Positions 1-64,000 of a stretch of DNA of 64,000 bases are shown here, one piece after another. The notes under the pieces are model-generated. The model worked only from the letters and a program-made list of their open reading frames with translations, ran no database searches and had not been told where the DNA came from. The DNA lies in contig OY761556.1 of assembly GCA_963664705.1 (NCBI GenBank), positions 2,528,001 through 2,592,000 on the forward strand, written 5' to 3'. Source of the stretch: Acidobacteriota bacterium. GTDB taxonomy: Bacteria; Acidobacteriota; UBA6911. Position numbers and translations under genes: made by a program. Each line of letters opens with the position of its first letter. The first letter of the stretch is position 1.

Positions 1-2296
1 TTGGATGCGCGGTGCAGAACTCGGTCGGCTCGGTTCCCGCAATGAACACCTCTTCCCGGACATTCGGGCATTCAGGCGTGGCCAGCATTTGCGTCTCGGA
101 ATCAATGGAAACCGAGACAACTCCTTCCGGTCGTTCAAACGCCTGTATATTGGAGAAGCCGGGGAGCATCGAAGCCCTCTTCATAAACTCAGTCCAGATC
201 GGACCCGCGGAGGTTGCCCCGGATAATCCCAACTCTCTATTGTCATCGAACCCTACCCATACCACACACAGCAGATTTGTCGTGTACCCGACAAACCATC
301 CATCAAACGAAGTTCCGGTTTTTCCGGCTGCCGGAAAGCGAAAGCCGCGAGAACGAACGCCGGCACCGGTGCCCCGATTCAGCACATCTTCCAGAATATT
401 CGTCACGAGATAGGAAACACGCGGATCCAAAACTTCCTTGCGCATCGGCTTGTTATTCTCGAGCAGATCTCCGGCACCGCTCACAACCTTCTGCAGGAAG
501 GTCGGCTCACATCGAGTTCCGTAGTTGGCAAAAGCCGTATACCCGGCCAGGATTTCCAGCGGTGCCATCTCGTATGCGCCGAGAGCCAGGGCCGGAGTCG
601 GTTTTATATCGGAATCAAATCCCAGGCGCTGGGCAAACTTTACGATTCGCCCATAGCCGACCTGCTGGGCAACCTGAACCGTTGCAACATTGAGTGAATG
701 AACAAGCGCATCCCGCAGCGTCACCGTCCCGTAATACTCCTGTCCGTAATTGTTCGGCGTATATTCCTTGTTATCGAAATAAAAGGTAGTCGGCTCATCA
801 ACAACGGTAGACGTGGGAAGCAGCACAGGATCTCTTTCATCGAGAGCATTTTCAAATGCGGCGGCATAAACAAACGGCTTAAAGGCCGAGCCCGGCTGAC
901 GCCGGCTCAAGGCATGGTTCAGCTGGCTGTTCGCATAATCTCTGCCACCGACCAGTGCCTTGATCTCTCCTGTATGCGGATTCATGGCTACCAGGGCAAC
1001 CTGCGGGAATGGAACCGCTTCCCCGCGTTTCTTCCAGAGCGCATATTTCTTTGCGAGCTGAAGGTCGACATTCTTCATCCCCCAGTCGACGGCGGCAGCG
1101 GCCGCCTGCTGCAACTCGACATCGAGCGTTGTGTAGATCCGGAAATTCCGGGAATTCAATTCCTGCTCGGCAAACTGATCCAGCAGATCGTCCTTGACCA
1201 TATCCACAAAATAGCCGGCTCTGCCGGCGCCGTACGTTCCGCTCACAATGTGCAGCGGCATCTTCTTCGCCTCCTGCACCTGCTCTTTTGAAATATATCC
1301 ATTATCCTGCATGGCAAGCAGCACCCGGTCGCGGGCCTCGGCGGCACGCTCCGGCTTTCGCTCCGCCGAGGAATATCGATTGGGCGCGCGGATAATGCCG
1401 GCCAGAAAACAAATCTGGCCCAGATTCAATTCGCGCACATCGGTGCCGAAATAGGCCTGCGCCGCTTCTCCGAAACCGTGAATGGCAAAGCTTCCTCGGT
1501 TCCCGAGATATACTTCATTGGCATAGAGCTCGAAGATTCGTTCCTTGGTGAAGCGTTTTTCGAGAATCAGCGCCATGTAGGTTTCCTTGACCTTGCGCCG
1601 CCATTCCCGCCTCGTTGAGAAAAAGAAACTGCGCGCCACCTGCATGGTGATCGTGCTGGCGCCCTGTGACTTTTCCCGACTGCGCAGATCCGCCACGGTC
1701 GCGCCCAGAATTCGAATGGGATCAAATCCCGGGTGCTCGAAAAATCGCTTGTCCTCGGCCGACAGGATGGCATTCAGCAACGGCCGGGGAAATTCGGCAT
1801 ACGCTACCGGACGCCGTTTTTCCCTTGTGGTGCCAAAGAGCCCAGAGATCATTTCCGGCTCGATATCGGCGGATATCAGCCGATTCCCGGAAGGCCATGC
1901 GCGAATCTGAGCAATTCGCCGGCGGGAAAAATCCACCATCAATCCGTTCTTGCCCGCAAAATAGGAATTTGCCGACGGACTGATTTCCATGGAAGAAGCC
2001 GTGGTATGAATCTGCCCCACCGAATCCGCAACCTTGGAATTGGTGTAGCCGTTTGACTGCAAATAGGCGGCAAGCTCTTCCTGTGAAATGGGCTGTCCCA
2101 CCGAAATACGTTTCGGCGCCGCAAAGATCCTTGATTCAGTCCTGACCAGGTTTCCGGATAATCGCTGCTCGATCATCACGGAAAAACGGTGGTAATAGAA
2201 TACAAGACCTCCCAGGACGGTCAGGATGATTACGCCTGCAATTGCGAGGAATACATGAAGAAACGAAATCCGAAATCCGCGAGTCTTTTTATCCAC
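1..2296 (-). CDS. Class A penicillin-binding protein (PBP1B-like transglycosylase/transpeptidase), 3' end runs off the window
   Basis: Manual translation from GTG 2296: N-terminal TM helix, GT51 motifs EDKRFFEHPG and GASTITMQVA, transpeptidase motifs RQPGSAFK (SxxK), HSLN (SxN), AGKTG. Absent from ORF track because no stop lies in the window. Confidence 0.93.
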   Translation of the reverse strand, partial: MDKKTRGFRISFLHVFLAIAGVIILTVLGGLVFYYHRFSVMIEQRLSGNLVRTESRIFAAPKRISVGQPISQEELAAYLQSNGYTNSKVADSVGQIHTTASSMEISPSANSYFAGKNGLMVDFSRRRIAQIRAWPSGNRLISADIEPEMISGLFGTTREKRRPVAYAEFPRPLLNAILSAEDKRFFEHPGFDPIRILGATVADLRSREKSQGASTITMQVARSFFFSTRREWRRKVKETYMALILEKRFTKERIFELYANEVYLGNRGSFAIHGFGEAAQAYFGTDVRELNLGQICFLAGIIRAPNRYSSAERKPERAAEARDRVLLAMQDNGYISKEQVQEAKKMPLHIVSGTYGAGRAGYFVDMVKDDLLDQFAEQELNSRNFRIYTTLDVELQQAAAAAVDWGMKNVDLQLAKKYALWKKRGEAVPFPQVALVAMNPHTGEIKALVGGRDYANSQLNHALSRRQPGSAFKPFVYAAAFENALDERDPVLLPTSTVVDEPTTFYFDNKEYTPNNYGQEYYGTVTLRDALVHSLNVATVQVAQQVGYGRIVKFAQRLGFDSDIKPTPALALGAYEMAPLEILAGYTAFANYGTRCEPTFLQKVVSGAGDLLENNKPMRKEVLDPRVSYLVTNILEDVLNRGTGAGVRSRGFRFPAAGKTGTSFDGWFVGYTTNLLCVVWVGFDDNRELGLSGATSAGPIWTEFMKRASMLPGFSNIQAFERPEGVVSVSIDSETQMLATPECPNVREEVFIAGTEPTEFCTAHP

Positions 2297-2426
2297 AATC
2301 CCTGCTCTTTCGAAAAATCATTATTCTAGCACCGGAAACATCGCGCCGTGCCGTGTCTCATCAGCAAAAGCGAAAAGTCGATGCAAATCGTTTCCACGTG
2401 CATGAAACCTGGCCGCCAGAAAAACC

Positions 2427-2456
2427 TTGACACCAAAGGAACCGGTCCACTAAGAT
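2427..2456 (+). promoter_or_regulatory. Sigma70-type promoter of nuoE-JKLMN
   Basis: TTGACA-18 nt-TAAGAT, 75 nt upstream of nuoE. Confidence 0.6.
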
Positions 2457-2531
2457 CCTTTCGAGAGTTTGATCGTTCCAAATGTCTGAATAATAATTAT
2501 TTATAGTCCCCATTGAAATGCATTAGATAAC

Positions 2532-2996
2532 ATGCTAACTCAGTCGGCATGCCAGCAAATTCAGTCTTTGATGCAAAAATATCCGAGGAAAAGGTCTGCC
2601 CTGATCCCGGCCTTGCATCTGGTTCAAAAAGAAGAGGGATACCTCTCCAAGGAGACGATCCGCGAAGTCGCGCAGATGTTTGACCTTGCGCCGAATGAAG
2701 TCAATGAAGTCGTCAGCTTCTACACGATGCTTTATAAGAAGCCGGTCGGCAAATATGTCATTCAGGTGTGCACCAACATCTCGTGCCTCCTTTGCAACGC
2801 GGAGGAGATCATGGAACATCTCACACGGAAGCTGGGTATCCGTCCGGGTGAAACGACACCCGATAAGAAATATACTTTAGTGGAAGTGGAATGCCTGGGC
2901 TCTTGCGGAACCAGCCCGGTTATCCAGATCAACGATCAATACCATGAAGAGCTGACACCCGAAAAGCTCGATAAAATTCTGGACAGCCTGGAATAA
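2532..2996 (+). CDS. nuoE: NADH-quinone oxidoreductase subunit E
   Basis: SFYTM..VCTNISC..VECLGSC 2Fe-2S cysteines. Confidence 0.97.
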   Translation: MLTQSACQQIQSLMQKYPRKRSALIPALHLVQKEEGYLSKETIREVAQMFDLAPNEVNEVVSFYTMLYKKPVGKYVIQVCTNISCLLCNAEEIMEHLTRKLGIRPGETTPDKKYTLVEVECLGSCGTSPVIQINDQYHEELTPEKLDKILDSLE

Positions 2997-3500
2997 ATGG
3001 AGACCATCCTCTTTTATCTATTCAGTGTACTGGCTCTCGCTGCCGCCATCAACATGGTGGCTCAGAAGAAAGTCATCTATTCCGCCATCTCCCTCATTAT
3101 CTGTCTGTGCGCGGTGGCTGCCCTCTACCTGCTCCTGGAAGCGCCCTTTATTGCCGCCGTCCAGGTAATCGTATATGCCGGCGCCATCATGGTTCTGTTC
3201 CTGTTTGTCATCATGATGCTGGATCCCTTTTCCGCTGCAATCTTAAGAGACAAGAAAAAATATCTGGCCTATGCGGCAGTCGTGCTGGGAGTTCTGGCTT
3301 GCGCGCTGATCCTGCCGCTCCTGAAGGCATATAAACCACTGCTGACGCCGCACAACCCGGATATTGGTGCAGGAACGGGAACAGCCGGAAATATCGGGCA
3401 GGTTCTTTTCAACGAGTACCTTGTACCGTTTGAAATGACCTCCGTTCTGATTCTGGTTGCCATCATCGGCGTTGTAGTGCTTGCTCGACGGCGGTCCTGA
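2997..3500 (+). CDS. nuoJ: NADH-quinone oxidoreductase subunit J
   Basis: VIVYAGAIMVLFLFVIMML and PFE..S..ILVAIIG motifs. Confidence 0.97.
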   Translation: METILFYLFSVLALAAAINMVAQKKVIYSAISLIICLCAVAALYLLLEAPFIAAVQVIVYAGAIMVLFLFVIMMLDPFSAAILRDKKKYLAYAAVVLGVLACALILPLLKAYKPLLTPHNPDIGAGTGTAGNIGQVLFNEYLVPFEMTSVLILVAIIGVVVLARRRS

Positions 3501-3505
3501 AAACT

Positions 3506-3805
3506 ATGAGTCTCATTCACTATCTAGTTTTGAGTCTTATTCTCTTCCTGGTGGGAGCAGTCGGTTTTGTCGTCAAGAAGAACGTCATCTCCGTCTTCCT
3601 CTGCCTGGAACTGATGTTGAACGCGGCCAACTTGAGCTTCGTGGCATTTTCCAGGCATCTGAACCAGGTGCACGGCCAGATATTCGTGTTTTTCATCATG
3701 GTCGTGGCGGCGGCGGAAGCGGCCGTAGGACTTGCGATCACCATTGTTCTATATCGCAACCGCAACACCCTCAGTGTCGATGATGCCGACACAATGAAAT
3801 GGTAA
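3506..3805 (+). CDS. nuoK: NADH-quinone oxidoreductase subunit K
   Basis: ELMLNAANL and VAAAEAAVGLA motifs. Confidence 0.97.
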   Translation: MSLIHYLVLSLILFLVGAVGFVVKKNVISVFLCLELMLNAANLSFVAFSRHLNQVHGQIFVFFIMVVAAAEAAVGLAITIVLYRNRNTLSVDDADTMKW

Positions 3806-3814
3806 AGTCCGGAC

Positions 3815-5749
3815 ATGACTGAATATCTGTGGTTGATTCCGCTGATTCCACTGGCCGGTGCCGCCATAAACGGCCTTTTGGGCAAACGATTCCCGAAGTC
3901 TGTCATTTCTATTGTCGGCTGCGGAACCGCCGGGCTTTCCTTTATCCTTTCCCTGCTTGCGTTCTCCAATCTTCTCGCACTGGTTCCGGAAGAGAGACAC
4001 GTTCTACGCGTATTTTTTACCTGGATTGCTTCCGGGACTTTTATTGCCAAGGCTGAATTCCTGCTCGATCCGCTCTCGGCCACGATGATCCTGATCGTAA
4101 CCGGCGTCGGTTTCGTCATCCATGTATATTCCATCGGATATATGCATGCGGAAGACGGCTATTACCGATTCTTTGCCTACCTTAATTTGTTCCTCTTCTC
4201 GATGCTCATCCTGGTGTTGGGCGGGAACTTCCTTCTGATGTTTGTGGGATGGGAAGGGGTGGGACTCTGCTCTTATCTGCTGATCGGCTATTATTTCGAG
4301 CGACGCAGTGCCGGGGACGCAGGGAAAAAGGCATTCATTGTCAACCGGATCGGCGACATTGGATTCATCCTCGGCATATTCCTGATCTTTCTCACTTTCA
4401 GCAGCCTGAATTTCGGCGAAGTTTTTAAGCAGATCGCGGACGGTCCACAGCGATTCCCAGCGGAAGTTGGGGTGGGAATTCTTACTTCCATTGCCCTCCT
4501 TTTGTTTGTGGGGGCTACCGGCAAGAGCGCCCAGATTCCTCTGTATGTCTGGCTGCCGGATGCGATGGAAGGCCCAACTCCGGTCAGTGCCCTAATCCAT
4601 GCCGCGACTATGGTAACGGCGGGCGTTTACATGGTTGTCCGGTGTGCCCCGATTTTCAGCCGTGCCCCGATCGCACTCGATGTGGTCATGATCATTGGGA
4701 CTCTGACGGCGCTCATGGCGGCTACCATTGGGCTGGTTCAGACCGATATCAAGCGTGTACTCGCCTACTCCACCGTCAGCCAGCTGGGCTACATGTTTGT
4801 AGCGGCAGGCGTGGGCGCCTTTTCTGCCGGTGTCTTCCACCTGATGACCCATGCGTTTTTCAAGGCATTGCTCTTCCTCGGGGCGGGCAGCGTTATTCAC
4901 GCCATGGGAGGAGAACAGGATCTTCTGAAGATGGGCGGCTTGCGCCGGAATACTCCCATCACCTTCTGGACTATGCTGATTGCGGCTTTGGCCATCAGCG
5001 GCATCTTCCCTCTCGCCGGATTCTTCAGCAAGGATGAGATTCTGTGGAGTGCATGGTCCAAGGGACACCCGATTGTATGGCTGCTGGGATTCATCACAGC
5101 CGGAATGACCGCGTTTTATATGTTCCGCCTCATCTTCCTGGCTTTCTTCGGAGAAGGCCGCTATTCAGAGGAAGTTCGCCATCATCTGCATGAGTCGCCC
5201 GGGAGCATGACGGGGCCGCTGGTTGTACTCGGGGTTTTGTCGGTTATTGGAGGGTTTGTCGGTCTGCCGGCATGGTTGGGCTCCAATCGTTTCTTCCAGT
5301 TTCTTGAACCCTCCCTCTCGCTTGCTCTTATTCCGGAACATGCGGAAGCTTCGCATCTCGAGGAGCTTCTGTTTGCGGGACTTTCGATCGCTGTAGCGCT
5401 TACAGGCATATTCATGGCTTACCGGATGTACGTTCTGCGTCCTGATTCTTCGGCAAAGCTGGCCGCACGATGGAAGACGCTGCATCGCGTGCTGCTCAAA
5501 AAGTATTACGTGGATGAGCTGTATGATGCTGCCATCATCAACCCGACAATGAGTGCATCCACGAATGTGCTATGGAAGAAGGCGGATGCCGGGCTTATCG
5601 ACGGCAGTGTCAATGGAGTCGGACACCTGGTTCGGAATTTCGGCTCAATGCTCAAGCATGTCCAGAACGGCATGATCCGCAGCTATGCGGTCTGGATACT
5701 GCTGGGCATGGTTGCGGTTCTTCTTTATATGTTTGTTTTCAATTCGTAG
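3815..5749 (+). CDS. nuoL: NADH-quinone oxidoreductase subunit L
   Basis: GKSAQIPLYVWLPDAMEGPTPVSALIHAATMV. Confidence 0.98.
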   Translation: MTEYLWLIPLIPLAGAAINGLLGKRFPKSVISIVGCGTAGLSFILSLLAFSNLLALVPEERHVLRVFFTWIASGTFIAKAEFLLDPLSATMILIVTGVGFVIHVYSIGYMHAEDGYYRFFAYLNLFLFSMLILVLGGNFLLMFVGWEGVGLCSYLLIGYYFERRSAGDAGKKAFIVNRIGDIGFILGIFLIFLTFSSLNFGEVFKQIADGPQRFPAEVGVGILTSIALLLFVGATGKSAQIPLYVWLPDAMEGPTPVSALIHAATMVTAGVYMVVRCAPIFSRAPIALDVVMIIGTLTALMAATIGLVQTDIKRVLAYSTVSQLGYMFVAAGVGAFSAGVFHLMTHAFFKALLFLGAGSVIHAMGGEQDLLKMGGLRRNTPITFWTMLIAALAISGIFPLAGFFSKDEILWSAWSKGHPIVWLLGFITAGMTAFYMFRLIFLAFFGEGRYSEEVRHHLHESPGSMTGPLVVLGVLSVIGGFVGLPAWLGSNRFFQFLEPSLSLALIPEHAEASHLEELLFAGLSIAVALTGIFMAYRMYVLRPDSSAKLAARWKTLHRVLLKKYYVDELYDAAIINPTMSASTNVLWKKADAGLIDGSVNGVGHLVRNFGSMLKHVQNGMIRSYAVWILLGMVAVLLYMFVFNS

Positions 5750-5810
5750 AGCTCCGGGCCGTTGACTTTTCCGGCCGCGGCTTTTGCGAATTTTCACCTT
5801 TGGGAAGAGC

Positions 5811-7382
5811 ATGGACGTTCCGCATATCCTTTCGATCGTCACCTATCTGCCGGCCCTGGCAGCGCTGGGGATCCTGGTGATGCCGGCAAAATCCGAAAGG
5901 GGCATGAAGCTGCTTGCCTTCACGAGTGCTCTTGTCACTTTCGTCCTGTCTCTTCACCTCATATATCATTTTAATCCGGCCCGCGGCGATATGCAGTTCG
6001 TAGAATCCGTGAGCTGGATTCGAGCAGCCACATTCCAGGTCAGCCATCATCTGGGCATCGACGGCATCAGTCTCTTTCTTGTCATTCTCACTACTTTTCT
6101 GACTCCTCTGGCCATCCTGTCTTCCTGGAACTCGATTACGCGGCGTCTCAAGCCCTATCTGATGTGCCTCCTTGCGCTCGAGACCGGGATGATCGGGGTC
6201 TTCTGCGCCCTGGATCTTGTCCTGTTTTATGTCTTCTGGGAAGTTATGCTTATCCCGATGTACTTCCTGATCGGGATTTGGGGAGGCGAGCGGAGAGTAT
6301 ACGCAGCCGTCAAGTTCATCCTCTATACAATGGCTGGCTCCCTTCTCATGCTGGTAGCGATCCTCTATCTGTTTTTTGCGAATGGCGGGACCTCCTTTGA
6401 TCTGCTTCAGATCACGCAGCGGTTAACCGACGGGACGCTGCAGTTGTCGGGAACCCAGGAATTCTGGCTGTTCATGGCATTTCTGCTTGCCTTTGCCATC
6501 AAAGTTCCGATGTTCCCGTTCCACACCTGGCTGCCGGATGCCCACGTAGAAGCGCCTACCGCAGGATCTGTTATCCTGGCGGGCGTACTGCTGAAAATGG
6601 GGACCTATGGCCTGCTCCGGTTCTGTCTGCCGCTGTTCCCGCACGCTTCGATTGATGTAGCCCCCTACATCTCGGTCCTCGCCCTCATCGGCATCATTTA
6701 TGGCGCCCTGGTCGCCATGGTGCAGCCGGATTTGAAAAAGCTGGTGGCGTACTCTTCTGTCAGCCATATGGGCCTGATCGTACTGGGGATCTTCGCCTTT
6801 ACAACCCAGGGACTGCAGGGATCGACGATCCAGATGCTCAACCACGGACTCTCCACAGGAGCACTGTTCCTCCTGGTTGGAATGATCTATGACCGGCGCC
6901 ATACGCGCCTGATTTCCGAATTTGGTGGAATCGCCCACGTCAATCCCGTTTATGCTTCGGTCTTCCTGTTTGTCACGCTGTCATCGATCGGGCTGCCGGG
7001 TCTGAATGGATTTGTGGGAGAAGTACTTGTGCTGGCCGGCAGTTTCGCCCGCAATAAAGTGTATGGAAGTCTTGCGGCGCTGAGCATGGTTCTGGGCGCC
7101 GTCTATATGCTGTGGATGTACCAGCGCGTATTCCTCGGAAAAGTGACCAATCCGGCAAATGCATCCATCACCGATATCGGGCTGCGCGAAAAGTCGCTGA
7201 TGATTCCGATTCTGCTCATGATGTTGTGGATCGGCGTTTATTCATCTCCCTTCCTGAGCCGAATGGAAGCATCCCTCGATATCGTGCAGCAGCGCATTGA
7301 CAAAGCCCGCGGCCCCGGTGAGAGCTATCACGTGGAAAGGCGAAGCGCCGCCTCGCCCTCAGGCGAACAAACGGAAAAATGA
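5811..7382 (+). CDS. nuoM: NADH-quinone oxidoreductase subunit M
   Basis: FPFHTWLPDAHVEAPTAGSVILAGVLLKMG; start moved to ATG 5811. Confidence 0.97.
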   Translation: MDVPHILSIVTYLPALAALGILVMPAKSERGMKLLAFTSALVTFVLSLHLIYHFNPARGDMQFVESVSWIRAATFQVSHHLGIDGISLFLVILTTFLTPLAILSSWNSITRRLKPYLMCLLALETGMIGVFCALDLVLFYVFWEVMLIPMYFLIGIWGGERRVYAAVKFILYTMAGSLLMLVAILYLFFANGGTSFDLLQITQRLTDGTLQLSGTQEFWLFMAFLLAFAIKVPMFPFHTWLPDAHVEAPTAGSVILAGVLLKMGTYGLLRFCLPLFPHASIDVAPYISVLALIGIIYGALVAMVQPDLKKLVAYSSVSHMGLIVLGIFAFTTQGLQGSTIQMLNHGLSTGALFLLVGMIYDRRHTRLISEFGGIAHVNPVYASVFLFVTLSSIGLPGLNGFVGEVLVLAGSFARNKVYGSLAALSMVLGAVYMLWMYQRVFLGKVTNPANASITDIGLREKSLMIPILLMMLWIGVYSSPFLSRMEASLDIVQQRIDKARGPGESYHVERRSAASPSGEQTEK

Positions 7383-8821
7383 TGAAAGACGACCTGATAC
7401 TTCTCGTACCTCAGCTGATCCTGATTATCGCCGGGATGGCGCTTATGTTGCTCGAGCCGTTTACAGCAGCCGGGCGAAAGTCGCGTCTTGGCAGGATTGC
7501 GGTTCTCGCCGCCGCTATTGCAGCCTACAGCCTGCAGTTTCAGTCCGGGCATCCGCGAACCATTCTTCATGGGATGCTGATCATCGACAACTTCGGCATT
7601 TTCTTCCAATATCTCTTCATCATCATCGCCGGGATTTGCGCATTTCTATCCATCGGGTTCAACGCGAGGGAGTCGATCGAACGCGGCGAATACTACGCCC
7701 TGCTGCTGTTTGCCTGTTCGGGCATGTCGCTAATGGCATTGAGCGGAGATCTCATTCTGACCTTCCTGGGAATAGAAATCCTTTCCATCGCCACTTATAT
7801 CCTGGCCGGCTTCAAACGTAACGATATCCGATCCAATGAATCATCCCTGAAATACTTCCTGCTTGGATCGTTTGCCACCGCCATCCTTCTGTATGGAATC
7901 GCTTTGATCTATGGCGGAACCGGGACGACCAACTATCAGGCGATACGGGAATTGGGTTCGCTGGCAGGGACGGCTCAGACAACGACATTTATCGGCTTCG
8001 CGCTGCTGCTCGTTGGCTTTGGATTCAAGGTCGCGCTGGTTCCCTTTCATTCCTGGGTCCCGGATGTCTATGAAGGCGCGCCGACACCGGTTACAGCATT
8101 CATGGCTGTGGGCCCCAAAGCAGCGGGATTTGCCGCGTTGCTCCGGGTACTGATCCAGGTTTTCCCGAATATGTCGCTGGACTGGACCTCCATCCTGTGG
8201 GTGCTGGCAATCCTGACGATGACACTCGGGAATGTCGTTGCGCTATTGCAGACCAATATCAAGCGGATGCTGGCCTATTCCGCCATTGCCCATGCCGGCT
8301 ATATCCTGGTGGGGATCGTTCCCAACAGCCACACGGGATTCAGCGCCGTTCTTTTCTACCTGGTCGTCTATACGGTCATGAACCTGGTGGCCTTTGGCAT
8401 CATCATTGCGGTGAGCGGCACAGGCGATATGAAGGTGCATTTGGACGATTTCGCAGGACTGGGAAGACGGGCTCCCTTTGCGGCGGCCGCGCTGTCTTTC
8501 GCCCTTGTCTCTCTGGCGGGCATTCCATTGACCGGCGGATTTATCGGCAAGTTTTATCTGTTCAGCGCCGCGATTCAAAAAGGACTCGTCGGGCTGGCGA
8601 TTGTCGGCGTCCTGAACAGCGTGGTCTCGGTCTATTATTACTTTCGCGTAATGATCTATATGTACATGCGGGAGCCGGCTGAAGGCGCGCCGGAGCTGGA
8701 ACCCATCGGATGGCCGGTCCAGGCCATCGTAGGCATCCTCGTTATTATCATCTTGTTCTTAGGCATCCGCCCGGATCACATCCTTGCTCTTGCCGGTTCC
8801 TCCAGCCTTGCCCTAAAATAG
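7379..8821 (+). CDS. nuoN: NADH-quinone oxidoreductase subunit N
   Basis: ESSLKYFLLGS and VPFHSWVPDVYEGAPTPV. Confidence 0.97.
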   Translation: MMKDDLILLVPQLILIIAGMALMLLEPFTAAGRKSRLGRIAVLAAAIAAYSLQFQSGHPRTILHGMLIIDNFGIFFQYLFIIIAGICAFLSIGFNARESIERGEYYALLLFACSGMSLMALSGDLILTFLGIEILSIATYILAGFKRNDIRSNESSLKYFLLGSFATAILLYGIALIYGGTGTTNYQAIRELGSLAGTAQTTTFIGFALLLVGFGFKVALVPFHSWVPDVYEGAPTPVTAFMAVGPKAAGFAALLRVLIQVFPNMSLDWTSILWVLAILTMTLGNVVALLQTNIKRMLAYSAIAHAGYILVGIVPNSHTGFSAVLFYLVVYTVMNLVAFGIIIAVSGTGDMKVHLDDFAGLGRRAPFAAAALSFALVSLAGIPLTGGFIGKFYLFSAAIQKGLVGLAIVGVLNSVVSVYYYFRVMIYMYMREPAEGAPELEPIGWPVQAIVGILVIIILFLGIRPDHILALAGSSSLALK

Positions 8822-8846
8822 AGCTTTCCCCTTTTTGGAGTGGGTC

Positions 8847-9317
8847 ATGATTGATGTAAAGAAGCGATTGCAGGATGAGTTGAATGTCATTGAGCGGGAA
8901 CTGCGTGTGGATTTGCCGAAGGAGATTCTGCGGGCGCGCGAGCACGGCGATCTCAGCGAGAACGCGGAGTACAAATCCGCTAAAGAGAGGCAATCGTTCC
9001 TGGAAGGGCGAAAAGCGCAGCTGCAACAGCGCCTGGCGGCTCTATCGCTGGTCAACCTGGATAAGATACCAAACGACCGGGCGGCCTACGGCTCCAAGGT
9101 AGTTCTCTACGAATACGAAACGGAAAAAGAGGTTGAATACCGGCTGGTTTCGGCCGAGGAATCCGATATCAACAAGGGTTTGATTTCCATTACATCCCCG
9201 ATTGGACGCAGCATTGTGGGAAAGATGGTGGGCGACAGCATCGAGATCAAGACACCCTCCGGAACCAAGGACTTCGAAATGCGGGGCCTCCGCACCATCC
9301 ACGAAATCGAGGAATAA
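8847..9317 (+). CDS. greA: Transcription elongation factor GreA
   Basis: AREHGDLSENAEYKSAKE and ISITSPIGRS; GGAG RBS before ATG 8847. Confidence 0.92.
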   Translation: MIDVKKRLQDELNVIERELRVDLPKEILRAREHGDLSENAEYKSAKERQSFLEGRKAQLQQRLAALSLVNLDKIPNDRAAYGSKVVLYEYETEKEVEYRLVSAEESDINKGLISITSPIGRSIVGKMVGDSIEIKTPSGTKDFEMRGLRTIHEIEE

Positions 9318-9370
9318 GCCGCCGCAGCGCCCCGCAAGGGGCCTGTCTGCTTGCCCGGCGCTCCCGGCAG

Positions 9371-9695
9371 GTACTCCCCGGTCCTAGTCTGGAATCCCCG
9401 AAATCTGGAATTCTACAAATAAACCTGGTTTTTGTCCCAAACCGGTCAAGTCAGGAGTACTCTCCGGCCCTTGTCTGGAATCCGAAATCTGGAATCCGGA
9501 ATCCCGCAAATAATGCCTGGCTGGACCTGTTTGATACAAAAAAGCAGGTTCCCTATTTTAAAAAGGCTTATAAATTGCAGATCCCACCGGTAGCCACCTC
9601 AAAACGTGGTTACTACTTCGGTCAAGTCAGGAGTACTCTCCGGCCTTTGTCTGGAATCTGAAATCTGGAATCTGGAATCTAAAACTCTGCAAATA
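9371..9695. repeat. Three imperfect copies of a 50-75 bp intergenic repeat ending in 7-bp GGAATCY/GAAATCT tandem units
   Basis: Copies at ~9371-9421, 9443-9512, 9619-9695; copies 2 and 3 share CGGTCAAGTCAGGAGTACTCTCCGGCCYTTGTCTGGAATCYGAAATCTGGAATC. Confidence 0.85.
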
Positions 9696-9722
9696 GCGCA
9701 TTCGCCGGCGGCGGGAATACTT

Positions 9723-9763
9723 CCTCGAAGGCTCAGAAGCGCCAGCCTTCCGAGCCTTCGAGG
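9723..9763 (-). terminator. Long hairpin between convergent greA and atpE
   Basis: CCTCGAAGGCTCAGAAG / CTTCCGAGCCTTCGAGG 17-bp stem; single mismatch is a G-U pair on the minus-strand RNA; no clear U tract. Confidence 0.6.
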
Positions 9764-9792
9764 TGTATCGATTCAACAAAAGCTTGCGGAAA

Positions 9793-10110
9793 CTACATAA
9801 GAAGCAGGATTACGACAAACGTCAGCAGCGCCAGGAACTCGATGAAGGCAAGTCCCAGAATCAGGAATAACCTGATCGTATCGGTGGCACCAGGGTTGCG
9901 CGATACTCCTTCGCACGCGGCGGTCAGAGCACGGCTCTGTGCATAACCGCATCCTGCGGCCGCGATGGCCATGGCAAATGCGGAAGCAATGATCAACCAT
10001 TGGCTCTTCCCTGCGGCTGGCGCGGCACCCGCTTCCTGTGCAAATACCGGAACAACCCCAACGAGAAGAATCACCGCAATCAATAATCCCAAAACAGACT
10101 TTCTGCCCAT
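9793..10110 (-). CDS. atpE: ATP synthase F0 subunit c with signal-peptide-like N-terminal extension
   Basis: SRNPGA loop, LAFIEFLAL carboxylate; AAGGAG RBS. Confidence 0.95.
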   Translation of the reverse strand: MGRKSVLGLLIAVILLVGVVPVFAQEAGAAPAAGKSQWLIIASAFAMAIAAAGCGYAQSRALTAACEGVSRNPGATDTIRLFLILGLAFIEFLALLTFVVILLLM

Positions 10111-10164
10111 CAAATTCTCCTTTCGTTTTCACTCGAGAGCAGCCGAAGCAATTTGCAGCCCCTT

Positions 10165-10941
10165 TTAGGCTGCCGGCGTTGGAACCTCTGATTTATGCGT
10201 CGCATCGTGGTGGCTGGCATGAGCTTCCTCCACGGCGCCGGAAATGTAGACCATAGTTAACAGTATGAAAATAAATGCCTGAATGGTGCTGGCAAAAAGA
10301 GCCAGGAACATAACAGGGATGGATGCAAGAAATGGAACGATATTGTTGAGCGATTTGATGATCAGTTCTTCCGCGAAGATATTGCCGAAGAGACGAATGC
10401 TCAGCGACATCGGACGGGCCATGTGACTGATCAGCTCGATGATGAAAAGAAACGGCGCCATCCACAGCACCGGGCCTGCGAAGTGCTTGAGATAGCCAAG
10501 GACTCCCTGCTTCCGGAAACCATGATAGTTGTAGTAGATGAAAACGCAGATGGCACATGCGGCGGTGATATTGTAATTGCTGGTCGGAGAGAGGAATCCC
10601 GGAACCAGACCGATGAGATTCCCGACCAGGATATAGAGTGCCAACGTCATAATAATCGGGATGAAACGGCTGCTTTCCTTGCCGATGACTTCGCCCATAA
10701 GACCGCGAACAGCCTGGAATGCAACCTCGACCAGGTGCTGAATACCACTTGGGTTGTCGACGCTGAGCCGCCGCCGCAGCCACCATGAAAACGTGATGAG
10801 CCCGAGGGCTACGAGCAGGATCATGACAATGTGATCCGGCACGGCATGATGCCCTTCTCCGATATGGACTCCCATTGCCTTCGCAATAGGGTCAAACAGT
10901 ATCCGGTTAAGAAATACCGCGACAGGCGCTGATTCGTGCAT
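10165..10941 (-). CDS. atpB: ATP synthase F0 subunit a
   Basis: RPMSLSIRLFGNIFAEE and IQAFIFILLT. Confidence 0.97.
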   Translation of the reverse strand: MHESAPVAVFLNRILFDPIAKAMGVHIGEGHHAVPDHIVMILLVALGLITFSWWLRRRLSVDNPSGIQHLVEVAFQAVRGLMGEVIGKESSRFIPIIMTLALYILVGNLIGLVPGFLSPTSNYNITAACAICVFIYYNYHGFRKQGVLGYLKHFAGPVLWMAPFLFIIELISHMARPMSLSIRLFGNIFAEELIIKSLNNIVPFLASIPVMFLALFASTIQAFIFILLTMVYISGAVEEAHASHHDATHKSEVPTPAA

Positions 10942-10943
10942 AG

Positions 10944-11318
10944 TTACCTGGGACCGCCTTTAATAGCTTCCAGAATAGCCTCTAGGAAAACGCCGCAACC
11001 GAAAACTGCAAATCCTGCAATTGCAGCGATAACCCCGGAAAAAAAGATACGCATGATAACATACAGACCAATAGGAATCAACAAAAGGCGCAAAATGTAG
11101 GAGGCCACGGTCCGGAATTTCGGATTTTCGGAACGGCGGAGGGCAGCGTTGATGCTATTTCGCAGCATGACGATGTTTATGGCCGCGAGCAATCCGCCGG
11201 CCATAAAGCAAATTCCGCGGGGGAAACCGAAGATTAATGCTGTGCCGATGGTTCCGGCCAGGACAAGGATCGCTCCCATTCGAAAAGACCGGGACTCGAA
11301 CACTTCATGGGTTGTCAT
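10944..11318 (-). CDS. atpI: ATP synthase protein I (4 TM)
   Basis: Four hydrophobic helices, GGLLAAIN..L and YILRLLL, immediately upstream of atpB. Confidence 0.8.
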   Translation of the reverse strand: MTTHEVFESRSFRMGAILVLAGTIGTALIFGFPRGICFMAGGLLAAINIVMLRNSINAALRRSENPKFRTVASYILRLLLIPIGLYVIMRIFFSGVIAAIAGFAVFGCGVFLEAILEAIKGGPR

Positions 11319-11535
11319 CCTTGTTCCTTTGGTCTTTAGCCAGAATCTGAATAATTTCGTAAAAGCCGACAACGGCCCCCACCAGGGTGAGACTGATGGT
11401 ACCCCAGGGATAGCTCTGAAAAAAGCGATCAATGATATAGCGTCCGAGAATCCAGCCTGCCGCCATCGAGCTTGGGAGGGTCAGGATTACGGATGAAAGT
11501 CGTCCCAGACGGGCATAGAAGGACGGACCCGGCAA
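11305..11535 (-). CDS. atpZ: AtpZ/AtpI-family small membrane protein
   Basis: GWILGRYIIDRFF..PWG..L.GAVVGFY; TTG start at 11535 with GAAGGAG RBS. Confidence 0.8.
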   Translation of the reverse strand: MPGPSFYARLGRLSSVILTLPSSMAAGWILGRYIIDRFFQSYPWGTISLTLVGAVVGFYEIIQILAKDQRNKDDNP

Positions 11536-11672
11536 AGGCAGCTCCTTCCCTGGTTGCCGGTCAAAGAAGGTATCCCGACCGGTATTATCGAAAATAAATA
11601 TTAACCAGATCGGCCGTTTCGCACAATTTCTCTTTGGTGGATTGAAAGAACTTTGGTAGGCTTCATGCCTGA

Positions 11673-11766
11673 GGAGAGGTACCGAAGAGGTCGTAACGGG
11701 CTCGACTCGAAATCGAGTTAGGGACCAAAAGTCTCTACGTGGGTTCGAATCCCACCCTCTCCGCCA
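11673..11766 (+). tRNA. tRNA-Ser(CGA); probable prophage attachment site (attL)
   Basis: GGAGAGG/CCTCTCC acceptor stem plus GCCA, anticodon arm CTCGA-CT-CGA-AA-TCGAG, long variable arm, GGTTCGAATCC T loop; integrase ends 29 bp downstream. Confidence 0.97.
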
Positions 11767-11794
11767 AAACCTTTGCATTTACTGCAGTTTACAG

Positions 11795-12955
11795 TCACTC
11801 ACGATTTCCGGAAACTCCATTCGAAATTTGATCCGCTGAAGTCGCTGTGGTAATATTGTGGGGATCCTGCGGCTCCTCCTTTATCCCCACGACCTTCAGG
11901 ATGTCCCTTCTGGCCGCATTACCAATCCGATTTCCACTCATTGCCTCATATGCAGCCCTGATTTCCTCCTCCTCGGGATGGACATACCGATAGGTCATCG
12001 CGATCGTTGAATGCCCAGCCGCCTTCGCGACTGCATAAGGATTTCTGCACGACTTCGCCAGCCTGGTAAGCGCGGTGTGCCTCAGACAATAGGGCTCGAA
12101 CGACTCCACCCCGCTCCTCTCCAGAGCCCCATGATGCCAGTCGAAAACCCGCTGCTGACCGTACGGCTTGCCCTTCCTCTCGGGGTCGGGCGACGGAAAC
12201 AGCCATCCGGATTTCGGCCAGCTAATCTGGTCCAGCCATCGCTTTAGTGCCAGGTACACGGCATCGACCATTGGCAGGTCCCGCTTCGCAGCCTTGGATT
12301 TCCCTGACCGTACATGGATGACAAACCGCTCAAGATCTGCGTCGTCCACTTTCAGCTGAAAAACCTCGCCCGGCCTGAGGTCCTGGTTGACGATAATTGT
12401 GGCCATCGTGCGCCACGGCTCCGTGCAGGCCTCGAGGTATTTCGACTCCTCATCTGGTGTGATGACGCGATCTCGCATCCTCTCCCCCGGCGCCAGTTTT
12501 ATCACAGTCTTCCTCTGCAGTTTCCCCCACTCGAACGCCAGGTTCAGCGCCCGCCTTAGGGTTCGTAGAGACTGGTTCATTCCCGAAGCTGACAATTTCT
12601 CGTGCTCCAGCTTGAACTCCGCTATATTCGCGCCGCAGATTTCGTCTATCGGCTGCTTACCGATCTTCGATCCCTGCAGCTTGATAGATCCATACTTGTA
12701 GTAATCGAGGGTATTCGGCTTCTCCTTGTGCTCGACCGTGACGAACGGATCGAAATCATGCTTGAGGAAGTCCTTCAGCAGTGGGGCCGGCCCTGCCTTC
12801 AGGATACCGATGTTTCCGAGCCTCAATTCCTTGCGGAGGCCGTTCTCATATTGCCGGGCGTCTTCCTTATTGGTCATGCCAGTCGAGTCCCGATATCTCC
12901 TACCCTCGATCATGAGTTCGCACCACCAGATTTTTCCTCTCTTGTAAAGGGCCAT
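11795..12955 (-). CDS. int: Tyrosine recombinase / phage integrase
   Basis: LRPGE, KSK, YCLRHT, GH, RY catalytic set; N-terminal arm-binding region. Confidence 0.95.
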   Translation of the reverse strand: MALYKRGKIWWCELMIEGRRYRDSTGMTNKEDARQYENGLRKELRLGNIGILKAGPAPLLKDFLKHDFDPFVTVEHKEKPNTLDYYKYGSIKLQGSKIGKQPIDEICGANIAEFKLEHEKLSASGMNQSLRTLRRALNLAFEWGKLQRKTVIKLAPGERMRDRVITPDEESKYLEACTEPWRTMATIIVNQDLRPGEVFQLKVDDADLERFVIHVRSGKSKAAKRDLPMVDAVYLALKRWLDQISWPKSGWLFPSPDPERKGKPYGQQRVFDWHHGALERSGVESFEPYCLRHTALTRLAKSCRNPYAVAKAAGHSTIAMTYRYVHPEEEEIRAAYEAMSGNRIGNAARRDILKVVGIKEEPQDPHNITTATSADQISNGVSGNRE

Positions 12956-13186
12956 CTATCTTTCTCCTCCATTGACTAGATCTTCTACATACTGCCGCAA
13001 GTCGCAAATCCTGTAGCAGCAATGCTTTCCGATCATATGCCACTTCGGCCCTTTATTCTCCCTTTTTAACCTCTTTAGTGTCCTTTCAGACACCCGCAGG
13101 TATTGGGCAGCCTCGGACATGATGAGAATCTCCGGCGGGTTGTGGAGCGGCTCCGGACCGCTTTCACCATTAAATTGCCTGCTCAT
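12956..13186 (-). CDS. Excisionase-like helix-turn-helix protein
   Basis: EAAQYLRVSERTL..GPK..IG...Y pattern, abuts integrase. Confidence 0.85.
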   Translation of the reverse strand: MSRQFNGESGPEPLHNPPEILIMSEAAQYLRVSERTLKRLKRENKGPKWHMIGKHCCYRICDLRQYVEDLVNGGER

Positions 13187-13222
13187 CGATCAAATTCTCC
13201 CGCAGCTGCCTCCAGAGCAGCA

Positions 13223-13714
13223 TCACTTCGGCGCAGTTTCATCGACCAATCCCATTTGGACTTGCTCGGCCGGCTGCGGCGCTTGGTAAGCCTCCGCAAA
13301 TGTCAGCTGCGTCCCTGCCATGATCGGACGCACTTGTTCGAGTGCATCCCGGTAGGAATCAAGTTTTTGCTGGGCGCGGCGCACGTTCTCTTCCCGTATC
13401 CGCTGTCCGGCAATAAGATCGTCCCATCGAGCTTTGGTCACCTGCATATAGGAATAGCTGCCATCCTGTTCCGGTATGGCAATGATTCTTGGGAAACCAA
13501 ATAAATTAGGCTCGTCCCGTTCGGTTTCGATTTTGGCCAGTTGATTGAGATAGCGTTTGATCGCCGCGAAAATCAACCAATGGCTTTGCCGAGCAATCAG
13601 ATCTGGATAGGCATTCTGAATTCTCTCAGCCACCTCCGGTATCCTGGCCTTGCGCTCGTCGTTCAAAGCCGCATACCATGTTTCGCGTATCGCTCTTCTA
13701 AGTGCGTTGGCCAT
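13223..13714 (-). CDS. Hypothetical phage protein
   Basis: 163-aa ORF overlapping the ParB-like gene end. Confidence 0.75.
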   Translation of the reverse strand: MANALRRAIRETWYAALNDERKARIPEVAERIQNAYPDLIARQSHWLIFAAIKRYLNQLAKIETERDEPNLFGFPRIIAIPEQDGSYSYMQVTKARWDDLIAGQRIREENVRRAQQKLDSYRDALEQVRPIMAGTQLTFAEAYQAPQPAEQVQMGLVDETAPK

Positions 13715-14579
13715 TTGATCTCCATGCCGCGAGAAATCGGCCCAGCCAAGTTCGGGCTAGTTCGCAATTGATGATTGTAGGCTGGTGTATATAACCGCTG
13801 TGGCGTTCGGCGAAAGCTGCCGGCTCACCCAATCGCTCTGCGATATCCTCTACGAGTCGTGAGAGTTCCCCACGCTGGCGCATCATCTCAGTCGAAAGCG
13901 CCGCTTTCTGCTCTTCGCTCATCCAGGCGGTCGCCTGCTCGAATTCGGCCTGCGATTCTTCGGCCAATTGTCGAAGTTGGGCTTTGAAAGCATTTCCGGT
14001 CAGCTTTTTATAAGCCCCATGCACATTGCCGGTTTTATCCATTTCCTCAGCAATGGCATTACAATGCTCTGGATCTCTTCTGGCGGCATCGAGGACCGCC
14101 TTTGCCTTTGCAAGAGTCGGACGTGACATGCCGACTGCCGAGGCGACCTGGTCGGCTGTTTTTGCTTTGGTGGTTGGTGAAAATTTTTCCCCAACTGGTT
14201 TCCCGTGCTGGGTTGCTCTTCCTTTTTCCTGACCGAGTCGCTGGCGCTCCTTCGCAGCCTTGCGCTCCAGCGGTTCCAGCCGCTCCGACATCGCGACCGC
14301 CTCACTCGGAGTGAAGTCTTTCCGCTCGGTGTTTTCATCCCGCTCGGCCAGTAAAAGGGTAAGCGCATCCTCCAGAGAATCAACGACTGTATGAGGGATT
14401 TCCGTTCTCCCCAGTTGCACAAATGCAGCAATTCTCCTGGCGCCGGCGATAAGGGTTCCATCGTTACACACTACGATCGGATGCAGCAGTCCTACTGCCT
14501 CGATGCTTCGGGTAAGAGAGCATATATCCCCGAGGTTCTTGCGAGCCCTGTCACTGATTTTTATGTCTGCGATTTTCAC
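13698..14579 (-). CDS. ParB/Srx N-terminal domain protein
   Basis: SIEAVGLLHPIVV...LIAGARRIAA, ENTERKDFTPSE, downstream HTH. Confidence 0.9.
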   Translation of the reverse strand: MKIADIKISDRARKNLGDICSLTRSIEAVGLLHPIVVCNDGTLIAGARRIAAFVQLGRTEIPHTVVDSLEDALTLLLAERDENTERKDFTPSEAVAMSERLEPLERKAAKERQRLGQEKGRATQHGKPVGEKFSPTTKAKTADQVASAVGMSRPTLAKAKAVLDAARRDPEHCNAIAEEMDKTGNVHGAYKKLTGNAFKAQLRQLAEESQAEFEQATAWMSEEQKAALSTEMMRQRGELSRLVEDIAERLGEPAAFAERHSGYIHQPTIINCELARTWLGRFLAAWRSNGQRT

Positions 14580-14646
14580 TGCTCGTCTCCTGAACTCCCG
14601 ACCTCGAGCGCGATCTTGACGTCATCCACCGCCCGGTTTATCCCTA

Positions 14647-15213
14647 TCATGAGTGCTTAATTCCTTTTTCCCATTTCGGTATGAGATTTCCAGCTGTTCT
14701 GCGGATCGAAAGCATTTGCTTTTGGTCTATGAGAACAATTTTTATCCCGGGATAAAAGTGAGCCATACGCTTAAGTTTCGTGGCGCTGCGCGGATCCATC
14801 CATCCTTTGACTTCATGATATTCAATAGACCCATCCCAATTGACTACTTTGAAGTCTGGAGTGTAAAACCTATTTCCGCGTTTGATTCCATTGAACTCGA
14901 ACGTTTCAGCCTCGTATTCCCATGACCGGATCTCTCGTGCCTTTAAAAGGACATCCAGATATCTGGCGTAGTTTGCTTCCCATGTTGATCTCAAATAAAT
15001 GCCGAGATCTTCTCTGAATCCGCCTTTGCCCCTCCTGCCAATGGTTCTCAGAAACTTACTCGGGCTAATAGCCATTTCTCTTGTCCTGCAATCGTTGGAG
15101 CTCAACACGATTTGACGAATCCTGCGGCTCCATCCCTTCTCGGGCAGCCTTTTGATGCAGAACCGCGCGAAGAGGTTCTCCTCAGATTCGCTAATATGCT
15201 TGCTGTGCATCAT
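14647..15213 (-). CDS. PD-(D/E)XK endonuclease (DUF1064-like)
   Basis: RSTWEANYA...YTPDF...EVKGW. Confidence 0.8.
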   Translation of the reverse strand: MMHSKHISESEENLFARFCIKRLPEKGWSRRIRQIVLSSNDCRTREMAISPSKFLRTIGRRGKGGFREDLGIYLRSTWEANYARYLDVLLKAREIRSWEYEAETFEFNGIKRGNRFYTPDFKVVNWDGSIEYHEVKGWMDPRSATKLKRMAHFYPGIKIVLIDQKQMLSIRRTAGNLIPKWEKGIKHS

Positions 15214-16238
15214 GAAACCTTCGTGATCGTCAGAGTGAACCGTCCCTTCGGATCGACTGTCTGGTAGAGCTTCTTAACTTTGGCTGGCGTATTGTCCTTT
15301 GTTGACTTGCTGAACTTCCCCTCGAGCAAAAATTTACCGGCGATGGCCAGTTCGACGCCGCGGAGCCTTGTTTTGATGTCCTTGTCGATGCGAGCAAATT
15401 CATCTGCGGCATCCTCCAGCTCATGGCGCCGCTCAAGCATCTTCTCAACCTCTGGATCTGTAATGACCTGAGAGCCTTCGCCCGACATCAGCGGGGGATT
15501 ACAAGCCGATCCATAGAAAGCGCATCGCCTGCACTCAGCGGCATCCGCGATGTAATCGGGCGTCGTTCCAGCCTCCTTGTGGTCGAGAACTCGTTCGGCC
15601 TTGGCTAGGAATTCCTCCATGCGGCCGAGGTTGGGAAGGAGTTCAACGGCGATCAGTTTGGGAAGCCCCGGGCGAGGAAGAAGCAGGAATCCATATTGTT
15701 CTCCTGCAGCGTATAAATAGCAGAGGAGCTGAAATCCGCCTTTCCGAGCCCATTGGTTCTCGAAGACATCGTCGAAGCAGTTGATTTTATTGGTAAGGTG
15801 GACATCCCAGTCCTTGATTTCCACGGGCGGCTTCGCCTGCCGATGCCCATATTCGAGCCGCAAATCTACCTTGCCAACGATCGCGATTCGTCCCTTGTGA
15901 TCACGGAGTTCGAATCGCTCCTGCTGGCCGATGACCGAGAATCTCGGATCTGAGAACTGGCCCACCCGCGTCAGATCGATGATCATGTTCCGCTCGCGAT
16001 CCTTGCCCCTCTTGAACCGTGCCAGCGTTTCCGTAGGAAAAGGGATGACCTTGTCGCCGGCGATCATCAGCAGAAGAAGCTTGCGGTCGCATGGTTCATA
16101 ACTGCCGGCATAGGTATATTGGCGATTCGAGGGCGTCTGTCGCTCCTCAGCCTGGATGTATTGCTCCCACCCGCGCATTATCGAATCAGCGAAAGTCTGT
16201 GCATCCTGAGGCATCTTAGAGAGTTCCGCGGCTGTCAT
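15210..16238 (-). CDS. Cas4/AddB-like PD-(D/E)XK exonuclease with Fe-S cysteines
   Basis: PCDR, GKVD, EIK, Q...Y and CRRCAFYGSAC. Confidence 0.8.
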   Translation of the reverse strand: MTAAELSKMPQDAQTFADSIMRGWEQYIQAEERQTPSNRQYTYAGSYEPCDRKLLLLMIAGDKVIPFPTETLARFKRGKDRERNMIIDLTRVGQFSDPRFSVIGQQERFELRDHKGRIAIVGKVDLRLEYGHRQAKPPVEIKDWDVHLTNKINCFDDVFENQWARKGGFQLLCYLYAAGEQYGFLLLPRPGLPKLIAVELLPNLGRMEEFLAKAERVLDHKEAGTTPDYIADAAECRRCAFYGSACNPPLMSGEGSQVITDPEVEKMLERRHELEDAADEFARIDKDIKTRLRGVELAIAGKFLLEGKFSKSTKDNTPAKVKKLYQTVDPKGRFTLTITKVS

Positions 16239-16241
16239 CGG

Positions 16242-17153
16242 CTAACCCTCCTGACCCGGTTCGCGAGTGGCCTGGGATGCCTGGCGTTTCGCGAGTTGCT
16301 CGCGGTAGATATCGTCGTCGAAGCGGTCATGCCCGTTGCTGACGCGTGCTTTCGAATCCCAGGCATAATCCTTGCATTTCCAATAGGCCTTCCATGTGCG
16401 TCCGTCACGCTCTCCCGACCTTATGAAGTCCATAGGGCGATTGCATTTCGAGCATGGAGGGATCGGAACTTCTCCGGGAGTGCCCTCATTGGTCGACGCG
16501 ACTCCGGCGCGCTCATGCTTGGATCCGAATCCGCGACCCTTTGCGCACATCTCCCATTTTTTCCACGTGCCGGCCCAGGCTTCCTGGATTTCCTGCACAT
16601 TGACTGATTTGAATCCCGTCAGTTCCCGAACGCATCCTCCGTCCAGATTGGCCCGCGCGCCCTTCTTGATGAGGGTGTCAAGTTCGACTCCCTTCTTATA
16701 TTTGACGAAATCATCCGTCGAATACCGTATGCCCTCCATGTCGAGCACGCTTTGTCCGGTAAACCTCGACATCGCGTGTCCGCGGATTCGATATCCGAAT
16801 GTTCCGTCGTCTTCCTCAATCTTCTCGAAGTCGCCATCTGGGATTACATCAATTCCCCATCTGGGCGCGATCTTGTCGCATCCGCGGTCTTGCAGGTATC
16901 CGGTGACGTTCGCATCCGGATCCCGGAACAGGACCCAGTCAGACGGGCTTGTCGCAGCTAGAGATGATTTGCGAAGTGTCACGAGTATGGCGTCTCTGGT
17001 TTCCACGATGGCAATCCCCCGTTTCTCCTCGGCGGCCAACTCGTCGATGGTGACCGGAACACTGGGGCTGCGTTTCTCGACCGCGGTTTCCTTAGGCATC
17101 ACCTCAGGTTCAATCACCGGACTTTCCGGATTCCGATCTCTTTGCTCTTCCAT
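16242..17153 (-). CDS. Putative single-strand annealing/recombination protein with C-terminal Zn ribbon
   Basis: Position beside exonuclease; CSKC...YWKC tail; family assignment is contextual. Confidence 0.55.
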   Translation of the reverse strand: MEEQRDRNPESPVIEPEVMPKETAVEKRSPSVPVTIDELAAEEKRGIAIVETRDAILVTLRKSSLAATSPSDWVLFRDPDANVTGYLQDRGCDKIAPRWGIDVIPDGDFEKIEEDDGTFGYRIRGHAMSRFTGQSVLDMEGIRYSTDDFVKYKKGVELDTLIKKGARANLDGGCVRELTGFKSVNVQEIQEAWAGTWKKWEMCAKGRGFGSKHERAGVASTNEGTPGEVPIPPCSKCNRPMDFIRSGERDGRTWKAYWKCKDYAWDSKARVSNGHDRFDDDIYREQLAKRQASQATREPGQEG

Positions 17154-17301
17154 GCTTGTCGTTCTTCTCCATTTGCTTGCGGTTTCGGCGCTGCCGCAGC
17201 TGGCGCCGTAATTCGGCCTGCAGGCCGCCCATTTCATCCTGGAGTGCTGCTATGCGATCCCGGATTAGCTCCGGAGTGCCTGTCTGATACGATCGTTTCA
17301 T
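17110..17301 (-). CDS. Small coiled-coil phage protein
   Basis: 63 aa, heptad pattern IRDRIAALQDEMGGLQAELRR. Confidence 0.55.
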   Translation of the reverse strand: MKRSYQTGTPELIRDRIAALQDEMGGLQAELRRQLRQRRNRKQMEKNDKHGRAKRSESGKSGD

Positions 17302-17427
17302 GTTGGCAACAGTAGCTGGAGCGTCTGGAGATGTAAAATTGAGTTAGTTTCGAGTTTTGATCTAAGTTAGTGCAGAGTTGCGCGTTTGAGCAGGCCTGGC
17401 TTGGCTTCCGCAGCATAGGAAATTAGC

Positions 17428-17943
17428 TCATTTTTCTTGAATTTTTTCCTCGAGCAGGTCGGATGAGGTTATTCTGCGCCCTAGTTTCTTCGAGAAGACG
17501 TCGCAGTATTTCGCCAGGGTTCTGGGGTACGGGGTCTTGCCTTTGCGGATGTGATTGATTATCTGCGATTTGGAGATGTCGGACCAATACTCCAGGTCAT
17601 CGTAGGTCCAATGGCATTCCAGCCTGAGCCTGTCGATATTCCGGCCGAAGGCAGTCGGATATTCCTCGGGTTCGTGAAGACCGCCTTCTGATGGTGAGGA
17701 TGTATCGCTAATGCTGGATGCCTGATCCCGCATCTGCATAATTTGCAGACGTATACCTTCGATAGCTGTACTTATGCCATCCAGCCGGCGCCGCAAGCCT
17801 TCGATATCATCTAGAATCCTGCTCCAGCCACCCATGAACCATTCCCGACTGGAACCATTTCCAGGGCGGAATTTCTCCCTTTTGATTATCTTGCCTGGCT
17901 CGCCTTCGCGAGTCTTTGGCTCTTCCTCGGATGGAAAAGTCAC
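17428..17943 (-). CDS. XRE-family HTH regulator (HTH C-terminal, coiled coil N-terminal)
   Basis: FGRNIDRLRLECHWTYDDLEYWSDISKSQI...GKTPYPRTL; start uncertain. Confidence 0.8.
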   Translation of the reverse strand: MTFPSEEEPKTREGEPGKIIKREKFRPGNGSSREWFMGGWSRILDDIEGLRRRLDGISTAIEGIRLQIMQMRDQASSISDTSSPSEGGLHEPEEYPTAFGRNIDRLRLECHWTYDDLEYWSDISKSQIINHIRKGKTPYPRTLAKYCDVFSKKLGRRITSSDLLEEKIQEK

Positions 17944-17971
17944 AACTGTAGGGGATGAACGCCCGAACAGG

Positions 17972-17991
17972 TTTCCGGGAAAGGCCGGAAA
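17972..17991. promoter_or_regulatory. Palindromic operator candidate
   Basis: TTTCCGG-N6-CCGGAAA between divergent XRE gene and 664-aa gene. Confidence 0.4.
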
Positions 17992-18056
17992 AGTGCCAAA
18001 GACTCGAACGACGGATAGGATAAACTTATTGGCAGAAGCCCCCCGGGTGGTAATCG

Positions 18057-20051
18057 ATGTGGACCAGCCACGAAGATCCGGACGATAACGAGCTTCGCCA
18101 AGCTTGCGAGCGGGTCCGCTGGATTCTGGGCGGCGGCTTTCAAGGATCTGAGCTCATAGTGGCTCGGGCCGCGCTTAGGATTGATAGAACCTACACAAGC
18201 CACGTGCAGAATAAGAAACGTGGCGAGAGCATCAAAGCCAGGAACCCCCAGGTATCCCACCAGCCCCGTTTCACTCCGAAGCAAATACTCGAACTGCTTG
18301 TCATGAGCGAATTAGAGAAAGAGGAAAAGAAACAAGAGGCTCCCGGCCATGATTTGACGCACGACGACTGGATCAAGCGCCTCTGTAAGCATTTGATAAA
18401 GCACTCGCTGACCCACACTTCGTACCATGCTGCCGTGGCTGTCGGCCGGATCCTCTGTACCTATAAGGCAAATGAGATAAGAGGCATGTACCTGCTTGTT
18501 GCCTATGACCGGGCACTGAAGAAAAGCGACCCGGAGTGTTGCCGAGCCAAAAATAGTTTGAGAAGGAGCGTGGCGCATCGGTTTGACATCGACGAGGAAG
18601 ATCTATTCAAGGAAAGATCTTGTGACAGGCTCACAGACTCCGATCGGCGAGTCCCTCTGACTATTCAGTCGCTCGACCGTTTCGCGCCTGCTGGCGGCAT
18701 CATTCCCGAGGAATACTCATGGGAATCAAACGACAATGAGGATCCTCATGCAGATTCCGTTATCGAGGTGGAGCGTATGTCTCGATTCTTCAGAATCACG
18801 AATAAATTCAACCCACTCGCGAAGGCTGCCAATCTAAAGCCCTTCGAGGAATCCGTCAAAGAATTGAAAAACTGGTGGCCTTTCTCGCCAGACGCAGGCA
18901 CAAAAAAGAACGGTAACGATGGCGGCAATGGCAGCGACGGAGGTCAGTATAACTTAAAAGAAATTCGAGACCATGTGGCGCGCGAACGGAAACGGCGGCG
19001 CCGTGTTTCGCCGGGATCACTGACAATCCGCGTTGATGGAAAAGATCAAGCTACGATCAACCTGTCGGAACAGGAGCATGAGGCGACACTTGAGGCGGAT
19101 GCCACGATAGTCGATGTTGTCGGGCGAGATGACCAGGGGGACGTCGTCCTGGCGACTTACGTGCTTACTTACGATGATCAACCACGAACAGAGGAGTGGT
19201 CGGCCGATTTACCACGATCGCAGAAACTCCTATGCACTTTCGAGTACGACGAGGAATATCGGGTGCACGCTAGATTCACCCTGACAAACACCAAACAGAT
19301 CGTTGCAACGTTGCAAGACCGTGAATACCCTGCGAGCAGAATCTCAAGTGCTTTGAGTCCAGCCTGGCTTAAAGCGCAGATCGTTCTGAGTTTTGCTGGC
19401 AAGGCGCTCATATCCATGGCCGTAGTTCTGGCAGCCCTGATTTATGTAAATATGCAGCAAAGCCTGAATAATCAAAGGACCATGCACGATCTGAATTTGG
19501 CGTATCTTCAAACCTTCTCTCGGGACATTGGAAGTGCAGAGCCAGGCCAGCGCTTACGGGCCATAAGCGTCTACCGGGAAATGAGCCCGCAATTGGCCGC
19601 ACCGCTGGCGCCCATAGCTGCGGAAGCAGATCCAATGACGGCAACGAATCGATCCGTGGAGATTTTGGCGGACAGGTCGCAGGATCCTCAGACCCGGAGT
19701 GTCGCCGAGCAAAGTCGCCGGCGGATAATGGGCGATTTCCGCATCGAGGAGCCTTCATATGGCAGTAAGGTGAACGTGAGGCAGGTTGTTCGCGGGACCA
19801 CGCCATTTCCCGAAATGCGGCATTACATAATAGTGACTACGCCGCAGGGAGTGGATTTTGTTGCGGGCGAAGCCAGGGTGTCCGGTGATACATGGGAGGG
19901 GGTCGCAACTTTTGGATCTGCTGGAGTAGGTAGGGGAGAGAAGTTTTATGTTCGGGTTATCGCGACAAGGACGAGTTTACCAGAAGGCCCGTTTGCCGGG
20001 ATGGCGGATGCTATAGCCTCAGATTCAATTCCGGTGATGCGCGACCCGTGA
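18057..20051 (+). CDS. Single-pass membrane protein: ~430-aa cytoplasmic region plus C-terminal exported beta-sandwich domain
   Basis: TM ALISMAVVLAALIYV; last ~105 aa align by eye with the two neighbouring exported proteins. Confidence 0.8.
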   Translation: MWTSHEDPDDNELRQACERVRWILGGGFQGSELIVARAALRIDRTYTSHVQNKKRGESIKARNPQVSHQPRFTPKQILELLVMSELEKEEKKQEAPGHDLTHDDWIKRLCKHLIKHSLTHTSYHAAVAVGRILCTYKANEIRGMYLLVAYDRALKKSDPECCRAKNSLRRSVAHRFDIDEEDLFKERSCDRLTDSDRRVPLTIQSLDRFAPAGGIIPEEYSWESNDNEDPHADSVIEVERMSRFFRITNKFNPLAKAANLKPFEESVKELKNWWPFSPDAGTKKNGNDGGNGSDGGQYNLKEIRDHVARERKRRRRVSPGSLTIRVDGKDQATINLSEQEHEATLEADATIVDVVGRDDQGDVVLATYVLTYDDQPRTEEWSADLPRSQKLLCTFEYDEEYRVHARFTLTNTKQIVATLQDREYPASRISSALSPAWLKAQIVLSFAGKALISMAVVLAALIYVNMQQSLNNQRTMHDLNLAYLQTFSRDIGSAEPGQRLRAISVYREMSPQLAAPLAPIAAEADPMTATNRSVEILADRSQDPQTRSVAEQSRRRIMGDFRIEEPSYGSKVNVRQVVRGTTPFPEMRHYIIVTTPQGVDFVAGEARVSGDTWEGVATFGSAGVGRGEKFYVRVIATRTSLPEGPFAGMADAIASDSIPVMRDP

Positions 20052-20063
20052 AGGAGACATTCA

Positions 20064-20519
20064 ATGCGAACAAAACGATTGGTGCTGACTGCTGCCGTTC
20101 TTGGAATTATTTCCGCATTGGGATTGCAGGCGCTTCAGGTCGGGGAATCACGGGCTCTGACGAATGTCGAACAGACTCAGAGTCTAAAGATCTGGATAAC
20201 CGAACCGAAGAATCGAGAAACAGTCCCTGAAAGGCCATATGTCGAGGGAAAGGTATCCAATACGACTGCTGCCGTTTGGGTGCTTGTGCATCCGATGGAG
20301 GTTTCGGACTATTGGGTTCAGCCGCAGCTCACAGTGAATCGAGACGGCGCCTGGAGGGTTGGCATATATATAGGCCGGCCTGGCACCGTGGATGCAGGAA
20401 AGCGCTTTGAAATTATGGCAATCGCGAATCCTAAACGTCCGCTGAAGGAGGGAGATGTCTTGCGGTTCTGGCCGGACGCTGAATCAAAATCAGAGGTAGT
20501 TGAGGTGATTAGGAAATAG
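20064..20519 (+). CDS. Exported beta-sandwich (Ig-like) domain protein
   Basis: Signal peptide/anchor MRTKRLVLTAAVLGIISALG; GGAG RBS; paralog of neighbours. Confidence 0.85.
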   Translation: MRTKRLVLTAAVLGIISALGLQALQVGESRALTNVEQTQSLKIWITEPKNRETVPERPYVEGKVSNTTAAVWVLVHPMEVSDYWVQPQLTVNRDGAWRVGIYIGRPGTVDAGKRFEIMAIANPKRPLKEGDVLRFWPDAESKSEVVEVIRK

Positions 20520-20524
20520 AAGAT

Positions 20525-20701
20525 TCAGCAAGGAACATTGGTATGAAACTGCTCCCGGTCCGCGTCGGGATAGAGCGATTCCCTCGCAAACTCAAAGATC
20601 TGCCGTGAACTCTGGAAGATATTCCAGTTGCTCAGCACGGAGGCGTCTCGGACGAGTGAGATCCTCTGTCGGAAGATCCGATATTGATATGCGACGATCA
20701 T
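20525..20701 (-). pseudogene. Truncated RadC/JAB-like gene (N-terminal fragment)
   Basis: Manual translation MIVAYQYRIFRQRISLVRDAS...FARESLYPDADREQFH then stop; JAB HxH motif missing. Confidence 0.6.
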
Positions 20702-20998
20702 AGATTCCTCCCGTTTCTCGCAAATTGCTCGGCAACTGTCCTTGGGCTGTAATAAAAATCAAGCTCCGCGTGGTTCTCGATCAATTCCTCAATGGATATG
20801 TAGCCATACTCCTGACCATATCCGAGATCGGCAATTCCGAAGGCCTGGAGCTGTTTCCGCTCTCCGTCCTTTTCCGTGATGTACCAGTTGCAGTTTCCTA
20901 TGAGGTAGTGAAGGTAAATGACGGCCTGGTCTCCTTTGCCCTCCTATGAATCGGGTCAGTTTGTCCAATGCAGCTTTCGCTTCCTCAAATCTGTCCAT
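20698..20998 (-). pseudogene. Frameshifted DUF2958-like mobile-element gene
   Basis: Start frame MDRFEEAKAALDKLTRFIG; second frame KGDQAVIYLHYLIGNCNWYITEKD...QAFGIADLGYGQEYGYISIEELIENHAELDFYY. Confidence 0.65.
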
Positions 20999-21450
20999 TC
21001 CAAGTTCCTTTCTTATGAGTTTGCGGGCGCCATATTGTCGGGAGCCTCACGTAATGACCGGAAGAATGCTGAAAGAAGGCATGTGGTTGAAACTGGAAGG
21101 CGCAGGTGTCCTAGATCCTGTCGTACAAGTAGTTGATTGTGCAACAGGATAGATGCAATTCACGCCCTGCCGGGCTGCAAAGACACGATTCATTTTCCAA
21201 GACTCCATATATGCGCCAGCCAACGCTTTCAGGGATCATTGAATAAAATTTTCGAAAAAAGTGAGAATTTTTGCGAATTCCGGTAGGCGCCGACCATTCT
21301 TTTGCGTTCTTGATAACTGAAATAACCTGCAATCTTGGTTTTTCAAGTTACGGATTATTTGTTTCGGGACTGGCTTGCATAGCAATGGGTCCAGGTTGGG
21401 AGTCGGGTCCATTGCTTTCGCTTTGGCTCAGTACCCCTGGAGGCAGAAAC

Positions 21451-21873
21451 ATGAAAGCATTCTGGGTTGGCCTTGCGCTTGTTCTGTTTGGTTGCAACGC
21501 CCTGGCTCAATCGAGCCTGAGAATTGATAAGCTCGAACGGAAAAATATCGAGGAAGCAGGCACGACCGTCGGTTACAGCGGGTTGATAGAAGGAACAACC
21601 GACGATCCTGATCAAATAATCTATGCGCTAGTCCATGAGCCGCACCTGAAGGCCTGGCGGCTTTTCCCCGCGACCATTCACGAAGAAGGGGGCGCTTATC
21701 GCTGGAGCGCCCTGTGCCATTTCGGCAAATCGGATGGCACCGGGATTGGCGCATCCTATCAGGTCCGGGTCATGGCATTGGACCGGAGCCGAACCCTGAC
21801 CGAAGGCTTGCCCGCCAAATTGTCTCCCACCACCCTCAAGTCAAACGTGATTGTCCTGAAACGCACAAGATAG
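21451..21873 (+). CDS. Exported beta-sandwich domain protein directly upstream of Rhs
   Basis: Signal peptide MKAFWVGLALVLFGCNALA (possible lipobox LFGC); GGAGG RBS; ends 16 bp before Rhs start. Confidence 0.85.
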   Translation: MKAFWVGLALVLFGCNALAQSSLRIDKLERKNIEEAGTTVGYSGLIEGTTDDPDQIIYALVHEPHLKAWRLFPATIHEEGGAYRWSALCHFGKSDGTGIGASYQVRVMALDRSRTLTEGLPAKLSPTTLKSNVIVLKRTR

Positions 21874-21889
21874 CGCGGAGAACTGGGCC

Positions 21890-24800
21890 ATGACAAAACG
21901 AATCCTACTCATTCTGATTGCATTCCTGACTTTCCCGATCGCAACAAGAACCGCTCTTATTGAAACCGAATTAACCTATGACTGCATGAATGTGCAGGGG
22001 ATGTATTCATTTGTTCCCTATCTGGGCGGACTTGGACAAATCAACCTGGTGAACGGAAATCTTGTTTTCAGCAGGCCGTTGCCGACGCGACCGGGCAGAG
22101 CCGGCTTGGATCTGTCCCTGTCATTGGCCTATAACAGCAAGATCTGGACGCGAACCGGCACCACGCTGATGGGGTTGTCCGAACCGGGAAGTTCCGTGGG
22201 ATTGGGGTGGCGGCTTGGATTTCCATACCTTGTCCAGGGGAGATCCAGCTATACACTTGTCATGTCCGACGGCAGTTCGCACGAGATTGCCGATTATGGA
22301 CGCGGCGACTGGAGGTCTGTCGATTCCACCTATATACGGCTGACGCCGGGCAATCCGAAGGTGGCGACGATGGTCGGAGGCACAAAGCTGTTTTTTGGAA
22401 ATACCGTGGGGGCCAATTCCTACGCAACGGAAGTTCGGGATCGAAACGGAAACCAGATATTTGCAACCTATGTGCCCGGCACCGGGAAACTGGCCTCGAT
22501 TGACGACAGCCTGGGAAATTCCTACGACACAACCACCTACCCTTACACAGCCGTGCCGCAGATGACTTTCTTCTATGGCGGGGATGGATTTCTCAGCAAC
22601 ATCCGGGTGATGCATGCGAGCTATCCCATATGGATTAATTTTCAATACGCGACACCGTCGCTTTCGCCGTCCTTCCCGTCTCCTTATACGGTTCAGAGCC
22701 CGGGCCCCAATGAAAAGGTGTTGAGTTCGATATGGATGACCGGAATCAACGGAGGCCTGAGCAATACGCGCCTGGGCCAATTGTTTCAATACAATGCGTT
22801 TGGCGAGCTGGCGTCGGTCACCGACTCGGTCAGCGAATACGGCTATGATTACAATACCTATCAATGGACACTGATTTCATCCACGAGCAGGGACAGAGTT
22901 TCCTATTCCTATACGACAAACAGCATCTATGATGGCGGCACTCCAAGCTGGCGCCCGCAGAGGATGGTTTCCCAGAAAACCGAATACGTAAACAACAACG
23001 GCATCGTAACCAGTTCCACGTGGTCGATTGGATACAGCGTGGACCAGACCAAATCGAATCCTTCCTCGGTGGAGGTAGCCTCCGAAATCGACGGACGATC
23101 GGTTTACAGTCTGAACTACACCTCATCGGGATCGAACTGGTCTGACGGCATGCCGATCTCGGTCACGCGGAAAACCTATAACGGGCAGACTGTTTTGAGG
23201 ACCCAGAGCTATTCCTGGAGTCAGGACGATACGCTGAAGACTTTTGTTCTGAACCCGCGAATCACGTCTGCCACAACCACGCTGGACGATGGGAAAACGA
23301 CGCAAACGGCAACAACCTACGCCGCCGACGGGACCGGCAATGTGAAGGAAACCGTCGAAACCGGGTTCAGCGGTTCGGTGCTTCGAAGAACGGCAATGGA
23401 GTACTGGCACGAGACGCATCCGGAATATGTTGCGCAGGGATTGACCAACCTGGTGTCGGCCGTATCGACAAGAAACGCAGGCAATGTCGAGCTGACCCGG
23501 ACACAGACCGCCTATGACGAATATGGCGCTTATCCTTTGGTGGCGATGGCCTATAACCCGGTCAATCACAATTCCGGATACTGGACAGCATATTTGACGC
23601 GGGGAAACGCGACCAGTGCGGGAGCGCTGTACAAGGAGCAGTCCCGATGGGTTATGTCTCATGCCCAATATGATATCGCGGGCAATGTGGTGAGGAAGGT
23701 TGATCCCAAAGGCAACCAGTCCACGGTTTCCTATACCGTCGGTCCCTATCCGGCCTCGTCGACCGATGCCATGAATCATACGACGCAGTACTCGTGGGAG
23801 AGTTTCCTTGGTACGGCTTGGACCGGGAATCTGTATTCGACGACGGACCCCAACGGCGCCCAGGTTACCAATGCCTATGACGGGCTCAATAGAAAAGTAA
23901 ATCAATCGGCGCCGACCGGAAATTCGTATTTTTCTTATGATGATCAGGATTACCAGGTAACCACCAACAACTCATCGGGTTATTCCTATTTTGACAGCAA
24001 TCCTTCGGGCAACACGATCAAAACGCAGAAGGAGATCCCGTCGGAAAACAGCATTTATGAAAAAGCGGACTACGATGCTCATGGCCAGGCCACGAAGAAG
24101 TGGCTGCCCAGTCGTGGAGGCACGGCGGCGTTTACGACCTACAGCTATGATGTGCTGGGCAGGATTACCAGCGTAAGCCCGGCAACGGGCGGCCAGATAA
24201 CGTATCAATATGTGGGAAACGTAACCACAGCGACCGATCAGGAGGGACGAAGAAAAAGGACGGAACACAATGAGTCCGGGCAGATTCTAAAGGTGATCGA
24301 GGAGGATTCCAACGGGAACTGGGGACCTGAGACGGTATATTCCTATGATATTCCGGGCCGGCTGATACAAATCCTGCAGGGGGTTCAAGTGAGGACCTAT
24401 GGATACAACAGCCTGGGCAGAAAGATAGCGGAAACCAATCCCGAGAGCGGAACGGTAACGTTTGTCTATGACGATAACGGGAACGTGACGCAGAAGACGG
24501 ATTCCAGGGGTGTCGTCACGGGCTACAGCTATGATGCCCTGAACCGGTTGCTGGTTACGTCCTATTCGGACGGTACTCCATGGTCGCTGATGAGTTACGA
24601 TGAATCGAGTTCGAGTCTGATAGGTCTGATAACGAACGGGCAGGGGCGGATGACGAGCGCCTGGACGGTCAACAGCAGTCTTCAGATTACAGGAGAGAGT
24701 GTCGGTTATAGCTGGAGCTACGACCAGGGGGGCCGGGTGACGCAGCAGATCATGCGTATGGACTCCACGAATTATCCTGTAAACTATAACTACACACCGG

Positions 24801-26707
24801 CTGGCTGCGGATGCTCGAAGAAGGACCTACAAAGTATGACCTATCCTGACGGCAATGAGATCACATACACGCGAGATCCAATCGGACGAGCGACGGGAAT
24901 AGCAGATACTGTCATTTCCGGGACGAGCCGAACCTATGTCACGGATGTCGACTACGCGCTGGTGGATGGATCGGTTTCGCTGATTTCGTATGGAACCAGC
25001 TCGGAAGAGCATGTCGCGGATAGTTACGGGAGGCTTTCGGTCATCCGGATAACGGTTCCGAATAGCATGTGGGGGACTCCCCACGAATATGACCTGAATT
25101 ATTCGTACACGCTGTCCAACCGGATCTCTCGGGTCGACTACACGAAAAAGGATGCTTACGGCAACAGCCTGGAATCGAAATGGTCGACGTATGGGTACGA
25201 TCGATTGGGGCGGCTGTCGGCGGAAACTCTGCAGTCGGCGAATGGAACGGAGTGGAGCGGCAACTGGAGTTATGACAGGTATGGAAATGTGAGTGGGACC
25301 GCCAATGACCAGAACAACCGGCTTGCAGCGTATGCATCTTACTACGATCAGTCGGGCAACCAGCTTCAGGATGCGGCCAATTCGTACCTTTACAATGCCA
25401 ACAATATGATAAGGCAGGCGAATCGCACGTCGGATAGCGCGTTACTGGGAGCGTACCGGTACGATGCACTGGGCCGCAGGGTGAAGAAGAGCTGGAATTA
25501 CTTTTATTATGGAGAGCAGCGCTCGGTCAGCTATTCGTATGTTTATGGGAACGGCAATGAAATCCTTGCCGAATACAAGGTGGAGAGCGCGTCGTGGCAG
25601 ACGTATGAAAATACATATACGAACAATATCTATATGAACTCGGCGCTTGTTGCGCGGCGCACCAGGGGCTATACGAACAACAGCTTTGGCTACACGGTGG
25701 TGGATAACCTCAAATGGCCGGGAAGGAATCACCGGCAGGAGGAGATTGTTACGATCGGAAGCCAGATCGTTGATAGTGGCTTTTATTCCAGGGCATTTGG
25801 TTCCGGCGGCTCGGATCAATATCCCGGCCACAAGGTGGATGAAGAGACAGGTCTGAAGGACTTCGGGTCGAGGTATTACAATACATCGCTGATGCGATGG
25901 ACCTCTCCGGATCCTCTAACTGCCCATATCTTTGATCCTCAGTCGCTGAACAAGTACGCGTACGTCAGAAATGATCCGGTGAACAGAGTCGATCCGAATG
26001 GCAGAGACTCTATATTCCTTGATCCCTACGCCTACAGCAATGCCTTATTTGCATTCGGATTTGCCGAAGCTGCTGGAACGGCTACTGAAGAGGAATTCAA
26101 TACCTGGCTTTTCGAGACTCTGACGCCACTTTCATTGAATACCTCATTTGACTCTGACAGCATGACAATAAACATCAGCCTTGCCGTAATGGCTCCTTTT
26201 TATCCTGAGCCGGTTTTTGATGCGGCGACGGGTTTGTTGATGGATCCAACCGGATATATTGAACCGGGCATACAAGACGCGAGTTTTGGATTCGTGACAA
26301 CGGTCGTACCTATGGTGCGGGGAGCGGTTGGTATTGGAGTGGCGGCGGGAAGAGGTGTTATCAGTAGCATTTCTTCCTCAGTTTCCACAACTGAAATTGG
26401 TGCAATAGGGACTCGCCTGATTTCAGACGAAACTGGTGCAATTACGATTGGGACTACGGAAGTGCACCACTTGCTTCCGACACAATTTAAGACTTTTTTC
26501 AAAGCAGCGGGACTTGATATTGAGGAATATACTCTTTCAATGAGTAAAGCAGGACATCGACTCCTTCCAGATGGCCTCCATACGGGTACGGGAGCAGACA
26601 ACTGGAATGGCGCATGGAAAATTTTTATTGATAGTAATCCTCTAGCAACAAAACAGCAGATTCTTGATCAACTTAATATCATGAAGGCGGAATTTGGATT
26701 ACCCTAG
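21890..26707 (+). CDS. Rhs/YD-repeat toxin with signal peptide and DUF2380-like (HNH-type nuclease) C-terminal tip
   Basis: Signal peptide; INLVNGNL..PGRAGL..YNS..GLGW; YD repeats; core end YAYVRNDPVNRVDPNG; tip HHLLPTQFKTFF..HR..GLH..WN. Confidence 0.93.
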   Translation: MTKRILLILIAFLTFPIATRTALIETELTYDCMNVQGMYSFVPYLGGLGQINLVNGNLVFSRPLPTRPGRAGLDLSLSLAYNSKIWTRTGTTLMGLSEPGSSVGLGWRLGFPYLVQGRSSYTLVMSDGSSHEIADYGRGDWRSVDSTYIRLTPGNPKVATMVGGTKLFFGNTVGANSYATEVRDRNGNQIFATYVPGTGKLASIDDSLGNSYDTTTYPYTAVPQMTFFYGGDGFLSNIRVMHASYPIWINFQYATPSLSPSFPSPYTVQSPGPNEKVLSSIWMTGINGGLSNTRLGQLFQYNAFGELASVTDSVSEYGYDYNTYQWTLISSTSRDRVSYSYTTNSIYDGGTPSWRPQRMVSQKTEYVNNNGIVTSSTWSIGYSVDQTKSNPSSVEVASEIDGRSVYSLNYTSSGSNWSDGMPISVTRKTYNGQTVLRTQSYSWSQDDTLKTFVLNPRITSATTTLDDGKTTQTATTYAADGTGNVKETVETGFSGSVLRRTAMEYWHETHPEYVAQGLTNLVSAVSTRNAGNVELTRTQTAYDEYGAYPLVAMAYNPVNHNSGYWTAYLTRGNATSAGALYKEQSRWVMSHAQYDIAGNVVRKVDPKGNQSTVSYTVGPYPASSTDAMNHTTQYSWESFLGTAWTGNLYSTTDPNGAQVTNAYDGLNRKVNQSAPTGNSYFSYDDQDYQVTTNNSSGYSYFDSNPSGNTIKTQKEIPSENSIYEKADYDAHGQATKKWLPSRGGTAAFTTYSYDVLGRITSVSPATGGQITYQYVGNVTTATDQEGRRKRTEHNESGQILKVIEEDSNGNWGPETVYSYDIPGRLIQILQGVQVRTYGYNSLGRKIAETNPESGTVTFVYDDNGNVTQKTDSRGVVTGYSYDALNRLLVTSYSDGTPWSLMSYDESSSSLIGLITNGQGRMTSAWTVNSSLQITGESVGYSWSYDQGGRVTQQIMRMDSTNYPVNYNYTPAGCGCSKKDLQSMTYPDGNEITYTRDPIGRATGIADTVISGTSRTYVTDVDYALVDGSVSLISYGTSSEEHVADSYGRLSVIRITVPNSMWGTPHEYDLNYSYTLSNRISRVDYTKKDAYGNSLESKWSTYGYDRLGRLSAETLQSANGTEWSGNWSYDRYGNVSGTANDQNNRLAAYASYYDQSGNQLQDAANSYLYNANNMIRQANRTSDSALLGAYRYDALGRRVKKSWNYFYYGEQRSVSYSYVYGNGNEILAEYKVESASWQTYENTYTNNIYMNSALVARRTRGYTNNSFGYTVVDNLKWPGRNHRQEEIVTIGSQIVDSGFYSRAFGSGGSDQYPGHKVDEETGLKDFGSRYYNTSLMRWTSPDPLTAHIFDPQSLNKYAYVRNDPVNRVDPNGRDSIFLDPYAYSNALFAFGFAEAAGTATEEEFNTWLFETLTPLSLNTSFDSDSMTINISLAVMAPFYPEPVFDAATGLLMDPTGYIEPGIQDASFGFVTTVVPMVRGAVGIGVAAGRGVISSISSSVSTTEIGAIGTRLISDETGAITIGTTEVHHLLPTQFKTFFKAAGLDIEEYTLSMSKAGHRLLPDGLHTGTGADNWNGAWKIFIDSNPLATKQQILDQLNIMKAEFGLP

Positions 26708-26790
26708 AGGGAGAGTCCGTAGATGAAATCTTAGAAGCATAATAGTAGAGCGAACTGCTGTCTTTCTATTTGAAGGCCATAAATGCAGAA

Positions 26791-27474
26791 ATGAAGATGA
26801 CTATGAAACAACGCATCTCGATTCTGAAGTCGAGCGGTAACCTGAGCCTTTTAGGAACGTGGAACAGTAGTGTTTCCTTAACATCAATCACTTGCAATTT
26901 GAATCCGGGGCATCAAAGGGTAGGGCCAAGAGTAGGGCAATTGAGTGTTGAATTGAATAAAAAAGTCATGAAAAATCAAATTGCCTGGACTTGGTACTCC
27001 AATTGTTTGGTGTCGCAAAACTCTCTTGAAGTGTTTCGAAATGCATCATTAACTGGGTTCGATATTCAATCAGTCGAAATCACGCAAAAAGGGAGCATTG
27101 TCGACCACAGTTTCAGCGAATTACTGGTCACAGGTTGGGGAGGAGTGGCGCCTGAAGCATGTGGTGTAAAACTCTTGGAATCATGCCCCGCCTGCGGTCT
27201 TCTTCGGTACAGTGCCGTTACGGATTGGAATCATCTTATTGATTTGGATGCGTGGGATGGTTCAAGTATTTTTATGGTATGGCCATTGCCCAAGTATATT
27301 TTTCTAACCGAAAAAGCCGCAGAGATCATAAAAATTCTTGGTGGCGACAGCACTGACGTTATACCTATTGGAGACCTTGAACCACAGAAGGGAGAATTAT
27401 CTCCAGGGCGATTGGGCAACTGGCTTTCAGAACACAGAATTGAGGAGCTGAATGTAGACCAGACAATTCGATAG
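26791..27474 (+). CDS. Putative cognate immunity protein, CXXCG-motif family
   Basis: Directly after toxin, AT-rich, CPACG motif, no signal peptide; start uncertain (26770-26803). Confidence 0.75.
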   Translation: MKMTMKQRISILKSSGNLSLLGTWNSSVSLTSITCNLNPGHQRVGPRVGQLSVELNKKVMKNQIAWTWYSNCLVSQNSLEVFRNASLTGFDIQSVEITQKGSIVDHSFSELLVTGWGGVAPEACGVKLLESCPACGLLRYSAVTDWNHLIDLDAWDGSSIFMVWPLPKYIFLTEKAAEIIKILGGDSTDVIPIGDLEPQKGELSPGRLGNWLSEHRIEELNVDQTIR

Positions 27475-27656
27475 GGTGAAGTGATGGAATGTTAAAGGGA
27501 ATGCGTATTCCCGCTATTCAGGTGGCACGGGGCATTTCCTCGTTTCTGTTTTCAGGCCGGCTACAAAAGATTGTCCCGAGGAAGAATCCTGTACACCTAT
27601 CATTTACAGGAAAATAAGCTTGGATACCCATTTGCTCTCAATATCAGGAGAAGTTA

Positions 27657-28091
27657 ATGAGTCGGCCAGCTCTATACCTTTTGTATCTTTTGTTTGCCCC
27701 AGTCTGTTTAGGACAAACAATAACGGTTCGTATCATTGACGTAGAAACTGGGAATCCATTGCCAAGTCAGCGAGTTTCAATATCCCTAATGTATGAAAAA
27801 GGGGATAAAACTCCTGCTAACTACATATCGCCTGTCATCCTAATTACAGACGATAAAGGATCCGCTCAAATTAGCATACCCTCTCCCGCACCAAGGTATG
27901 TAAATTTTCTCGTTGCGCTGAGTTCTGAGTGGTGGCAGTCAGAACGCGACCAGCGATTTACCCTAAAAACAAAAGAATTGATGCAAAAGGGGGCGGTTGG
28001 GAGGATGGTAAGTGAGGGAAGGAATGAGACTGCCCTAACGGCAAAACCGAGAGAAGTGCTTATTCTAACTCGGCCCCTTGTGTATCCTTAA
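27657..28091 (+). CDS. Exported carboxypeptidase-regulatory-like domain protein; probable orphan immunity
   Basis: Signal peptide, ITVRIID.ETGNPLP...TDDKG.A; AGGAG RBS. Confidence 0.7.
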   Translation: MSRPALYLLYLLFAPVCLGQTITVRIIDVETGNPLPSQRVSISLMYEKGDKTPANYISPVILITDDKGSAQISIPSPAPRYVNFLVALSSEWWQSERDQRFTLKTKELMQKGAVGRMVSEGRNETALTAKPREVLILTRPLVYP

Positions 28092-28178
28092 TGCAAGCCC
28101 AGTCACTACGCGGCATGGATGGCTTCCTGCAGAATTCGATCGCGTAGAGCAGGCTTGATGCCGTCGCGCAAAAACCAG

Positions 28179-28298
28179 GCTTACGTCAGAAATGATCCCG
28201 TGAATGGGGTTGATCCAGATGGGAATATAGCAAGGCAGGTCACCTATATCTCCGTTCCCATCTACTCGTCTTGTGAGTATTGGGATTCAAATTGGGGT
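28179..28298 (+). pseudogene. Orphan Rhs core-end/C-terminal cassette cut by IS3
   Basis: AYVRNDPVNGVDPDG, nucleotide-similar to the main Rhs core end near 25960-26002. Confidence 0.8.
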
Positions 28299-29538
28299 TG
28301 ACCCGAAACTGTTGACACGAAGTTAAGCGGCTTTGGCAGATTCCTCATAGGCTTCAGGGCTCCGATAGCCCAGAGCCGAGTGAAGCCGCTGTCGATTATA
28401 AAACACTTCGATATACTCAAAAATATCTGATTGCGCCTCCTTTCTCGTTTCGTAATTTCGATGATAAATAAGTTCTGTTTTCAGCGTGGCAAAGAAACTT
28501 TCCATAACAGCATTATCCCAGCAATTGCCTTTGCGGCTCATGCTGCAAAGAACTCCGCTAGATTTCAATAACTTCTGGTAATCCCCGCTGGCGTATTGGC
28601 TGCCTCGATCTGAATGATGGAGCAGACCTGGTGATGGGTTACGTTTGAAAAAAGCCATGCACAGAGCTCTTTCAACCAGATGTCGACAAATCCGGCTACC
28701 CATGGCCCAGCCAACGATCCTTCTTGAGTACAGATCCATCACCGCGGCCAGATACAACCAGCCTTCTTTTGTTGGGATGTATGTGATATCCGCCACCCAA
28801 GCTTTGTTTGGCATTTTCACCGCAAATTCCCGGTTCAACACATTTGGAGATATCGGGAAATTATGTTTTGAATCTGTCGTAACTCTAAATTTCCGTTTCT
28901 GTTTGCCTTGGATCCTATTCTCGCGCATTAGCCTGGCAATACGATTCCTGCTGTGTAATTTGGACACTGCCCGCAATTGCGCATGAATTCTGGGACTTCC
29001 GTACGCGCCCCGGCTTGCCCGATGAATTGCCCGAATTGCTAGTAATAATCGGCTGTTCTCTGCATTCCTCGGGCTCTCGGGCCGCTTGAGCCAAAGGTAG
29101 AATCCGGCTCTGGATACTTCAAGCACTCGACACATCAGCGATATCGTAAATTCATGCCGATGCGCTTGAATGAAGCCATACCTCATTTGGATTCTTTGGC
29201 AAAGAACGCCGTCGCTTTTTTTAATATATCGCGCTCCTGACGCAGTAAGGCATTCTCGCGCCGTAGGCGACGGAGTTCTTCCTCCTCTGGTTTCAAATGC
29301 CCAGATCCCGGAAATGCTTGAGAGGTGTTTGCGAATTCCTTTTTCCAACGTGTCAGCATGTTTGCGTTTATTCCCAAATCTCTGCTGGCCTGTGCAATGG
29401 TGATATTTGACTCGGTGAGCATACGAACTGCTTCGATTTTGAATTCCTTCGTGTACTTCCTTCGCTGTTTTTCCATGACACACCCTCTGGTGGACTAGAA
29501 TGTTCCACCCTTTTCAGTGTGTCAACGGAATCGGGTCA
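28299..29538 (-). mobile_element. IS3-family insertion sequence (1240 bp)
   Basis: Terminal IRs TGACCCGAAACTGTTGACAC / TGACCCGATTCCGTTGACAC, TG...CA ends, orfA+orfB; no clean target duplication. Confidence 0.95.
28323..29476 (-). CDS. IS3 transposase OrfAB (-1 frameshift)
   Basis: OrfA 29183-29476 HTH; OrfB DDE motifs [20 protein letters not shown] in -1 frame; A7G run at 29215-29222. Confidence 0.93.
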
Positions 29539-29707
29539 TGGTTAAATCGAGAAGCATGGATAACGGAAGTTACCTTATCCGGTATCTCATTGAAACCAGC
29601 CTTTGTAGATGAACCTCTGAGAGCCAGATTTGGAAAACTGGACAAGGGGATAAGTGCTAATCTTGCCCAAACTGAAGGCCGGCCTTCGGGGAAATAACAA
29701 ATTGGAG

Positions 29708-29733
29708 AAAAAGGGGCGAAGTCTCCTCGCCCC
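29708..29733 (-). terminator. Intrinsic terminator ending the phage late operon
   Basis: GGGGCGA/TCGCCCC stem followed by T5 on minus strand. Confidence 0.75.
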
Positions 29734-29741
29734 CCGATATT

Positions 29742-30002
29742 TCACTGCTGTGCCGGATCCGGTTGAATCGCATCGATGGCAGCCTGAGCTGCTGCTATCA
29801 GCAACTGCAGATCAGCAACTGATTGAGTCTGGGCTTGCGTCAGACTTGTCTGAGCAGTTGCCAGCTGCGCCTGAGCTGCCGCTAAAGCATCCTGCGCGGA
29901 TTTGGCCGCAGTGCTAGCTCCGGAGAGCGTTCCTTCATCTGTTTTTACTGCTGCGAACGCGTCGTCGACAGATATAGGTGTGGGTAATGGCTGAGTAGAC
30001 AT
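29742..30002 (-). CDS. Ala/Gln-rich coiled-coil protein
   Basis: 86 aa from ATG 30002 with AGGAG RBS. Confidence 0.7.
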   Translation of the reverse strand: MSTQPLPTPISVDDAFAAVKTDEGTLSGASTAAKSAQDALAAAQAQLATAQTSLTQAQTQSVADLQLLIAAAQAAIDAIQPDPAQQ

Positions 30003-30064
30003 ATGACGTCTCCTTCTGAAATTGTGTGAGATTTGAAGCACCTTAAAAAATGATGAGGGATCGT

Positions 30065-30835
30065 TTACTTTCCCCATCCGATCGAGAGGCCTGCAAAGAT
30101 GTTCGTGGTTTGCTGCGGAGTTGAAATATTGGTTTTGGTCCAGCGCACTTCGGGTGAAAGCCTCCAACCTTTCTTTCCGATCGGGATCACTCCGAAAATC
30201 CCATTGGTCCAGGCACAGCCGGCGTTGCTTTCGCCCGCCCCCGGACCGATCGCAGTTGTCAGAAATACCGGCACGTTATCAATTAAAAACGTCTTTTGAG
30301 CGATTCCCGGCATGAACGAGAATGCGACGGTGAAAGGCTGCAGCGTCTTCGAATAAACATCCAGAAATTCCACATTGTACATTCCGGCATCCGTGATCCG
30401 GTGAAGGTAACGAACCCCGCCGCCGACTTGCGGTGTAGAGTTTTGGTTCCAGTTGGCGCCGACCATGTAAATATCTGCCGGCAGATCCTGCGCCCTCGCG
30501 ATGGAAGGAAGAATTAGGCATGCCATCAGCAGAGGCAGGATGACCGCAGCCATTCCGCCGCCCCCCGGTTTTGACTGATAGGCAAGCTTGGCCGGAGTTC
30601 CATCCGGGTTTTTAAAATGGGCGAGGAATGCGACGACAGCCTGCAGCAGTGCGACAACGGCGGCAACCGTCGCCTTGGTCTTTGGCGGGAAAAATGGCAT
30701 GATCTGGTTGAGCGACTGGATCACGATTCCCGCCATCTGAAGTACCACGTTCAATGAAATGGTCATTTTTGACAGCTCCTTTAGTTGTGAGATAAAAGGC
30801 CGAAGCTTTAGATACAGCCTGATTTCTTTAATCAT
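30065..30835 (-). CDS. Holin-like membrane region fused to an outer-membrane beta-barrel-like domain
   Basis: Two hydrophobic helices, internal signal-like segment ending ARA-Q, amphipathic strands ending FAGLSIGWGK; follows endolysin. Confidence 0.6.
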   Translation of the reverse strand: MIKEIRLYLKLRPFISQLKELSKMTISLNVVLQMAGIVIQSLNQIMPFFPPKTKATVAAVVALLQAVVAFLAHFKNPDGTPAKLAYQSKPGGGGMAAVILPLLMACLILPSIARAQDLPADIYMVGANWNQNSTPQVGGGVRYLHRITDAGMYNVEFLDVYSKTLQPFTVAFSFMPGIAQKTFLIDNVPVFLTTAIGPGAGESNAGCAWTNGIFGVIPIGKKGWRLSPEVRWTKTNISTPQQTTNIFAGLSIGWGK

Positions 30836-31254
30836 TCCCCTTCCTCCTCATGCGAGATCGTGATCTCGACATGCATTCGGTTCCGCAGAACTGAGTGAAG
30901 TTTTTCGAACAGGGCATCGAAGGCAACCCGGGAGGATCCGATCCAGTCAGGTTTGGGCCCCCGCGTCCGGCCGACGAGCAGGCAGCCATCCGTATTCGCC
31001 GCCGTATTGCCGGAGTGGATCCGGATCCCGGTGAATCCGGGCACATCGAGAATGAGCGGCATGTCCCGGTTGAACCGCCGGGAGTGGTCGATGATTACCG
31101 TGTATGTGCCCTCTGGGATCGCGGTTTCTCCCGGGACTTTGGGCCCGGTCCGAACCCTATCCTCCAGCACGTAGCACTCCTCGGCGCCATCGACATACAG
31201 GATTCCGACAGTGCTGATTTCCGTGAACCATTTGCGGACGAGATGGAGGATCAT
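30832..31254 (-). CDS. DUF5675 protein, L,D-transpeptidase-like putative endolysin
   Basis: TAIPEGTY...IRIHSGN....GCLLVG. Confidence 0.85.
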   Translation of the reverse strand: MILHLVRKWFTEISTVGILYVDGAEECYVLEDRVRTGPKVPGETAIPEGTYTVIIDHSRRFNRDMPLILDVPGFTGIRIHSGNTAANTDGCLLVGRTRGPKPDWIGSSRVAFDALFEKLHSVLRNRMHVEITISHEEEGE

Positions 31255-31703
31255 AACTTTTTCATCAGCTCCTGGGCATGCAGCAAGAGCAGCAGCACGA
31301 CCCCCGTCCCGATGATCCGGATGAGCGGATACAGGAGCTTCTCCCGCCAGGTGCCGCTCGTTTTTTCAGAAGCGAGCCGCTCGCAGATCATCCGGTCGAG
31401 GTCTCCGATCCTCCGCTCGATGGCATTCAGGCCCCGCGTAATCGATTCCTCCTTGTCATCCAGCTTCGCAGCGAGCTTCTCGATCTTCTCCCTCTGTGGG
31501 CAGTCGATGACGTGGGTGAGCAGCGCCGCCTTGTTTTCGTCCGTACGCTGGTAGAGCGTGGCGATGGATCCGTTGACTTTGTCGAGACGGGACTTCACGT
31601 CGACATCCAGACGCCGGCAGATCTCGTCCTGCCCGGCTCCGAGTGTTTCGAGCTTGCCGTGTATCGCCCCCAGCTCAAAGGCATAGTTCGTGTGTTCAGT
31701 CAT
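31251..31703 (-). CDS. Coiled-coil protein with C-terminal TM (holin-like)
   Basis: IIGTGVVLLLLL anchor, coupled to endolysin. Confidence 0.65.
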   Translation of the reverse strand: MTEHTNYAFELGAIHGKLETLGAGQDEICRRLDVDVKSRLDKVNGSIATLYQRTDENKAALLTHVIDCPQREKIEKLAAKLDDKEESITRGLNAIERRIGDLDRMICERLASEKTSGTWREKLLYPLIRIIGTGVVLLLLLHAQELMKKL

Positions 31704-31753
31704 GGTCGTACCTGGTGCTCCGGATTTGGAAAGGAATATTTGTGCGGGAATGC

Positions 31754-32881
31754 CTAATACAGTTCGACCCCGTACCATTTCTTCGCGACATACCTCCAGC
31801 CGGCCTTTGCGAGACTGGCCATCGGAGATATCGCGACTGAAAGAACCTTGTTGTAGCTTTTCCCTAGGACCGCCGAACTGCCAGCGAGCATAAACAGGGT
31901 TTTAGAGATCCGCTTTGACAGGGACGCAGCCGATGCCCGGACTGTCACGAATGTCATGCCTATGGCGCGCGTGAGTTTTGCCGAAGCGGCACTTGCGACG
32001 GCAAGCGTTCTCGTCAACGACATCAGTCGGGACAATGTCGCGGCCGAGCCCGCCGGCACCGGCATAAATCTCATCCATGTGAATGATCGGCTCAACACAG
32101 CAACGGTACCCGCGGTTGCAAGGAGGTTCCTTGCGATCACCCGCCCCCAGTTCAGCAATAATGAACTGCCCTCCGTGATCCGTTGAATGAGGCTAATCTT
32201 CCTGGCAAGAGAGCTGTCTGAGCCCTGCGGAATGGAAAGGCTTCGCCGGTAGGAGCTCAGCCTGCCCAGCAGCGCGGTTCCGAAAGTTGACACCGGCAGC
32301 GACTTCAGAAACTTCCGCAGCAATCCGAGCGATATGCCGGGCGAGTGCGCGATTGTGAGCGATCTCGTGTACTGGGTGGCGATTGCCTCAACGCCGACGC
32401 GGAGGAGTTGCTCGTAGGCGTTTGTCGTCCATCCGGCCGTGTCGATGGTAGCTGGGAGACCATTACTGAAATACGTGTTGTTGGCAAGCGACTGCTGCCA
32501 TATCTGGTTTGGCGTGCGGTGACGAACGAAGTTGGAGAATGCTCCGTGCCCGGCGTAGGCCAGCTGATAGCTGACGCCTCCGACCAGGTTTACCGGATTG
32601 GGTGTAATGGCCTCTTCGCCGAAATGCCCGATCCAGTCGGCGGCGATGTTGGTAACAGGCACGGCGGCAGTGCCCTGACAGACCAGGGTGGTCCCGCTGT
32701 AAACGGCGACGCGGATCGACGGCACCTGGTAAATGCTTTTGCATGTGTAGTAGCTGAGTTCCCGGACCCGCATGTTCCCACTGCCGGGGCAGACGTAGGC
32801 GGTCGAACCGCTGTGCCACGCCTGGTCATTTCCGCATTCGGCGGTAGTGGTGTAGCTGCCGGTCACGCCAAAGTACTGCAC
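31754..32881 (-). CDS. Putative tail fibre/appendage protein with C-terminal basic repeats
   Basis: Beta-rich N-terminal ~165 aa then ~10 repeats of 18-20 aa. Confidence 0.65.
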   Translation of the reverse strand: MQYFGVTGSYTTTAECGNDQAWHSGSTAYVCPGSGNMRVRELSYYTCKSIYQVPSIRVAVYSGTTLVCQGTAAVPVTNIAADWIGHFGEEAITPNPVNLVGGVSYQLAYAGHGAFSNFVRHRTPNQIWQQSLANNTYFSNGLPATIDTAGWTTNAYEQLLRVGVEAIATQYTRSLTIAHSPGISLGLLRKFLKSLPVSTFGTALLGRLSSYRRSLSIPQGSDSSLARKISLIQRITEGSSLLLNWGRVIARNLLATAGTVAVLSRSFTWMRFMPVPAGSAATLSRLMSLTRTLAVASAASAKLTRAIGMTFVTVRASAASLSKRISKTLFMLAGSSAVLGKSYNKVLSVAISPMASLAKAGWRYVAKKWYGVELY

Positions 32882-32882
32882 G

Positions 32883-33074
32883 TTAGATCACCTTTTCCGA
32901 CGACTGCAAATCGGGAATCAGATAATCGTCCTTTGTCATGTCGGCCCGCTTCATGGTGTTCTTCTGAGTGGTGGTCAGGCCATTGAAGAAAGCCTTGAGA
33001 AGATCGTATGCCGCATCCCTCTTGGCGGCCGTGTCGAATGTTGCTGTCGCGATAACTCTGTACTCTGCCTGCAT
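32883..33074 (-). CDS. Hypothetical tail-region protein
   Basis: 63 aa, AAGGAG RBS. Confidence 0.7.
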   Translation of the reverse strand: MQAEYRVIATATFDTAAKRDAAYDLLKAFFNGLTTTQKNTMKRADMTKDDYLIPDLQSSEKVI

Positions 33075-33083
33075 CGCTTCTCC

Positions 33084-33488
33084 TTAGGTGAACTGAATCT
33101 GGAATGTGAACTGGATGGAGTCGCCGACATTCAGCGCCACCCCGGCGAAGTCGCCCTTGATGAATCCGTTGCCCGCGCTCGAGGCATCGAAACAGCCGGC
33201 ATTGGTGATGGTCTTGCCGGCACCGGCGCAGGTGAGGGTCCCGACGACGCGGTATGCGTCGTTCGTTGCGCTGACGGTCTGCTGCGAGGTCGTGCCGGCA
33301 ACCCGGGCCTCGGAGGCCTCGGTGAACAGCGTCGTGTCGCCGGCCGCCGCCGTCCCGGCGCCCGTGCCCCACGCGACATAGGCGGGCTCCGTTCCTCCCC
33401 CTTTCAGCCGGCTGGTGATGATCGCGCGGCCGGTGTTGAGCAGCACGGTCGCGCCGAAAACAAAAGCGCAAAGAATCATTGAAAGCAT
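33084..33488 (-). CDS. Minor tail/structural protein
   Basis: YVAWGTGAGT..GDTTLFTE, ITNAG.FDA..GN, GDSIQFTF. Confidence 0.8.
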   Translation of the reverse strand: MLSMILCAFVFGATVLLNTGRAIITSRLKGGGTEPAYVAWGTGAGTAAAGDTTLFTEASEARVAGTTSQQTVSATNDAYRVVGTLTCAGAGKTITNAGCFDASSAGNGFIKGDFAGVALNVGDSIQFTFQIQFT

Positions 33489-33655
33489 TTCCGCTCCTTT
33501 ATCCATCTGTGGATGTTCCAGGCAATCCGCCTGAACGGGTTATTGTGGTAGTAGGAAACAACGCCCCGGTTCTCTTTCCGGCCGTCCTTGCGGATGACGA
33601 CCATCGAGATCGAGGCCTCTTTAACGGGCAATGTTCTGTTGAACTGCATTCCCAT
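33476..33655 (-). CDS. Small phage protein (59 aa, below ORF-track cutoff)
   Basis: MGMQFNRTLPVKEASISMVVIRKDGRKENRGVVSYYHNNPFRRIAW...; AAGGAG RBS; fills the gap exactly. Confidence 0.7.
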   Translation of the reverse strand: MGMQFNRTLPVKEASISMVVIRKDGRKENRGVVSYYHNNPFRRIAWNIHRWIKERKCFQ

Positions 33656-33670
33656 GTATGGGCTCTCTCC

Positions 33671-36600
33671 TTAAGTCCAGTATCCGGCCACCACGAGCTG
33701 AAACGTGCTCCAGGCTCCGGCCTTGTATTGAATCCGCCTGTTTTCGTCGCAGGCGACCATGAGTTTTCCCCAGTTGTTGTCATAGTTGCGCGCGGCAAAG
33801 GTTACGCGGTCGCTGATTACCTCGTTGGTTCGGCCGTATTTTCGGACAATGAAGTAGGCGCCGGCATAGGGCGTGCAGACGTAATTCAGCAGGATCATCC
33901 GGTACCCCGCGGGCACGATGCCCGACAGATCCAGGGTCTGATAGTTTCCGTTGACGACAAGGTCTCCGCCGATGCCGTCGACGTAGGTCCAGTCCCATGC
34001 CGTGACGTCGCCCCTTACGGAGCTGACGGTGCCTTCGGAGATGTGCCCGATCTGAATCGACCCGGTGCGGATCTTGTCGGCCACGATTTCACCAGCCTGA
34101 ATTTTGTCGGCAGTGATGGCGCCCGCCGATATCTTCTCGGCGGTAATCGCACCCGCCGCGATGTTGTTTGCCTGTATGCATCCTGCCGCAAGTTGGGCCG
34201 TGTCGACGGCTCCCGCCGCGATCTTCCCGGCAATAACGGCGTTGGCCTTGATCTGGTTTGCATCCACGGCATCGGCCGCGATCTTGCCCGCGATCACGGA
34301 GTTTGCCGCAAGTTGGATCGATGAGATCTGACCGGCGGCGATGTTTCCGGCCTGGATTGTGCCGGCGGCTATCTGGGTGCCGGTGATCGAACCTGATGCA
34401 ATCTGGGCGGCCGTGATCGTATTGGCCGCGATCTCGTTGGCAGTCACGGCGCCCGCTGCCAGCTTGGGAGTCGATACGGCGCCGTCGGCTATGTTGGTCT
34501 GGGTGATTTGCGTGGTGAGCTTGGCCGCCGAGATGCCTGCGAGCTGGTAGTCCTGCAGCTGGCCGGTGACTTTCGATGCCGCGATGGCCGCGATCTGGGA
34601 ATCGGAGAGCGATCCATAGATGACACTGGCGTCCACGACCGACCCGGTGCTCCATTGCTGCAGGCAGTAGCCGGTGTTATTGATGGCCACGATGAGCTTG
34701 TTCGAACTGAGATCGAGCAGGTTCGACGAAGTGAAGGCGGCCGGCGTGTTCGGGCTCCAATAGATATATTTGAGGTTCGTGTTGCCGTTGGCGATCGAAT
34801 ACTCTTCGTTCTGATACTGCACTTTGATATTCGTCCATGAAACATATCCAAAGGAGGGCGAGTTATTGGAGAAGGCGCCCGCAGTTACCGCAAAGAGAGT
34901 GCTGTTCAGCACTTTCTTTCTGAAATCCGTATTGAGGTCCGCATCATTGATCCCGTTCAGGCTGACCGGGCCGGCTGCGTCGGACCAGTATCCCAGGCCG
35001 AAAGCGTTCGAACCTCTCACCCGCACGTAATACTGTTCGCATTCGAGCCCGGTGATGACTTTCCGGAAGTGAGACGAAGCGGGCAGCGCCGCCGGGTCGA
35101 GCAGTTTCGTCGGGACGCTGACGGCAAGTCGAACCTGTTCCCAGGAAGGCACGACGATCTCGTAATTGAGACCGGAGCCTCCGAGTTTCAGCTGGCTGTC
35201 GATTGTTATCTGCGAATGAGAATCGACGCTTACGATCACTCCGGTCGATCTCATGTGGTGCTGGTCGGCGGGCCCGTCGTACACCCAGAGCGTGCGCCCG
35301 GCCCAGGCGGGGATGAAGGGCCCGGACGGGTCGGTGAAGACATAAGATCCCTTTTCGCACTGTCCGGATGTCCCCAGGTGCAGTTGACTGTCCGAGGGCA
35401 TGGGAAGGACACCGTCGATCTGGTAGTCATATCCGAAGAGCGTTGCTTTATTAGCGGCGGGAGCGTCCCACTGGAGGACAAGCTGGTTGCCGGGTACGGA
35501 TGGATCTGACGCCTGGGCCACGAGCGAGACATTGAGAGGTGCGCTTGGTACGTCCGTGTCCGATGTCTCGACATCCCCTTCATCCTTGACCGTCACGGTG
35601 TCACTCCACGGACCCCAGCCCACGCAATTCTGGGTTCGCGCGCGTCCGTAAAAGGTCACGATTTCAGTCGTCATGTAGGTATCATTGAAGGGAGACGGTC
35701 CGGTCTGGCGATAAGCCAAGGAAGCAAACTCGGGATCCCGCGCGATTTCGATCTCGGTGGCTTTTGCGGTCACGGCATTCAATTGCGGTCTGCTGGCCCC
35801 GATGGTCAGTCGGCTCATTCCGTTGGCGTCGCGGGTGATGACGATGCCAAGGGAAGGAGCGCCGGGCACATTGGAATCGGACTGGCCCGTCGGTTCCGGA
35901 ATGGTTTTCGGCGCATAGGGAGTGGCGAGCGGTCCCAATTCGGCAACAGGCGCCTGCGTGCACGAGATCAACATGGTGATCAACCCCGATGCGTCTACTG
36001 AATACGAAAGACTGTCGATGATGAACTCGGCATCGATCGCAAGGCCGTAATCGGCAAGGGATGCAACGACTCTTATCCGATCGCCGATGTCCCGCTGCCT
36101 TACTTCGTCGAGATGGTTGTCGTTATAATCGCCTTTGACGTCGAAGGTCAGCCGCGGACGAAGATCCTTGAATACCGAGATGATGTAATCGCAATAGGTT
36201 TTCCCGTCGGGGAGATACGTCAGCCATGGACTGGGATACGGATACTCGCGTTTTCTGTATTTGGCCTGGCTTGCCGCGTCCTCGGAACTGACCGGAATCG
36301 GATCCCCTTCGACGATTGCCACGCCTCGTGCGCGCAGAACAACCAGGTGTGCCGGCTGGGGATTGGAGTTGGTGAAGGCGACTGTCAATCGTGAGCCTTT
36401 AGACGTCTTCGTCGCGGAAACATCATGGGTGATATCCAGACCGGTTCTGTCGGCTTTTGTATTGGCTTCGTAGTCAACCATTCCCCAGGAATCGACGGCG
36501 ATGTAATTGCCGGGACTGGAGGCGGTAGGGTAGCCGATATCGATGGTGAGCGATCCATTGCCAGGAACAATCGGCGGTACGCCTCCCTGATTTCCCGGGA

Positions 36601-37393
36601 CATCCGCGATGGTGACGAGAACGATTTCTTCTGAAACGTTGAAGGTGTGGATCTCGCTCGAAATGGTATTGAAGACGCCGAGGAGCGGGTTCTCCTGGCG
36701 CAGGTTCCACATCCGCAAGTCACCGCTGCCGTAGACAGCCTGGGGAATATTGCGCGGAGCCATGAACGGATTCGCTCTGTTCTCATAGCACAGGAATCCG
36801 TTTTTTGCCTCGCGCAGCCTTCCGAACTCAGCCGACTGCAGCTCGCGCATTACCTGGATCCGCGACGATCCGGGGCGAGCCCACCACTTGGATATTGTCG
36901 TCAGCCCGGCCTGGATGGATCTTTCCGTCTCTGAATACCCGTCCGCATCAAGCGAAGCGGAAATTGCCGCGCCTGTGTCTATGTTTTCCTGCAGGGGAAC
37001 GGAAACAGTCCCTTCGTTGAATTGGGCCAGCGCTCCATAGGCGACAAGCTCCGCCGTGTTGAGTCTGGCTCCCGGCGCAAACCCGACTGTCGGGACGATT
37101 GATTCCAGGAATCCCTGGAACATCGTGGTCGTGATTCCGCCCGAGGTCATCGTGATCCGCACCCGGATATTGGGAAGGATCCTGCCGTAGAGAGGTCCGG
37201 CTGCATTGAAACTGGAAAAAATGGAAGACGAGTTGTCGAGCGTGAGGGAAGCCGTGCCGGCGCTGTCGTATTCGTGCGAGGCGTTTCTGCCGAGTCGCCA
37301 CGAGGCCGACATCACGTACGCCGTGACGTCGGACCTCGCGTGATCAAACAGCCTGTTGTTGTTCCAGTCGAGATAGTAGTGAAGTTTCGCCAT
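33671..37393 (-). CDS. Tail tip/central fibre protein (hub region, FN3-like domains, 10-aa repeats, C-terminal receptor-binding domain)
   Basis: Follows TMP; FN3-like YYVRVRGSNAFGLGYWS; IxAxKIxAGx repeats at ~34050-34600. Confidence 0.85.
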   Translation of the reverse strand: MAKLHYYLDWNNNRLFDHARSDVTAYVMSASWRLGRNASHEYDSAGTASLTLDNSSSIFSSFNAAGPLYGRILPNIRVRITMTSGGITTTMFQGFLESIVPTVGFAPGARLNTAELVAYGALAQFNEGTVSVPLQENIDTGAAISASLDADGYSETERSIQAGLTTISKWWARPGSSRIQVMRELQSAEFGRLREAKNGFLCYENRANPFMAPRNIPQAVYGSGDLRMWNLRQENPLLGVFNTISSEIHTFNVSEEIVLVTIADVPGNQGGVPPIVPGNGSLTIDIGYPTASSPGNYIAVDSWGMVDYEANTKADRTGLDITHDVSATKTSKGSRLTVAFTNSNPQPAHLVVLRARGVAIVEGDPIPVSSEDAASQAKYRKREYPYPSPWLTYLPDGKTYCDYIISVFKDLRPRLTFDVKGDYNDNHLDEVRQRDIGDRIRVVASLADYGLAIDAEFIIDSLSYSVDASGLITMLISCTQAPVAELGPLATPYAPKTIPEPTGQSDSNVPGAPSLGIVITRDANGMSRLTIGASRPQLNAVTAKATEIEIARDPEFASLAYRQTGPSPFNDTYMTTEIVTFYGRARTQNCVGWGPWSDTVTVKDEGDVETSDTDVPSAPLNVSLVAQASDPSVPGNQLVLQWDAPAANKATLFGYDYQIDGVLPMPSDSQLHLGTSGQCEKGSYVFTDPSGPFIPAWAGRTLWVYDGPADQHHMRSTGVIVSVDSHSQITIDSQLKLGGSGLNYEIVVPSWEQVRLAVSVPTKLLDPAALPASSHFRKVITGLECEQYYVRVRGSNAFGLGYWSDAAGPVSLNGINDADLNTDFRKKVLNSTLFAVTAGAFSNNSPSFGYVSWTNIKVQYQNEEYSIANGNTNLKYIYWSPNTPAAFTSSNLLDLSSNKLIVAINNTGYCLQQWSTGSVVDASVIYGSLSDSQIAAIAASKVTGQLQDYQLAGISAAKLTTQITQTNIADGAVSTPKLAAGAVTANEIAANTITAAQIASGSITGTQIAAGTIQAGNIAAGQISSIQLAANSVIAGKIAADAVDANQIKANAVIAGKIAAGAVDTAQLAAGCIQANNIAAGAITAEKISAGAITADKIQAGEIVADKIRTGSIQIGHISEGTVSSVRGDVTAWDWTYVDGIGGDLVVNGNYQTLDLSGIVPAGYRMILLNYVCTPYAGAYFIVRKYGRTNEVISDRVTFAARNYDNNWGKLMVACDENRRIQYKAGAWSTFQLVVAGYWT

Positions 37394-37398
37394 TCAGA

Positions 37399-40300
37399 TC
37401 AAGCCCATTGAGGATCGTTGCGTCTCTGCAGGTCGAGGCCTGCCAGCCTTACCTGTTCAACAAAGTTTTGGAAACCATAGATAGTGCAGTTCACCAGTTG
37501 CACGATAGGCCGGCTGCTCTGGCCGTTCCTCAGTAGATTTCGTGTCTGCTCGGGATCGAGCACGGCTTCCTGGTCGTGAACGGCGATCAGGCCGCCTGTC
37601 GACGCATGGGGAATGCTGTCGAGGTATGCCTGGTACATATTCCGCAGGTCCGCTTCAGAGAATCCGGTCGCCGCGAGGCTTGGGTTCTGCTGCATCATCC
37701 AGTTCTTCCACTCGGCGAAACTCATGGGACCGGTTTCCGCAGGCACGTTTGATGCGTCCGACGCTGGCTTCGTGGCCGCGTCGCCTTGTTCGGCTGTTGC
37801 CAGGATCAGTTTGTCCAGTTCTGCGATCAGTGAGGTCTTCGCATCTCCGATCGCGTCAGTGATGTTGTTGCTGACGATCGTGAACTGCGATTCGACGGCC
37901 TCCGTCAAAGTGGTGATCTTGTCAGAGGTTTCCTGCTGTACCGTTCCGATGTAATCCAGCGCATCCTTCACTGCCGCTTGATATGCCTCATCCATTGCCG
38001 CCTTTGTCGTATCGAGGAGGCCTTGGGTGATGGTATTGAATCCCTGGTCGTATCGTTCGACCGCGGTTTTCCCTTCGTCTCCTCCGTACGCCAGTAGGGC
38101 CTTCCGCAGCTCGGGCGTCAGTTTGGTGAATGGAGTCGCCATCTTGTCCCAGTTCTGCTCCATGTCGATCAGTGGGGACAAGCCTTCAAACTTCGATGGG
38201 TCGAGCCCTGCTGCGCTGAGCGCCGAGATGACGTTGGCATTCCACTGGCCCGACAGCAGCGCCTTGATCGGATCCAGTTCCGGCGCCAGGTTCTTCAGAC
38301 CGGATTGCAGATTGTTGATGAAATTCAGGGACTCGTGCAAGCCTGGCAGCCGCGCCGCGGCGTCGAGTGTCTGCAGGTCTCCGCCGAAATCCTGGAACAT
38401 TTGACGCAGTCCGGGAAGGACTTCGCCGGTCTCCCGGAAGTGTGTGACCATGTCATTAAAGTCATTGTTAACCTTGGTCAGTTCCGAGACCTTTTCGAAA
38501 TCGCTGATATCCCCGCCGAGTTTTGCTACCTGTTCCCGCAGTTCGTCTGTGATCTCCCCCGTCTCGAGGAATGTTTGGTACATCGTTTTAACGGGTGGAA
38601 TGCTTTCCATTACGGACTTTCTCAAGTCGTTCAGATCGACGATCAGCTGCTCATACGGCTTCAGCGTATTCGCTTCGATCTCCAGACTTTTCGAGATGTC
38701 CTCGCCGATGTTCTGCATGCCGGACATCTTGCTGTCTTCCCAAGCCTTGTTCAGCGCCGACCAATCGCCTGTCAGCCGGCCGATATCAAATGCTCCCCGG
38801 AAATTGAAATTCCCCCATGAGGTCCCTACTTTCTCCAGGGATTTCAGGAAGGCCTCGGTTTTCCCTTGTGCCTGTGCGGCCTCCCAGCCGACGTTCTTCA
38901 GAAAGTCCGGGCTCGACTCGATGTTCTTCCTGTTCGGATAGGCCATCGATTCTGAGATGCCCTTCGAATTCAGGTAGTTTTTCAGCTCGTCTTCGGAAAC
39001 ATTGATTCCGCCGAAGTCCCGCGCGGCCTCCATCGATCCGGCTTCATAGGAGTTCTTTCCCATAGCCAGCTTTGCGAGCCTGGTGCCGAGTCCCGCTATC
39101 GCGCCGATAGCCGCACCGATAGGTCCGCCGAGCGCGAAGCCGGTCAGGGCTCCTCCGCCGATTCCCTCTGCCCATCCGCCGATGCCTTTCCGGCTAAGGC
39201 TGTCCATGAACATAGACATGCCGCCGCCCATCATCAGGCCGCCCATTGCTCCGCCGACACCTTTGCCATTGATTCCACCGGTGCCGGATCCGAGGAAGCC
39301 GGGGTCTCCCTCGCTCCCGAAGAATCCGCCGCTCCCTCCGCCGAAGAAATTACCGAAATCCACTCCTTTCCCGCCGGCTCCGAAGAGGCTTGCGAAGCTC
39401 ATTTTCCCTGTGGGGACAGTCGTCTTGCCGCCTTGCAGGGAGGCCGTGTAATCCATCAGGAAGGACCCGCCGGTGCCCATAGCATACGTCGAGCCGGGCG
39501 CCCATGTTCCCGTGCCATTTCCCACCTGGGGCGTGGTCGTTGGGAAGATGGGAGGTGTTGTGAAGACTCCGCCGGCGCCGGCCGATCCGCCCATTCCGAG
39601 CAGCTGGCCGAATCCGCCTTTAAATCCGGTGATGATCGATTGGACGAGGTCCAGAAACATTTGCTTCAGACTATTCATGAAAACGCTCTTGAACCAGTTG
39701 AGCAGGCTCTGGAATTTGTCTTTGCCGTTCGAGGTCAGGATGTCGAAGATTTGGCCGGCGCCGTCCCGCACCTGGTCAATCATCTTCTGGTACGCTTCCT
39801 GATGTACTCGCAGTACATCAGTGGAGAACACCTGCCCGGCCCGTTCCAGTTCCGCGCGTTCCTTTTCGCCGAGTTTTTCCAGGTCGCCTTCAGCCGCTTG
39901 CCTGAGAGGATCGTCCTCGCCGAGTTTGTTCAGCTTCGTCTGCAGTTCAGTGCGGATCTGCTCGTATTTGACGCGGATTTCTTCCGCGTTGATCATGTAA
40001 TCGATGTGGGCCTTTTCGAGCGTCATCTGCTGGCGATCCGCCTCGTTCATCGGAATCGTGGCTTGCAGGATTTCGCGCTGCGATTTCAGTTCGTCCAGGC
40101 GATTCGTGGAAATCTCTTTCGTCAGCCTGGCTTCGACTTCGTTGTAGGTCTTGACCCGGTCGAGCATCTCCTTATCAAACTTCTTCACGTAAGCGTCTAT
40201 CTCGCTCTGGCTCGGAACAAGCGCTGCGTGGCCCTTTGTATCGATGCTTTCCTGGATCTTCGCAATATCGTGGTTCAGGTCCTTGAGTTTTTTCTGCGCC

Positions 40301-41730
40301 TCTTCGGCGTCTTTCCACTGTTTCTCGTGAAGTGCATTGAAATCATTTGTTTCTTTGATCAGCTCCTTCGTCGAGGCGATCTGTTGCGCAAGGGACAGGA
40401 CCTTTTTTGAATCGTATTCGTAGAGAGAGTTCTGCTTTTTCTTTTCCTCGGTGAACTGCTTCTCAAGATCATAGAGCTGCATCGTAAGTCCGAGCAGCTG
40501 CTGCGTTGTTCCCGTTGCTATGGCGTCAGCCTTTGCAATCTCTTTCGATCTTTCGCCGATAGTGTCTCTTGGTGTTTCTTTCCCGAATACGCCATACGAG
40601 AACGTCCATTCCTTGCCGTGGCCGACGGACCCAGTCCAGTCCTTTTGAGACGCTTCCATCTCATCATAGGACTCAGTGATTGCTTCGACCGCCTTCATGA
40701 AAGCCAGGGTCGCTTCGCCTGCGTATTCCTTTGCTTTCAACTTCACCGCTTCCCAGGCACGTCCGTGTTTATCGATCTGCTCGTCGAGGCCCATCAGGAC
40801 CAGCATCTGCGGTCCCTTCATGATGGCATTGCTTTTCTCGATCTCCGCGACCATGTCGGCGAATGACTCCTTGTCATTCAGGACAATAGGTAAGAGATCA
40901 AGCAGCCGCCGACCGAGTTCGCCTGTGGCCTTCTGCGCGCGTTCCGCCGGGTCAGAGATTGCAGCGTAATGCTTCCGGAGTTCCTCCAGATAATAAATGG
41001 CATCGGCGCCGGCTTTTGGCGTGACGCCTGCCCGCAGCAGCGCTTCGGAGAACGGACCGCCTTCGCTTCCGAGTTGCGCATTCAGTTTTTCAATCGTACC
41101 GGTGAGATCACCGAGGCCCTTTTCCTTCCCGGCTCGCTGCAAGGCCTGGACGCGCTCCACGGTCATGCCGGTTGCATAGGAAAGATTTATGATCTGCTCG
41201 GCGGCATCCGCTGCTTCAGCGGCAAAATCGTAGATCGCTGCGCCGGCGGCAATGACTCCAGTGGCAACGGCGCCGACACCGACAGCGGTAGGTCCAAGGA
41301 GGCCGAGGAAGGAAGTCACGCCAGCCTTTGCGGACTCCAGTGGATGCGCGGCAAAGTCACCGACAGCTTTGCCGATTTCCGCGAAACTGACTTTGCTCGC
41401 GAGGGAGGCCTTGTTCATCTCCTGGAGGGATCGCACCATTGGATCAATGGTCTGGCCATTCCGCTTTGCCGCATCCGCAGCACGGTTGATCTCATCGGAC
41501 ATTACTTTCCAGATGTCCGCATTCGATTTCCCGGCTGCGGTCAGGAGCTGGATCTGCTCAGAGAGCTTCTTTGTGGGGTTGAGCGTCTCGTCAAACTTCG
41601 CGATGATGCTCTGGCCTGCCCGCGTCATCTTCAGGCCGGCTTCCTCCGTGTTCTTGATCGCCTGCTGGAGGGCGAGGTTCAACCTAGAGGTGTCGCCATC
41701 AATCTCAAAAAATAAACGTCCGATTGGCAT
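37399..41730 (-). CDS. Tail tape measure protein
   Basis: 1443 aa helical, MPIGRLFFEIDGDT start, Gly-rich hydrophobic segments. Confidence 0.9.
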   Translation of the reverse strand: MPIGRLFFEIDGDTSRLNLALQQAIKNTEEAGLKMTRAGQSIIAKFDETLNPTKKLSEQIQLLTAAGKSNADIWKVMSDEINRAADAAKRNGQTIDPMVRSLQEMNKASLASKVSFAEIGKAVGDFAAHPLESAKAGVTSFLGLLGPTAVGVGAVATGVIAAGAAIYDFAAEAADAAEQIINLSYATGMTVERVQALQRAGKEKGLGDLTGTIEKLNAQLGSEGGPFSEALLRAGVTPKAGADAIYYLEELRKHYAAISDPAERAQKATGELGRRLLDLLPIVLNDKESFADMVAEIEKSNAIMKGPQMLVLMGLDEQIDKHGRAWEAVKLKAKEYAGEATLAFMKAVEAITESYDEMEASQKDWTGSVGHGKEWTFSYGVFGKETPRDTIGERSKEIAKADAIATGTTQQLLGLTMQLYDLEKQFTEEKKKQNSLYEYDSKKVLSLAQQIASTKELIKETNDFNALHEKQWKDAEEAQKKLKDLNHDIAKIQESIDTKGHAALVPSQSEIDAYVKKFDKEMLDRVKTYNEVEARLTKEISTNRLDELKSQREILQATIPMNEADRQQMTLEKAHIDYMINAEEIRVKYEQIRTELQTKLNKLGEDDPLRQAAEGDLEKLGEKERAELERAGQVFSTDVLRVHQEAYQKMIDQVRDGAGQIFDILTSNGKDKFQSLLNWFKSVFMNSLKQMFLDLVQSIITGFKGGFGQLLGMGGSAGAGGVFTTPPIFPTTTPQVGNGTGTWAPGSTYAMGTGGSFLMDYTASLQGGKTTVPTGKMSFASLFGAGGKGVDFGNFFGGGSGGFFGSEGDPGFLGSGTGGINGKGVGGAMGGLMMGGGMSMFMDSLSRKGIGGWAEGIGGGALTGFALGGPIGAAIGAIAGLGTRLAKLAMGKNSYEAGSMEAARDFGGINVSEDELKNYLNSKGISESMAYPNRKNIESSPDFLKNVGWEAAQAQGKTEAFLKSLEKVGTSWGNFNFRGAFDIGRLTGDWSALNKAWEDSKMSGMQNIGEDISKSLEIEANTLKPYEQLIVDLNDLRKSVMESIPPVKTMYQTFLETGEITDELREQVAKLGGDISDFEKVSELTKVNNDFNDMVTHFRETGEVLPGLRQMFQDFGGDLQTLDAAARLPGLHESLNFINNLQSGLKNLAPELDPIKALLSGQWNANVISALSAAGLDPSKFEGLSPLIDMEQNWDKMATPFTKLTPELRKALLAYGGDEGKTAVERYDQGFNTITQGLLDTTKAAMDEAYQAAVKDALDYIGTVQQETSDKITTLTEAVESQFTIVSNNITDAIGDAKTSLIAELDKLILATAEQGDAATKPASDASNVPAETGPMSFAEWKNWMMQQNPSLAATGFSEADLRNMYQAYLDSIPHASTGGLIAVHDQEAVLDPEQTRNLLRNGQSSRPIVQLVNCTIYGFQNFVEQVRLAGLDLQRRNDPQWA

Positions 41731-41809
41731 CTAAACGGTACCGGTGATCGTATGGGATATATGAGAATTCATTTGGGATAATGCAAACAGACAAATGCGG
41801 AGAAGCCTT

Positions 41810-42088
41810 ATGAACAATCTATATATAAAGACATGTTTGACGGCAATCGTATTGCTTTTGGCGACTATCGTGCTGAAGCCCATATTGTCACCAACTGTCG
41901 CTGAAGCACAGTCACCCGCGAATGGGATACAGATCAGTGCGCAGGGGAATGGCGGATTTCTTCTCTATGACAACACTACCGGCCGTCTATGGTCTTATGA
42001 CTTATTCAGAGGAAACGTTGGCTATTGGGGTCGCATAGCATTGCCCGGCAAGCCCCTGGTGAAAAACCTCCCGGCGGAAAGACAATAA
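41810..42088 (+). CDS. Small exported protein (moron, antisense to tail operon)
   Basis: Signal peptide ending AEA-Q; GGAG RBS. Confidence 0.7.
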   Translation: MNNLYIKTCLTAIVLLLATIVLKPILSPTVAEAQSPANGIQISAQGNGGFLLYDNTTGRLWSYDLFRGNVGYWGRIALPGKPLVKNLPAERQ

Positions 42089-42180
42089 CCGTTCTCAGCA
42101 ATCCTGATCGTCTCCTGCAGGAATAATTGGCTGCGGCGCCGTCGTTTTTATAAAAAAGACGCATGATCGGCATCGCTATT

Positions 42181-42720
42181 TTACTTGTTGAGTCCCTGCT
42201 CGATCGTCTGCTCGAATGCGGCCTTTCCCGCTTCGAAGGCGGCATTCTCGAATGAGGACGGTTTGGGGAACCACTTGTGAGGCTCGATCCTGTGAGTCCC
42301 TTCGGTTTTTCCGCTTTGGCTATGGGTCATTCCGCCGAGCCTGTTTTGGCGGGCTTGCCGTTTTTGACGGCCTTTGCTCCAGTTCCAGCCCATCTCCAAA
42401 AAATAGGAGTAATACGCTTCCTTCTTTGAAGGGCCGATCAGCACTCGTCTGACGGCCTTCTGGATCCCTGTAGTGGTCAGGCCTTTCGCTTTGGCCAGCA
42501 CCTTGATGATGTGTGCCTTGAGGTTCCCGCTCGGATGCTGCGGGAGCGATTTGAAGTTCTGCCTGGGCTCGCTTACAGGGGCGGCTGCTTCGATCGCATC
42601 CTTCACGACCTGGGCAGCCGCGTCCTGCGCCGCTTCCAGGGCTTCAGCGAGAACCACCTCGGCAATATGCCGAGTGTTCCGCTTCAGCTCCTCCATTCCG
42701 GATAATTTAACGCCGGCCAT
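42181..42720 (-). CDS. HK97 gp10-like tail completion protein
   Basis: VKLSGMEEL, APV...GNL, Y..FLE.G. Confidence 0.8.
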   Translation of the reverse strand: MAGVKLSGMEELKRNTRHIAEVVLAEALEAAQDAAAQVVKDAIEAAAPVSEPRQNFKSLPQHPSGNLKAHIIKVLAKAKGLTTTGIQKAVRRVLIGPSKKEAYYSYFLEMGWNWSKGRQKRQARQNRLGGMTHSQSGKTEGTHRIEPHKWFPKPSSFENAAFEAGKAAFEQTIEQGLNK

Positions 42721-42721
42721 G

Positions 42722-43296
42722 TCACCCTTTCCTCAGACTCTGAACTTCGGTAAAGACGCGCATAACCTGCATCTGCTTTTGCCAGCTGCTTCCGGATGAC
42801 GATCCGCCGGAGGCCCCCTGCGCCTTGAAATATGCCAGCCACTCGACATATTCCCGGTAGGGCATAAAGGCCTCCATTTCCGTCACGCTTCTCCAGCCGA
42901 GTTTCTCGGCTATTGCGAATCTTGTCCTTCGCTCTGGCCGCTCAAGTTTTTTTCCAGTTCCTCCCGGGACTTTTCGGTCAGGCCGGAATACTTGAGGATG
43001 GCGTCCTGCAGCCGCAGGAATGCGCTCGCCGTCTTGCCCATCAGGGTTTCGGCGTCCTTCTCATCGAACATGGGAAGGCCGTCCGCATCACACACGGCCC
43101 AGCGAATCAGCTGCAGGGTAACGTGTTTCATTCGGACGACGACCGAGCCTCTGTCGAACTTGGCCCCCATGTCCGCCAGGGTCGCCTGCTCCTGGAGGGT
43201 GATGGGGCGGACAAACACGGAGCCGCCCCACTCGGGAACTTCGATCTCTTTCAGCTGTGGTTTGCTGTTAAGAATGCTGTCTTTACTGAGTTGCAT
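42722..43296 (-). CDS. Tail assembly chaperone G (42910-43296) and G-T fusion by -1 frameshift
   Basis: IEVPEWGGSV; slippery A-AAA-AAC at 42952-42946; -1 frame gives FAIAEKLGWRSVTEME..MPYREYVEWLAYF, stop 42722. Confidence 0.88.
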
Positions 43297-43299
43297 TGA

Positions 43300-43740
43300 T
43301 TAGCTCCAGACAACCGGTCCGGTGACTCTCAGGGTCACGTTCAGTTCCAGCGCCGACGCGATAGGAGACGTGGGCTGGATGTTCGCGACGAATGCCGCAA
43401 ACTTCGCCTTGGTCGCTCCGGAATCCGGGAAGAGAAGTTCAAAGTTCCGCAGGGTCTGGTCCTCATAGTCCTTCAAGAGGCCCTTTGTTTCGAAGCCCTG
43501 CGTGGTGTCGTCGGGGAGGAAGTTGCATTTGAACGTGACATCCCCGGACGATTTGAACGTGGGTTTGTATTCGCGATAGCCTCCGTCTGATTGCTGGTGG
43601 GTGAACTCAGCGAACTCCGTCGTGAGTCCCGGTCCATTGATGTCTTTGACTTCGGCGATCGCAGTGAACACCTCGGGTTCCGCGCCATCGCCGATTTTGA
43701 GAAGCGTTCCTCTGCCGATCACGCCTTCAGATGCGGTCAT
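43300..43740 (-). CDS. Major tail tube protein
   Basis: G.GTLLKIGDG..F..IAEV.DI.GP, GDVTFKCNF; AAGGA RBS. Confidence 0.88.
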   Translation of the reverse strand: MTASEGVIGRGTLLKIGDGAEPEVFTAIAEVKDINGPGLTTEFAEFTHQQSDGGYREYKPTFKSSGDVTFKCNFLPDDTTQGFETKGLLKDYEDQTLRNFELLFPDSGATKAKFAAFVANIQPTSPIASALELNVTLRVTGPVVWS

Positions 43741-43756
43741 GATGGTTCCTTTCTCT

Positions 43757-43957
43757 GATCGGGCACTCCCCGAGAGTGCTGCCCGATAAAACAACGGCGC
43801 GGAAACGGCGTCGGGATTCGCCGCTTTTCGGGCTCGAGTACCCTATCCGCGCCGGTACGGTGCCGGGACTTCCCGGACCATGTCGCAGGCCTCCGGGTTT
43901 GGCTGCGCCTCGACCAGGCGTAAACGCAACCGCGCTCCGGCTTGGTTCCCCGGAGGA
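43757..43957 (-). ncRNA. Candidate structured RNA in the tail-tube leader
   Basis: Four consecutive stems including perfect 9-bp and 8-bp closing helices of multibranch junctions. Confidence 0.5.
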
Positions 43958-43969
43958 AAATGCTGTGTT

Positions 43970-44305
43970 CTAGATTGTCCTGCTGAGGGTCTCCTGAGCG
44001 TTGATCAGGAGCCAGTCACCGAACTGCTCGGGAGGGGCGGTGATAACGAGCCGCGTCCCGCCCCATATGATTTGCTGGAAGGGGGTCACTCCCCTGCGAT
44101 ACCGGATCCACACCCGATAGTCCTGGGAGAAAGCTTCGATTTTCTGTGTCTGCGTGACCTGCTGCCCGCCCCCGGCATCGATCTTTGCCGCAACCCCGGA
44201 GCAGAAGGTCGAGATGATCTTCCCTGCTCCGTTCAAGCTGTACGGCGGGACGACATTCACGATGTCTATCCGCTCGGTGAGTTCCCCGATTTTGGGAGTA
44301 ATCAT
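43970..44305 (-). CDS. Head closure protein (SPP1 gp16-like)
   Basis: IGELTERIDI...IRYRRGVTP. Confidence 0.85.
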   Translation of the reverse strand: MITPKIGELTERIDIVNVVPPYSLNGAGKIISTFCSGVAAKIDAGGGQQVTQTQKIEAFSQDYRVWIRYRRGVTPFQQIIWGGTRLVITAPPEQFGDWLLINAQETLSRTI

Positions 44306-45225
44306 ACGGTCACGATCCGTTCCTTATCGAGGATGCTCTTCACGCGGTGCCACACGGCTGGGCTTATCGCCTCGTCTCCCCGGTTGGTGTATAGATCAGC
44401 GACCATCATGAGGATAGCCGTCTTGATCTCATCCGGAACATCGGCCGCAAGCCCGTAGCCTGCGGTGAATCTGATTTGGACCGCATTCAGCCCGTCGTAT
44501 GTAGCCGGCCAGGATTGTCCTGACGCGAGGCAGATCCGCCCGGGCCAGCCAGCCGCGTCAACCTCATAGCAATTCGTGGACAGCGTCTGGATGTTCCCAG
44601 CCGAATCCTTAAATTTGATGAACTCGACAGCCCGGAGCGGCGGAAATGGGAACTCGATCGCTCTCATGCATCCGGAAAAACCGTCCATGAAAAGATCGTA
44701 GGTGCGGGTGACGTACGATCTCTCCTGATATTGCTCGCAATCCTTTCGCGCTGTCCGGATCAGTCTGGCAATGGTTTTATCTTCCGGATCCGTCGGCGCA
44801 TTGGTCAGGATCGACAACCCGAACTGACATGGGGCTCCAGCCACTACCGACGCACCCCGCACATACTTTTTCGTCCCCTCGTAGACCAGCTTGCAAGTCG
44901 TGCTGCCGCTGGCCGCTGTCACCCTTTCGAAGGATCCGGCATCTTCGTACTCGGCGTCCTCGTCAGTGTCGCTCTCCTGGATCCGGGCCTCTATGAATCC
45001 TCCCTCGCCGCATCCGGCCACCTGGAGCACGGCAACGATATCCGACGCCGCCGATATATCCACTGCATTTCCCTTCAGTTCACCGATATCGTGAGATCCG
45101 GGAAGTATGGTCGCATCCACCCCGATGCTGTCGCCGAAGGACTGCGAGTCGAGCTTCAGATGCATCTTCGCCTCTGCGAGCGTCACCGGCTCGACCGCAG
45201 GACCAAGGAAAATATTCAATGCCAT
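44302..45225 (-). CDS. Head-tail connector (gp6-like) with ~120-aa inserted domain
   Basis: PAVEPVTLAEAKMHLK ... AGYG..VPDEIKTAILMMVADLYTNR. Confidence 0.88.
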   Translation of the reverse strand: MALNIFLGPAVEPVTLAEAKMHLKLDSQSFGDSIGVDATILPGSHDIGELKGNAVDISAASDIVAVLQVAGCGEGGFIEARIQESDTDEDAEYEDAGSFERVTAASGSTTCKLVYEGTKKYVRGASVVAGAPCQFGLSILTNAPTDPEDKTIARLIRTARKDCEQYQERSYVTRTYDLFMDGFSGCMRAIEFPFPPLRAVEFIKFKDSAGNIQTLSTNCYEVDAAGWPGRICLASGQSWPATYDGLNAVQIRFTAGYGLAADVPDEIKTAILMMVADLYTNRGDEAISPAVWHRVKSILDKERIVTV

Positions 45226-45302
45226 GGCATATTTCCAATAAACTCCTTGATGGAGCGCTGTAGGGACCGGGATTTCTCCAGGCCCCCTGGTGTGGAAGCG
45301 AA

Positions 45303-45767
45303 CTAGACAAGCGGAGAACTCATCTGGTCCTGCACGTGAGTGTGTTTTTCCACCAGCGCGAGGATCCCAGCCAGCACGGGCGAATCGGTCTCTTCAACCG
45401 CTTTCAGCCTGCAATAGGCATATCCCTGCTGCGCCAGGTATGCCGGATCGACTTCCACGATATCGATTCGGCCGGAACCTGCAGTCATCGTGTACCCGGT
45501 ATCCGGAGCTTGCGTCAGGGCCCCTTCAACATCGTCGTCAGCGATTTCCTTATATCTGAACGGAATCGCCTTGGACGCCGTTGGGGTTACGTCCTTGCAT
45601 GCCTCCACCGTGATGGTGGATTTCCCGGTGACTCCGACCCCGCGCTGCAGGATGAAGATCACCTTCCCTCCGTCGCAGCGCACCACATCTGAGTAAATGG
45701 TTCCGGCCAGGGCATCGGCAACAGGAGCCAGCCCCTGAACAGCCCTGAAATGCGTTGAGAAATTCAT
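45303..45767 (-). CDS. Putative capsid decoration/cement protein
   Basis: Beta-rich 154 aa directly after capsid gene. Confidence 0.65.
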   Translation of the reverse strand: MNFSTHFRAVQGLAPVADALAGTIYSDVVRCDGGKVIFILQRGVGVTGKSTITVEACKDVTPTASKAIPFRYKEIADDDVEGALTQAPDTGYTMTAGSGRIDIVEVDPAYLAQQGYAYCRLKAVEETDSPVLAGILALVEKHTHVQDQMSSPLV

Positions 45768-45800
45768 TTCGACTCTCCTTTGGAAAATAATGTTTCAGGA

Positions 45801-47090
45801 TTAGCGCGCGGCCAGCGTCACGAAAGGCGACAGCGTGAGACCCTTCTTCGGGGTCAGCGGCGCGGTCCACCACGGTTTGCCGTCGTTCCGGAGGAAGAAG
45901 CGGAAGGCTCTTTCAGCCGAGAGAAACCTGACATGGATGCTCTCATCCTGCCGCATCTGCTGGTACGTCCCTTCCAGGAACTCGCTCCACTGAGCGAGAA
46001 CAAGGTCTCCCTGGTCGCCGATAGCAGAGCAGTGTTCGGTGAAGTAGAGCGGACGGCCCACGAGCAGATCGACACCGCCAGGACCGGCACCGGGCTTGAA
46101 GTACTCGACCGGCTGGCCTCCGGTAGTTCCGACCAGCTGATACATGCCGGAGAGCTGCGGCCGGCAGGTGTGGTTGGCATGCCACACGGCGCCGGAATAG
46201 CGCCAGCAGCGGGCGATCATCTTGTCGATGTTCTCTTTGAGGATGGTATCCGCGGCCTGGCCGCCTTCTTTCGCCACGACGATCAGAGAGCCGTTCCCCG
46301 CATTCAGAATGCCAAGGAACTCCCCGGCGCCCGTGCCGTTGAGCCGCTCCTCCATGAGATGGGCCCCGAACTCGTCGCCGAATCCCGCGCTCAGCATGGC
46401 GATGAAGGACTCGGGAGAATCCGTCAGGACGTTCTCGGTCGCAAAGGTCAGGCCAAAGAGGTCGTTGACCACGAGCCGCACCTGCTCGAATTTCATGCGG
46501 GACGAACTCGCGTCGACGGTTTCCGGCTTGCGCGTGACGGTCAGTCCGCCGCTCACGCTGGTCGCATGGTTCTTGTCCACACGGGCGTTGAAGGCAACGG
46601 TAGGCGCATTCATGGGAATGTTACGCACCATCCCGGAAACGGGATCGGCCTCGGGCGAAATGGTCAGAATCCCGGGAGCCACCGCCGAAGGGATGAGATA
46701 TCCACCGTAAGGATCGGATCCGGCCTGCTGCTCGTCGGATCCCTGGGTAGCACGGAACCGCTTCAGCCTGGCATCCTCGACCTGAGTCCGCGCCGAGAGC
46801 ATGACCGCGTTGAGAAAATCCCGATGGTCCTTAAAACCACCCTTCGGATCATCTTCGACGTTGTCTTTGCCGACCACGACTTTGGTGACTGCCGGAAGAT
46901 TGCGCTCCTCTTCCATCTGCTCCTCGCAGAGTGTGATCAGTTCGTCGTTTCTCGCGCGCGAAGCGCGAAGTTTCTCGATTTTCAATTTGTCGGCTTCAGT
47001 GAGTCCCACTGCGGGATCAACCCCGGCGAGAATCTGATCTATCTGATTTTTGATCATCTGCCGCCGCTGCTTGAGTTCCTTAATATTCAT
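45801..47090 (-). CDS. HK97-fold major capsid protein
   Basis: N-terminal coiled coil, GGYLIP, LNGTGAGEFLGIL, LVGRP, R.DG. Confidence 0.95.
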   Translation of the reverse strand: MNIKELKQRRQMIKNQIDQILAGVDPAVGLTEADKLKIEKLRASRARNDELITLCEEQMEEERNLPAVTKVVVGKDNVEDDPKGGFKDHRDFLNAVMLSARTQVEDARLKRFRATQGSDEQQAGSDPYGGYLIPSAVAPGILTISPEADPVSGMVRNIPMNAPTVAFNARVDKNHATSVSGGLTVTRKPETVDASSSRMKFEQVRLVVNDLFGLTFATENVLTDSPESFIAMLSAGFGDEFGAHLMEERLNGTGAGEFLGILNAGNGSLIVVAKEGGQAADTILKENIDKMIARCWRYSGAVWHANHTCRPQLSGMYQLVGTTGGQPVEYFKPGAGPGGVDLLVGRPLYFTEHCSAIGDQGDLVLAQWSEFLEGTYQQMRQDESIHVRFLSAERAFRFFLRNDGKPWWTAPLTPKKGLTLSPFVTLAAR

Positions 47091-47106
47091 TCTTTGGTCT
47101 CCAAAT

Positions 47107-47132
47107 AAAAAAGCCCGCCGGTTGAGGCGAGC
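47107..47132 (-). terminator. Terminator-like hairpin just upstream of capsid gene
   Basis: GCUCGCC/GGCGGGC stem plus U6 on minus strand. Confidence 0.6.
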
Positions 47133-47210
47133 TGATTGTTTGATCCGATTCTTTTATTTTTTACGCATTCATAATCAGAGCGACGACAAGCTCAGATTTG
47201 GAGAAGGCGC

Positions 47211-47816
47211 ATGCTTGGAAAACTTGTTTCTTTATCTGCCATCCTTGTTCTTTTCGCTGCCGGCACAGTCCAGGCCCAAACACAATCGGACCTGCCACGA
47301 TGTGAAGTTGGCGCCTACTTCACATCCCTCCATCTGCCGGATATCCAGGAATGGCCCGGCGGATTCGGAGGAAGATTCGGATACAACCTTTTCGAATATG
47401 TCGCGCTCGAGGGCGAATTCAACTACTTCCCGGCCCATAGTCCGAAAACAATTGGATCCGGTCCTTCATTCCCCCCTCAATCAGCAGTCGAATGGTTCGG
47501 AGAATCACAGGCACTGTTTGGCATTAAATCAGGAATTCGCATTGACCGATTCGGATTCTTTGGAAAAGCAAAGCCTGGATTCATTCACATGACAGACCGG
47601 CAAAACCTCCAGCTTCTCAACAATCAAAACAGAACCCGTTTCGCTCTCGAATTGGGCGGAGTGTTTGAATACTATCTCAGCCGTTCGATTGTGCTTCGCG
47701 TGGACATGGGCGAAACAATGGTAGATTTCGGCGGCTACAAACCGATCGGCGATTATCAGCCCCGGACTCACAACTGGGGATTCCAAGCCGGCGGCGGACT
47801 CGTCTTCCGGTTTTAG
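47211..47816 (+). CDS. Outer-membrane beta-barrel protein (moron)
   Basis: Signal peptide, GFGGRFGYN..ALEGEFNY strands, C-terminal GLVFRF. Confidence 0.85.
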   Translation: MLGKLVSLSAILVLFAAGTVQAQTQSDLPRCEVGAYFTSLHLPDIQEWPGGFGGRFGYNLFEYVALEGEFNYFPAHSPKTIGSGPSFPPQSAVEWFGESQALFGIKSGIRIDRFGFFGKAKPGFIHMTDRQNLQLLNNQNRTRFALELGGVFEYYLSRSIVLRVDMGETMVDFGGYKPIGDYQPRTHNWGFQAGGGLVFRF

Positions 47817-48712
47817 AGCTCAAACTCATTCTTGATACTTTCAATCTGGAGTTGTGCCGCTTTTCCGGAAGATTTTGTCCCCGATAGCCTCGTGAGGACC
47901 TGTTCGAAGGTTGAGATCTTGTCTGACATCCCCGACGAGACTGCCTCCTCCGCCCCGAACACCCGGCCTTTTCCAAAATCGCTCCGGACCTTTGCGTCGC
48001 TTACTCCGCGGTATTTCGCGACGGCCTTCGTGAACATGCCGTAATACCGGTCGACACCTCGCTGGATCTCGGCCGCCGCCTCATCCGACAGAGGCTCGTA
48101 CTGATTCCCTTCGATCTTGTATTCCCCTGCATGGATAAGCGTTGGCTTGAGTCCTTCGCTCTCCAGCCATTTCGACATATCGAGATGCTCGGCGAAAACG
48201 CCGATGGATCCTGCTTCCCCGCTCGGGGTTATATGAAATTCGGAAGCCGCGCTCGCAATCCAATAGGCCGCGCTTGCCGCCAAACTGTTTGCGATCGCAA
48301 CGATGGGCTTTCTGCCGCGCAGTTCGTAAATCTCCTTCGCGAGTTCAGGCACTCCGTATACCGTCCCTCCGGGCGAGTCGATATCCAGCAGTATCGAGGA
48401 CACAGCCGGGTCCGCCACCGCTGCCTTAATGTCCTTCATCACGCGTTCCGTCGAGGTTCCGCCCGGACCGGAGATCTCGTCCATCAGGCTCATTCTCTGC
48501 GCGATGACGCCATACACGGGAATGATCGCCACGGCGGTCCCTTTCGTTTCGCGCTTGTCCACGCGCGCGCCGATCCTATCGGCCACTTCTTCCTGAGTCA
48601 GCATGCCGCCGCCCGATTTGAATCGGAGTAAATCGCGGATGTCCCGCCACTTGCCTTCCTGGATCGCCCAATGCTGGCCGCTGAACGCAGTCACGATTCG
48701 CAGATATCTCAT
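47813..48712 (-). CDS. S49-family prohead protease
   Basis: DIDSPGG, AASAAYWIAS, GSIGV. Confidence 0.93.
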   Translation of the reverse strand: MRYLRIVTAFSGQHWAIQEGKWRDIRDLLRFKSGGGMLTQEEVADRIGARVDKRETKGTAVAIIPVYGVIAQRMSLMDEISGPGGTSTERVMKDIKAAVADPAVSSILLDIDSPGGTVYGVPELAKEIYELRGRKPIVAIANSLAASAAYWIASAASEFHITPSGEAGSIGVFAEHLDMSKWLESEGLKPTLIHAGEYKIEGNQYEPLSDEAAAEIQRGVDRYYGMFTKAVAKYRGVSDAKVRSDFGKGRVFGAEEAVSSGMSDKISTFEQVLTRLSGTKSSGKAAQLQIESIKNEFEL

Positions 48713-48724
48713 GGTGTCCTCAAA

Positions 48725-50227
48725 TTAAGCGGCGAGGGTCAGCAGCCTCTCGGCATGCTCAATCTCCCACCCGCAGATAAGATCGTTGATGCTCCCGGCT
48801 GCCTTCAGCTCGTTCAGCGAGCAGTCGCAATAGCGATCCACTTTCTCCCTCGGCAGCCGCAATGTTTCGCAGAGGCTCTCCCGATAGCCGCGATAAAACT
48901 CTTCCGCCCATTCGATCAGTTCCCTGCCCTCAAATTTTGCGGAGGCCTTCCTGAACTCAATGAGTTCCCTGTTCGCAAGCTTCAGGCTCTCCAGACGAAG
49001 AATTCTCGCAGCCCTTTGAATGTCCGGGCTTCCGGAGGTCGTCATATTGAGAGGCTGCAGGAACCGGTCGCCGCCTTCCCTTGCATTCAGGTTCTCGAAT
49101 GCCCTCGCCTCGTTCGGCGAGAGAATGCCCGCATTGATCCCAACAGCGTATGCGTTATACCGGGAGGCAAGGTCGCCGCGCAGCAGCGAGTCAACCAGGA
49201 ACTCCGCGAAATAGGTCTCCTTCCCCTCGCCGTTCAACGCAAAGATCAGGTCGCGGTAGATCGCCTGCTCCCAGCGCACGAGCCGGGACATGAGCGCGTC
49301 TGTTACATACTCGAGTGCCTGATGTTCGATGTTCGAGAACGTCGCCCGATCCAGGTCTCCGATCTTATGAGGCGGCACCCGGAAGATCGCCGCGATCTCC
49401 GCGCGGTTCAGCTTCCGCAATTCGAGGAATTGGGCATCCTGCATCGTCATGCTCATTTCCTTCCACTGCATTCCCTCTTCAAGGATCATGAAGCCGCCTG
49501 CTTTCCCGGTACCCTGGAATTTTTTGGAGATCGTCTCGCGAAGGTTCTGCTTTGCTTCCTTGCCAAGAGTGTTCGGATGAAGGAACACCCCACTCAGCCG
49601 GATCCCATTCTTAAAAGAAGAAGCCTGAAACTGCTGTGCAGACAACCCCAATCCGATCGTCTCTGAGTGCAGGCCGATTGTCGACAGTCCTGTGAGTCCG
49701 TTCAGCGAAAATCCGCGGAGATGAAATATCTGGTCCTGAGTAAGCTTCTCGGGCACCAGGTCCCTTTCCCGCCTGACCTCGTACATCATTGTTCCGTTAG
49801 TATTCCGATAGACGTTCATCATGCTGTCGGAGTCGATCGGCTCCAGCCTTTCGACGGGTCCGCGGTCGCCGACGATCCTCGCGTATGCGTTTCCCTTCAG
49901 CTCCAGTTGCGCCTGCATCAGCTGCCGGAACTCAAATGACGTCTGCCATCCGTTCGGCTCTGTCTTCAGCAGGTTGTAGAGGGGATGTTCCGTCGCCCTT
50001 TCCTTCCCGCCGTCAGGCATCCTTCGGTAGAGGATCAGCGGCAGTTTCGCCACATCCTCGCTCAGCAGGCGCACGCAGTCATAAACGGCGGAATTGCGCA
50101 TCGCCGCCTCGGAGCTGGTACCGCTACCGAGCATATAGGTGAAACCGCTCTGCGGGTCCGTGTACCAGAAATCATTCGTCGGATCCGGCGCCGAACTCGC
50201 CCGGATCATCCTTCCTATCAGCGTCAT
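48725..50227 (-). CDS. HK97-family portal protein
   Basis: PNGWQT.FEF, GNAYA, IAAIFRVPPHKIG..ATFSNIE. Confidence 0.96.
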   Translation of the reverse strand: MTLIGRMIRASSAPDPTNDFWYTDPQSGFTYMLGSGTSSEAAMRNSAVYDCVRLLSEDVAKLPLILYRRMPDGGKERATEHPLYNLLKTEPNGWQTSFEFRQLMQAQLELKGNAYARIVGDRGPVERLEPIDSDSMMNVYRNTNGTMMYEVRRERDLVPEKLTQDQIFHLRGFSLNGLTGLSTIGLHSETIGLGLSAQQFQASSFKNGIRLSGVFLHPNTLGKEAKQNLRETISKKFQGTGKAGGFMILEEGMQWKEMSMTMQDAQFLELRKLNRAEIAAIFRVPPHKIGDLDRATFSNIEHQALEYVTDALMSRLVRWEQAIYRDLIFALNGEGKETYFAEFLVDSLLRGDLASRYNAYAVGINAGILSPNEARAFENLNAREGGDRFLQPLNMTTSGSPDIQRAARILRLESLKLANRELIEFRKASAKFEGRELIEWAEEFYRGYRESLCETLRLPREKVDRYCDCSLNELKAAGSINDLICGWEIEHAERLLTLAA

Positions 50228-50412
50228 CGCTTGTCCTCAGGTTGCGCCAGTGTCTTCAGCGTGCCCACGGCATAAGGAATCCCGCAGCAGACGCCGAGGA
50301 AGATCAATGTCGCCGGCGGGTAAATTTCGTGCAGGCCGCACGCTATCAGCGCGACCGATGCGAGGCCCAGCAACTCGGCCGCAAGCTGGAACGGATTAAA
50401 ACGCTTCTTCAT
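50224..50412 (-). CDS. Small membrane protein between terL and portal
   Basis: Two hydrophobic segments, overlaps both neighbours. Confidence 0.7.
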   Translation of the reverse strand: MKKRFNPFQLAAELLGLASVALIACGLHEIYPPATLIFLGVCCGIPYAVGTLKTLAQPEDKR

Positions 50413-52063
50413 AAAGATCCTCGTCCGTGATAACTCCACGGTTGTCGTAGATTGAGCCCTTGTACTCCGGGGTCACGACAAGTCGCGCGATCGCATTGAT
50501 CATTGCCTGGATGCCATCTATGCGCCTCGAGGTCTTCCTCCTGTCTGGCTTCGACGGCTTCACGTTGTCCTGCTCGTCCTGCCTGACCGAGAAATTGTCG
50601 GCCATCCAGTTCAGGACGGGATTGTCGTTGTGCCGCAATTTGTGGTCGAGAATGAGCCGCAGCATCTCCTTGGTAGGAGCAGTCATCGACGCGTATCCCT
50701 GACCAAGTGGGACCATCATGAGTCCGTCATCCGTTAGGTTCTGGATGATCTGGGTTGCATTCCATCGGTCGTATCCGATCTCTTGGATGTCGTAAATCTT
50801 CGCGAGGTCATTCACGGTTTTCCGGATGAACTTGTAGTCCACCTGATTTCCCGGCGTCGTGTGGATCAATCCTTGAGTCGCCCAGAGATCGTACGTGACC
50901 TTGTCCCTCCTGGACCTCAGATGCAGCTCGTGCTCTGGCAGCCAGAAATGCGGGATCAGCAGGACCTCCCCGTCAACGGGGAACGCCAGCACAAGTGCGG
51001 TGATGTCCTGCGTGGCCGATAAATCCAGCCCAGCCAGGCAGATTCGTCCGACAAGGCTCGAAAGGCTAAAGGGCGCACCGCAGAGTCTCCACTGATCCAT
51101 CGGTATGTAGCGGATCTCCTGGCCCACCCACTGGTTCAGCCTCAGCCGGCGGAAAGAGTTCTGCTGGGAGGGATTGTTCTGCGCCTGCAGGAACTCCTCC
51201 CGGATTTTGTCAATCTGGAGATGATGGCCGAGCGATGGATTCGCTTTGTACCATCCGGTCGCCGGCGCCACACTCACGATCTCTGTAATCGTCTTCCGTC
51301 GGTCCTTCGGGTCCGGCTTTTTCCTCGGCTCGAATTGTTCGGGCTGCCCTTCGTATGTCCAGTCCTCCTTGTCGTCGAGCCCGTAAATCACGGGGTAATA
51401 GCTCGGGTCCTGCAGGATGCCTTCGCGTACCTGGCGGGCATAGTCGTGCTGTTGTTCGCAGATTGGGCTCTCTCCTGTGATCCCGGCTGTGGTAATGGCA
51501 AACAGCAGAGGTTGCGACCTGGTGGCCATCCCGTACTTGAGCACGTCCCACAGATCCGAATTCCTTTGCCTGTGTAGCTCGTCGAAGACGGCGATGTGCG
51601 GATTGATCCCGTCCTGCGTGCCTGCATCGGCCGATATCGCGCGCAGGAAGCTGTTCGGGTCCCCGCGCTTCATGATCGTCTTCGTCGAATCGATGATCCG
51701 GCACATGGCATTCAGTTTGGGATTGTTCCGGACCATCTGTGCTGCAACCTTGAATCCGATCGAGGCCTGGTCGCGCGAGGCGGCTGCGAAGTAGACCTCG
51801 GCGCCTGGCTCGTCGTCGAGAAGTAATCCGATCAGCGAAATGCCGGCCGCCAGTTCGGTTTTCCCGTTCTTCTTTGGGATCTCGACATAGGCTGTTGTGT
51901 ACTGGCGCAGGCCGTTGCTACGGACTGTGCCGAAGACGTCGGAGACAACCTTGATCTGCCAATCGAGCAGCTCAAAATATTTTCGTGCGTAGATGCCCTT
52001 CGTATGGGTGAGCATCCGCTCAAAAAAGCGAATGGCAATCGTTGCCTTTTGTTCATCGAACAC
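50396..52063 (-). CDS. terL: Terminase large subunit
   Basis: PKKNGKT Walker A, FDELH Walker B, ITTAG, GLDLS, RIDG; GTG start 52063. Confidence 0.96.
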   Translation of the reverse strand: MFDEQKATIAIRFFERMLTHTKGIYARKYFELLDWQIKVVSDVFGTVRSNGLRQYTTAYVEIPKKNGKTELAAGISLIGLLLDDEPGAEVYFAAASRDQASIGFKVAAQMVRNNPKLNAMCRIIDSTKTIMKRGDPNSFLRAISADAGTQDGINPHIAVFDELHRQRNSDLWDVLKYGMATRSQPLLFAITTAGITGESPICEQQHDYARQVREGILQDPSYYPVIYGLDDKEDWTYEGQPEQFEPRKKPDPKDRRKTITEIVSVAPATGWYKANPSLGHHLQIDKIREEFLQAQNNPSQQNSFRRLRLNQWVGQEIRYIPMDQWRLCGAPFSLSSLVGRICLAGLDLSATQDITALVLAFPVDGEVLLIPHFWLPEHELHLRSRRDKVTYDLWATQGLIHTTPGNQVDYKFIRKTVNDLAKIYDIQEIGYDRWNATQIIQNLTDDGLMMVPLGQGYASMTAPTKEMLRLILDHKLRHNDNPVLNWMADNFSVRQDEQDNVKPSKPDRRKTSRRIDGIQAMINAIARLVVTPEYKGSIYDNRGVITDEDLYEEAF

Positions 52064-52065
52064 GA

Positions 52066-52542
52066 TCAGCCAAGCAACTCTTCGCGAAGGGAAGGCCCTT
52101 GCGGCTTGTCTGTTTTGATGCGCGTCCTCGAAGTTGGGTCGAGGCCCAGGAAGGCGCCGTACTTCACGACGTCTGCCATCGAGCGATTGGCAATTCCAAG
52201 CCAGGGGTTCTGGATCCAGTTTCCCTTTTCCGTCATGATCACTTCCGGATCCTGGTTGCCTCCCGCGGCCAGCTCGTTCAGTTTGTGCTTTGCCTTCACC
52301 CAGATTCCCCAGGCGTGGCAGTAGCCGGCCATGTTTCCGCGGTCCGAGGTGGCCAGAGTTCCCATTGCCCGAAGCTCCTCGACCAGCCACTTCCAACATT
52401 TCCGTTCTTCGCCGCGCAGTTCCCTCGGGCATGGAGGCGCGTCGCTCTTTGGTACCGGCTCATTCTCCGCGTGGATTGTCCGGTGCTCCCGGTTTCCTTC
52501 GATCAGACGGAGAGGTGTCGGTTTCGGCTTGCGGCCTTTCAT
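52066..52542 (-). CDS. terS: Terminase small subunit, P27 family
   Basis: GRKPKPT.L..IEGN, NP, LGLDPTSRTRI. Confidence 0.93.
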   Translation of the reverse strand: MKGRKPKPTPLRLIEGNREHRTIHAENEPVPKSDAPPCPRELRGEERKCWKWLVEELRAMGTLATSDRGNMAGYCHAWGIWVKAKHKLNELAAGGNQDPEVIMTEKGNWIQNPWLGIANRSMADVVKYGAFLGLDPTSRTRIKTDKPQGPSLREELLG

Positions 52543-52922
52543 TTACCTCCGCCCATCATCGCGCCCAGTTTGCGTTCCTTCTCGATTTTGGCTTGGCGGA
52601 GTCTATGTCGCTCTTCGAGGCCTGCCAGGTCGGCCGCGATCGCCAGGCATGTCTTGAAATCGTTCAGGCTGAAGCTCTTTTGATAGAGGTGTTTCCTCAT
52701 TCGCACGTGGTACGCGAAGGCCTTCTCCTCGTCCACGCCGGCGTCGGTCACCCAGCGCTCCACCATCTGCGCGTAGGCTGCGTTGATCTCATCCGCAGTC
52801 GGCGCCGCCAGGCCGCTTGCCTGGAATTGGCGCGCCAGTTCCATCTCGATGATCGCTCTGGTGGCTCCCTTCAGGAGGGCGCTCTCGATCATTCCCTCGA
52901 GCTCCTGCTCACTTGTTGGCAT
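52539..52922 (-). CDS. Hypothetical helical protein
   Basis: 127 aa, overlaps both neighbours. Confidence 0.7.
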   Translation of the reverse strand: MPTSEQELEGMIESALLKGATRAIIEMELARQFQASGLAAPTADEINAAYAQMVERWVTDAGVDEEKAFAYHVRMRKHLYQKSFSLNDFKTCLAIAADLAGLEERHRLRQAKIEKERKLGAMMGGGK

Positions 52923-53529
52923 TGATCAGTAGCTCCTCGAACCAGCCCTTATAAAAGTCGTATAGCTCCCGGCTCGGCGTGATGGTCGTCTGCTCAGTCC
53001 GGGGATTCGTTGTGAAATTGGCTGATCCCTCGGCCACCGCCCAGAATTGTTTCGCATGGTTCTCCACCAGGAGCAGCTTGCAGTGGTTCTTAAACATCCG
53101 CATCCGGCCGCCGTGCTTGGCGACAACCTTCAGCAGGGTGGCGTAGACGGAGGTCTCTCTTTTGGCGAAGTACTCTCCGGTGAAAAACGTTATTTTCTTT
53201 ATCAGTCCGTCTTGCAGGTACCGGTCCAGCAGCTCACAGTCCTGACGGCTCATGGTCCAGGTGCTTCCGTAGAAGTCATCGAAGGGTCCGTGCCGCTCGA
53301 TCAGCATCGTCAAAAACGACACCGCGTCCACGTCTCCTGCGGAGATGAAGTGGTACGAGTGTCCGGCCTGAAGCTCCGGGAAAACGTTCCGGAGGTTCTT
53401 CTCTCTGGAGACTCGCAGCATTTCCATCTTTGCGATGTGGATTGCTTGCGCCGCGGTCGGCGGAACGTCATCGATCTGGTCATCGACGGCCGCCTCCAGG
53501 AACAAGTCGTTCGTGTCAAAGAATCCCAT
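52909..53529 (-). CDS. Phospholipase D-superfamily (HxK) nuclease-like protein
   Basis: NHCKLLLVE...EGSANFT..PRTEQ. Confidence 0.75.
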   Translation of the reverse strand: MGFFDTNDLFLEAAVDDQIDDVPPTAAQAIHIAKMEMLRVSREKNLRNVFPELQAGHSYHFISAGDVDAVSFLTMLIERHGPFDDFYGSTWTMSRQDCELLDRYLQDGLIKKITFFTGEYFAKRETSVYATLLKVVAKHGGRMRMFKNHCKLLLVENHAKQFWAVAEGSANFTTNPRTEQTTITPSRELYDFYKGWFEELLINANK

Positions 53530-53533
53530 CAGT

Positions 53534-54865
53534 TTACCTGGTCCGCTCGATCCGGATCTCATGGAACGTCCGGCCGTCATCTTCCAGTCTGGCTGCCTGG
53601 CCTGTGAAGTTCTGCCACCGGGTGATGATCACGTCGATATACTTCGGGTCCAACTCCATGCTGTGGCAGATCCGGTTTGCGCGCTCGCTCGCGATCAGCG
53701 TCGACCCAGATCCCCCAAACAGGTCGAGGACTATGTCCTCAGCCTTGCTGCTGTTCATCAGGGCGAAGCTAATCAGCTCAACCGGCTTCTGCGTCGGATG
53801 GACGTATTCGGCCACAGGGTCTCGCTTCATCGTCCAGACGGTCGACTTGCCTTCGGCCTCCAAGCGCTTCATTCGCTTTGCCCAGTTCAGGAGTTCCTGC
53901 TCCGTTTTCTGGAAATCCCACACGGTTGCCCTGGTGCGGTCTCCGTAAAAATGCGTGCTCTGCTTCTTTTTGCCGGCGTAGAAGAACGGCTCATGTTTCC
54001 ATCGGTAATCGCCCCACCCCAAGGCCGCCATGGGTTTGTTCCAGATGAGCTGGTTCTTGATCTCGAAATCGTTCACCTGGAGGGCGTTCTCGAACTCCTT
54101 CTGGGTCCGGCTCGCATGAAAGACGTACATGCCGGCGCCAGCCTTGGTGGCCTCGGCATAGCTTTTGAAGGCTGCAGTCAGGAATTTCTGAAATTCTAGA
54201 ACTTCGAGATTGTCGTTCTCGATTTTGTTGCTGGTCTTCTTTCCCCGTCCCTCGTAATTGATGTTATAGGGCGGGTCCGTGAAGACCATATCTGCCTTCT
54301 GCCCATCCATCAGGCGCGCGACATCGTCTCCGCTGGTAGCGTCCCCGCAAACAAGCCTATGCCGGCTGAGCAGCCACAGATCACCGGCCTGACTGGCTGC
54401 CTTTTCCGGCACCGGCGGAACTTCGTCCGGGTCCGTATTGCCGGCCGTTTCAACGGTGGAAAACAGGCCGCTCAGCTCGTCGCGGTCGAAGCCGATCAGG
54501 TCGATATTGTATCCGCTGTCGCGGAGGTCCATCAGCTCAAGGGTCAGCAGCTTTTCGTCCCAGCCGGCGTTCAAAGCCAGCTTGTTATCGGCCAAAATAT
54601 AGGCTTTTACCTGCGATTCTGAGAGGTTTTCGAGGGTTATGCAGGGCACTTCTGCCCATCCCAGTTTTCTGGCTGCCAGCACTCGTGCGTGGCCGGCGAC
54701 GAGTCCCTTTTTGCTATCGATCAGAACGGGGTTGGTCCAGCCGAACTCCTTTAATGACGTGATGATCTGGTTGATCTGGGCTTCCGAATGCGTACGCGCA
54801 TTGCGTGCATATGGAACCAGCTCCTCAATCGGTACCATTCGCACTTGGCGAGTGACGTCTGGCAT
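53534..54865 (-). CDS. ParB-fused N6/N4 DNA methyltransferase
   Basis: NARTHS, AGHAR, DPPY, HPTQKP, DLFGGSGST. Confidence 0.93.
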   Translation of the reverse strand: MPDVTRQVRMVPIEELVPYARNARTHSEAQINQIITSLKEFGWTNPVLIDSKKGLVAGHARVLAARKLGWAEVPCITLENLSESQVKAYILADNKLALNAGWDEKLLTLELMDLRDSGYNIDLIGFDRDELSGLFSTVETAGNTDPDEVPPVPEKAASQAGDLWLLSRHRLVCGDATSGDDVARLMDGQKADMVFTDPPYNINYEGRGKKTSNKIENDNLEVLEFQKFLTAAFKSYAEATKAGAGMYVFHASRTQKEFENALQVNDFEIKNQLIWNKPMAALGWGDYRWKHEPFFYAGKKKQSTHFYGDRTRATVWDFQKTEQELLNWAKRMKRLEAEGKSTVWTMKRDPVAEYVHPTQKPVELISFALMNSSKAEDIVLDLFGGSGSTLIASERANRICHSMELDPKYIDVIITRWQNFTGQAARLEDDGRTFHEIRIERTR

Positions 54866-54879
54866 AAAATGACCCCACT

Positions 54880-54962
54880 TCTAAAAAAGCGAAAGTTTAC
54901 GGGAGGGTGTGCGCCCGGTCTCGGCACCTTTTCTCGTAGAGATTTGACCCGCCCCTACCCCT
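54880..54962 (-). other. Candidate cos packaging region
   Basis: GGGGTAGGGGCGGGTCAAATCTCT...GACCGGGCGC on minus strand between HNH and terminase genes, as recalled for HK97-like cos phages. Confidence 0.55.
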
Positions 54963-54983
54963 GCTGAGTCGATTCTATTTTCG

Positions 54984-55163
54984 TTACGCTTCCCGCTCGC
55001 TATTCAGCAGGTCTACCTTGACGTTCTTTCCGAACTCCGGACAATCCATAATGTGATTGCTGACCGGGATCTGCAGCCGTTTTCGGCAATACGGACAGAT
55101 CGCTATGCATGGGGAGAATCTCTTGAGAGAGTCTCTAAGCCACGACCTCAAACTTCTCCTCAT
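54984..55163 (-). CDS. Small Zn-finger-like protein (59 aa)
   Basis: Manual translation with CPYC...H...C. Confidence 0.45.
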   Translation of the reverse strand: MRRSLRSWLRDSLKRFSPCIAICPYCRKRLQIPVSNHIMDCPEFGKNVKVDLLNSEREA

Positions 55164-55229
55164 ATGGTTTCGTCAATGCTCCTCGAGTGCTAACCCAAAT
55201 TTAACTAACGCTTCGGGACCGCGCTGGTG

Positions 55230-55421
55230 TTACATGGTTCTCCTCATTGCCTGCAGCTCAGCGTTCTCACGCCTGAGTTCCTCTATGTTCTCAATCAGCC
55301 GGTCAATGATCCGGCCCTGCGTTTCCTCAAACTTAGTGAAGGGTTTGCCGCATGCGTTGCAGTGGTAGATCGACATCAGCTCGATTACCTTCTTGGATTT
55401 GCAGTGTGGGCAGGTTGCCAT
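55230..55421 (-). CDS. Zn-ribbon plus coiled-coil protein
   Basis: CPHC...CNAC; GGAGG RBS. Confidence 0.6.
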   Translation of the reverse strand: MATCPHCKSKKVIELMSIYHCNACGKPFTKFEETQGRIIDRLIENIEELRRENAELQAMRRTM

Positions 55422-55753
55422 CTGCCGTCCTCCGTCGCAGTCTTGCGCGAATGGCATGGTTTGCACAGCGACTGCCAGTTGCTCAGATCCCAGAACAGCT
55501 TCATGTCGCCCTTGTGCGGGATGATGTGATCGACCTCTGCCGCGAGTGCGTTGCACCCGACACACCAGGGATGCTCGATCAGCCAATCATCCGATGCCTC
55601 GCGCCATTTCTGTCCGTAGCCACGATGCGCGGAGGATCCCCTTTTCTGCTCATACTCGCGTGTAACCTTTTTCCGATGCCCTGCGCATCTGGATTTGTCG
55701 CTGAGTTTCCCGCAGCCGGGATATGTGCACGGATAAGGATGCTTCCAGGGCAT
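55385..55753 (-). CDS. HNH endonuclease (HK97 gp74-like)
   Basis: RGY..W, CVGC, VDHIIPH, NWQSLCKPCHSRKT. Confidence 0.93.
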   Translation of the reverse strand: MPWKHPYPCTYPGCGKLSDKSRCAGHRKKVTREYEQKRGSSAHRGYGQKWREASDDWLIEHPWCVGCNALAAEVDHIIPHKGDMKLFWDLSNWQSLCKPCHSRKTATEDGRWQPAHTANPRR

Positions 55754-55972
55754 TCAACTTGCTAGTGCACGCATGAGCGCGTCATGGAAGTGACCCCATG
55801 TCCATCTCGGATCCGAGTGGTAGATCCGTGCGACTCTCTTGTCACTCAGCAGTATGTCTCGGTTAAGGAATACAGGAACTGCCATTCGGTACGGCTTGCC
55901 TGCCTGCACCGAATAGAATGGATGCTTCTTGTCTTCAAGATAAGCACGGCGGATGTCGATCTCGCTGCTCAT
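55754..55972 (-). CDS. Hypothetical phage protein
   Basis: 72 aa, coupled to neighbours. Confidence 0.6.
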   Translation of the reverse strand: MSSEIDIRRAYLEDKKHPFYSVQAGKPYRMAVPVFLNRDILLSDKRVARIYHSDPRWTWGHFHDALMRALAS

Positions 55973-56325
55973 GCTGACACTCCGTATTCAGCGGCCATCT
56001 TTGTGATCGATTCGCGGATCGCCGGCAGGTTTGGTTTCATGACCTTCAATGGCCGCTGCCGCAATGCCTCGAACCTCTCCTCGCCAAGCTGCCGCCGCTT
56101 CCATTCAGCGTGGATCAGAGGATGAGTATCGAGATACTGATGGCACCTGGCGCACATCACTTCACAGTTCTCAGGATCGAATCGCGTCGACTTCAGACGC
56201 CGGCTGTGGAAATGCGAGCACTGCAATTCGAGGAATGAGAATCGCCCACCGCAATAGACGCATCTCGAGTGCGCCTGACCTCGGACCAGGCGCGAGAACA
56301 TCCCGTCGAGACCGTGGATATTCAT
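55969..56325 (-). CDS. NinG/Rap-like nuclease
   Basis: FSRLVR..CVYCG..CSHF.SR....RFD..N...CARCH. Confidence 0.82.
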   Translation of the reverse strand: MNIHGLDGMFSRLVRGQAHSRCVYCGGRFSFLELQCSHFHSRRLKSTRFDPENCEVMCARCHQYLDTHPLIHAEWKRRQLGEERFEALRQRPLKVMKPNLPAIRESITKMAAEYGVSA

Positions 56326-56666
56326 GCAGTCCTGCTGCTCTTCACTTCGCCCACGATCTGTCCCGCACGGACTTTGCTCAGCCGGATGTCTTCGATCTCA
56401 GCCGCCTTTCCCTGGCATTGACGACAGCAGCACAAACACCATCGAGGCCCAGACAGATCCTTGCCGAGCAGGTGCCGAAGCCCTTCCGTGATCGCATCGT
56501 TCTCAGGATCGAGGAACTCATAGATGCGCTCCGACAGGAGGTTCTTGTTCTTCTTCAGCAGCCCGAGCTTGCGCAGAGTCATGAAAACGCTCAAAGGCAC
56601 GCGTATCTCGTGGCCATCGGGAGTCAGGAGCGGATGGCCCCATTCCAATGCAGTTGCTTGTGTCAC
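56322..56666 (-). CDS. Hypothetical phage protein
   Basis: 114 aa, Cys-rich, coupled to ninG-like gene. Confidence 0.6.
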   Translation of the reverse strand: MTQATALEWGHPLLTPDGHEIRVPLSVFMTLRKLGLLKKNKNLLSERIYEFLDPENDAITEGLRHLLGKDLSGPRWCLCCCRQCQGKAAEIEDIRLSKVRAGQIVGEVKSSRTA

Positions 56667-56940
56667 TGGTATCCCTGTTCCAGGTAGGGTGATATTGGTT
56701 GGTTGCAGCGGATAACGCTGCCTGTGGTTACTTCACTGTTCCCGTCATTTCCCCGATAAGGACCGGCATCCTCGGCAGAACGCCGATCCGCATTGAGGAG
56801 AAATCCGAATAGCATGAGAAAGCACTACAAATACATAAGACTCATCTAGTAGGCATCGGGTCAAGGCAATTGGATGTTGCTGGTGTGATTCTGTGAATTT
56901 GCTGAAGTTTATTGTGTTTTATTACATAGAGGAGACTCCG

Positions 56941-57180
56941 ATGACTATTCGAGAAGACTTACTCAAATTGGATCAGAATCTGAAATCGCACATAGATGCG
57001 ATGCAAGAGGTGCGCGCAAACATCGCGAAGACGCTCTCGCCGATCGACCAGAAACCGCCGCGGCCGCTCGCTGCGGCCATGAAGAATCCCGCTGCCATCA
57101 AGCCTGCCCCGAACGGTGATAATCGGGTCCGCATTAAAGCTCTTCTGGGGAGAATAACAAACCGATGCATGGCGCTGTGA
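56941..57180 (+). CDS. Small hypothetical protein
   Basis: GAGGAG RBS, AT-rich upstream region. Confidence 0.6.
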   Translation: MTIREDLLKLDQNLKSHIDAMQEVRANIAKTLSPIDQKPPRPLAAAMKNPAAIKPAPNGDNRVRIKALLGRITNRCMAL

Positions 57181-57359
57181 TCGCCATCCGGCTGAATCTC
57201 ACGCGGACCGCCATAGCCCACCATATCCACCGGCACAGGAAAGAGCTCAAGCTGGCCGGAAGCGGAACTGCTTTTAATGGGCACTCGTGAAATCAGCGGG
57301 GAAGTAGTGGCTATGCTGGAAAGAGAGCCGGTTCGGAGGAGTAATCCGGCCCTCAACTC

Positions 57360-57548
57360 CTACATTCCAGTTGGATCCGCTTATTTTTGCGGATTATTAC
57401 GTCCATAAGCGTAGGCATTCCAGCTTTGCGCATCATCAATAGTGGCACCGGTATCGGCCGGGTCCACGGAAAGGAATCTTCCTTGTGGTGAAGAAAAGTA
57501 TCTCGCACCGAAGAAGTCCAAGCCTGTTTCGGCATCCCGTTCTTTGCC
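57360..57548 (-). pseudogene. Orphan Rhs core remnant
   Basis: GKERDAETGLDFFGARYFSSPQGRFLSVDP...QSWNAYAYGRNNPQK*ADPTGM* with in-frame stops. Confidence 0.9.
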
Positions 57549-57584
57549 GGAAATTGCTGACGCAATAAACCGGAAAGGATTGTA

Positions 57585-58040
57585 CTACTTATGCTTAGCC
57601 GAGAATTCTTTGACGTTCAGTACCTTTTGAAGAATAAATTGATTTTTCCACAAATCCGACGCTAGTTTTTTATCTCCAATTGTCTTTTTCCCGTTCTTTA
57701 GTTGGTAAATTGAGTCAAATTTTCCTCGAAGTGTCACGCCAATTTTGACATTCTCACCCGATAGTAAACGCAGAGACCACAACTCATATTTCTGATATTC
57801 CGCATCTCTTTCCAGAGTAAATGCAGGTTTGGGTTCAGCCTTTTCCGGACTCAATAGCGGTATACAGTGCTTATATTTTTCATCGCATATGCTCATTCCG
57901 TGATATTCATGAAGGAGGAAGCCTTGAACCGTCACAATTCTATGTGAAAACTCATATGGATTACTTACCAATTGCACGACAGAACGTGTGTTTTCGATAA
58001 TCTGACCAGTTAGCTGGCATAACAAAATAATCCAGAGCAT
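57585..58040 (-). CDS. Putative exported immunity protein of the second Rhs
   Basis: Directly downstream of toxin, GGAGG RBS, hydrophobic N-terminus, AT-rich. Confidence 0.75.
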   Translation of the reverse strand: MLWIILLCQLTGQIIENTRSVVQLVSNPYEFSHRIVTVQGFLLHEYHGMSICDEKYKHCIPLLSPEKAEPKPAFTLERDAEYQKYELWSLRLLSGENVKIGVTLRGKFDSIYQLKNGKKTIGDKKLASDLWKNQFILQKVLNVKEFSAKHK

Positions 58041-58063
58041 TCCTCCTCCATTCTGATTTTATG

Positions 58064-61000
58064 CTACCTTCCCGAGCCATAAGTCTCCACGGCTCTCTTT
58101 GTATTTTGGTCCACCGACTTCATTCGCTCTCCTTCAGCATACGCCTTTGCTTTTGGTATGTTCTTGTCAACTTGAAGCCATGACGGATTCCACAGACCAT
58201 ACATCGAAAGTCTATTGAAAGCTTTGTTAACATACGATTGAGTATCAAATCCGGTATGTTCATAAGCGTATATTTGCTTGTCAGACATATATTTAGGACC
58301 ATAGCGTCTGTCGGCAATATGAGCCCCTTCATGCGCCACGATGGCTGCATTTTCAACACTCGGATCAATAGGCTTTCCAGCCATCCTTTGTGATCGCGTG
58401 CCTGTTTTGATTGCGTCAATATCGAATCTGACTGTAACTATTCCTGGTCCGCCAGTAACTCCTGCATACCCTCTTGGCACAGTCCCAAATTCGACAATAA
58501 CTCCATTAAAATCGTTTTCCTTTCCATACGTATCTAGAACTTTCTTTATGGAGTTATATTCATCGGAGCCTTCTTTCAGTTTGTTCAATGCGGTTTCCAT
58601 CTCCGCTAACTGCGTTCTGAACCATGTCTGATTTGCTTGGCATTGGCTATCGGTTATCTCGCAACCAACCGCAAAATTGAACAAACCATCAGGATCGGTA
58701 AAGGTAAAGGGAGCATTAAACGCATAGCTGTATCGATTCCATGATTGAGGATTGTTGGGATGCCCACTATTCAGCAAAGGGTCAGGACCTAGGAACCTGC
58801 CCTGGACCCCTGAGAAGTACCTAGCCCCGAAGTAATCCAACCCCGTTTCGGCGTCCCGTTCTTTGCCAGTAAATTTCTGCGGTTCCCGGCTGGTGATCTG
58901 CACGTCAGGGTTCGACAAATAGCAGTTCACTTGACTTCTCGTATTATCCGCCGAGCTTATCATTCGTCCAAAAGGCAGATAATCATTGCACTCCAGCGGG
59001 GTTCCCGTATCCGACGTGACTGCCCGGACGCTGCCCAATATATCTGATGTCAACCATGTCGCACCAGTGCTTGTCGGAGCCTGAGTGGAGTTTTCGGCTG
59101 CCAGCCGGCCCAGAGCATCATATAGGTAATATGTGTAGATCGTCGAACCGCCGTATGTCCAGGTCTTCTTGATTCGACGTCCTTCTCCATCGTAAGCGAT
59201 GGAACCGGATCCTGGACCTGAGATGCTTATGTTTCGATTTTCCGCATCGTATCCAAGCGTAAAGGACCCATACTGGGTTTGATTTCCTGAGGAATCATAG
59301 CCCCCCGGAATATTGAGGCGATTTGTCGAAGTAATGTAATTGTTGAGGCTTGCCGGTTCTCGCGAATCGGAATGCGCCAGGTTTACGGTCGTCACCGCCT
59401 GGTTGCCCCATCGATCATAGCTGAATGTCTGAGACCATGCTCCCATTTCGCTTGCAGTTGCCAATCGATCAAGCGGATCATAGGTAAATTCCTGGTAGTA
59501 GCTGTATGCCAAATTACGGGTTGTTCTTTGGTTTTGCAAATTTCCGTTGTTTTGCGTGGCATGATAATTATAGTCCAACCTCAGCCGTTCCTCTCCGCCC
59601 AGCGTCGTACCCAAACGGTAATAAGTCGTTTCTCCCGGTGTGTGGTACTCGCGTGTATCATAGAGGCCATTGCCCAATCGCATTCGTGCTATCCGTCCGT
59701 CAGGCGCATACGTTGAAAACGGAAAGTCAGCAATCACGGTCATATCCGTGTACGTCCTTGCGGAGCTGTAAACCTTACTATTTCGCCCCATGTTCTCAAC
59801 ATCATAATTCACGGTGCGTCCCGAAGGATAGGTAATGTCTTTTAATCCGCCATTAACGTACCAATGATAACCGAACGTAAACTTCCCATACCCGTTAATC
59901 GTCTGGCTGCTGCTCAAGACATTCCCAAATTCGTCATAGCTATCATATGCCATTGATGCCACATTCGAACTGATTGACTTTAGCCGGCCTACATTTGGAG
60001 AAACTGATGATCCTGCCAGATAATAACTATACGTAACATTTGGCGTGGTTGGATTATCGCTGTAGGTTTTGCTGACAATCCGATGCAACGGATCATAGGC
60101 AAATGTTGTCACTATATTTCGGGCGTCAGTCCGTGTCTGAAGGTCTCCACTGTCGAGATAGGCATAGGATGCGCTGCCGCTCTCCGGATTCGATGTCGAA
60201 CGCAAACGGCTTAAGGAACTGTAATTGAAGGTCCTGGAAGGCTGCGTTCCTTGAGTGACCTGAGTCAAGTTATCCAGGGGGTCATAAAAATAAGTCGTGC
60301 TGTAATTCAGGCCGGGGCTTGGGTCCTCCACTACCTCCAGCATTCGCCCCAGACCATCGTGCCGCTGCTTGCGTACTTTTAGCGCGGGATCGGTAACGGT
60401 TGTCCACTCAGCGTCATAGGCCTTTGTTGTCACGCCTGTGCGGGTGGTGGGATTGGTTTGCTCACAATTGGCAGGTTCGCTGCTCCCTTTGAAAATCCCA
60501 ACCTTTGATACGCGGCCAAGCAGATCGTATTGCGTGCATGTCCATTCCAATGTCGGATCATTAAGCGTTCGATAGGGAGTGCTGGTGATTACCCGGCGAC
60601 CGCCCTGGGCATACAAATCGTGTGTAGTCGTATAAATATAGTTCGGGACACCATTGACCGTCTTTTCCAATTTCCGAACCATATTTGCCCGGCCCACCTG
60701 ATCATAATTCGTAATGGTTTGTGATACCTGATCCGCATTCGTCCGCAAATCGCTTATGCCCATAACGGAGCGATCAGCGTCATTATAGATTGAAGATGTT
60801 TGTCTCAGGAGGTTCCACGTGCCGGAAACAGACTTCTTATCGGCAGTGGTCAGCTGCCGCCCTACGTTATCGTAGGTATAGAAAGTCCCCATGCCATTAT
60901 CCAGATCCTTCTTGGATGCAAGTGCTACCCCTACCGACAGAATGTTGTTGGATTGATCACGAATCATCCAGTCGTATTCCCAGGAGCGATGCACACTATT

Positions 61001-63148
61001 TGGATCGCCTTGATCCACCCGTGTTACATAAAAACCACTGTTATAGGTAATGTCGGTACGCACCTCAGGGTCATTGATATTTGTCACATCTCCGATTCTC
61101 GTCACATTGCCGTATGAATCATACGTCCGTGACAACACCTGCGCGTTGGAACCCGACAGCAGTCCAAGCCCAGGCAATCCGGGTGATTTGACGCTGTCCC
61201 ATCGTGCCTCAGCCGTAACATTTCCATTTGTATAGGCGTTTCCACCCTTTGCTGGATCATACGAATACTCGGTCGCAGCGTAGGGAATAAGCCCTTCCGC
61301 ATCCGAAGAAACCTTCCTGCGTTTAAGAGCATTCAAACGCCGCGCAGACAACTGCGCCCATATATTTGGATTGTGCGCATGCCAGTACCCATTGGCATCA
61401 TCAGGTTGTGAAAGCGTTACATAATAATCATAAAACGTTTTTCGTCTTATGATTCCCCCCGATTCGTCGGGATAATCGGTCCAGTCGTGTTCTGTTTTGG
61501 TAAGCAAATTTCCATTTTTGTCATAGGTGTAATCGACTACTGCGGTCTTCGCAGGCGTTCCCAAAGAATTTCCCACAGTCGTCGCCTCGCGATACACATA
61601 CGGATTATTAAGAATTGAATATGATCCATAAACGCTATTCTGCGCCCATTGCCGCTTTTGAACCGAACCGCTGGGTCCCTCCACCCAATTCACGAGTCCG
61701 CTGGTCCAATAGGGCGTATAATTTTTTGTGTCAAAATGACTGGTCGTTTCCCCGCCGTCAGGTGCAGTGACTTTTGTGCTCGTTAATGTATATAGAAAAG
61801 TCCACGTATCAATTGTCCCATCGTGCGTAATCTGCTTTTGCGAGACACTATTATCATTTGCTATGCAATCAGCATCCCAACTATTGAGACAGGATGCAGG
61901 CTGTTCCAGCCGGTATGAGTACCCATATTGCGAGCCTGTCGGCATGCGCATATAGTTGAGCAAGCCCCATCCATTATCGCCATCACTGTAACCGAATTTG
62001 TAGCTGTTCCAGACCGATGGCTCCTGGCCAAGAGTGACAGGTGATGCCAGTGGCAATTGAATATATTTTACTGTCCAGAACCCGCCACCATACGCCAACG
62101 TCCGATCATAGGGAGGGGGAGCCGTAGGAGCGTACGTATATCTGCGGTTCAATGATCCATACTGAATTGAATTCCAGTCAACGGCCGTCGTAATCGATCC
62201 ATTTGGTCCCGGAGCGCTTATGGTATCCCGTAGCCAAGTGTCGGTGCTGGTATTCGCATCGGTAACATTGTAGCTGATCCTGATCTCGTGTCCGCCGTCA
62301 TCCTGAATGGATGTATAGGGATCGCAACCGTCTGGCCAACTGTGGCAATAATTGCTGATCCTGATCCTGTTATTTTTCGAATCATAGGAATCTACGGTTC
62401 CGTTAACCGGAGAAACAACAACACGCCGGCCATCCGGGTAATACACATACCAGTCCTTCTCCCGCCAAGCCGTTGTCCCATCAGCGTAGATTTCAACTTT
62501 AAGGTAACTCCCATCTGTCGTGTAATACGTAAGCCAGCCGGTCACGACCTGCGGAGGAGTCTGGTAAGGGCACGTAATGTCTTTGCCTGCAGGATTAATT
62601 GGGATAAAACCATTGGTCGATGTGTACCCCCCGTAGGTCTCATAGCCTCTCAAATAGAGGATATGCATGCTGCCATCAGGCAACAACACCCTCATTCGAA
62701 CCAATCCTCTCCCTCCATACTGGCAGCCGGTGGCTTCCTGCATTTCATCTTCCAACCAGTAATTATTGGCATTGTATGTCCATCCACCGCTTAAGGTAAT
62801 TGGAGCAACCACTTTGACAGGAACATCAACGTATCTTTGGTTTAATGTATCCCACATGCGTTCTACGGCAGCATGGACATCATTAATGTGCGAATCATAT
62901 TGAAGATTCAGGTCGAATCCTATCCCTCCCCTCCCCCGTGGTATTGACGCGAGCGGGATCTGAAGATTCAATTTGCCGCTGACCGTATCGATATTGTCAA
63001 CCGGGCTGCTGAGTTGATCAGCAGTGGGCATAAATCCGCGGGGCGGCTTCGTATCGACGTTATATAAATCCTGGGCAGTTGCCAATGGCAGGAAACCAAT
63101 GATAAGCATAAGGACGAACAACGTGCTGAATCTTGATCGGCTGAACAT
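58064..63148 (-). CDS. Rhs/YD-repeat toxin with signal peptide and zincin metallopeptidase tip
   Basis: Start 63148 with GAGGAG RBS; signal peptide ending ATA-Q; core KFTGKERDAETGLDYFGARY...DPDG; tip AHEGAH...YE. Confidence 0.93.
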   Translation of the reverse strand: MFSRSRFSTLFVLMLIIGFLPLATAQDLYNVDTKPPRGFMPTADQLSSPVDNIDTVSGKLNLQIPLASIPRGRGGIGFDLNLQYDSHINDVHAAVERMWDTLNQRYVDVPVKVVAPITLSGGWTYNANNYWLEDEMQEATGCQYGGRGLVRMRVLLPDGSMHILYLRGYETYGGYTSTNGFIPINPAGKDITCPYQTPPQVVTGWLTYYTTDGSYLKVEIYADGTTAWREKDWYVYYPDGRRVVVSPVNGTVDSYDSKNNRIRISNYCHSWPDGCDPYTSIQDDGGHEIRISYNVTDANTSTDTWLRDTISAPGPNGSITTAVDWNSIQYGSLNRRYTYAPTAPPPYDRTLAYGGGFWTVKYIQLPLASPVTLGQEPSVWNSYKFGYSDGDNGWGLLNYMRMPTGSQYGYSYRLEQPASCLNSWDADCIANDNSVSQKQITHDGTIDTWTFLYTLTSTKVTAPDGGETTSHFDTKNYTPYWTSGLVNWVEGPSGSVQKRQWAQNSVYGSYSILNNPYVYREATTVGNSLGTPAKTAVVDYTYDKNGNLLTKTEHDWTDYPDESGGIIRRKTFYDYYVTLSQPDDANGYWHAHNPNIWAQLSARRLNALKRRKVSSDAEGLIPYAATEYSYDPAKGGNAYTNGNVTAEARWDSVKSPGLPGLGLLSGSNAQVLSRTYDSYGNVTRIGDVTNINDPEVRTDITYNSGFYVTRVDQGDPNSVHRSWEYDWMIRDQSNNILSVGVALASKKDLDNGMGTFYTYDNVGRQLTTADKKSVSGTWNLLRQTSSIYNDADRSVMGISDLRTNADQVSQTITNYDQVGRANMVRKLEKTVNGVPNYIYTTTHDLYAQGGRRVITSTPYRTLNDPTLEWTCTQYDLLGRVSKVGIFKGSSEPANCEQTNPTTRTGVTTKAYDAEWTTVTDPALKVRKQRHDGLGRMLEVVEDPSPGLNYSTTYFYDPLDNLTQVTQGTQPSRTFNYSSLSRLRSTSNPESGSASYAYLDSGDLQTRTDARNIVTTFAYDPLHRIVSKTYSDNPTTPNVTYSYYLAGSSVSPNVGRLKSISSNVASMAYDSYDEFGNVLSSSQTINGYGKFTFGYHWYVNGGLKDITYPSGRTVNYDVENMGRNSKVYSSARTYTDMTVIADFPFSTYAPDGRIARMRLGNGLYDTREYHTPGETTYYRLGTTLGGEERLRLDYNYHATQNNGNLQNQRTTRNLAYSYYQEFTYDPLDRLATASEMGAWSQTFSYDRWGNQAVTTVNLAHSDSREPASLNNYITSTNRLNIPGGYDSSGNQTQYGSFTLGYDAENRNISISGPGSGSIAYDGEGRRIKKTWTYGGSTIYTYYLYDALGRLAAENSTQAPTSTGATWLTSDILGSVRAVTSDTGTPLECNDYLPFGRMISSADNTRSQVNCYLSNPDVQITSREPQKFTGKERDAETGLDYFGARYFSGVQGRFLGPDPLLNSGHPNNPQSWNRYSYAFNAPFTFTDPDGLFNFAVGCEITDSQCQANQTWFRTQLAEMETALNKLKEGSDEYNSIKKVLDTYGKENDFNGVIVEFGTVPRGYAGVTGGPGIVTVRFDIDAIKTGTRSQRMAGKPIDPSVENAAIVAHEGAHIADRRYGPKYMSDKQIYAYEHTGFDTQSYVNKAFNRLSMYGLWNPSWLQVDKNIPKAKAYAEGERMKSVDQNTKRAVETYGSGR

Positions 63149-63170
63149 TGTCACTCTCCTCCTCACTCGT

Positions 63171-63941
63171 CTAGAATTGGCTTGCGTCCAAGGCAGGCAC
63201 ATTCTCAATTGCTGTCACTGTAAATGAATAAACCAGTTTCCCACCCTCGTAATGCTCAATCACGGCCGGATATGCAGATCCGTCTATGCTTCCCCACATT
63301 GAAAACCGAGTCTCTATCTTTACAGGCGGCTTAACGCTTCGGTCATAATATTGGGTCCGCTGCAGGTATCCCGTTTTTGAATCATAGTAATAGGTTTTTG
63401 TTCTAATCGTTTTGTCCTGACGGCTTCGAACAGGAATAGTCACTTCAAAAAGGTCATAGCGCGGCCCCTTGTAGTCCAGCACAAGTGCAGGATCGGGCCC
63501 AAAACCCCGACCGATTATTCGGACTGCTGCCGATTCTTGTATCGATTCCAGCATTCCTTCCGGAAAGTCCATGACAAACGTTTCCAGTAATGCCTCATCG
63601 CTTTGGCGGGAGGTTATCCCCTTCACATCTTTGCCATTGAAGGAGATCGCTGTCCCTTGTCCCTTAAAACCTTCCAGTCGGACCAGTCCTGGCAATTGGT
63701 AGATCACCCGAGTCGCCGTCGCCTTGCCATCAGCATCTGTAAACTCGCCGATATAGATCGTCGTTTCCTTGCCGGAAGTTTTCACCCGGTCTCCCAGCGC
63801 TCCCATCTGCAATGCAAATACACTGGGTATATTGGAATAATACTTCCCCGTATTCGTATTATTTTGTTCCGAATTCACAAAAGGGCAAAACATGGTCGTG
63901 ATGAAAAGAGCAGCTAGCCAGAATCGATTCTTCATCTCCAT
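63171..63941 (-). CDS. Exported protein upstream of Rhs (possible LolA-like fold)
   Basis: Signal peptide; YYYDSKTGYLQR...ETRFS.W..IDG..YP beta pattern; GAGG RBS. Confidence 0.7.
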   Translation of the reverse strand: MEMKNRFWLAALFITTMFCPFVNSEQNNTNTGKYYSNIPSVFALQMGALGDRVKTSGKETTIYIGEFTDADGKATATRVIYQLPGLVRLEGFKGQGTAISFNGKDVKGITSRQSDEALLETFVMDFPEGMLESIQESAAVRIIGRGFGPDPALVLDYKGPRYDLFEVTIPVRSRQDKTIRTKTYYYDSKTGYLQRTQYYDRSVKPPVKIETRFSMWGSIDGSAYPAVIEHYEGGKLVYSFTVTAIENVPALDASQF

Positions 63942-64000
63942 TACCTCACCTCTGATATGTATTGATTGTTTGTGATTACGGAACAAACAGCGAATTCGAT

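Follow-up and report, generated by a model that had tools for sequence, protein, structure and literature searches.

Toxins with a YD-repeat shell are found without evident delivery machinery, and how they reach their targets and how the shell opens are described as unresolved in the accessible sections of two sources (PMC13018210, PMC8636562). A stretch of 64,000 nucleotides from an Acidobacteriota bacterium (contig OY761556.1, positions 2,528,001 to 2,592,000; the window) poses this question twice. It contains two intact Rhs genes, Rhs1 (21890-26707, + strand) and Rhs2 (58064-63148, - strand), both with RHS_repeat (PF05593) and TIGR03696 core matches above cut-off. Features past the window edge are given in extended coordinates, defined as genome position minus 2,528,000. 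We propose, with a probability of roughly 0.6, that the two genes belong to unrelated passenger operons and that the Rhs2 shell obtains a missing hairpin from an adhesin encoded upstream, yielding a two-subunit toxin that would reach neighboring bacteria without a T6SS and without lysis.

Both Rhs genes are prophage-borne, as the initial annotation had supposed. The 60 bp 3' part of a tRNA-Ser(CGA) gene (11705..11764, +; identified by ARAGORN) constitutes attL, and the attR copy that had been expected beyond 64 kb was located as a direct repeat of 60 bp with 100% identity at 69996-70055 (extended); both Rhs therefore lie within a tRNA-Ser prophage of 58.3 kb. This element comprises a phage tyrosine integrase (PF00589; 11795..12955, -), a late block assigned via Pfam and PHROGs (putative lysis genes, tail, tape measure, capsid, portal, terminase, methylase and nin-type genes; 29742..56666, -) and, upstream of the Rhs2 operon, replication genes (extended 67258-69670) followed by attR. 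Rhs1 and Rhs2 flank the lysis-tail-head block and both point into the late module, in agreement with the earlier description. An IS3-family element (28290..29548, -) has copies elsewhere in the genome that are 99.9% identical. Integrity of the contig, which had been questioned, was supported for the Rhs2 side, the one for which reads were looked at: a short-read contig of 40,509 bp, found in two runs of one sample that may be the source of the genome, bridges 29517-70025. The read contigs end at the att repeat; a second sample contained dispersed bits of the region (24% of words) and was not used as support.

The phage setting itself is ordinary, and the two Rhs modules are independent passengers instead of the paired phage system of uniform architecture that had been envisaged. 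Rhs1 and Rhs2 are 24.6% identical, the genes directly upstream are unrelated (a low-confidence beta-sandwich versus a LolA fold), and a pre-core hairpin is absent in Rhs2 only. What had been correctly recognized is the common gene order, with an exported gene before and an immunity-like gene after each Rhs, and orphan core remnants behind both operons. Modules of the Rhs1 and the Rhs2 type also occur on chromosomes with no phage genes nearby, and a survey of related prophages for Rhs cargo, a check that had been suggested, found none in G432 and G433, the two closest relatives that are near-complete (98% and 84%, respectively). GC content is 0.51 and 0.48 in the two Rhs modules versus 0.57 in the late genes. 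Viral contigs were scanned with both Rhs scaffolds and with the alignment of the LolA-fold family; these scans, which reach close relatives only, returned no relative. MuF toxins are reportedly also encoded on temperate phages; they differ by a MuF domain encoded within the head module, and no such domain was matched among the 59 window ORFs.

Upstream of Rhs1 are encoded a membrane-spanning protein of 664 aa without family match (18057..20051, +), an exported protein of 151 aa with a hydrophobic leader (20064..20519, +) and the Rhs1 accessory, an exported protein of 140 aa that is predicted to form a beta-sandwich (21451..21873, +; model pLDDT 65). The low-confidence accessory model had no fold match at E≤0.001, and the atlas look-up gave unnamed clusters only; the gene is also found directly upstream of Rhs1-type genes in a comM island and in genome G014. 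With 22% identity in the alignment, the 151 aa protein is possibly a distant paralog of the accessory. The C-terminus of the 664 aa protein weakly resembles the next two exported proteins in an alignment by eye, pairwise BLAST being non-significant. Rhs1 itself (1605 aa) consists of a hydrophobic leader, a YD shell with its pre-core hairpin in cis (25622-25660), a core, a DPxG-type cleavage motif (residue 1368; 25991-26005) and a DUF2380/SitA6-like tip, a predicted nuclease that matches PF09533 (DUF2380) with 38 bits (cut-off 26.3). The leaderless, CXXCG-containing product of the next gene (26803..27474, +; alternative start 26770) is its predicted cytoplasmic immunity protein. The tip and, weakly, the predicted immunity protein resemble the myxobacterial SitA6/SitI6 pair, although the scores for TIGR02269 (tip) and TIGR02264 (immunity, E 0.01) are below cut-off, the latter by far; SitA6 is moreover a lipoprotein, whereas the tip here is fused to 1370 aa of Rhs with no cysteine behind the leader. 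Further downstream, an exported protein of 144 aa (27657..28091, +) is likely an orphan immunity protein, judging by an 85% homolog directly behind the differing tip of a chromosomal gene, Rhs3. Behind this second small gene, a short remnant of an Rhs core (15 codons, 28179-28225) and the start of a tip (28179..28289 in total, +) are interrupted by the IS3 element at 28290. Rhs3 lies in the comM island of the same chromosome; its scaffold is 95.7% identical to that of Rhs1 (143 synonymous vs 59 non-synonymous codon changes), the tips differ, and tip and downstream gene have been exchanged together.

The Rhs2 operon runs past the window to 66941, with a LuxR-type regulator (extended 66264-66941, -) at its upstream end. 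It continues with an adhesin carrying a signal peptide and BACON and Ig-like domains (extended 64775-66049, -), a second exported gene of 260 aa (extended 63976-64758, -; its 3' end, 63976..64000, in the window), whose product we take to be LolA-like by motif, and an exported LolA-fold protein (63171..63941, -). For the last, assigned via model and neighbourhoods, the structural model (pLDDT 88) reached a Foldseek E of 4e-7 and, against 3bk5, a Z of 15.4 (rmsd 3.3, 188 aligned), and the best Foldseek and VIA-align matches were all LolA/LolB-type; its open beta-barrel fold suggests membership of the LolA superfamily. The gene is kept directly upstream of Rhs2-type genes, and its alignment gave a single weak match against the genome collection. 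Rhs2 (1694 aa), whose ATG start is preceded by a strong RBS, contains a signal peptide, the YD shell, the core (58873-58853, -), a DPxG-type cleavage motif (residue 1485; 58696-58682, -) and a tip with an HExxH motif (58333-58319, -), a predicted metallopeptidase. A predicted immunity protein with a short hydrophobic leader (57585..58040, -) and an orphan Rhs core with stop codons within (57361..57554, -) follow. A promoter and terminator scan stayed at chance level.

Sec-type signal peptides had been ascribed to both Rhs proteins, which holds for Rhs2 and may hold for Rhs1. Leaders were called with the strict version of our own heuristic, since a looser rule accepted 816 of the 2090 ORFs used as background. 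By this measure, Rhs2 has a canonical, cleavable leader of the kind found in WapA and the Mx-alpha Rhs4/5 proteins, and 44 of 54 homologs with intact start pass, compared with 269 of 2090 long genome ORFs; along the family alignment the leader is variable and the mature start conserved. Rhs1 displays a strong hydrophobic stretch with an atypical site that failed the cleavage rule, and its leader could be an uncleaved anchor. No T6SS family was matched among the 59 window ORFs, as had been noted before, and neither Rhs contains a PAAR-type domain or is linked to vgrG, eagR or a T6SS cluster. The host does possess TssA, C, E, F, G, K, M, Hcp, ClpV, PAAR and VgrG, and this apparatus might carry the Rhs proteins as cargo despite their leaders. 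We find that hardly credible, as neither the cluster (5.29-5.32 Mb) nor an orphan VgrG gene (6.83 Mb) adjoins an Rhs, the Rhs2-family leader is conserved and cleavable, and TssC has no match in four of the ten genomes with an Rhs2-type operon or in the single additional genome where the Rhs1 accessory gene adjoins an Rhs (G429, G010, G330, G422 and G014 together, all 95-100% complete). On genomic grounds, Rhs1 and Rhs2 are thus probably T6SS-independent, as had been surmised. The search of the host genome that had been advised identified both T6SS and T2SS genes, the latter elsewhere in the chromosome, with no linkage of either to any Rhs. GspD is under cut-off in three operon carriers from other families, and the T2SS is therefore not a general exit. 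A search for T9SS tails had no match anywhere, and its controls were silent too.

Toxins released via the holin-endolysin route are signal-less and co-oriented with a dedicated lysis cassette. Liberation of periplasmic cocoons by prophage-induced lysis, i.e., a phage-timed weapon, had been put forward as an exit, and several observations fit: both operons lie within the prophage, that of Rhs2 shares the strand of the late genes, sits between those for replication and those for packaging and is followed by nothing terminator-like beyond chance level, and the temperate phage APSE3 likewise bears a YD-repeat toxin, described as adjoining phage genes (PMC8579659). The modules studied here are, however, not phage-specific; the same types reside at chromosomal sites without phage or lysis genes, and the related phages G432 and G433 are Rhs-free. 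Rhs1 is encoded opposite to the lysis genes, a regulator of its own is part of the Rhs2 operon, and signal peptides would be needless if lysis released the toxins. We consequently judge this exit improbable.

Bacillus WapA is a member of the Sec/T2SS class of RHS toxins. Members of this class likewise combine a signal peptide, RHS repeats, a variable tip, downstream immunity and orphan cassettes (Zhang et al. 2012, PMC3482391), but the tables available from that source give no signature neighbor gene, whereas here donor and LolA-fold genes precede an Rhs whose shell is one hairpin short. Prophage-borne, signal-peptide, T6SS-independent Rhs proteins in diderms are already known from Myxococcus xanthus, in which Rhs4 and Rhs5 on Mx-alpha serve kin discrimination in a T6SS-bearing host (PMC10433427). 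Those proteins measure ~4000 aa, and the accessible portion of that review mentions no hairpin-donor or LolA-fold partner; Rhs1 and Rhs2, with 1600-1700 aa, come from another phylum. A non-T6SS exit, possibly the T2SS, has been predicted for gspG-linked Rhs of the diderms Xanthomonas and Ralstonia, at least in the part of the preprint at hand; in contrast to those families, no gspG lies by Rhs1 or Rhs2, and T2SS genes are located elsewhere (bioRxiv 10.1101/2025.05.08.652813).

The feature setting Rhs2 apart is its shell. The pre-core hairpin present in Rhs1, Rhs3 and PDB 8h8b is missing, with the gap between 59093 and 59059 (-), and the exported gene upstream encodes a homolog of that very hairpin (extended 65944-65903, -) joined to adhesin domains. 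Such a hairpin-less shell with the hairpin homolog on a separate exported adhesin gene is new: in main texts, few of them from subscription journals, no description was found of a split or in-trans Rhs hairpin, of Acidobacteriota Rhs or of an Rhs with a LolA-like or BACON partner. A donor profile built from nine standalone genes only had matches in 30 of 401 phylum genomes, the 30 best loci comprising 18 standalone exported genes, 11 in-cis hairpins just before an Rhs core and one noise hit. Donor gene and missing hairpin co-occur nearly perfectly. Among 67 long Rhs frames, which come from about five families, kin not being independent, and include 40 loci selected via the hairpin profile itself, all 23 with an upstream standalone gene are hairpin-less, whereas 39 of the 44 without one have kept the hairpin; these states were read by eye from printed segments, an automatic spacing measure being too noisy. 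At loci picked by the core alone, a donor gene lies next to four of six hairpin-less but none of 31 hairpin-bearing Rhs (L047, L057 and L244, unclassifiable, were left out). Within the Rhs2 family, 23 of 63 proteins were not parsed at the hairpin. Five hairpin-less Rhs have no scored upstream donor; two of these have broken 5' ends, one lies at a contig edge and one follows an exported gene with the hairpin inside. At L112, a hairpin-less Rhs, the absence of a donor is unexplained, and L227 holds a donor remnant with no Rhs within 10 kb.

Throughout the donor family (327 clusters), the hairpin is the sole conserved part. A hydrophobic leader is present in 139 of the 145 motif-bearing members listed, and adhesion, Ig or sugar-binding domains in 21 of 30 hand-chosen long donors; within this genus, the tail of the donor is often short and without features. 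The atlas look-up gave no match for the donor, and a homolog search with its N-terminus was flooded by BACON repeats. Fused intermediates exist as well: in five Rhs proteins, four of them relatives of Rhs2, the hairpin is in cis and is followed by an insert of 130-1000 aa, which in one case consists of carbohydrate-binding domains. From sequence and gene order, contact between donor and shell by hairpin complementation appears likely. Rhs2 might instead be an ordinary Sec-exported moron with a self-sufficient short shell, accompanied by a co-inherited relic or by an adhesin whose hairpin has another partner, such as an outer-membrane factor or the LolA-fold protein. Sec-exported RHS toxins are indeed listed as a class in all bacteria (PMC3482391), the genus donors often end in featureless tails, the operon and the loss of the hairpin may descend together, and there are the five Rhs without scored donor. 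Against this account, the one conserved donor element is homologous to exactly the missing one, and fused forms place adhesin domains at the same spot. Moreover, many donor-Rhs operons have no LolA-fold gene, and G330 displays the reverse pairing, with a LolA-fold gene, an in-cis hairpin and no donor gene. We regard it as unlikely, albeit worth serious attention. Even with one repeat fewer, the shell could close unaided.

For the two-subunit toxin that we favor, Sec would carry all subunits across the inner membrane, and in the periplasm the shell would fold around the tip, likely with assistance from the LolA-fold protein, although many donor-Rhs operons lack its gene. The donor hairpin would then complete the shell rim beside the core and leave the BACON/Ig domains hanging outside, as the receptor-binding part that is absent in cis from Rhs2; the donor adhesin is a candidate both for the subunit that binds the receptor and for a latch. 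A host route, which would be the T2SS in this genus and otherwise vesicles or another path, would bring the complex to the surface. The core would cleave the tip, the HExxH tip acting in the target periplasm and the nuclease-like Rhs1 tip in the cytoplasm, which would match their exported and cytoplasmic immunity genes. Lysogens might in this way kill or exclude non-lysogen kin, to the benefit of the phage.

Toxicity is itself a premise here, and the proteins could be non-toxic surface adhesins, envelope-modifying enzymes or a superinfection-exclusion layer. HExxH tips have no toxin family match, donor tails are adhesin-like, and the immunity calls derive from position and a single weak profile match. 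Both genes nevertheless show the hallmarks of Rhs polymorphic toxins, with YD/RHS repeats and core, a DPxG-type motif before a variable tip, and orphan cassettes. The 41 parsed Rhs2-family tips fall into 27 clusters, with lysozyme, HNH and colicin E3-type domains among them, and tips swap jointly with the small genes in immunity position downstream, which makes a non-toxic role very improbable. Most tips are without known family.

Related shells offer parallels. Photorhabdus Rhs1, a T6SS effector, likewise has a continuous hairpin shell, a C-terminal protease plug, an encapsulated tip and an autocleavage motif, according to the sections of the source at hand; compared with such effectors, Rhs1 and Rhs2 have no PAAR, EagR or VgrG link, bear a Sec leader and have accessories that are exported rather than cytoplasmic (PMC8636562). 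In Tc toxins, B and C also complete a YD shell with a second polypeptide, as far as that source describes it, but the partner extends the barrel N-terminally, whereas we propose one internal hairpin near the core, supplied in trans (PMC8636562). Bacterial teneurin-like proteins are, in the available text, YD toxins that bear a signal peptide and variable adhesion domains and whose delivery is unexplained (PMC13018210); their adhesion domains are in cis, those of Rhs2 on a separate gene.

Whether Rhs2 represents a widespread class of split Rhs, in which the hairpin and adhesin segment was cut from the Rhs, gained its own signal peptide and re-docks by strand complementation, is in our estimate an even bet. 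Targeting domain and toxin tip would then be swappable independently, donor removal might open the shell by the core and serve as a release latch, and prophages and comM islands would carry the operons from strain to strain. It would also provide a function for the donor and LolA-fold protein families in a little-studied phylum. Rhs2-type operons are chromosomal throughout this phylum and adjoin hflX/comM in six genus genomes. Homologs of the predicted Rhs2 immunity gene elsewhere in the genome, one clear (36% identity) and one weaker, are found among small exported genes by IS3 copies.

The prophage is 58.3 kb long and encloses both Rhs genes, Rhs1 (21890-26707, +) and Rhs2 (58064-63148, -), because the last 60 bases of tRNA-Ser, which is followed by the phage integrase gene, recur identically at extended coordinate 69996-70055 (genome position minus 2,528,000), the attR sought beyond 64 kb by the initial annotation. 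The window (G000:C1:2528001-2592000, source genome and contig) lies within one 6.89 Mb contig. A single short-read contig (two runs of one sample, possibly the genome's source) covers 29517-70025; the right side of the prophage is therefore not a joining artefact, and the concern about a chimeric contig is settled for that side, to which the read evidence is confined. Phage replication genes lie at extended 67258-69670. The att site (window 11795, extended 69996-70055) is located between integrase and replication genes, all on the same strand, so that integration divides the early region. Within the head/tail operon, an outer-membrane beta-barrel gene (47211-47816) and a small exported gene (41795-42088) lie on the opposite strand at positions typical of morons. 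A second prophage region at about 1.04 Mb harbors terminase and portal, without Rhs.

Each Rhs gene indeed has an upstream exported gene, a downstream small gene and an orphan core remnant. Nevertheless, the proposed shared architecture did not hold and Rhs1 and Rhs2 are not one system; they are 24.6% identical, and the protein encoded before Rhs2 (63171-63941, -) has a LolA-type fold in its model (pLDDT 88; aligned with 3bk5 over 188 residues at Z 15.4 and rmsd 3.3), whereas that before Rhs1 (21451-21873, +) yields a low-confidence beta-sandwich model. Of the two signal peptides claimed, that of Rhs2 stands as a family-wide feature: the leader is canonical, and a strict heuristic is passed by 44 of 54 intact-start homologs versus 269 of 2090 long ORFs of the genome. 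Rhs1 starts with a leader that fails the cleavage rule of this heuristic and is possibly an anchor. The tip of Rhs1 is DUF2380/SitA6-like, and the next gene encodes a CXXCG protein without leader. The Rhs2 tip carries HExxH, conserved in all five tip homologs found, and the product of the gene after it begins with a short hydrophobic leader. A non-toxic role of the Rhs proteins is very improbable. Three consecutive genes at 18057-21873 possibly have one small beta-sandwich domain in common, with pairwise similarity not significant; in the first, at the usual repressor position, this domain would form the periplasmic part at the end of a protein that spans the membrane.

Both Rhs modules are passengers. 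Their GC contents are 0.51 and 0.48, compared with 0.57 in the phage late block. Among related phages, the nearest two that are near-complete, with TerL 61-67% identical, carry no Rhs. An Rhs core was detected in 28 of 41 relatives and, across the phylum, in 139 of 251 genomes, a count that includes the unpublished G063, which underlies no other claim. Besides one orphan core match, the source genome contains three full Rhs genes. Rhs3, the third full copy, resides on a 7 kb island whose borders are formed by a 483 bp repeat of the 3' end of comM. It is 95.7% identical to Rhs1 residues 1-1382, the codons differing by 143 synonymous and 59 non-synonymous changes, with an unlike tip that carries HExxH. 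Directly after Rhs3 comes a homolog (85%) of window gene 27657-28091, and the window gene thus looks like an immunity gene left over from a tip exchange. The accessory-Rhs1 pair was found again in genome G014, and Rhs2-type operons adjoin hflX/comM in six genus genomes and occupy non-phage settings in other families as well. Release through phage lysis, suggested initially for these prophage-borne genes, is improbable, since chromosomal Rhs copies could not use it. The Rhs3 island (genome 3531795-3539896, L002) comprises the accessory gene, Rhs3, its probable immunity gene and one gene for a double-HTH protein, and no integrase was seen in it; upstream are the remains of an Rhs2-operon LuxR gene, and other genus members carry Rhs operons on the other side of comM. 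Related phages in G433 (L064) and G432 (L061) have a block of glycosyltransferase-/methyltransferase-like genes, as read from sequence, between head and tail genes.

Past the window edge, three more genes belong to the Rhs2 operon: another exported gene, one for an exported BACON protein and predicted adhesin (extended 64775-66049; hereafter donor) and one for a LuxR regulator. Directly after its leader, the BACON protein displays a variant of the motif (K/R)EY(I/V)YxxG(R/K)L(L/I)AxE, which in eight further genomes also opens an exported gene ahead of the LolA-fold gene, with unrelated tails, and is similar to the final shell hairpin ahead of the Rhs core. At this pre-core site there are two hairpins in Rhs1, in Rhs3 and in the solved structure 8h8b, and one in Rhs2. 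Hairpin state was readable in 40 of 63 wider Rhs2-family proteins: absent in 34, present in two, and present with an insert of 130-330 aa after it in four, one insert being NPCBM and galactose-binding domains. The donor family forms 327 clusters at 50% identity; among the 150 listed, 145 contain the motif, 139 of these with a hydrophobic leader ahead of it, and in none of the motif-bearing ones does an Rhs core strand follow in the next 60 residues. BACON, fn3, F5/8, laminin G, CBM6, PA14, FG-GAP, TIG or similar domains were identified in 21 of 30 hand-picked long donors. The LolA-fold gene is optional, as donor abuts Rhs in several operons.

A profile built from nine standalone donors matched 30 of 401 phylum genomes, its best 30 loci comprising 18 standalone exported genes, 11 in-cis hairpins before an Rhs core and one noise match. 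Because a donor-only profile matches both, we conclude from sequence comparison that the two hairpins are homologous. Among 67 long Rhs frames read by eye, 23 have a standalone gene ahead of them in the same orientation, and the hairpin is absent in all of these (three shorter frames agree); it is kept in 39 of the 44 without. Of the five remaining, two are broken at the 5' end, a third is located at the edge of its contig, and in one the upstream exported gene carries the hairpin internally; L112 is an unexplained exception. One donor remnant has no Rhs nearby. As 40 loci had been selected via the donor profile, a core-only count was added, giving a donor in 4/6 Rhs that lack the hairpin versus 0/31 that bear it, with three unclassifiable loci left out; for six of the 31, the available upstream sequence was shorter than 1 kb. 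G330 constitutes a natural control, with LolA-fold gene and in-cis hairpin, donor absent. These cases are confined to about five families and hence are not independent draws. That the shorter shell is self-sufficient and the donor a bystander appears doubtful.

We favor, with a probability of roughly 0.6, a split Rhs in which an ancestral hairpin-plus-adhesin insert, which fused relatives still have, was split off as an exported gene of its own, whose hairpin would dock back into the Rhs2 shell after Sec export and direct the cocoon to a surface glycan or protein. Rhs shells are described as a continuous hairpin strip, with a protease plug at the C-terminus closing it (PMC8636562; bioRxiv 10.1101/2024.02.26.582050). 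The missing hairpin falls about 120 residues ahead of the cleavage site and thus probably near the plug end, where the donor might act as a latch; the LolA-fold protein may assist folding, and exit route and target compartments are likewise conjectural. Mature Rhs2 shows conserved shell sequence from its very start, and no binding domain of its own was seen. The proposed split hairpin-donor design is the new element; our search, covering the main texts of mostly open-access papers, found no published description of a split Rhs hairpin or these partners. In Tc toxins a second chain also completes a YD shell, but at the opposite end (PMC8636562), and teneurin-like proteins differ in retaining adhesins in cis (PMC13018210). 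In same-class relatives (L048, L049, L050, L051, L052, L054), a signal-peptide Rhs with pre-core hairpin adjoins a different exported gene, with two YD repeats at the start and an Ig-like or sorting-type tail, which may be a second type of in-trans shell strand donor.

The host, probably a member of the Acidobacteriota judging by the named Rhs2 homologs, is diderm and its genome contains secretins and, as the host search revealed, T6SS and T2SS clusters. No Rhs lies beside the host T6SS cluster or orphan VgrG. TssC is matched in 11 of 30 genus genomes, and it had no match in G014 or in four (G429, G010, G330, G422; 95-100% complete) of the ten genomes with a LolA-fold gene then an Rhs. GspD exceeds the cut-off in 22/30 genus genomes and falls below it in G330, G087 and G422, operon carriers from other families. 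Given this distribution and the missing linkage, T6SS delivery is unlikely, to the point of receiving almost no weight here, in line with the initial annotation, and the T2SS is a candidate exit route in this genus only. Sec-class RHS toxins are reported in all bacteria (PMC3482391). The prophage-borne, T6SS-independent part of the initial proposal is already published as a general idea, Myxococcus Rhs4/5 on Mx-alpha prophages being described as signal-sequence-bearing and T6SS-independent (PMC10433427); its same-architecture part fell away, and its lysis part found no support.

At genome 5744009-5760000 (L036, next to an integrase) and 6719500-6724000 (L037), small genes for exported or membrane proteins form arrays beside IS3 copies; both arrays contain a homolog of the predicted Rhs2 immunity gene and look like orphan immunity arrays. 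In G014 (C4 100000-142000; L042, L043, L148), orphan tips of the Rhs1 type and small genes make up a long array, which is interrupted by insertion sequences and by repeated pairs of primase and recombinase genes.

Follow-up and report, generated by a model that had tools for sequence, protein, structure and literature searches.

Within the window (the whole 64,000-nucleotide stretch of DNA that was analysed) lies a prophage associated with a tRNA-Ser gene. Its attL site, located with blastn and aragorn, is the 3′ part of tRNA-Ser CGA (11705..11764, no strand assigned), and an identical 60-bp copy occurs ~58 kb further, past the window end. The integrase gene is at 11795-12955, and head, tail and terminase genes are present. 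A divergent gene (17428..17943, - strand) with a weak Cro/C1-type helix-turn-helix match (HTH_26, E 0.022, below cut-off) is probably a phage regulator and falls outside the finding described here. All three copies of the domain considered below are within this prophage, as two units. An assembly artefact was rejected because one short-read contig covers 11740-21478 without differences (the run may be that of the source sample).

The first gene, p664 (18057..20051, + strand), encodes a 664-aa single-pass membrane protein, a predicted sigma-like regulator with an outside immunoglobulin (Ig)-like domain. Along its chain are a helical region predicted, from weak evidence, to be ECF-sigma-like (aa 10-178, 18084..18590; its start resembles region 2, and aa 100-178 resemble region 4), a predicted C2-like beta-sandwich on the cytoplasmic side (aa 317-411, 19005..19289; Z up to 5.4), a predicted transmembrane helix (aa 442-460, 19380..19436; hydropathy 2.1) and a C-terminal Ig-like domain of type B (19734..20048; motif RGxTPFPxxxHYIVVT), all on the + strand. 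After a gap of 12 bp comes p151 (20064..20519, +), which encodes 151 aa comprising a signal-peptide-like N-terminus and a type A Ig-like domain (motif VHPxxxSDYWVQP). The next 930 bp contain two broken genes on the opposite strand: a radC/JAB remnant consisting of the first ~47 codons only (20543..20686, -; tblastx to the RadC gene of locus L045) and a DUF2958 gene broken over two frames (20698..21046, -; PF11171, E 8e-6). Then p140 (ATG at 21451, to 21873, +), the first gene of an Rhs cassette, encodes 140 aa with a signal-peptide-like N-terminus and a type C Ig-like domain. Its stop is 16 bp from the ATG of the gene for a 1605-aa Rhs/YD protein (21890..26707, +), which has a signal-peptide-like N-terminus, an Rhs core and a DUF2380 tip. 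A sequence-only reading of this DNA had given the same positions for the three open reading frames and the same 16-bp spacing, and both were confirmed. It was also right that one copy is membrane-tethered, as p664 has a single hydrophobic segment (aa 442-460), found at the same position in 9 homologue loci. The other two copies, described there as free and exported, have one N-terminal hydrophobic segment each, from which export is predicted. A promoter and terminator scan stayed at chance level.

That the three proteins share a domain was borne out by profile-profile comparison (hhalign), which gave significant whole-domain similarity over 98-110 columns at probabilities of 89-98%: B vs A at 97.7 (E 1.6e-12, 110 columns), C vs B at 93.3 (E 2.7e-7) and C vs A at 89.0 (E 2.4e-6). 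Pairwise BLASTP was weak for p140 against p151 (E 5e-6) and p664 (E 1e-4), and p151 against p664 gave no significant match. The proposed beta-sandwich fold also agrees with structure prediction. The AlphaFold2 model of p151 is a beta-sandwich (mean pLDDT 87.6, 93-98 across the domain) that superposes on solved generic Ig/FN3-like domains (best Z 9.8, rmsd 2.6, 87 aligned), and Foldseek with p151 returned generic Ig matches only. By homology to p151, the type B and C domains are predicted to have the same Ig-like fold. The word "paralogous" proved apt only in a deep sense. In a quick tree built on few columns, with near-duplicate loci left out, each window copy clusters with homologues from other genomes, forming three clades. 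Judged from this tree, the copies represent three old subfamilies and not local duplicates, and a recent local triplication was rejected.

A match to a characterised family could have given the domain an unrelated role, and none was found above curated cut-offs when p664, p151 and p140 were compared with Pfam, NCBIfam, PHROG and PADLOC. A PDB sequence search with the type A and p664 profiles gave nothing at E up to 1, scans of viral contigs with p140 and type A gave no relatives, and the ESM Atlas returned three unnamed clusters for p151 and nothing for p664 aa 1-420. The domain is common yet missing from the family libraries searched, with 1,465 clusters at 50% identity. It resembles generic Ig/FN3-like modules such as Glucodextran_B, Big_7 and the Ig domains of glycoside hydrolases at the level of fold class (Z 8-10), and a few homologues match Glucodextran_B or Big_7 below cut-off. 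No copy in the window matches any of those families, and the domain family has conserved motifs of its own. No description was found in literature titles and the starts of abstracts, where a word search has limited reach for an unnamed domain; PMC8195603, in part, does not describe it, PMC5562445 contains no terms for it, and a classification that takes in the p664 family may exist in the PMC7826278 supplements. What this leaves is a new domain family that includes a receptor-like pair and a probable novel accessory of Rhs.

The linkage of homologues to Rhs differs sharply between types. Type C is tied to Rhs at every locus found: in 6/6 loci, from 4 genomes of one family, it directly precedes one clade of signal-peptide Rhs genes, with gaps of 9-16 bp in the five loci where the junction is intact (in three of the six, the Rhs gene is spread across two or more frames). 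In the reverse direction, a search of 137 genomes of the class with the Rhs N-terminus gave, as its six best matches, exactly the six type C loci. The p140 protein is therefore dedicated to Rhs by genomic association, and it probably serves the Rhs protein. A large protein search with p140 returned only the second copy in this genome, which belongs to another p140-Rhs cassette that lies elsewhere, lacks p664/p151 and has a different tip. The duplicated extent (21445..28222, +, by sequence comparison) comprises 21445-26001 at 95% and 27646-28222 at 90%, with the tip and immunity gene differing between copies; the two Rhs proteins are 95.7% identical over aa 1-1382 and then have different tips. 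Homology between the cassettes begins 6 bp before the p140 start, at its ribosome-binding site, and hence no upstream promoter common to both can be seen. Contigs assembled from short reads end at 21449-21478, and depth rises from 11.6 to 18.2.

The Rhs protein itself has YD repeats (PF05593, 90.9 bits) and an Rhs-associated core (TIGR03696, 64.8 bits), both above cut-off, and no match to PAAR or VgrG families. In tables of Rhs toxins, a "T2SS" class denotes export by signal peptide. EagR/DUF1795-type adaptors serve type VI delivery of Rhs and act in the cytoplasm. Like them, p140 is a small gene directly before rhs and specific to one Rhs clade; unlike them, it has a hydrophobic, signal-peptide-like N-terminal segment, is predicted to adopt an Ig fold and matches no Pfam family, EagR/DUF1795 included. 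The cassette as a whole resembles Rhs polymorphic toxins, as far as these are covered in part of PMC3482391, in its YD repeats, its core, its swapped tips on near-identical cores and its downstream immunity candidate. It differs from them in the signal-peptide-like start, the lack of a PAAR/VgrG match and the dedicated upstream Ig-like protein. The tip matches DUF2380/TIGR02269 (SitA6-like; TIGR02269 score below cut-off), and the next gene (26770..27474, +; 234 aa), a probable immunity gene missing from the second cassette copy, has a weak SitI6-like match (TIGR02264, E 0.01; it scores 15 bits, where the cut-off is 100). This recalls the SitA6/SitI6 pair of myxobacteria, in which tested SitA6 alleles contain AHH nucleases (from part of PMC8546572), and the Rhs tip is by its sequence likely an AHH nuclease. 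Here, however, the tip is carried on an Rhs shell and not on a lipoprotein, and both TIGR scores are below cut-off (comparison with the same part of PMC8546572).

Types A and B follow a different habit. A fused, usually membrane-anchored copy is accompanied by a signal-peptide copy in 35/57 scored loci (29/44 after removal of near-duplicates), with gaps of <=30 bp and under nine phylum labels. A single copy is present in the other 22/57, many of them on short contigs, and the B/A pair is thus not obligatory. An independent search with type B found an outside-facing relative directly following in 3/3 other genomes (type A in two, a distant cousin in one). The domains attached to the tethered copy vary (TIR, CHAT, two-helix anchors); a genus mate, for example, has a TIR-TM-Ig gene followed by a free copy. 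Locus L045 preserves the order p664′-p151-radC-DUF2958 at 75-81% DNA identity. Full-length homologues of p664 were recovered only as P0064/P0009 (34-kb contig) and P0065/P0010 (5.7-kb contig). We regard p151 as the likely exported partner of p664. Whether types A and B act together physically is close to an even call, tilted slightly towards no; a modelled B-A complex scored 0.00 in both runs, a result that has no control pairs beside it and weighs neither way.

The cytoplasmic part of p664 looks, on weak evidence from profiles and structural models, like a divergent ECF sigma factor plus a C2-like sandwich. A region 2 profile aligned to p664 with 62% probability (E 7e-5, 40 columns; 0/40 shuffles reach the score), falling to 21-23% with a longer query, and a region 4 profile gave no signal, with 15/40 shuffles scoring as high. 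By fold comparison, 7 sigma70-family chains were among 50 rows at Z 4.1-4.8, which is inside the tool's noise range; aa 100-178 superposed on region 4 of E. coli sigmaE at Z 4.4 (rmsd 2.2, 66/69 residues). Pfam and NCBIfam sigma models (Sigma70_r2/r4 included) matched none of 13 p664-family members, a local ECF profile recovered none, and Foldseek with p664 found nothing at E 0.001. Among loci of homologues of the cytoplasmic part, a CHAT protease gene is alongside in 4/9 and TPR regions occur in 2 more, and a CHAT/TPR-type context is described for ECF54 sigma factors in part of PMC8999054. We lean modestly towards p664 being sigma-derived. What is supported is the broader description of p664 as receptor-like: an Ig domain on the outside, a single membrane helix and a cytoplasmic part that is likely sigma-like.

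The closest known designs are fused ECF sigma/anti-sigma proteins, namely IutY of Pseudomonas putida (ECF243) and the actinobacterial ECF48/52/53 groups, such as SCO4117, whose C-terminal end is a carbohydrate-binding domain (PMC8999054, in part). As in these proteins, the single chain of p664 would combine an N-terminal sigma domain (predicted) with a lone membrane helix and a domain on the outside, and proteolytic release would be the route (same part of PMC8999054). Unlike them, p664 is missed by sigma HMMs and includes a C2-like sandwich, and we could see no zinc-finger motif in it. Its C-terminus is an unnamed Ig domain, and the neighbouring gene encodes a free homologue of this Ig domain. 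The CHAT genes at homologue loci also recall the CHAT-linked sigma systems ECF54 (PMC8999054) and DdvS/DdvA of Myxococcus (PMC11506125), both as described in part of those sources. In contrast to these, p664 joins the sigma-like part and the membrane helix in one protein and has no adjacent CHAT gene, the two CHAT genes of this genome being far away.

The sequence-only reading had combined the three proteins into one system in which p664 is a receptor, p151 a ligand or decoy and p140 a toxin adaptor, which together could link sensing at the envelope with the expression or delivery of Rhs. Three homologous genes on one strand within 3.8 kb invite this view, as does the resemblance of p664 to a transcription regulator, and both copies of the cassette could be reached by a sigma factor acting in trans. 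At L024, moreover, a 286-aa YD-repeat ORF (found by Pfam, confirmed by a repeat profile and the only match in 59 loci) is just upstream of the pair, and locus G025 is embedded among type VI secretion genes. However, the Rhs core gene is absent from all 59 A/B loci (0/59; collected with type A queries, with 5 kb on one side in only 32 and 1.5 kb downstream in 38), and searches of three other p140-Rhs genomes (88-99% complete; one search without a positive control) gave no match to type A, type B or the p664 cytoplasmic family (0/3). The broken opposite-strand genes between the units, the cassette boundary at the p140 ribosome-binding site and the occurrence of the cassette alone at its second site argue against it as well. 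A single sensing-to-toxin system is not supported, and we consider it very improbable; what survives is a receptor-like p664, a constant neighbour p151 and an Rhs-tied p140, not one set. Instead, p664/p151 and p140-Rhs are very probably two separate units. The best explanation, which we hold with moderate confidence, is that they are independent prophage cargo units using the same ancient Ig-like domain. It starts from the observed homology, gene order, A/B tandem habit, type C-Rhs linkage and independent movement of the p140-Rhs cassette.

Two further accounts concern what the domain does, and we judge both improbable. The membrane anchor might nucleate or hold a surface layer or filament made of the exported copy, with p140 as a spacer or adhesin that displays Rhs. 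This would suit the many tethered copies that lack an output domain and have just a coiled stalk and one or two membrane helices, the adhesins and S-layer proteins among the Ig/FN3 matches, and the C-terminal position of the domain in 140/150 representatives. Fusions to TIR, CHAT and a sigma-like region nonetheless fit signalling better, and 10/13 TIR fusions have no membrane helix; the domain therefore also works in the cytoplasm, where it would have no way into a surface structure. At 44-65% identity between phyla, type A is moreover unusually conserved for an exposed structural subunit. Alternatively, the domain could be a stand-alone carbohydrate-binding module whose copies became neighbours through tandem duplication and work independently of one another on glycans of the envelope or the environment, serving for instance as masks of phage receptors or as glycan sensors. 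GH16 or GH16-like genes in 3 loci, glycoside hydrolase Ig domains as top fold matches and conserved W, H and Y residues all suit such a module. Plain duplication would leave unexplained why A and B are separate deep clades in fixed order, B then A; the fold matches are generic and tied, and neighbours otherwise vary widely (108 scanned).

Under the two-unit explanation, p664 would be a membrane-tethered, sigma-factor-like sensor and p151 its likely exported partner. The outside type B domain and the free type A protein may be binding partners, or both may recognise one ligand in the envelope; a glycan comes first among candidate ligands, although that identification is itself rather unlikely. 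Hints of a glycan are the GH16 or GH16-like genes in 3 loci and one CBM_11-like fusion that scores below cut-off. Binding could lead to proteolytic release of the cytoplasmic sigma-like part, by analogy with the fused sigma/anti-sigma protein IutY, and the released part would switch on target genes. Elsewhere among bacteria, this outside pair would be coupled to TIR or would have no output domain at all. A more general version, speculative and somewhat unlikely in our view, is a plug-and-play surface signalling module, in which a tethered Ig receptor works with a free paralogue as co-receptor or ligand, the output is swapped (TIR, CHAT or an HMM-missed sigma family), and the third branch is the first dedicated accessory of signal-peptide Rhs proteins. 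If so, that branch would point to how such toxins are displayed or aimed. Since the domain ends receptor-like proteins headed by TIR, CHAT or sigma-like regions, with a free twin adjoining, it offers a small foldable handle on surface or neighbour sensing in poorly studied bacteria, and the p664 family would amount to an overlooked set of sigma-like regulators bound to the membrane.

In the second unit, Sec would export both p140 and Rhs, and p140 may bind the constant N-terminal region of Rhs and help it to fold, to be displayed at the surface or to dock on a target. The tip would act as an AHH-type nuclease that kills competing bacteria, with the next gene protecting the producer. For Rhs toxins that carry a signal peptide and lack a type VI adaptor, p140 is a concrete candidate for the step by which they arrive at their target. 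The last cassette gene, p144 (27657..28091, +), encodes a small protein with a signal-peptide-like start that is 85% identical in the second cassette copy; it was rejected as the immunity gene because it is retained while the tip changes.

The feature flagged by the sequence-only reading, three copies of an exported domain beside an Rhs gene, is real, with its ORF positions and the 16-bp gap to Rhs as claimed. The copies, all predicted to be Ig-like, are type A (in the 151-aa p151), type B (at the C-terminus of the neighboring 664-aa membrane protein p664) and type C (in the 140-aa p140, which precedes Rhs). Pairwise similarity among them is weak, and their proposed homology was borne out over the full domain by family profiles (profile-profile probabilities of 97.7, 89.0 and 93.3). 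A quick tree built from 78 domains placed the window copies in three clades (SH-aLRT of 97 for B, 98 for C and 88 for A), and the nearest neighbor of each was a homolog from elsewhere, not another window copy. "Three paralogous copies" holds as deep homology; judged by sequence, types A, B and C are old subfamilies and not the product of a local triplication.

The domain is not named in the family libraries searched, the type-A profile had no match among PDB sequences, and the confident p151 model is Ig/FN3-like with generic, tied structural matches. Run against 1.84 billion representatives, the type-A profile matched 1,465 clusters with an E-value of 0.001 or below. Within the best 150 representatives, the domain was C-terminal in 140; 43 had no hydrophobic segment, 60 had a single one at the N-terminus, and the remaining 47 had either a longer N-terminus carrying one helix or two or more helices. 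A domain-content scan of 72 longer representatives and three p664 homologs found TIR_2 in 13 proteins (11 over the cut-off), along with single CBM_11-like and SPOR matches. Judging by the hydrophobic-segment counts, and with a membrane helix ahead of the domain in just 3 of the 13 TIR fusions, the domain is probably often, and not always, outside the cell. Some multi-pass membrane proteins (576–822 aa; proteins P0167 and P0211, and locus L155 11016-12746) carry a type-A domain at their N-terminus; the L155 gene is followed by one that weakly matches vWA.

The p664–p151 pair (unit 1) belongs to a recurrent arrangement. We examined 59 loci retrieved by type-A searches, 23 of them in genomes and 36 in metagenomes, and 35 of the 57 with a scored domain contained tandems of two or three copies with gaps of at most 30 bp (29/44 after 85% clustering). 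Of these tandems, 18 open with a B copy followed by an A copy, and the other 17 are A-type, mostly a free copy beside a copy anchored by two helices. As these loci were type-A-selected, 401 genomes of the phylum were also searched with type B; three other genomes matched, and a relative directly followed in 3/3 (one being the L024 locus). A genus mate carries a TIR-TM-Ig gene plus a free copy, and one further locus a CHAT-Ig gene plus a free copy. In the closest relative locus (L045), p664 and p151 counterparts are followed by radC and DUF2958 on the other strand, and broken pieces of both genes are retained in the window between p151 and p140. Two full-length p664 homologs and two close p151 homologs lie on contigs equal in size, which suggests the same pairing there. 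A fourth, more distant branch (WYVQPY/WYIHPY motif) adjoins the pair in L024 10350-11591, L027 7519-8700, L155 13527-14702 and L156 10175-10603, and its gene also carries a GH16 or GH16-like domain in three loci. In L156 8533-15504, a tethered copy and a free distant copy are flanked by genes of type VI secretion (IcmF/TssM and ImpE).

The first 460 residues of p664 define a family present in 7 of the 401 phylum genomes, in which a common cytoplasmic part and one membrane helix are joined to differing outside domains (as in L033-L042). A CHAT gene lies alongside in 4/9 loci and TPR regions in 2 more; one member (L040) continues into a long TPR region within the same protein, and a neighboring TIR gene points away from it. 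In the p664 model (pLDDT 75.8), the N-terminal half is helical and aa 317-411 form a beta-sandwich, which matched C2 domains in a wide structure search (Z up to 5.4). Seven of the 50 rows of the structure search were sigma70-family chains on the helical part, with Z values within the noise range, and sigmaE region 4 superposed there with an rmsd of 2.2 over 66 of 69 residues. A profile built from 23 ECF sigma factors of the same genome matched region 2 in the family's first 50 residues (probability 62%; 0/40 shuffles as high) and did not match region 4; neither HMM libraries nor Foldseek gave a sigma factor signal. On balance, we lean towards a sigma origin for the cytoplasmic part. The closest known design is a fused sigma/anti-sigma membrane protein that is proteolytically released (PMC8999054); the main-text sections consulted in the ECF reclassification (PMC7826278) do not describe the p664 family. 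One contig of another study joins window positions 19174 and 19688 by an in-frame 513-base skip that would delete the p664 membrane helix; with 31 letters on its short side, this contig could be artefactual or come from a relative.

The p140–Rhs cassette (unit 2) has a second copy in the genome (p140 96%, Rhs core 95.7% with a different tip, last gene p144 85%), located within a duplicated 3' end of comM/YifB, where p664 and p151 are absent. DNA common to both copies starts at 21445, 6 bp ahead of the p140 start, and short-read contigs break at this point. The second cassette (L001 6796-15995; genome ~3.532-3.541 Mb), together with a double-HTH gene, lies between full comM/YifB and the duplicated 3' end; no integrase gene was seen in it, nor an obvious immunity gene after the tip. 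Among 137 genomes of the class, type C occurs at 6 loci in 4 genomes, immediately upstream of the same Rhs clade in 6/6, including frameshifted (type-C gene and Rhs, G485) or split (both Rhs genes, G498) examples. The Rhs N-terminus matched 24 places in 17 genomes; the strongest six are the six type-C loci, and none of the other 18 has a type-C gene within 1.5 kb. The Rhs tip scores above the cut-off against DUF2380 and below it against a SitA6 model, and the following gene weakly resembles SitI6; PMC8546572 describes the tested SitA6 alleles as AHH nucleases.

The copies had been proposed to form a receptor, ligand/decoy and toxin-adaptor set coupling envelope sensing to the Rhs toxin. In the window, the two units are 930 bp apart, which is striking for two branches of a family this rare (type A in 2 and type C in 4 of the 137 class genomes), and selection may have favored the neighborhood. 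It was not repeated outside the window locus among the loci and genomes compared. The expected linkage to Rhs held for type C and not for type A: no Rhs core gene was found in any of the 59 type-A loci (32 with 5 kb on one side, 38 with 1.5 kb downstream), one of which has a 286-aa YD-repeat ORF upstream, and the p140–Rhs genomes G014, G498 and G485 had no match to types A or B or the p664 family. A single sensing-to-toxin system is thus not supported. We demonstrate homology, gene order, linkage and independent mobility. Unit 1 would be a sensor made of a single chain, in which the outside Ig domain acts together with its free paralog and the sigma-like head could be freed by proteolysis; in unit 2, the Rhs toxin would be exported along with an Ig accessory. 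GH16 (one locus, E 3e-22) or GH16-like genes (two more) occur in three loci, which hints weakly at a glycan as the ligand. Worth follow-up are the unnamed domain and the pairing of its tethered and free copies, as well as the hidden family of sigma-like proteins and the branch dedicated to Rhs.

All three genes are in a prophage. The genome is a single contig of 6.89 Mb. The 3' end of its tRNA-Ser carries a 60-bp repeat (11705-11764) that is found again ~58 kb further, with integrase, terminase, portal, capsid and tail genes between the two copies. The genes for p664, p151 and p140 lie between phage early and late genes on the strand opposite to them, which is the usual cargo position. Phage genes (window 11795-54865; L004 4259-6671) are on one strand, with cargo in two opposite or interspersed blocks, and apparent replication genes are located at the other end, close to attR. 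An IS3-family element (28292-29548) has two further genome copies at 99.9% identity. The same prophage holds a second, distantly related Rhs of 1714 aa with an HExxH-like tip by eye (58064-63986, minus strand; L004 977-3092). The genes ahead of it differ, encoding proteins of 271 aa and 315 aa and a BACON/Big_9 protein of 438 aa; as a homolog of the 271-aa protein also precedes a related Rhs in another genome (G484), an upstream partner specific to this clade seems likely.
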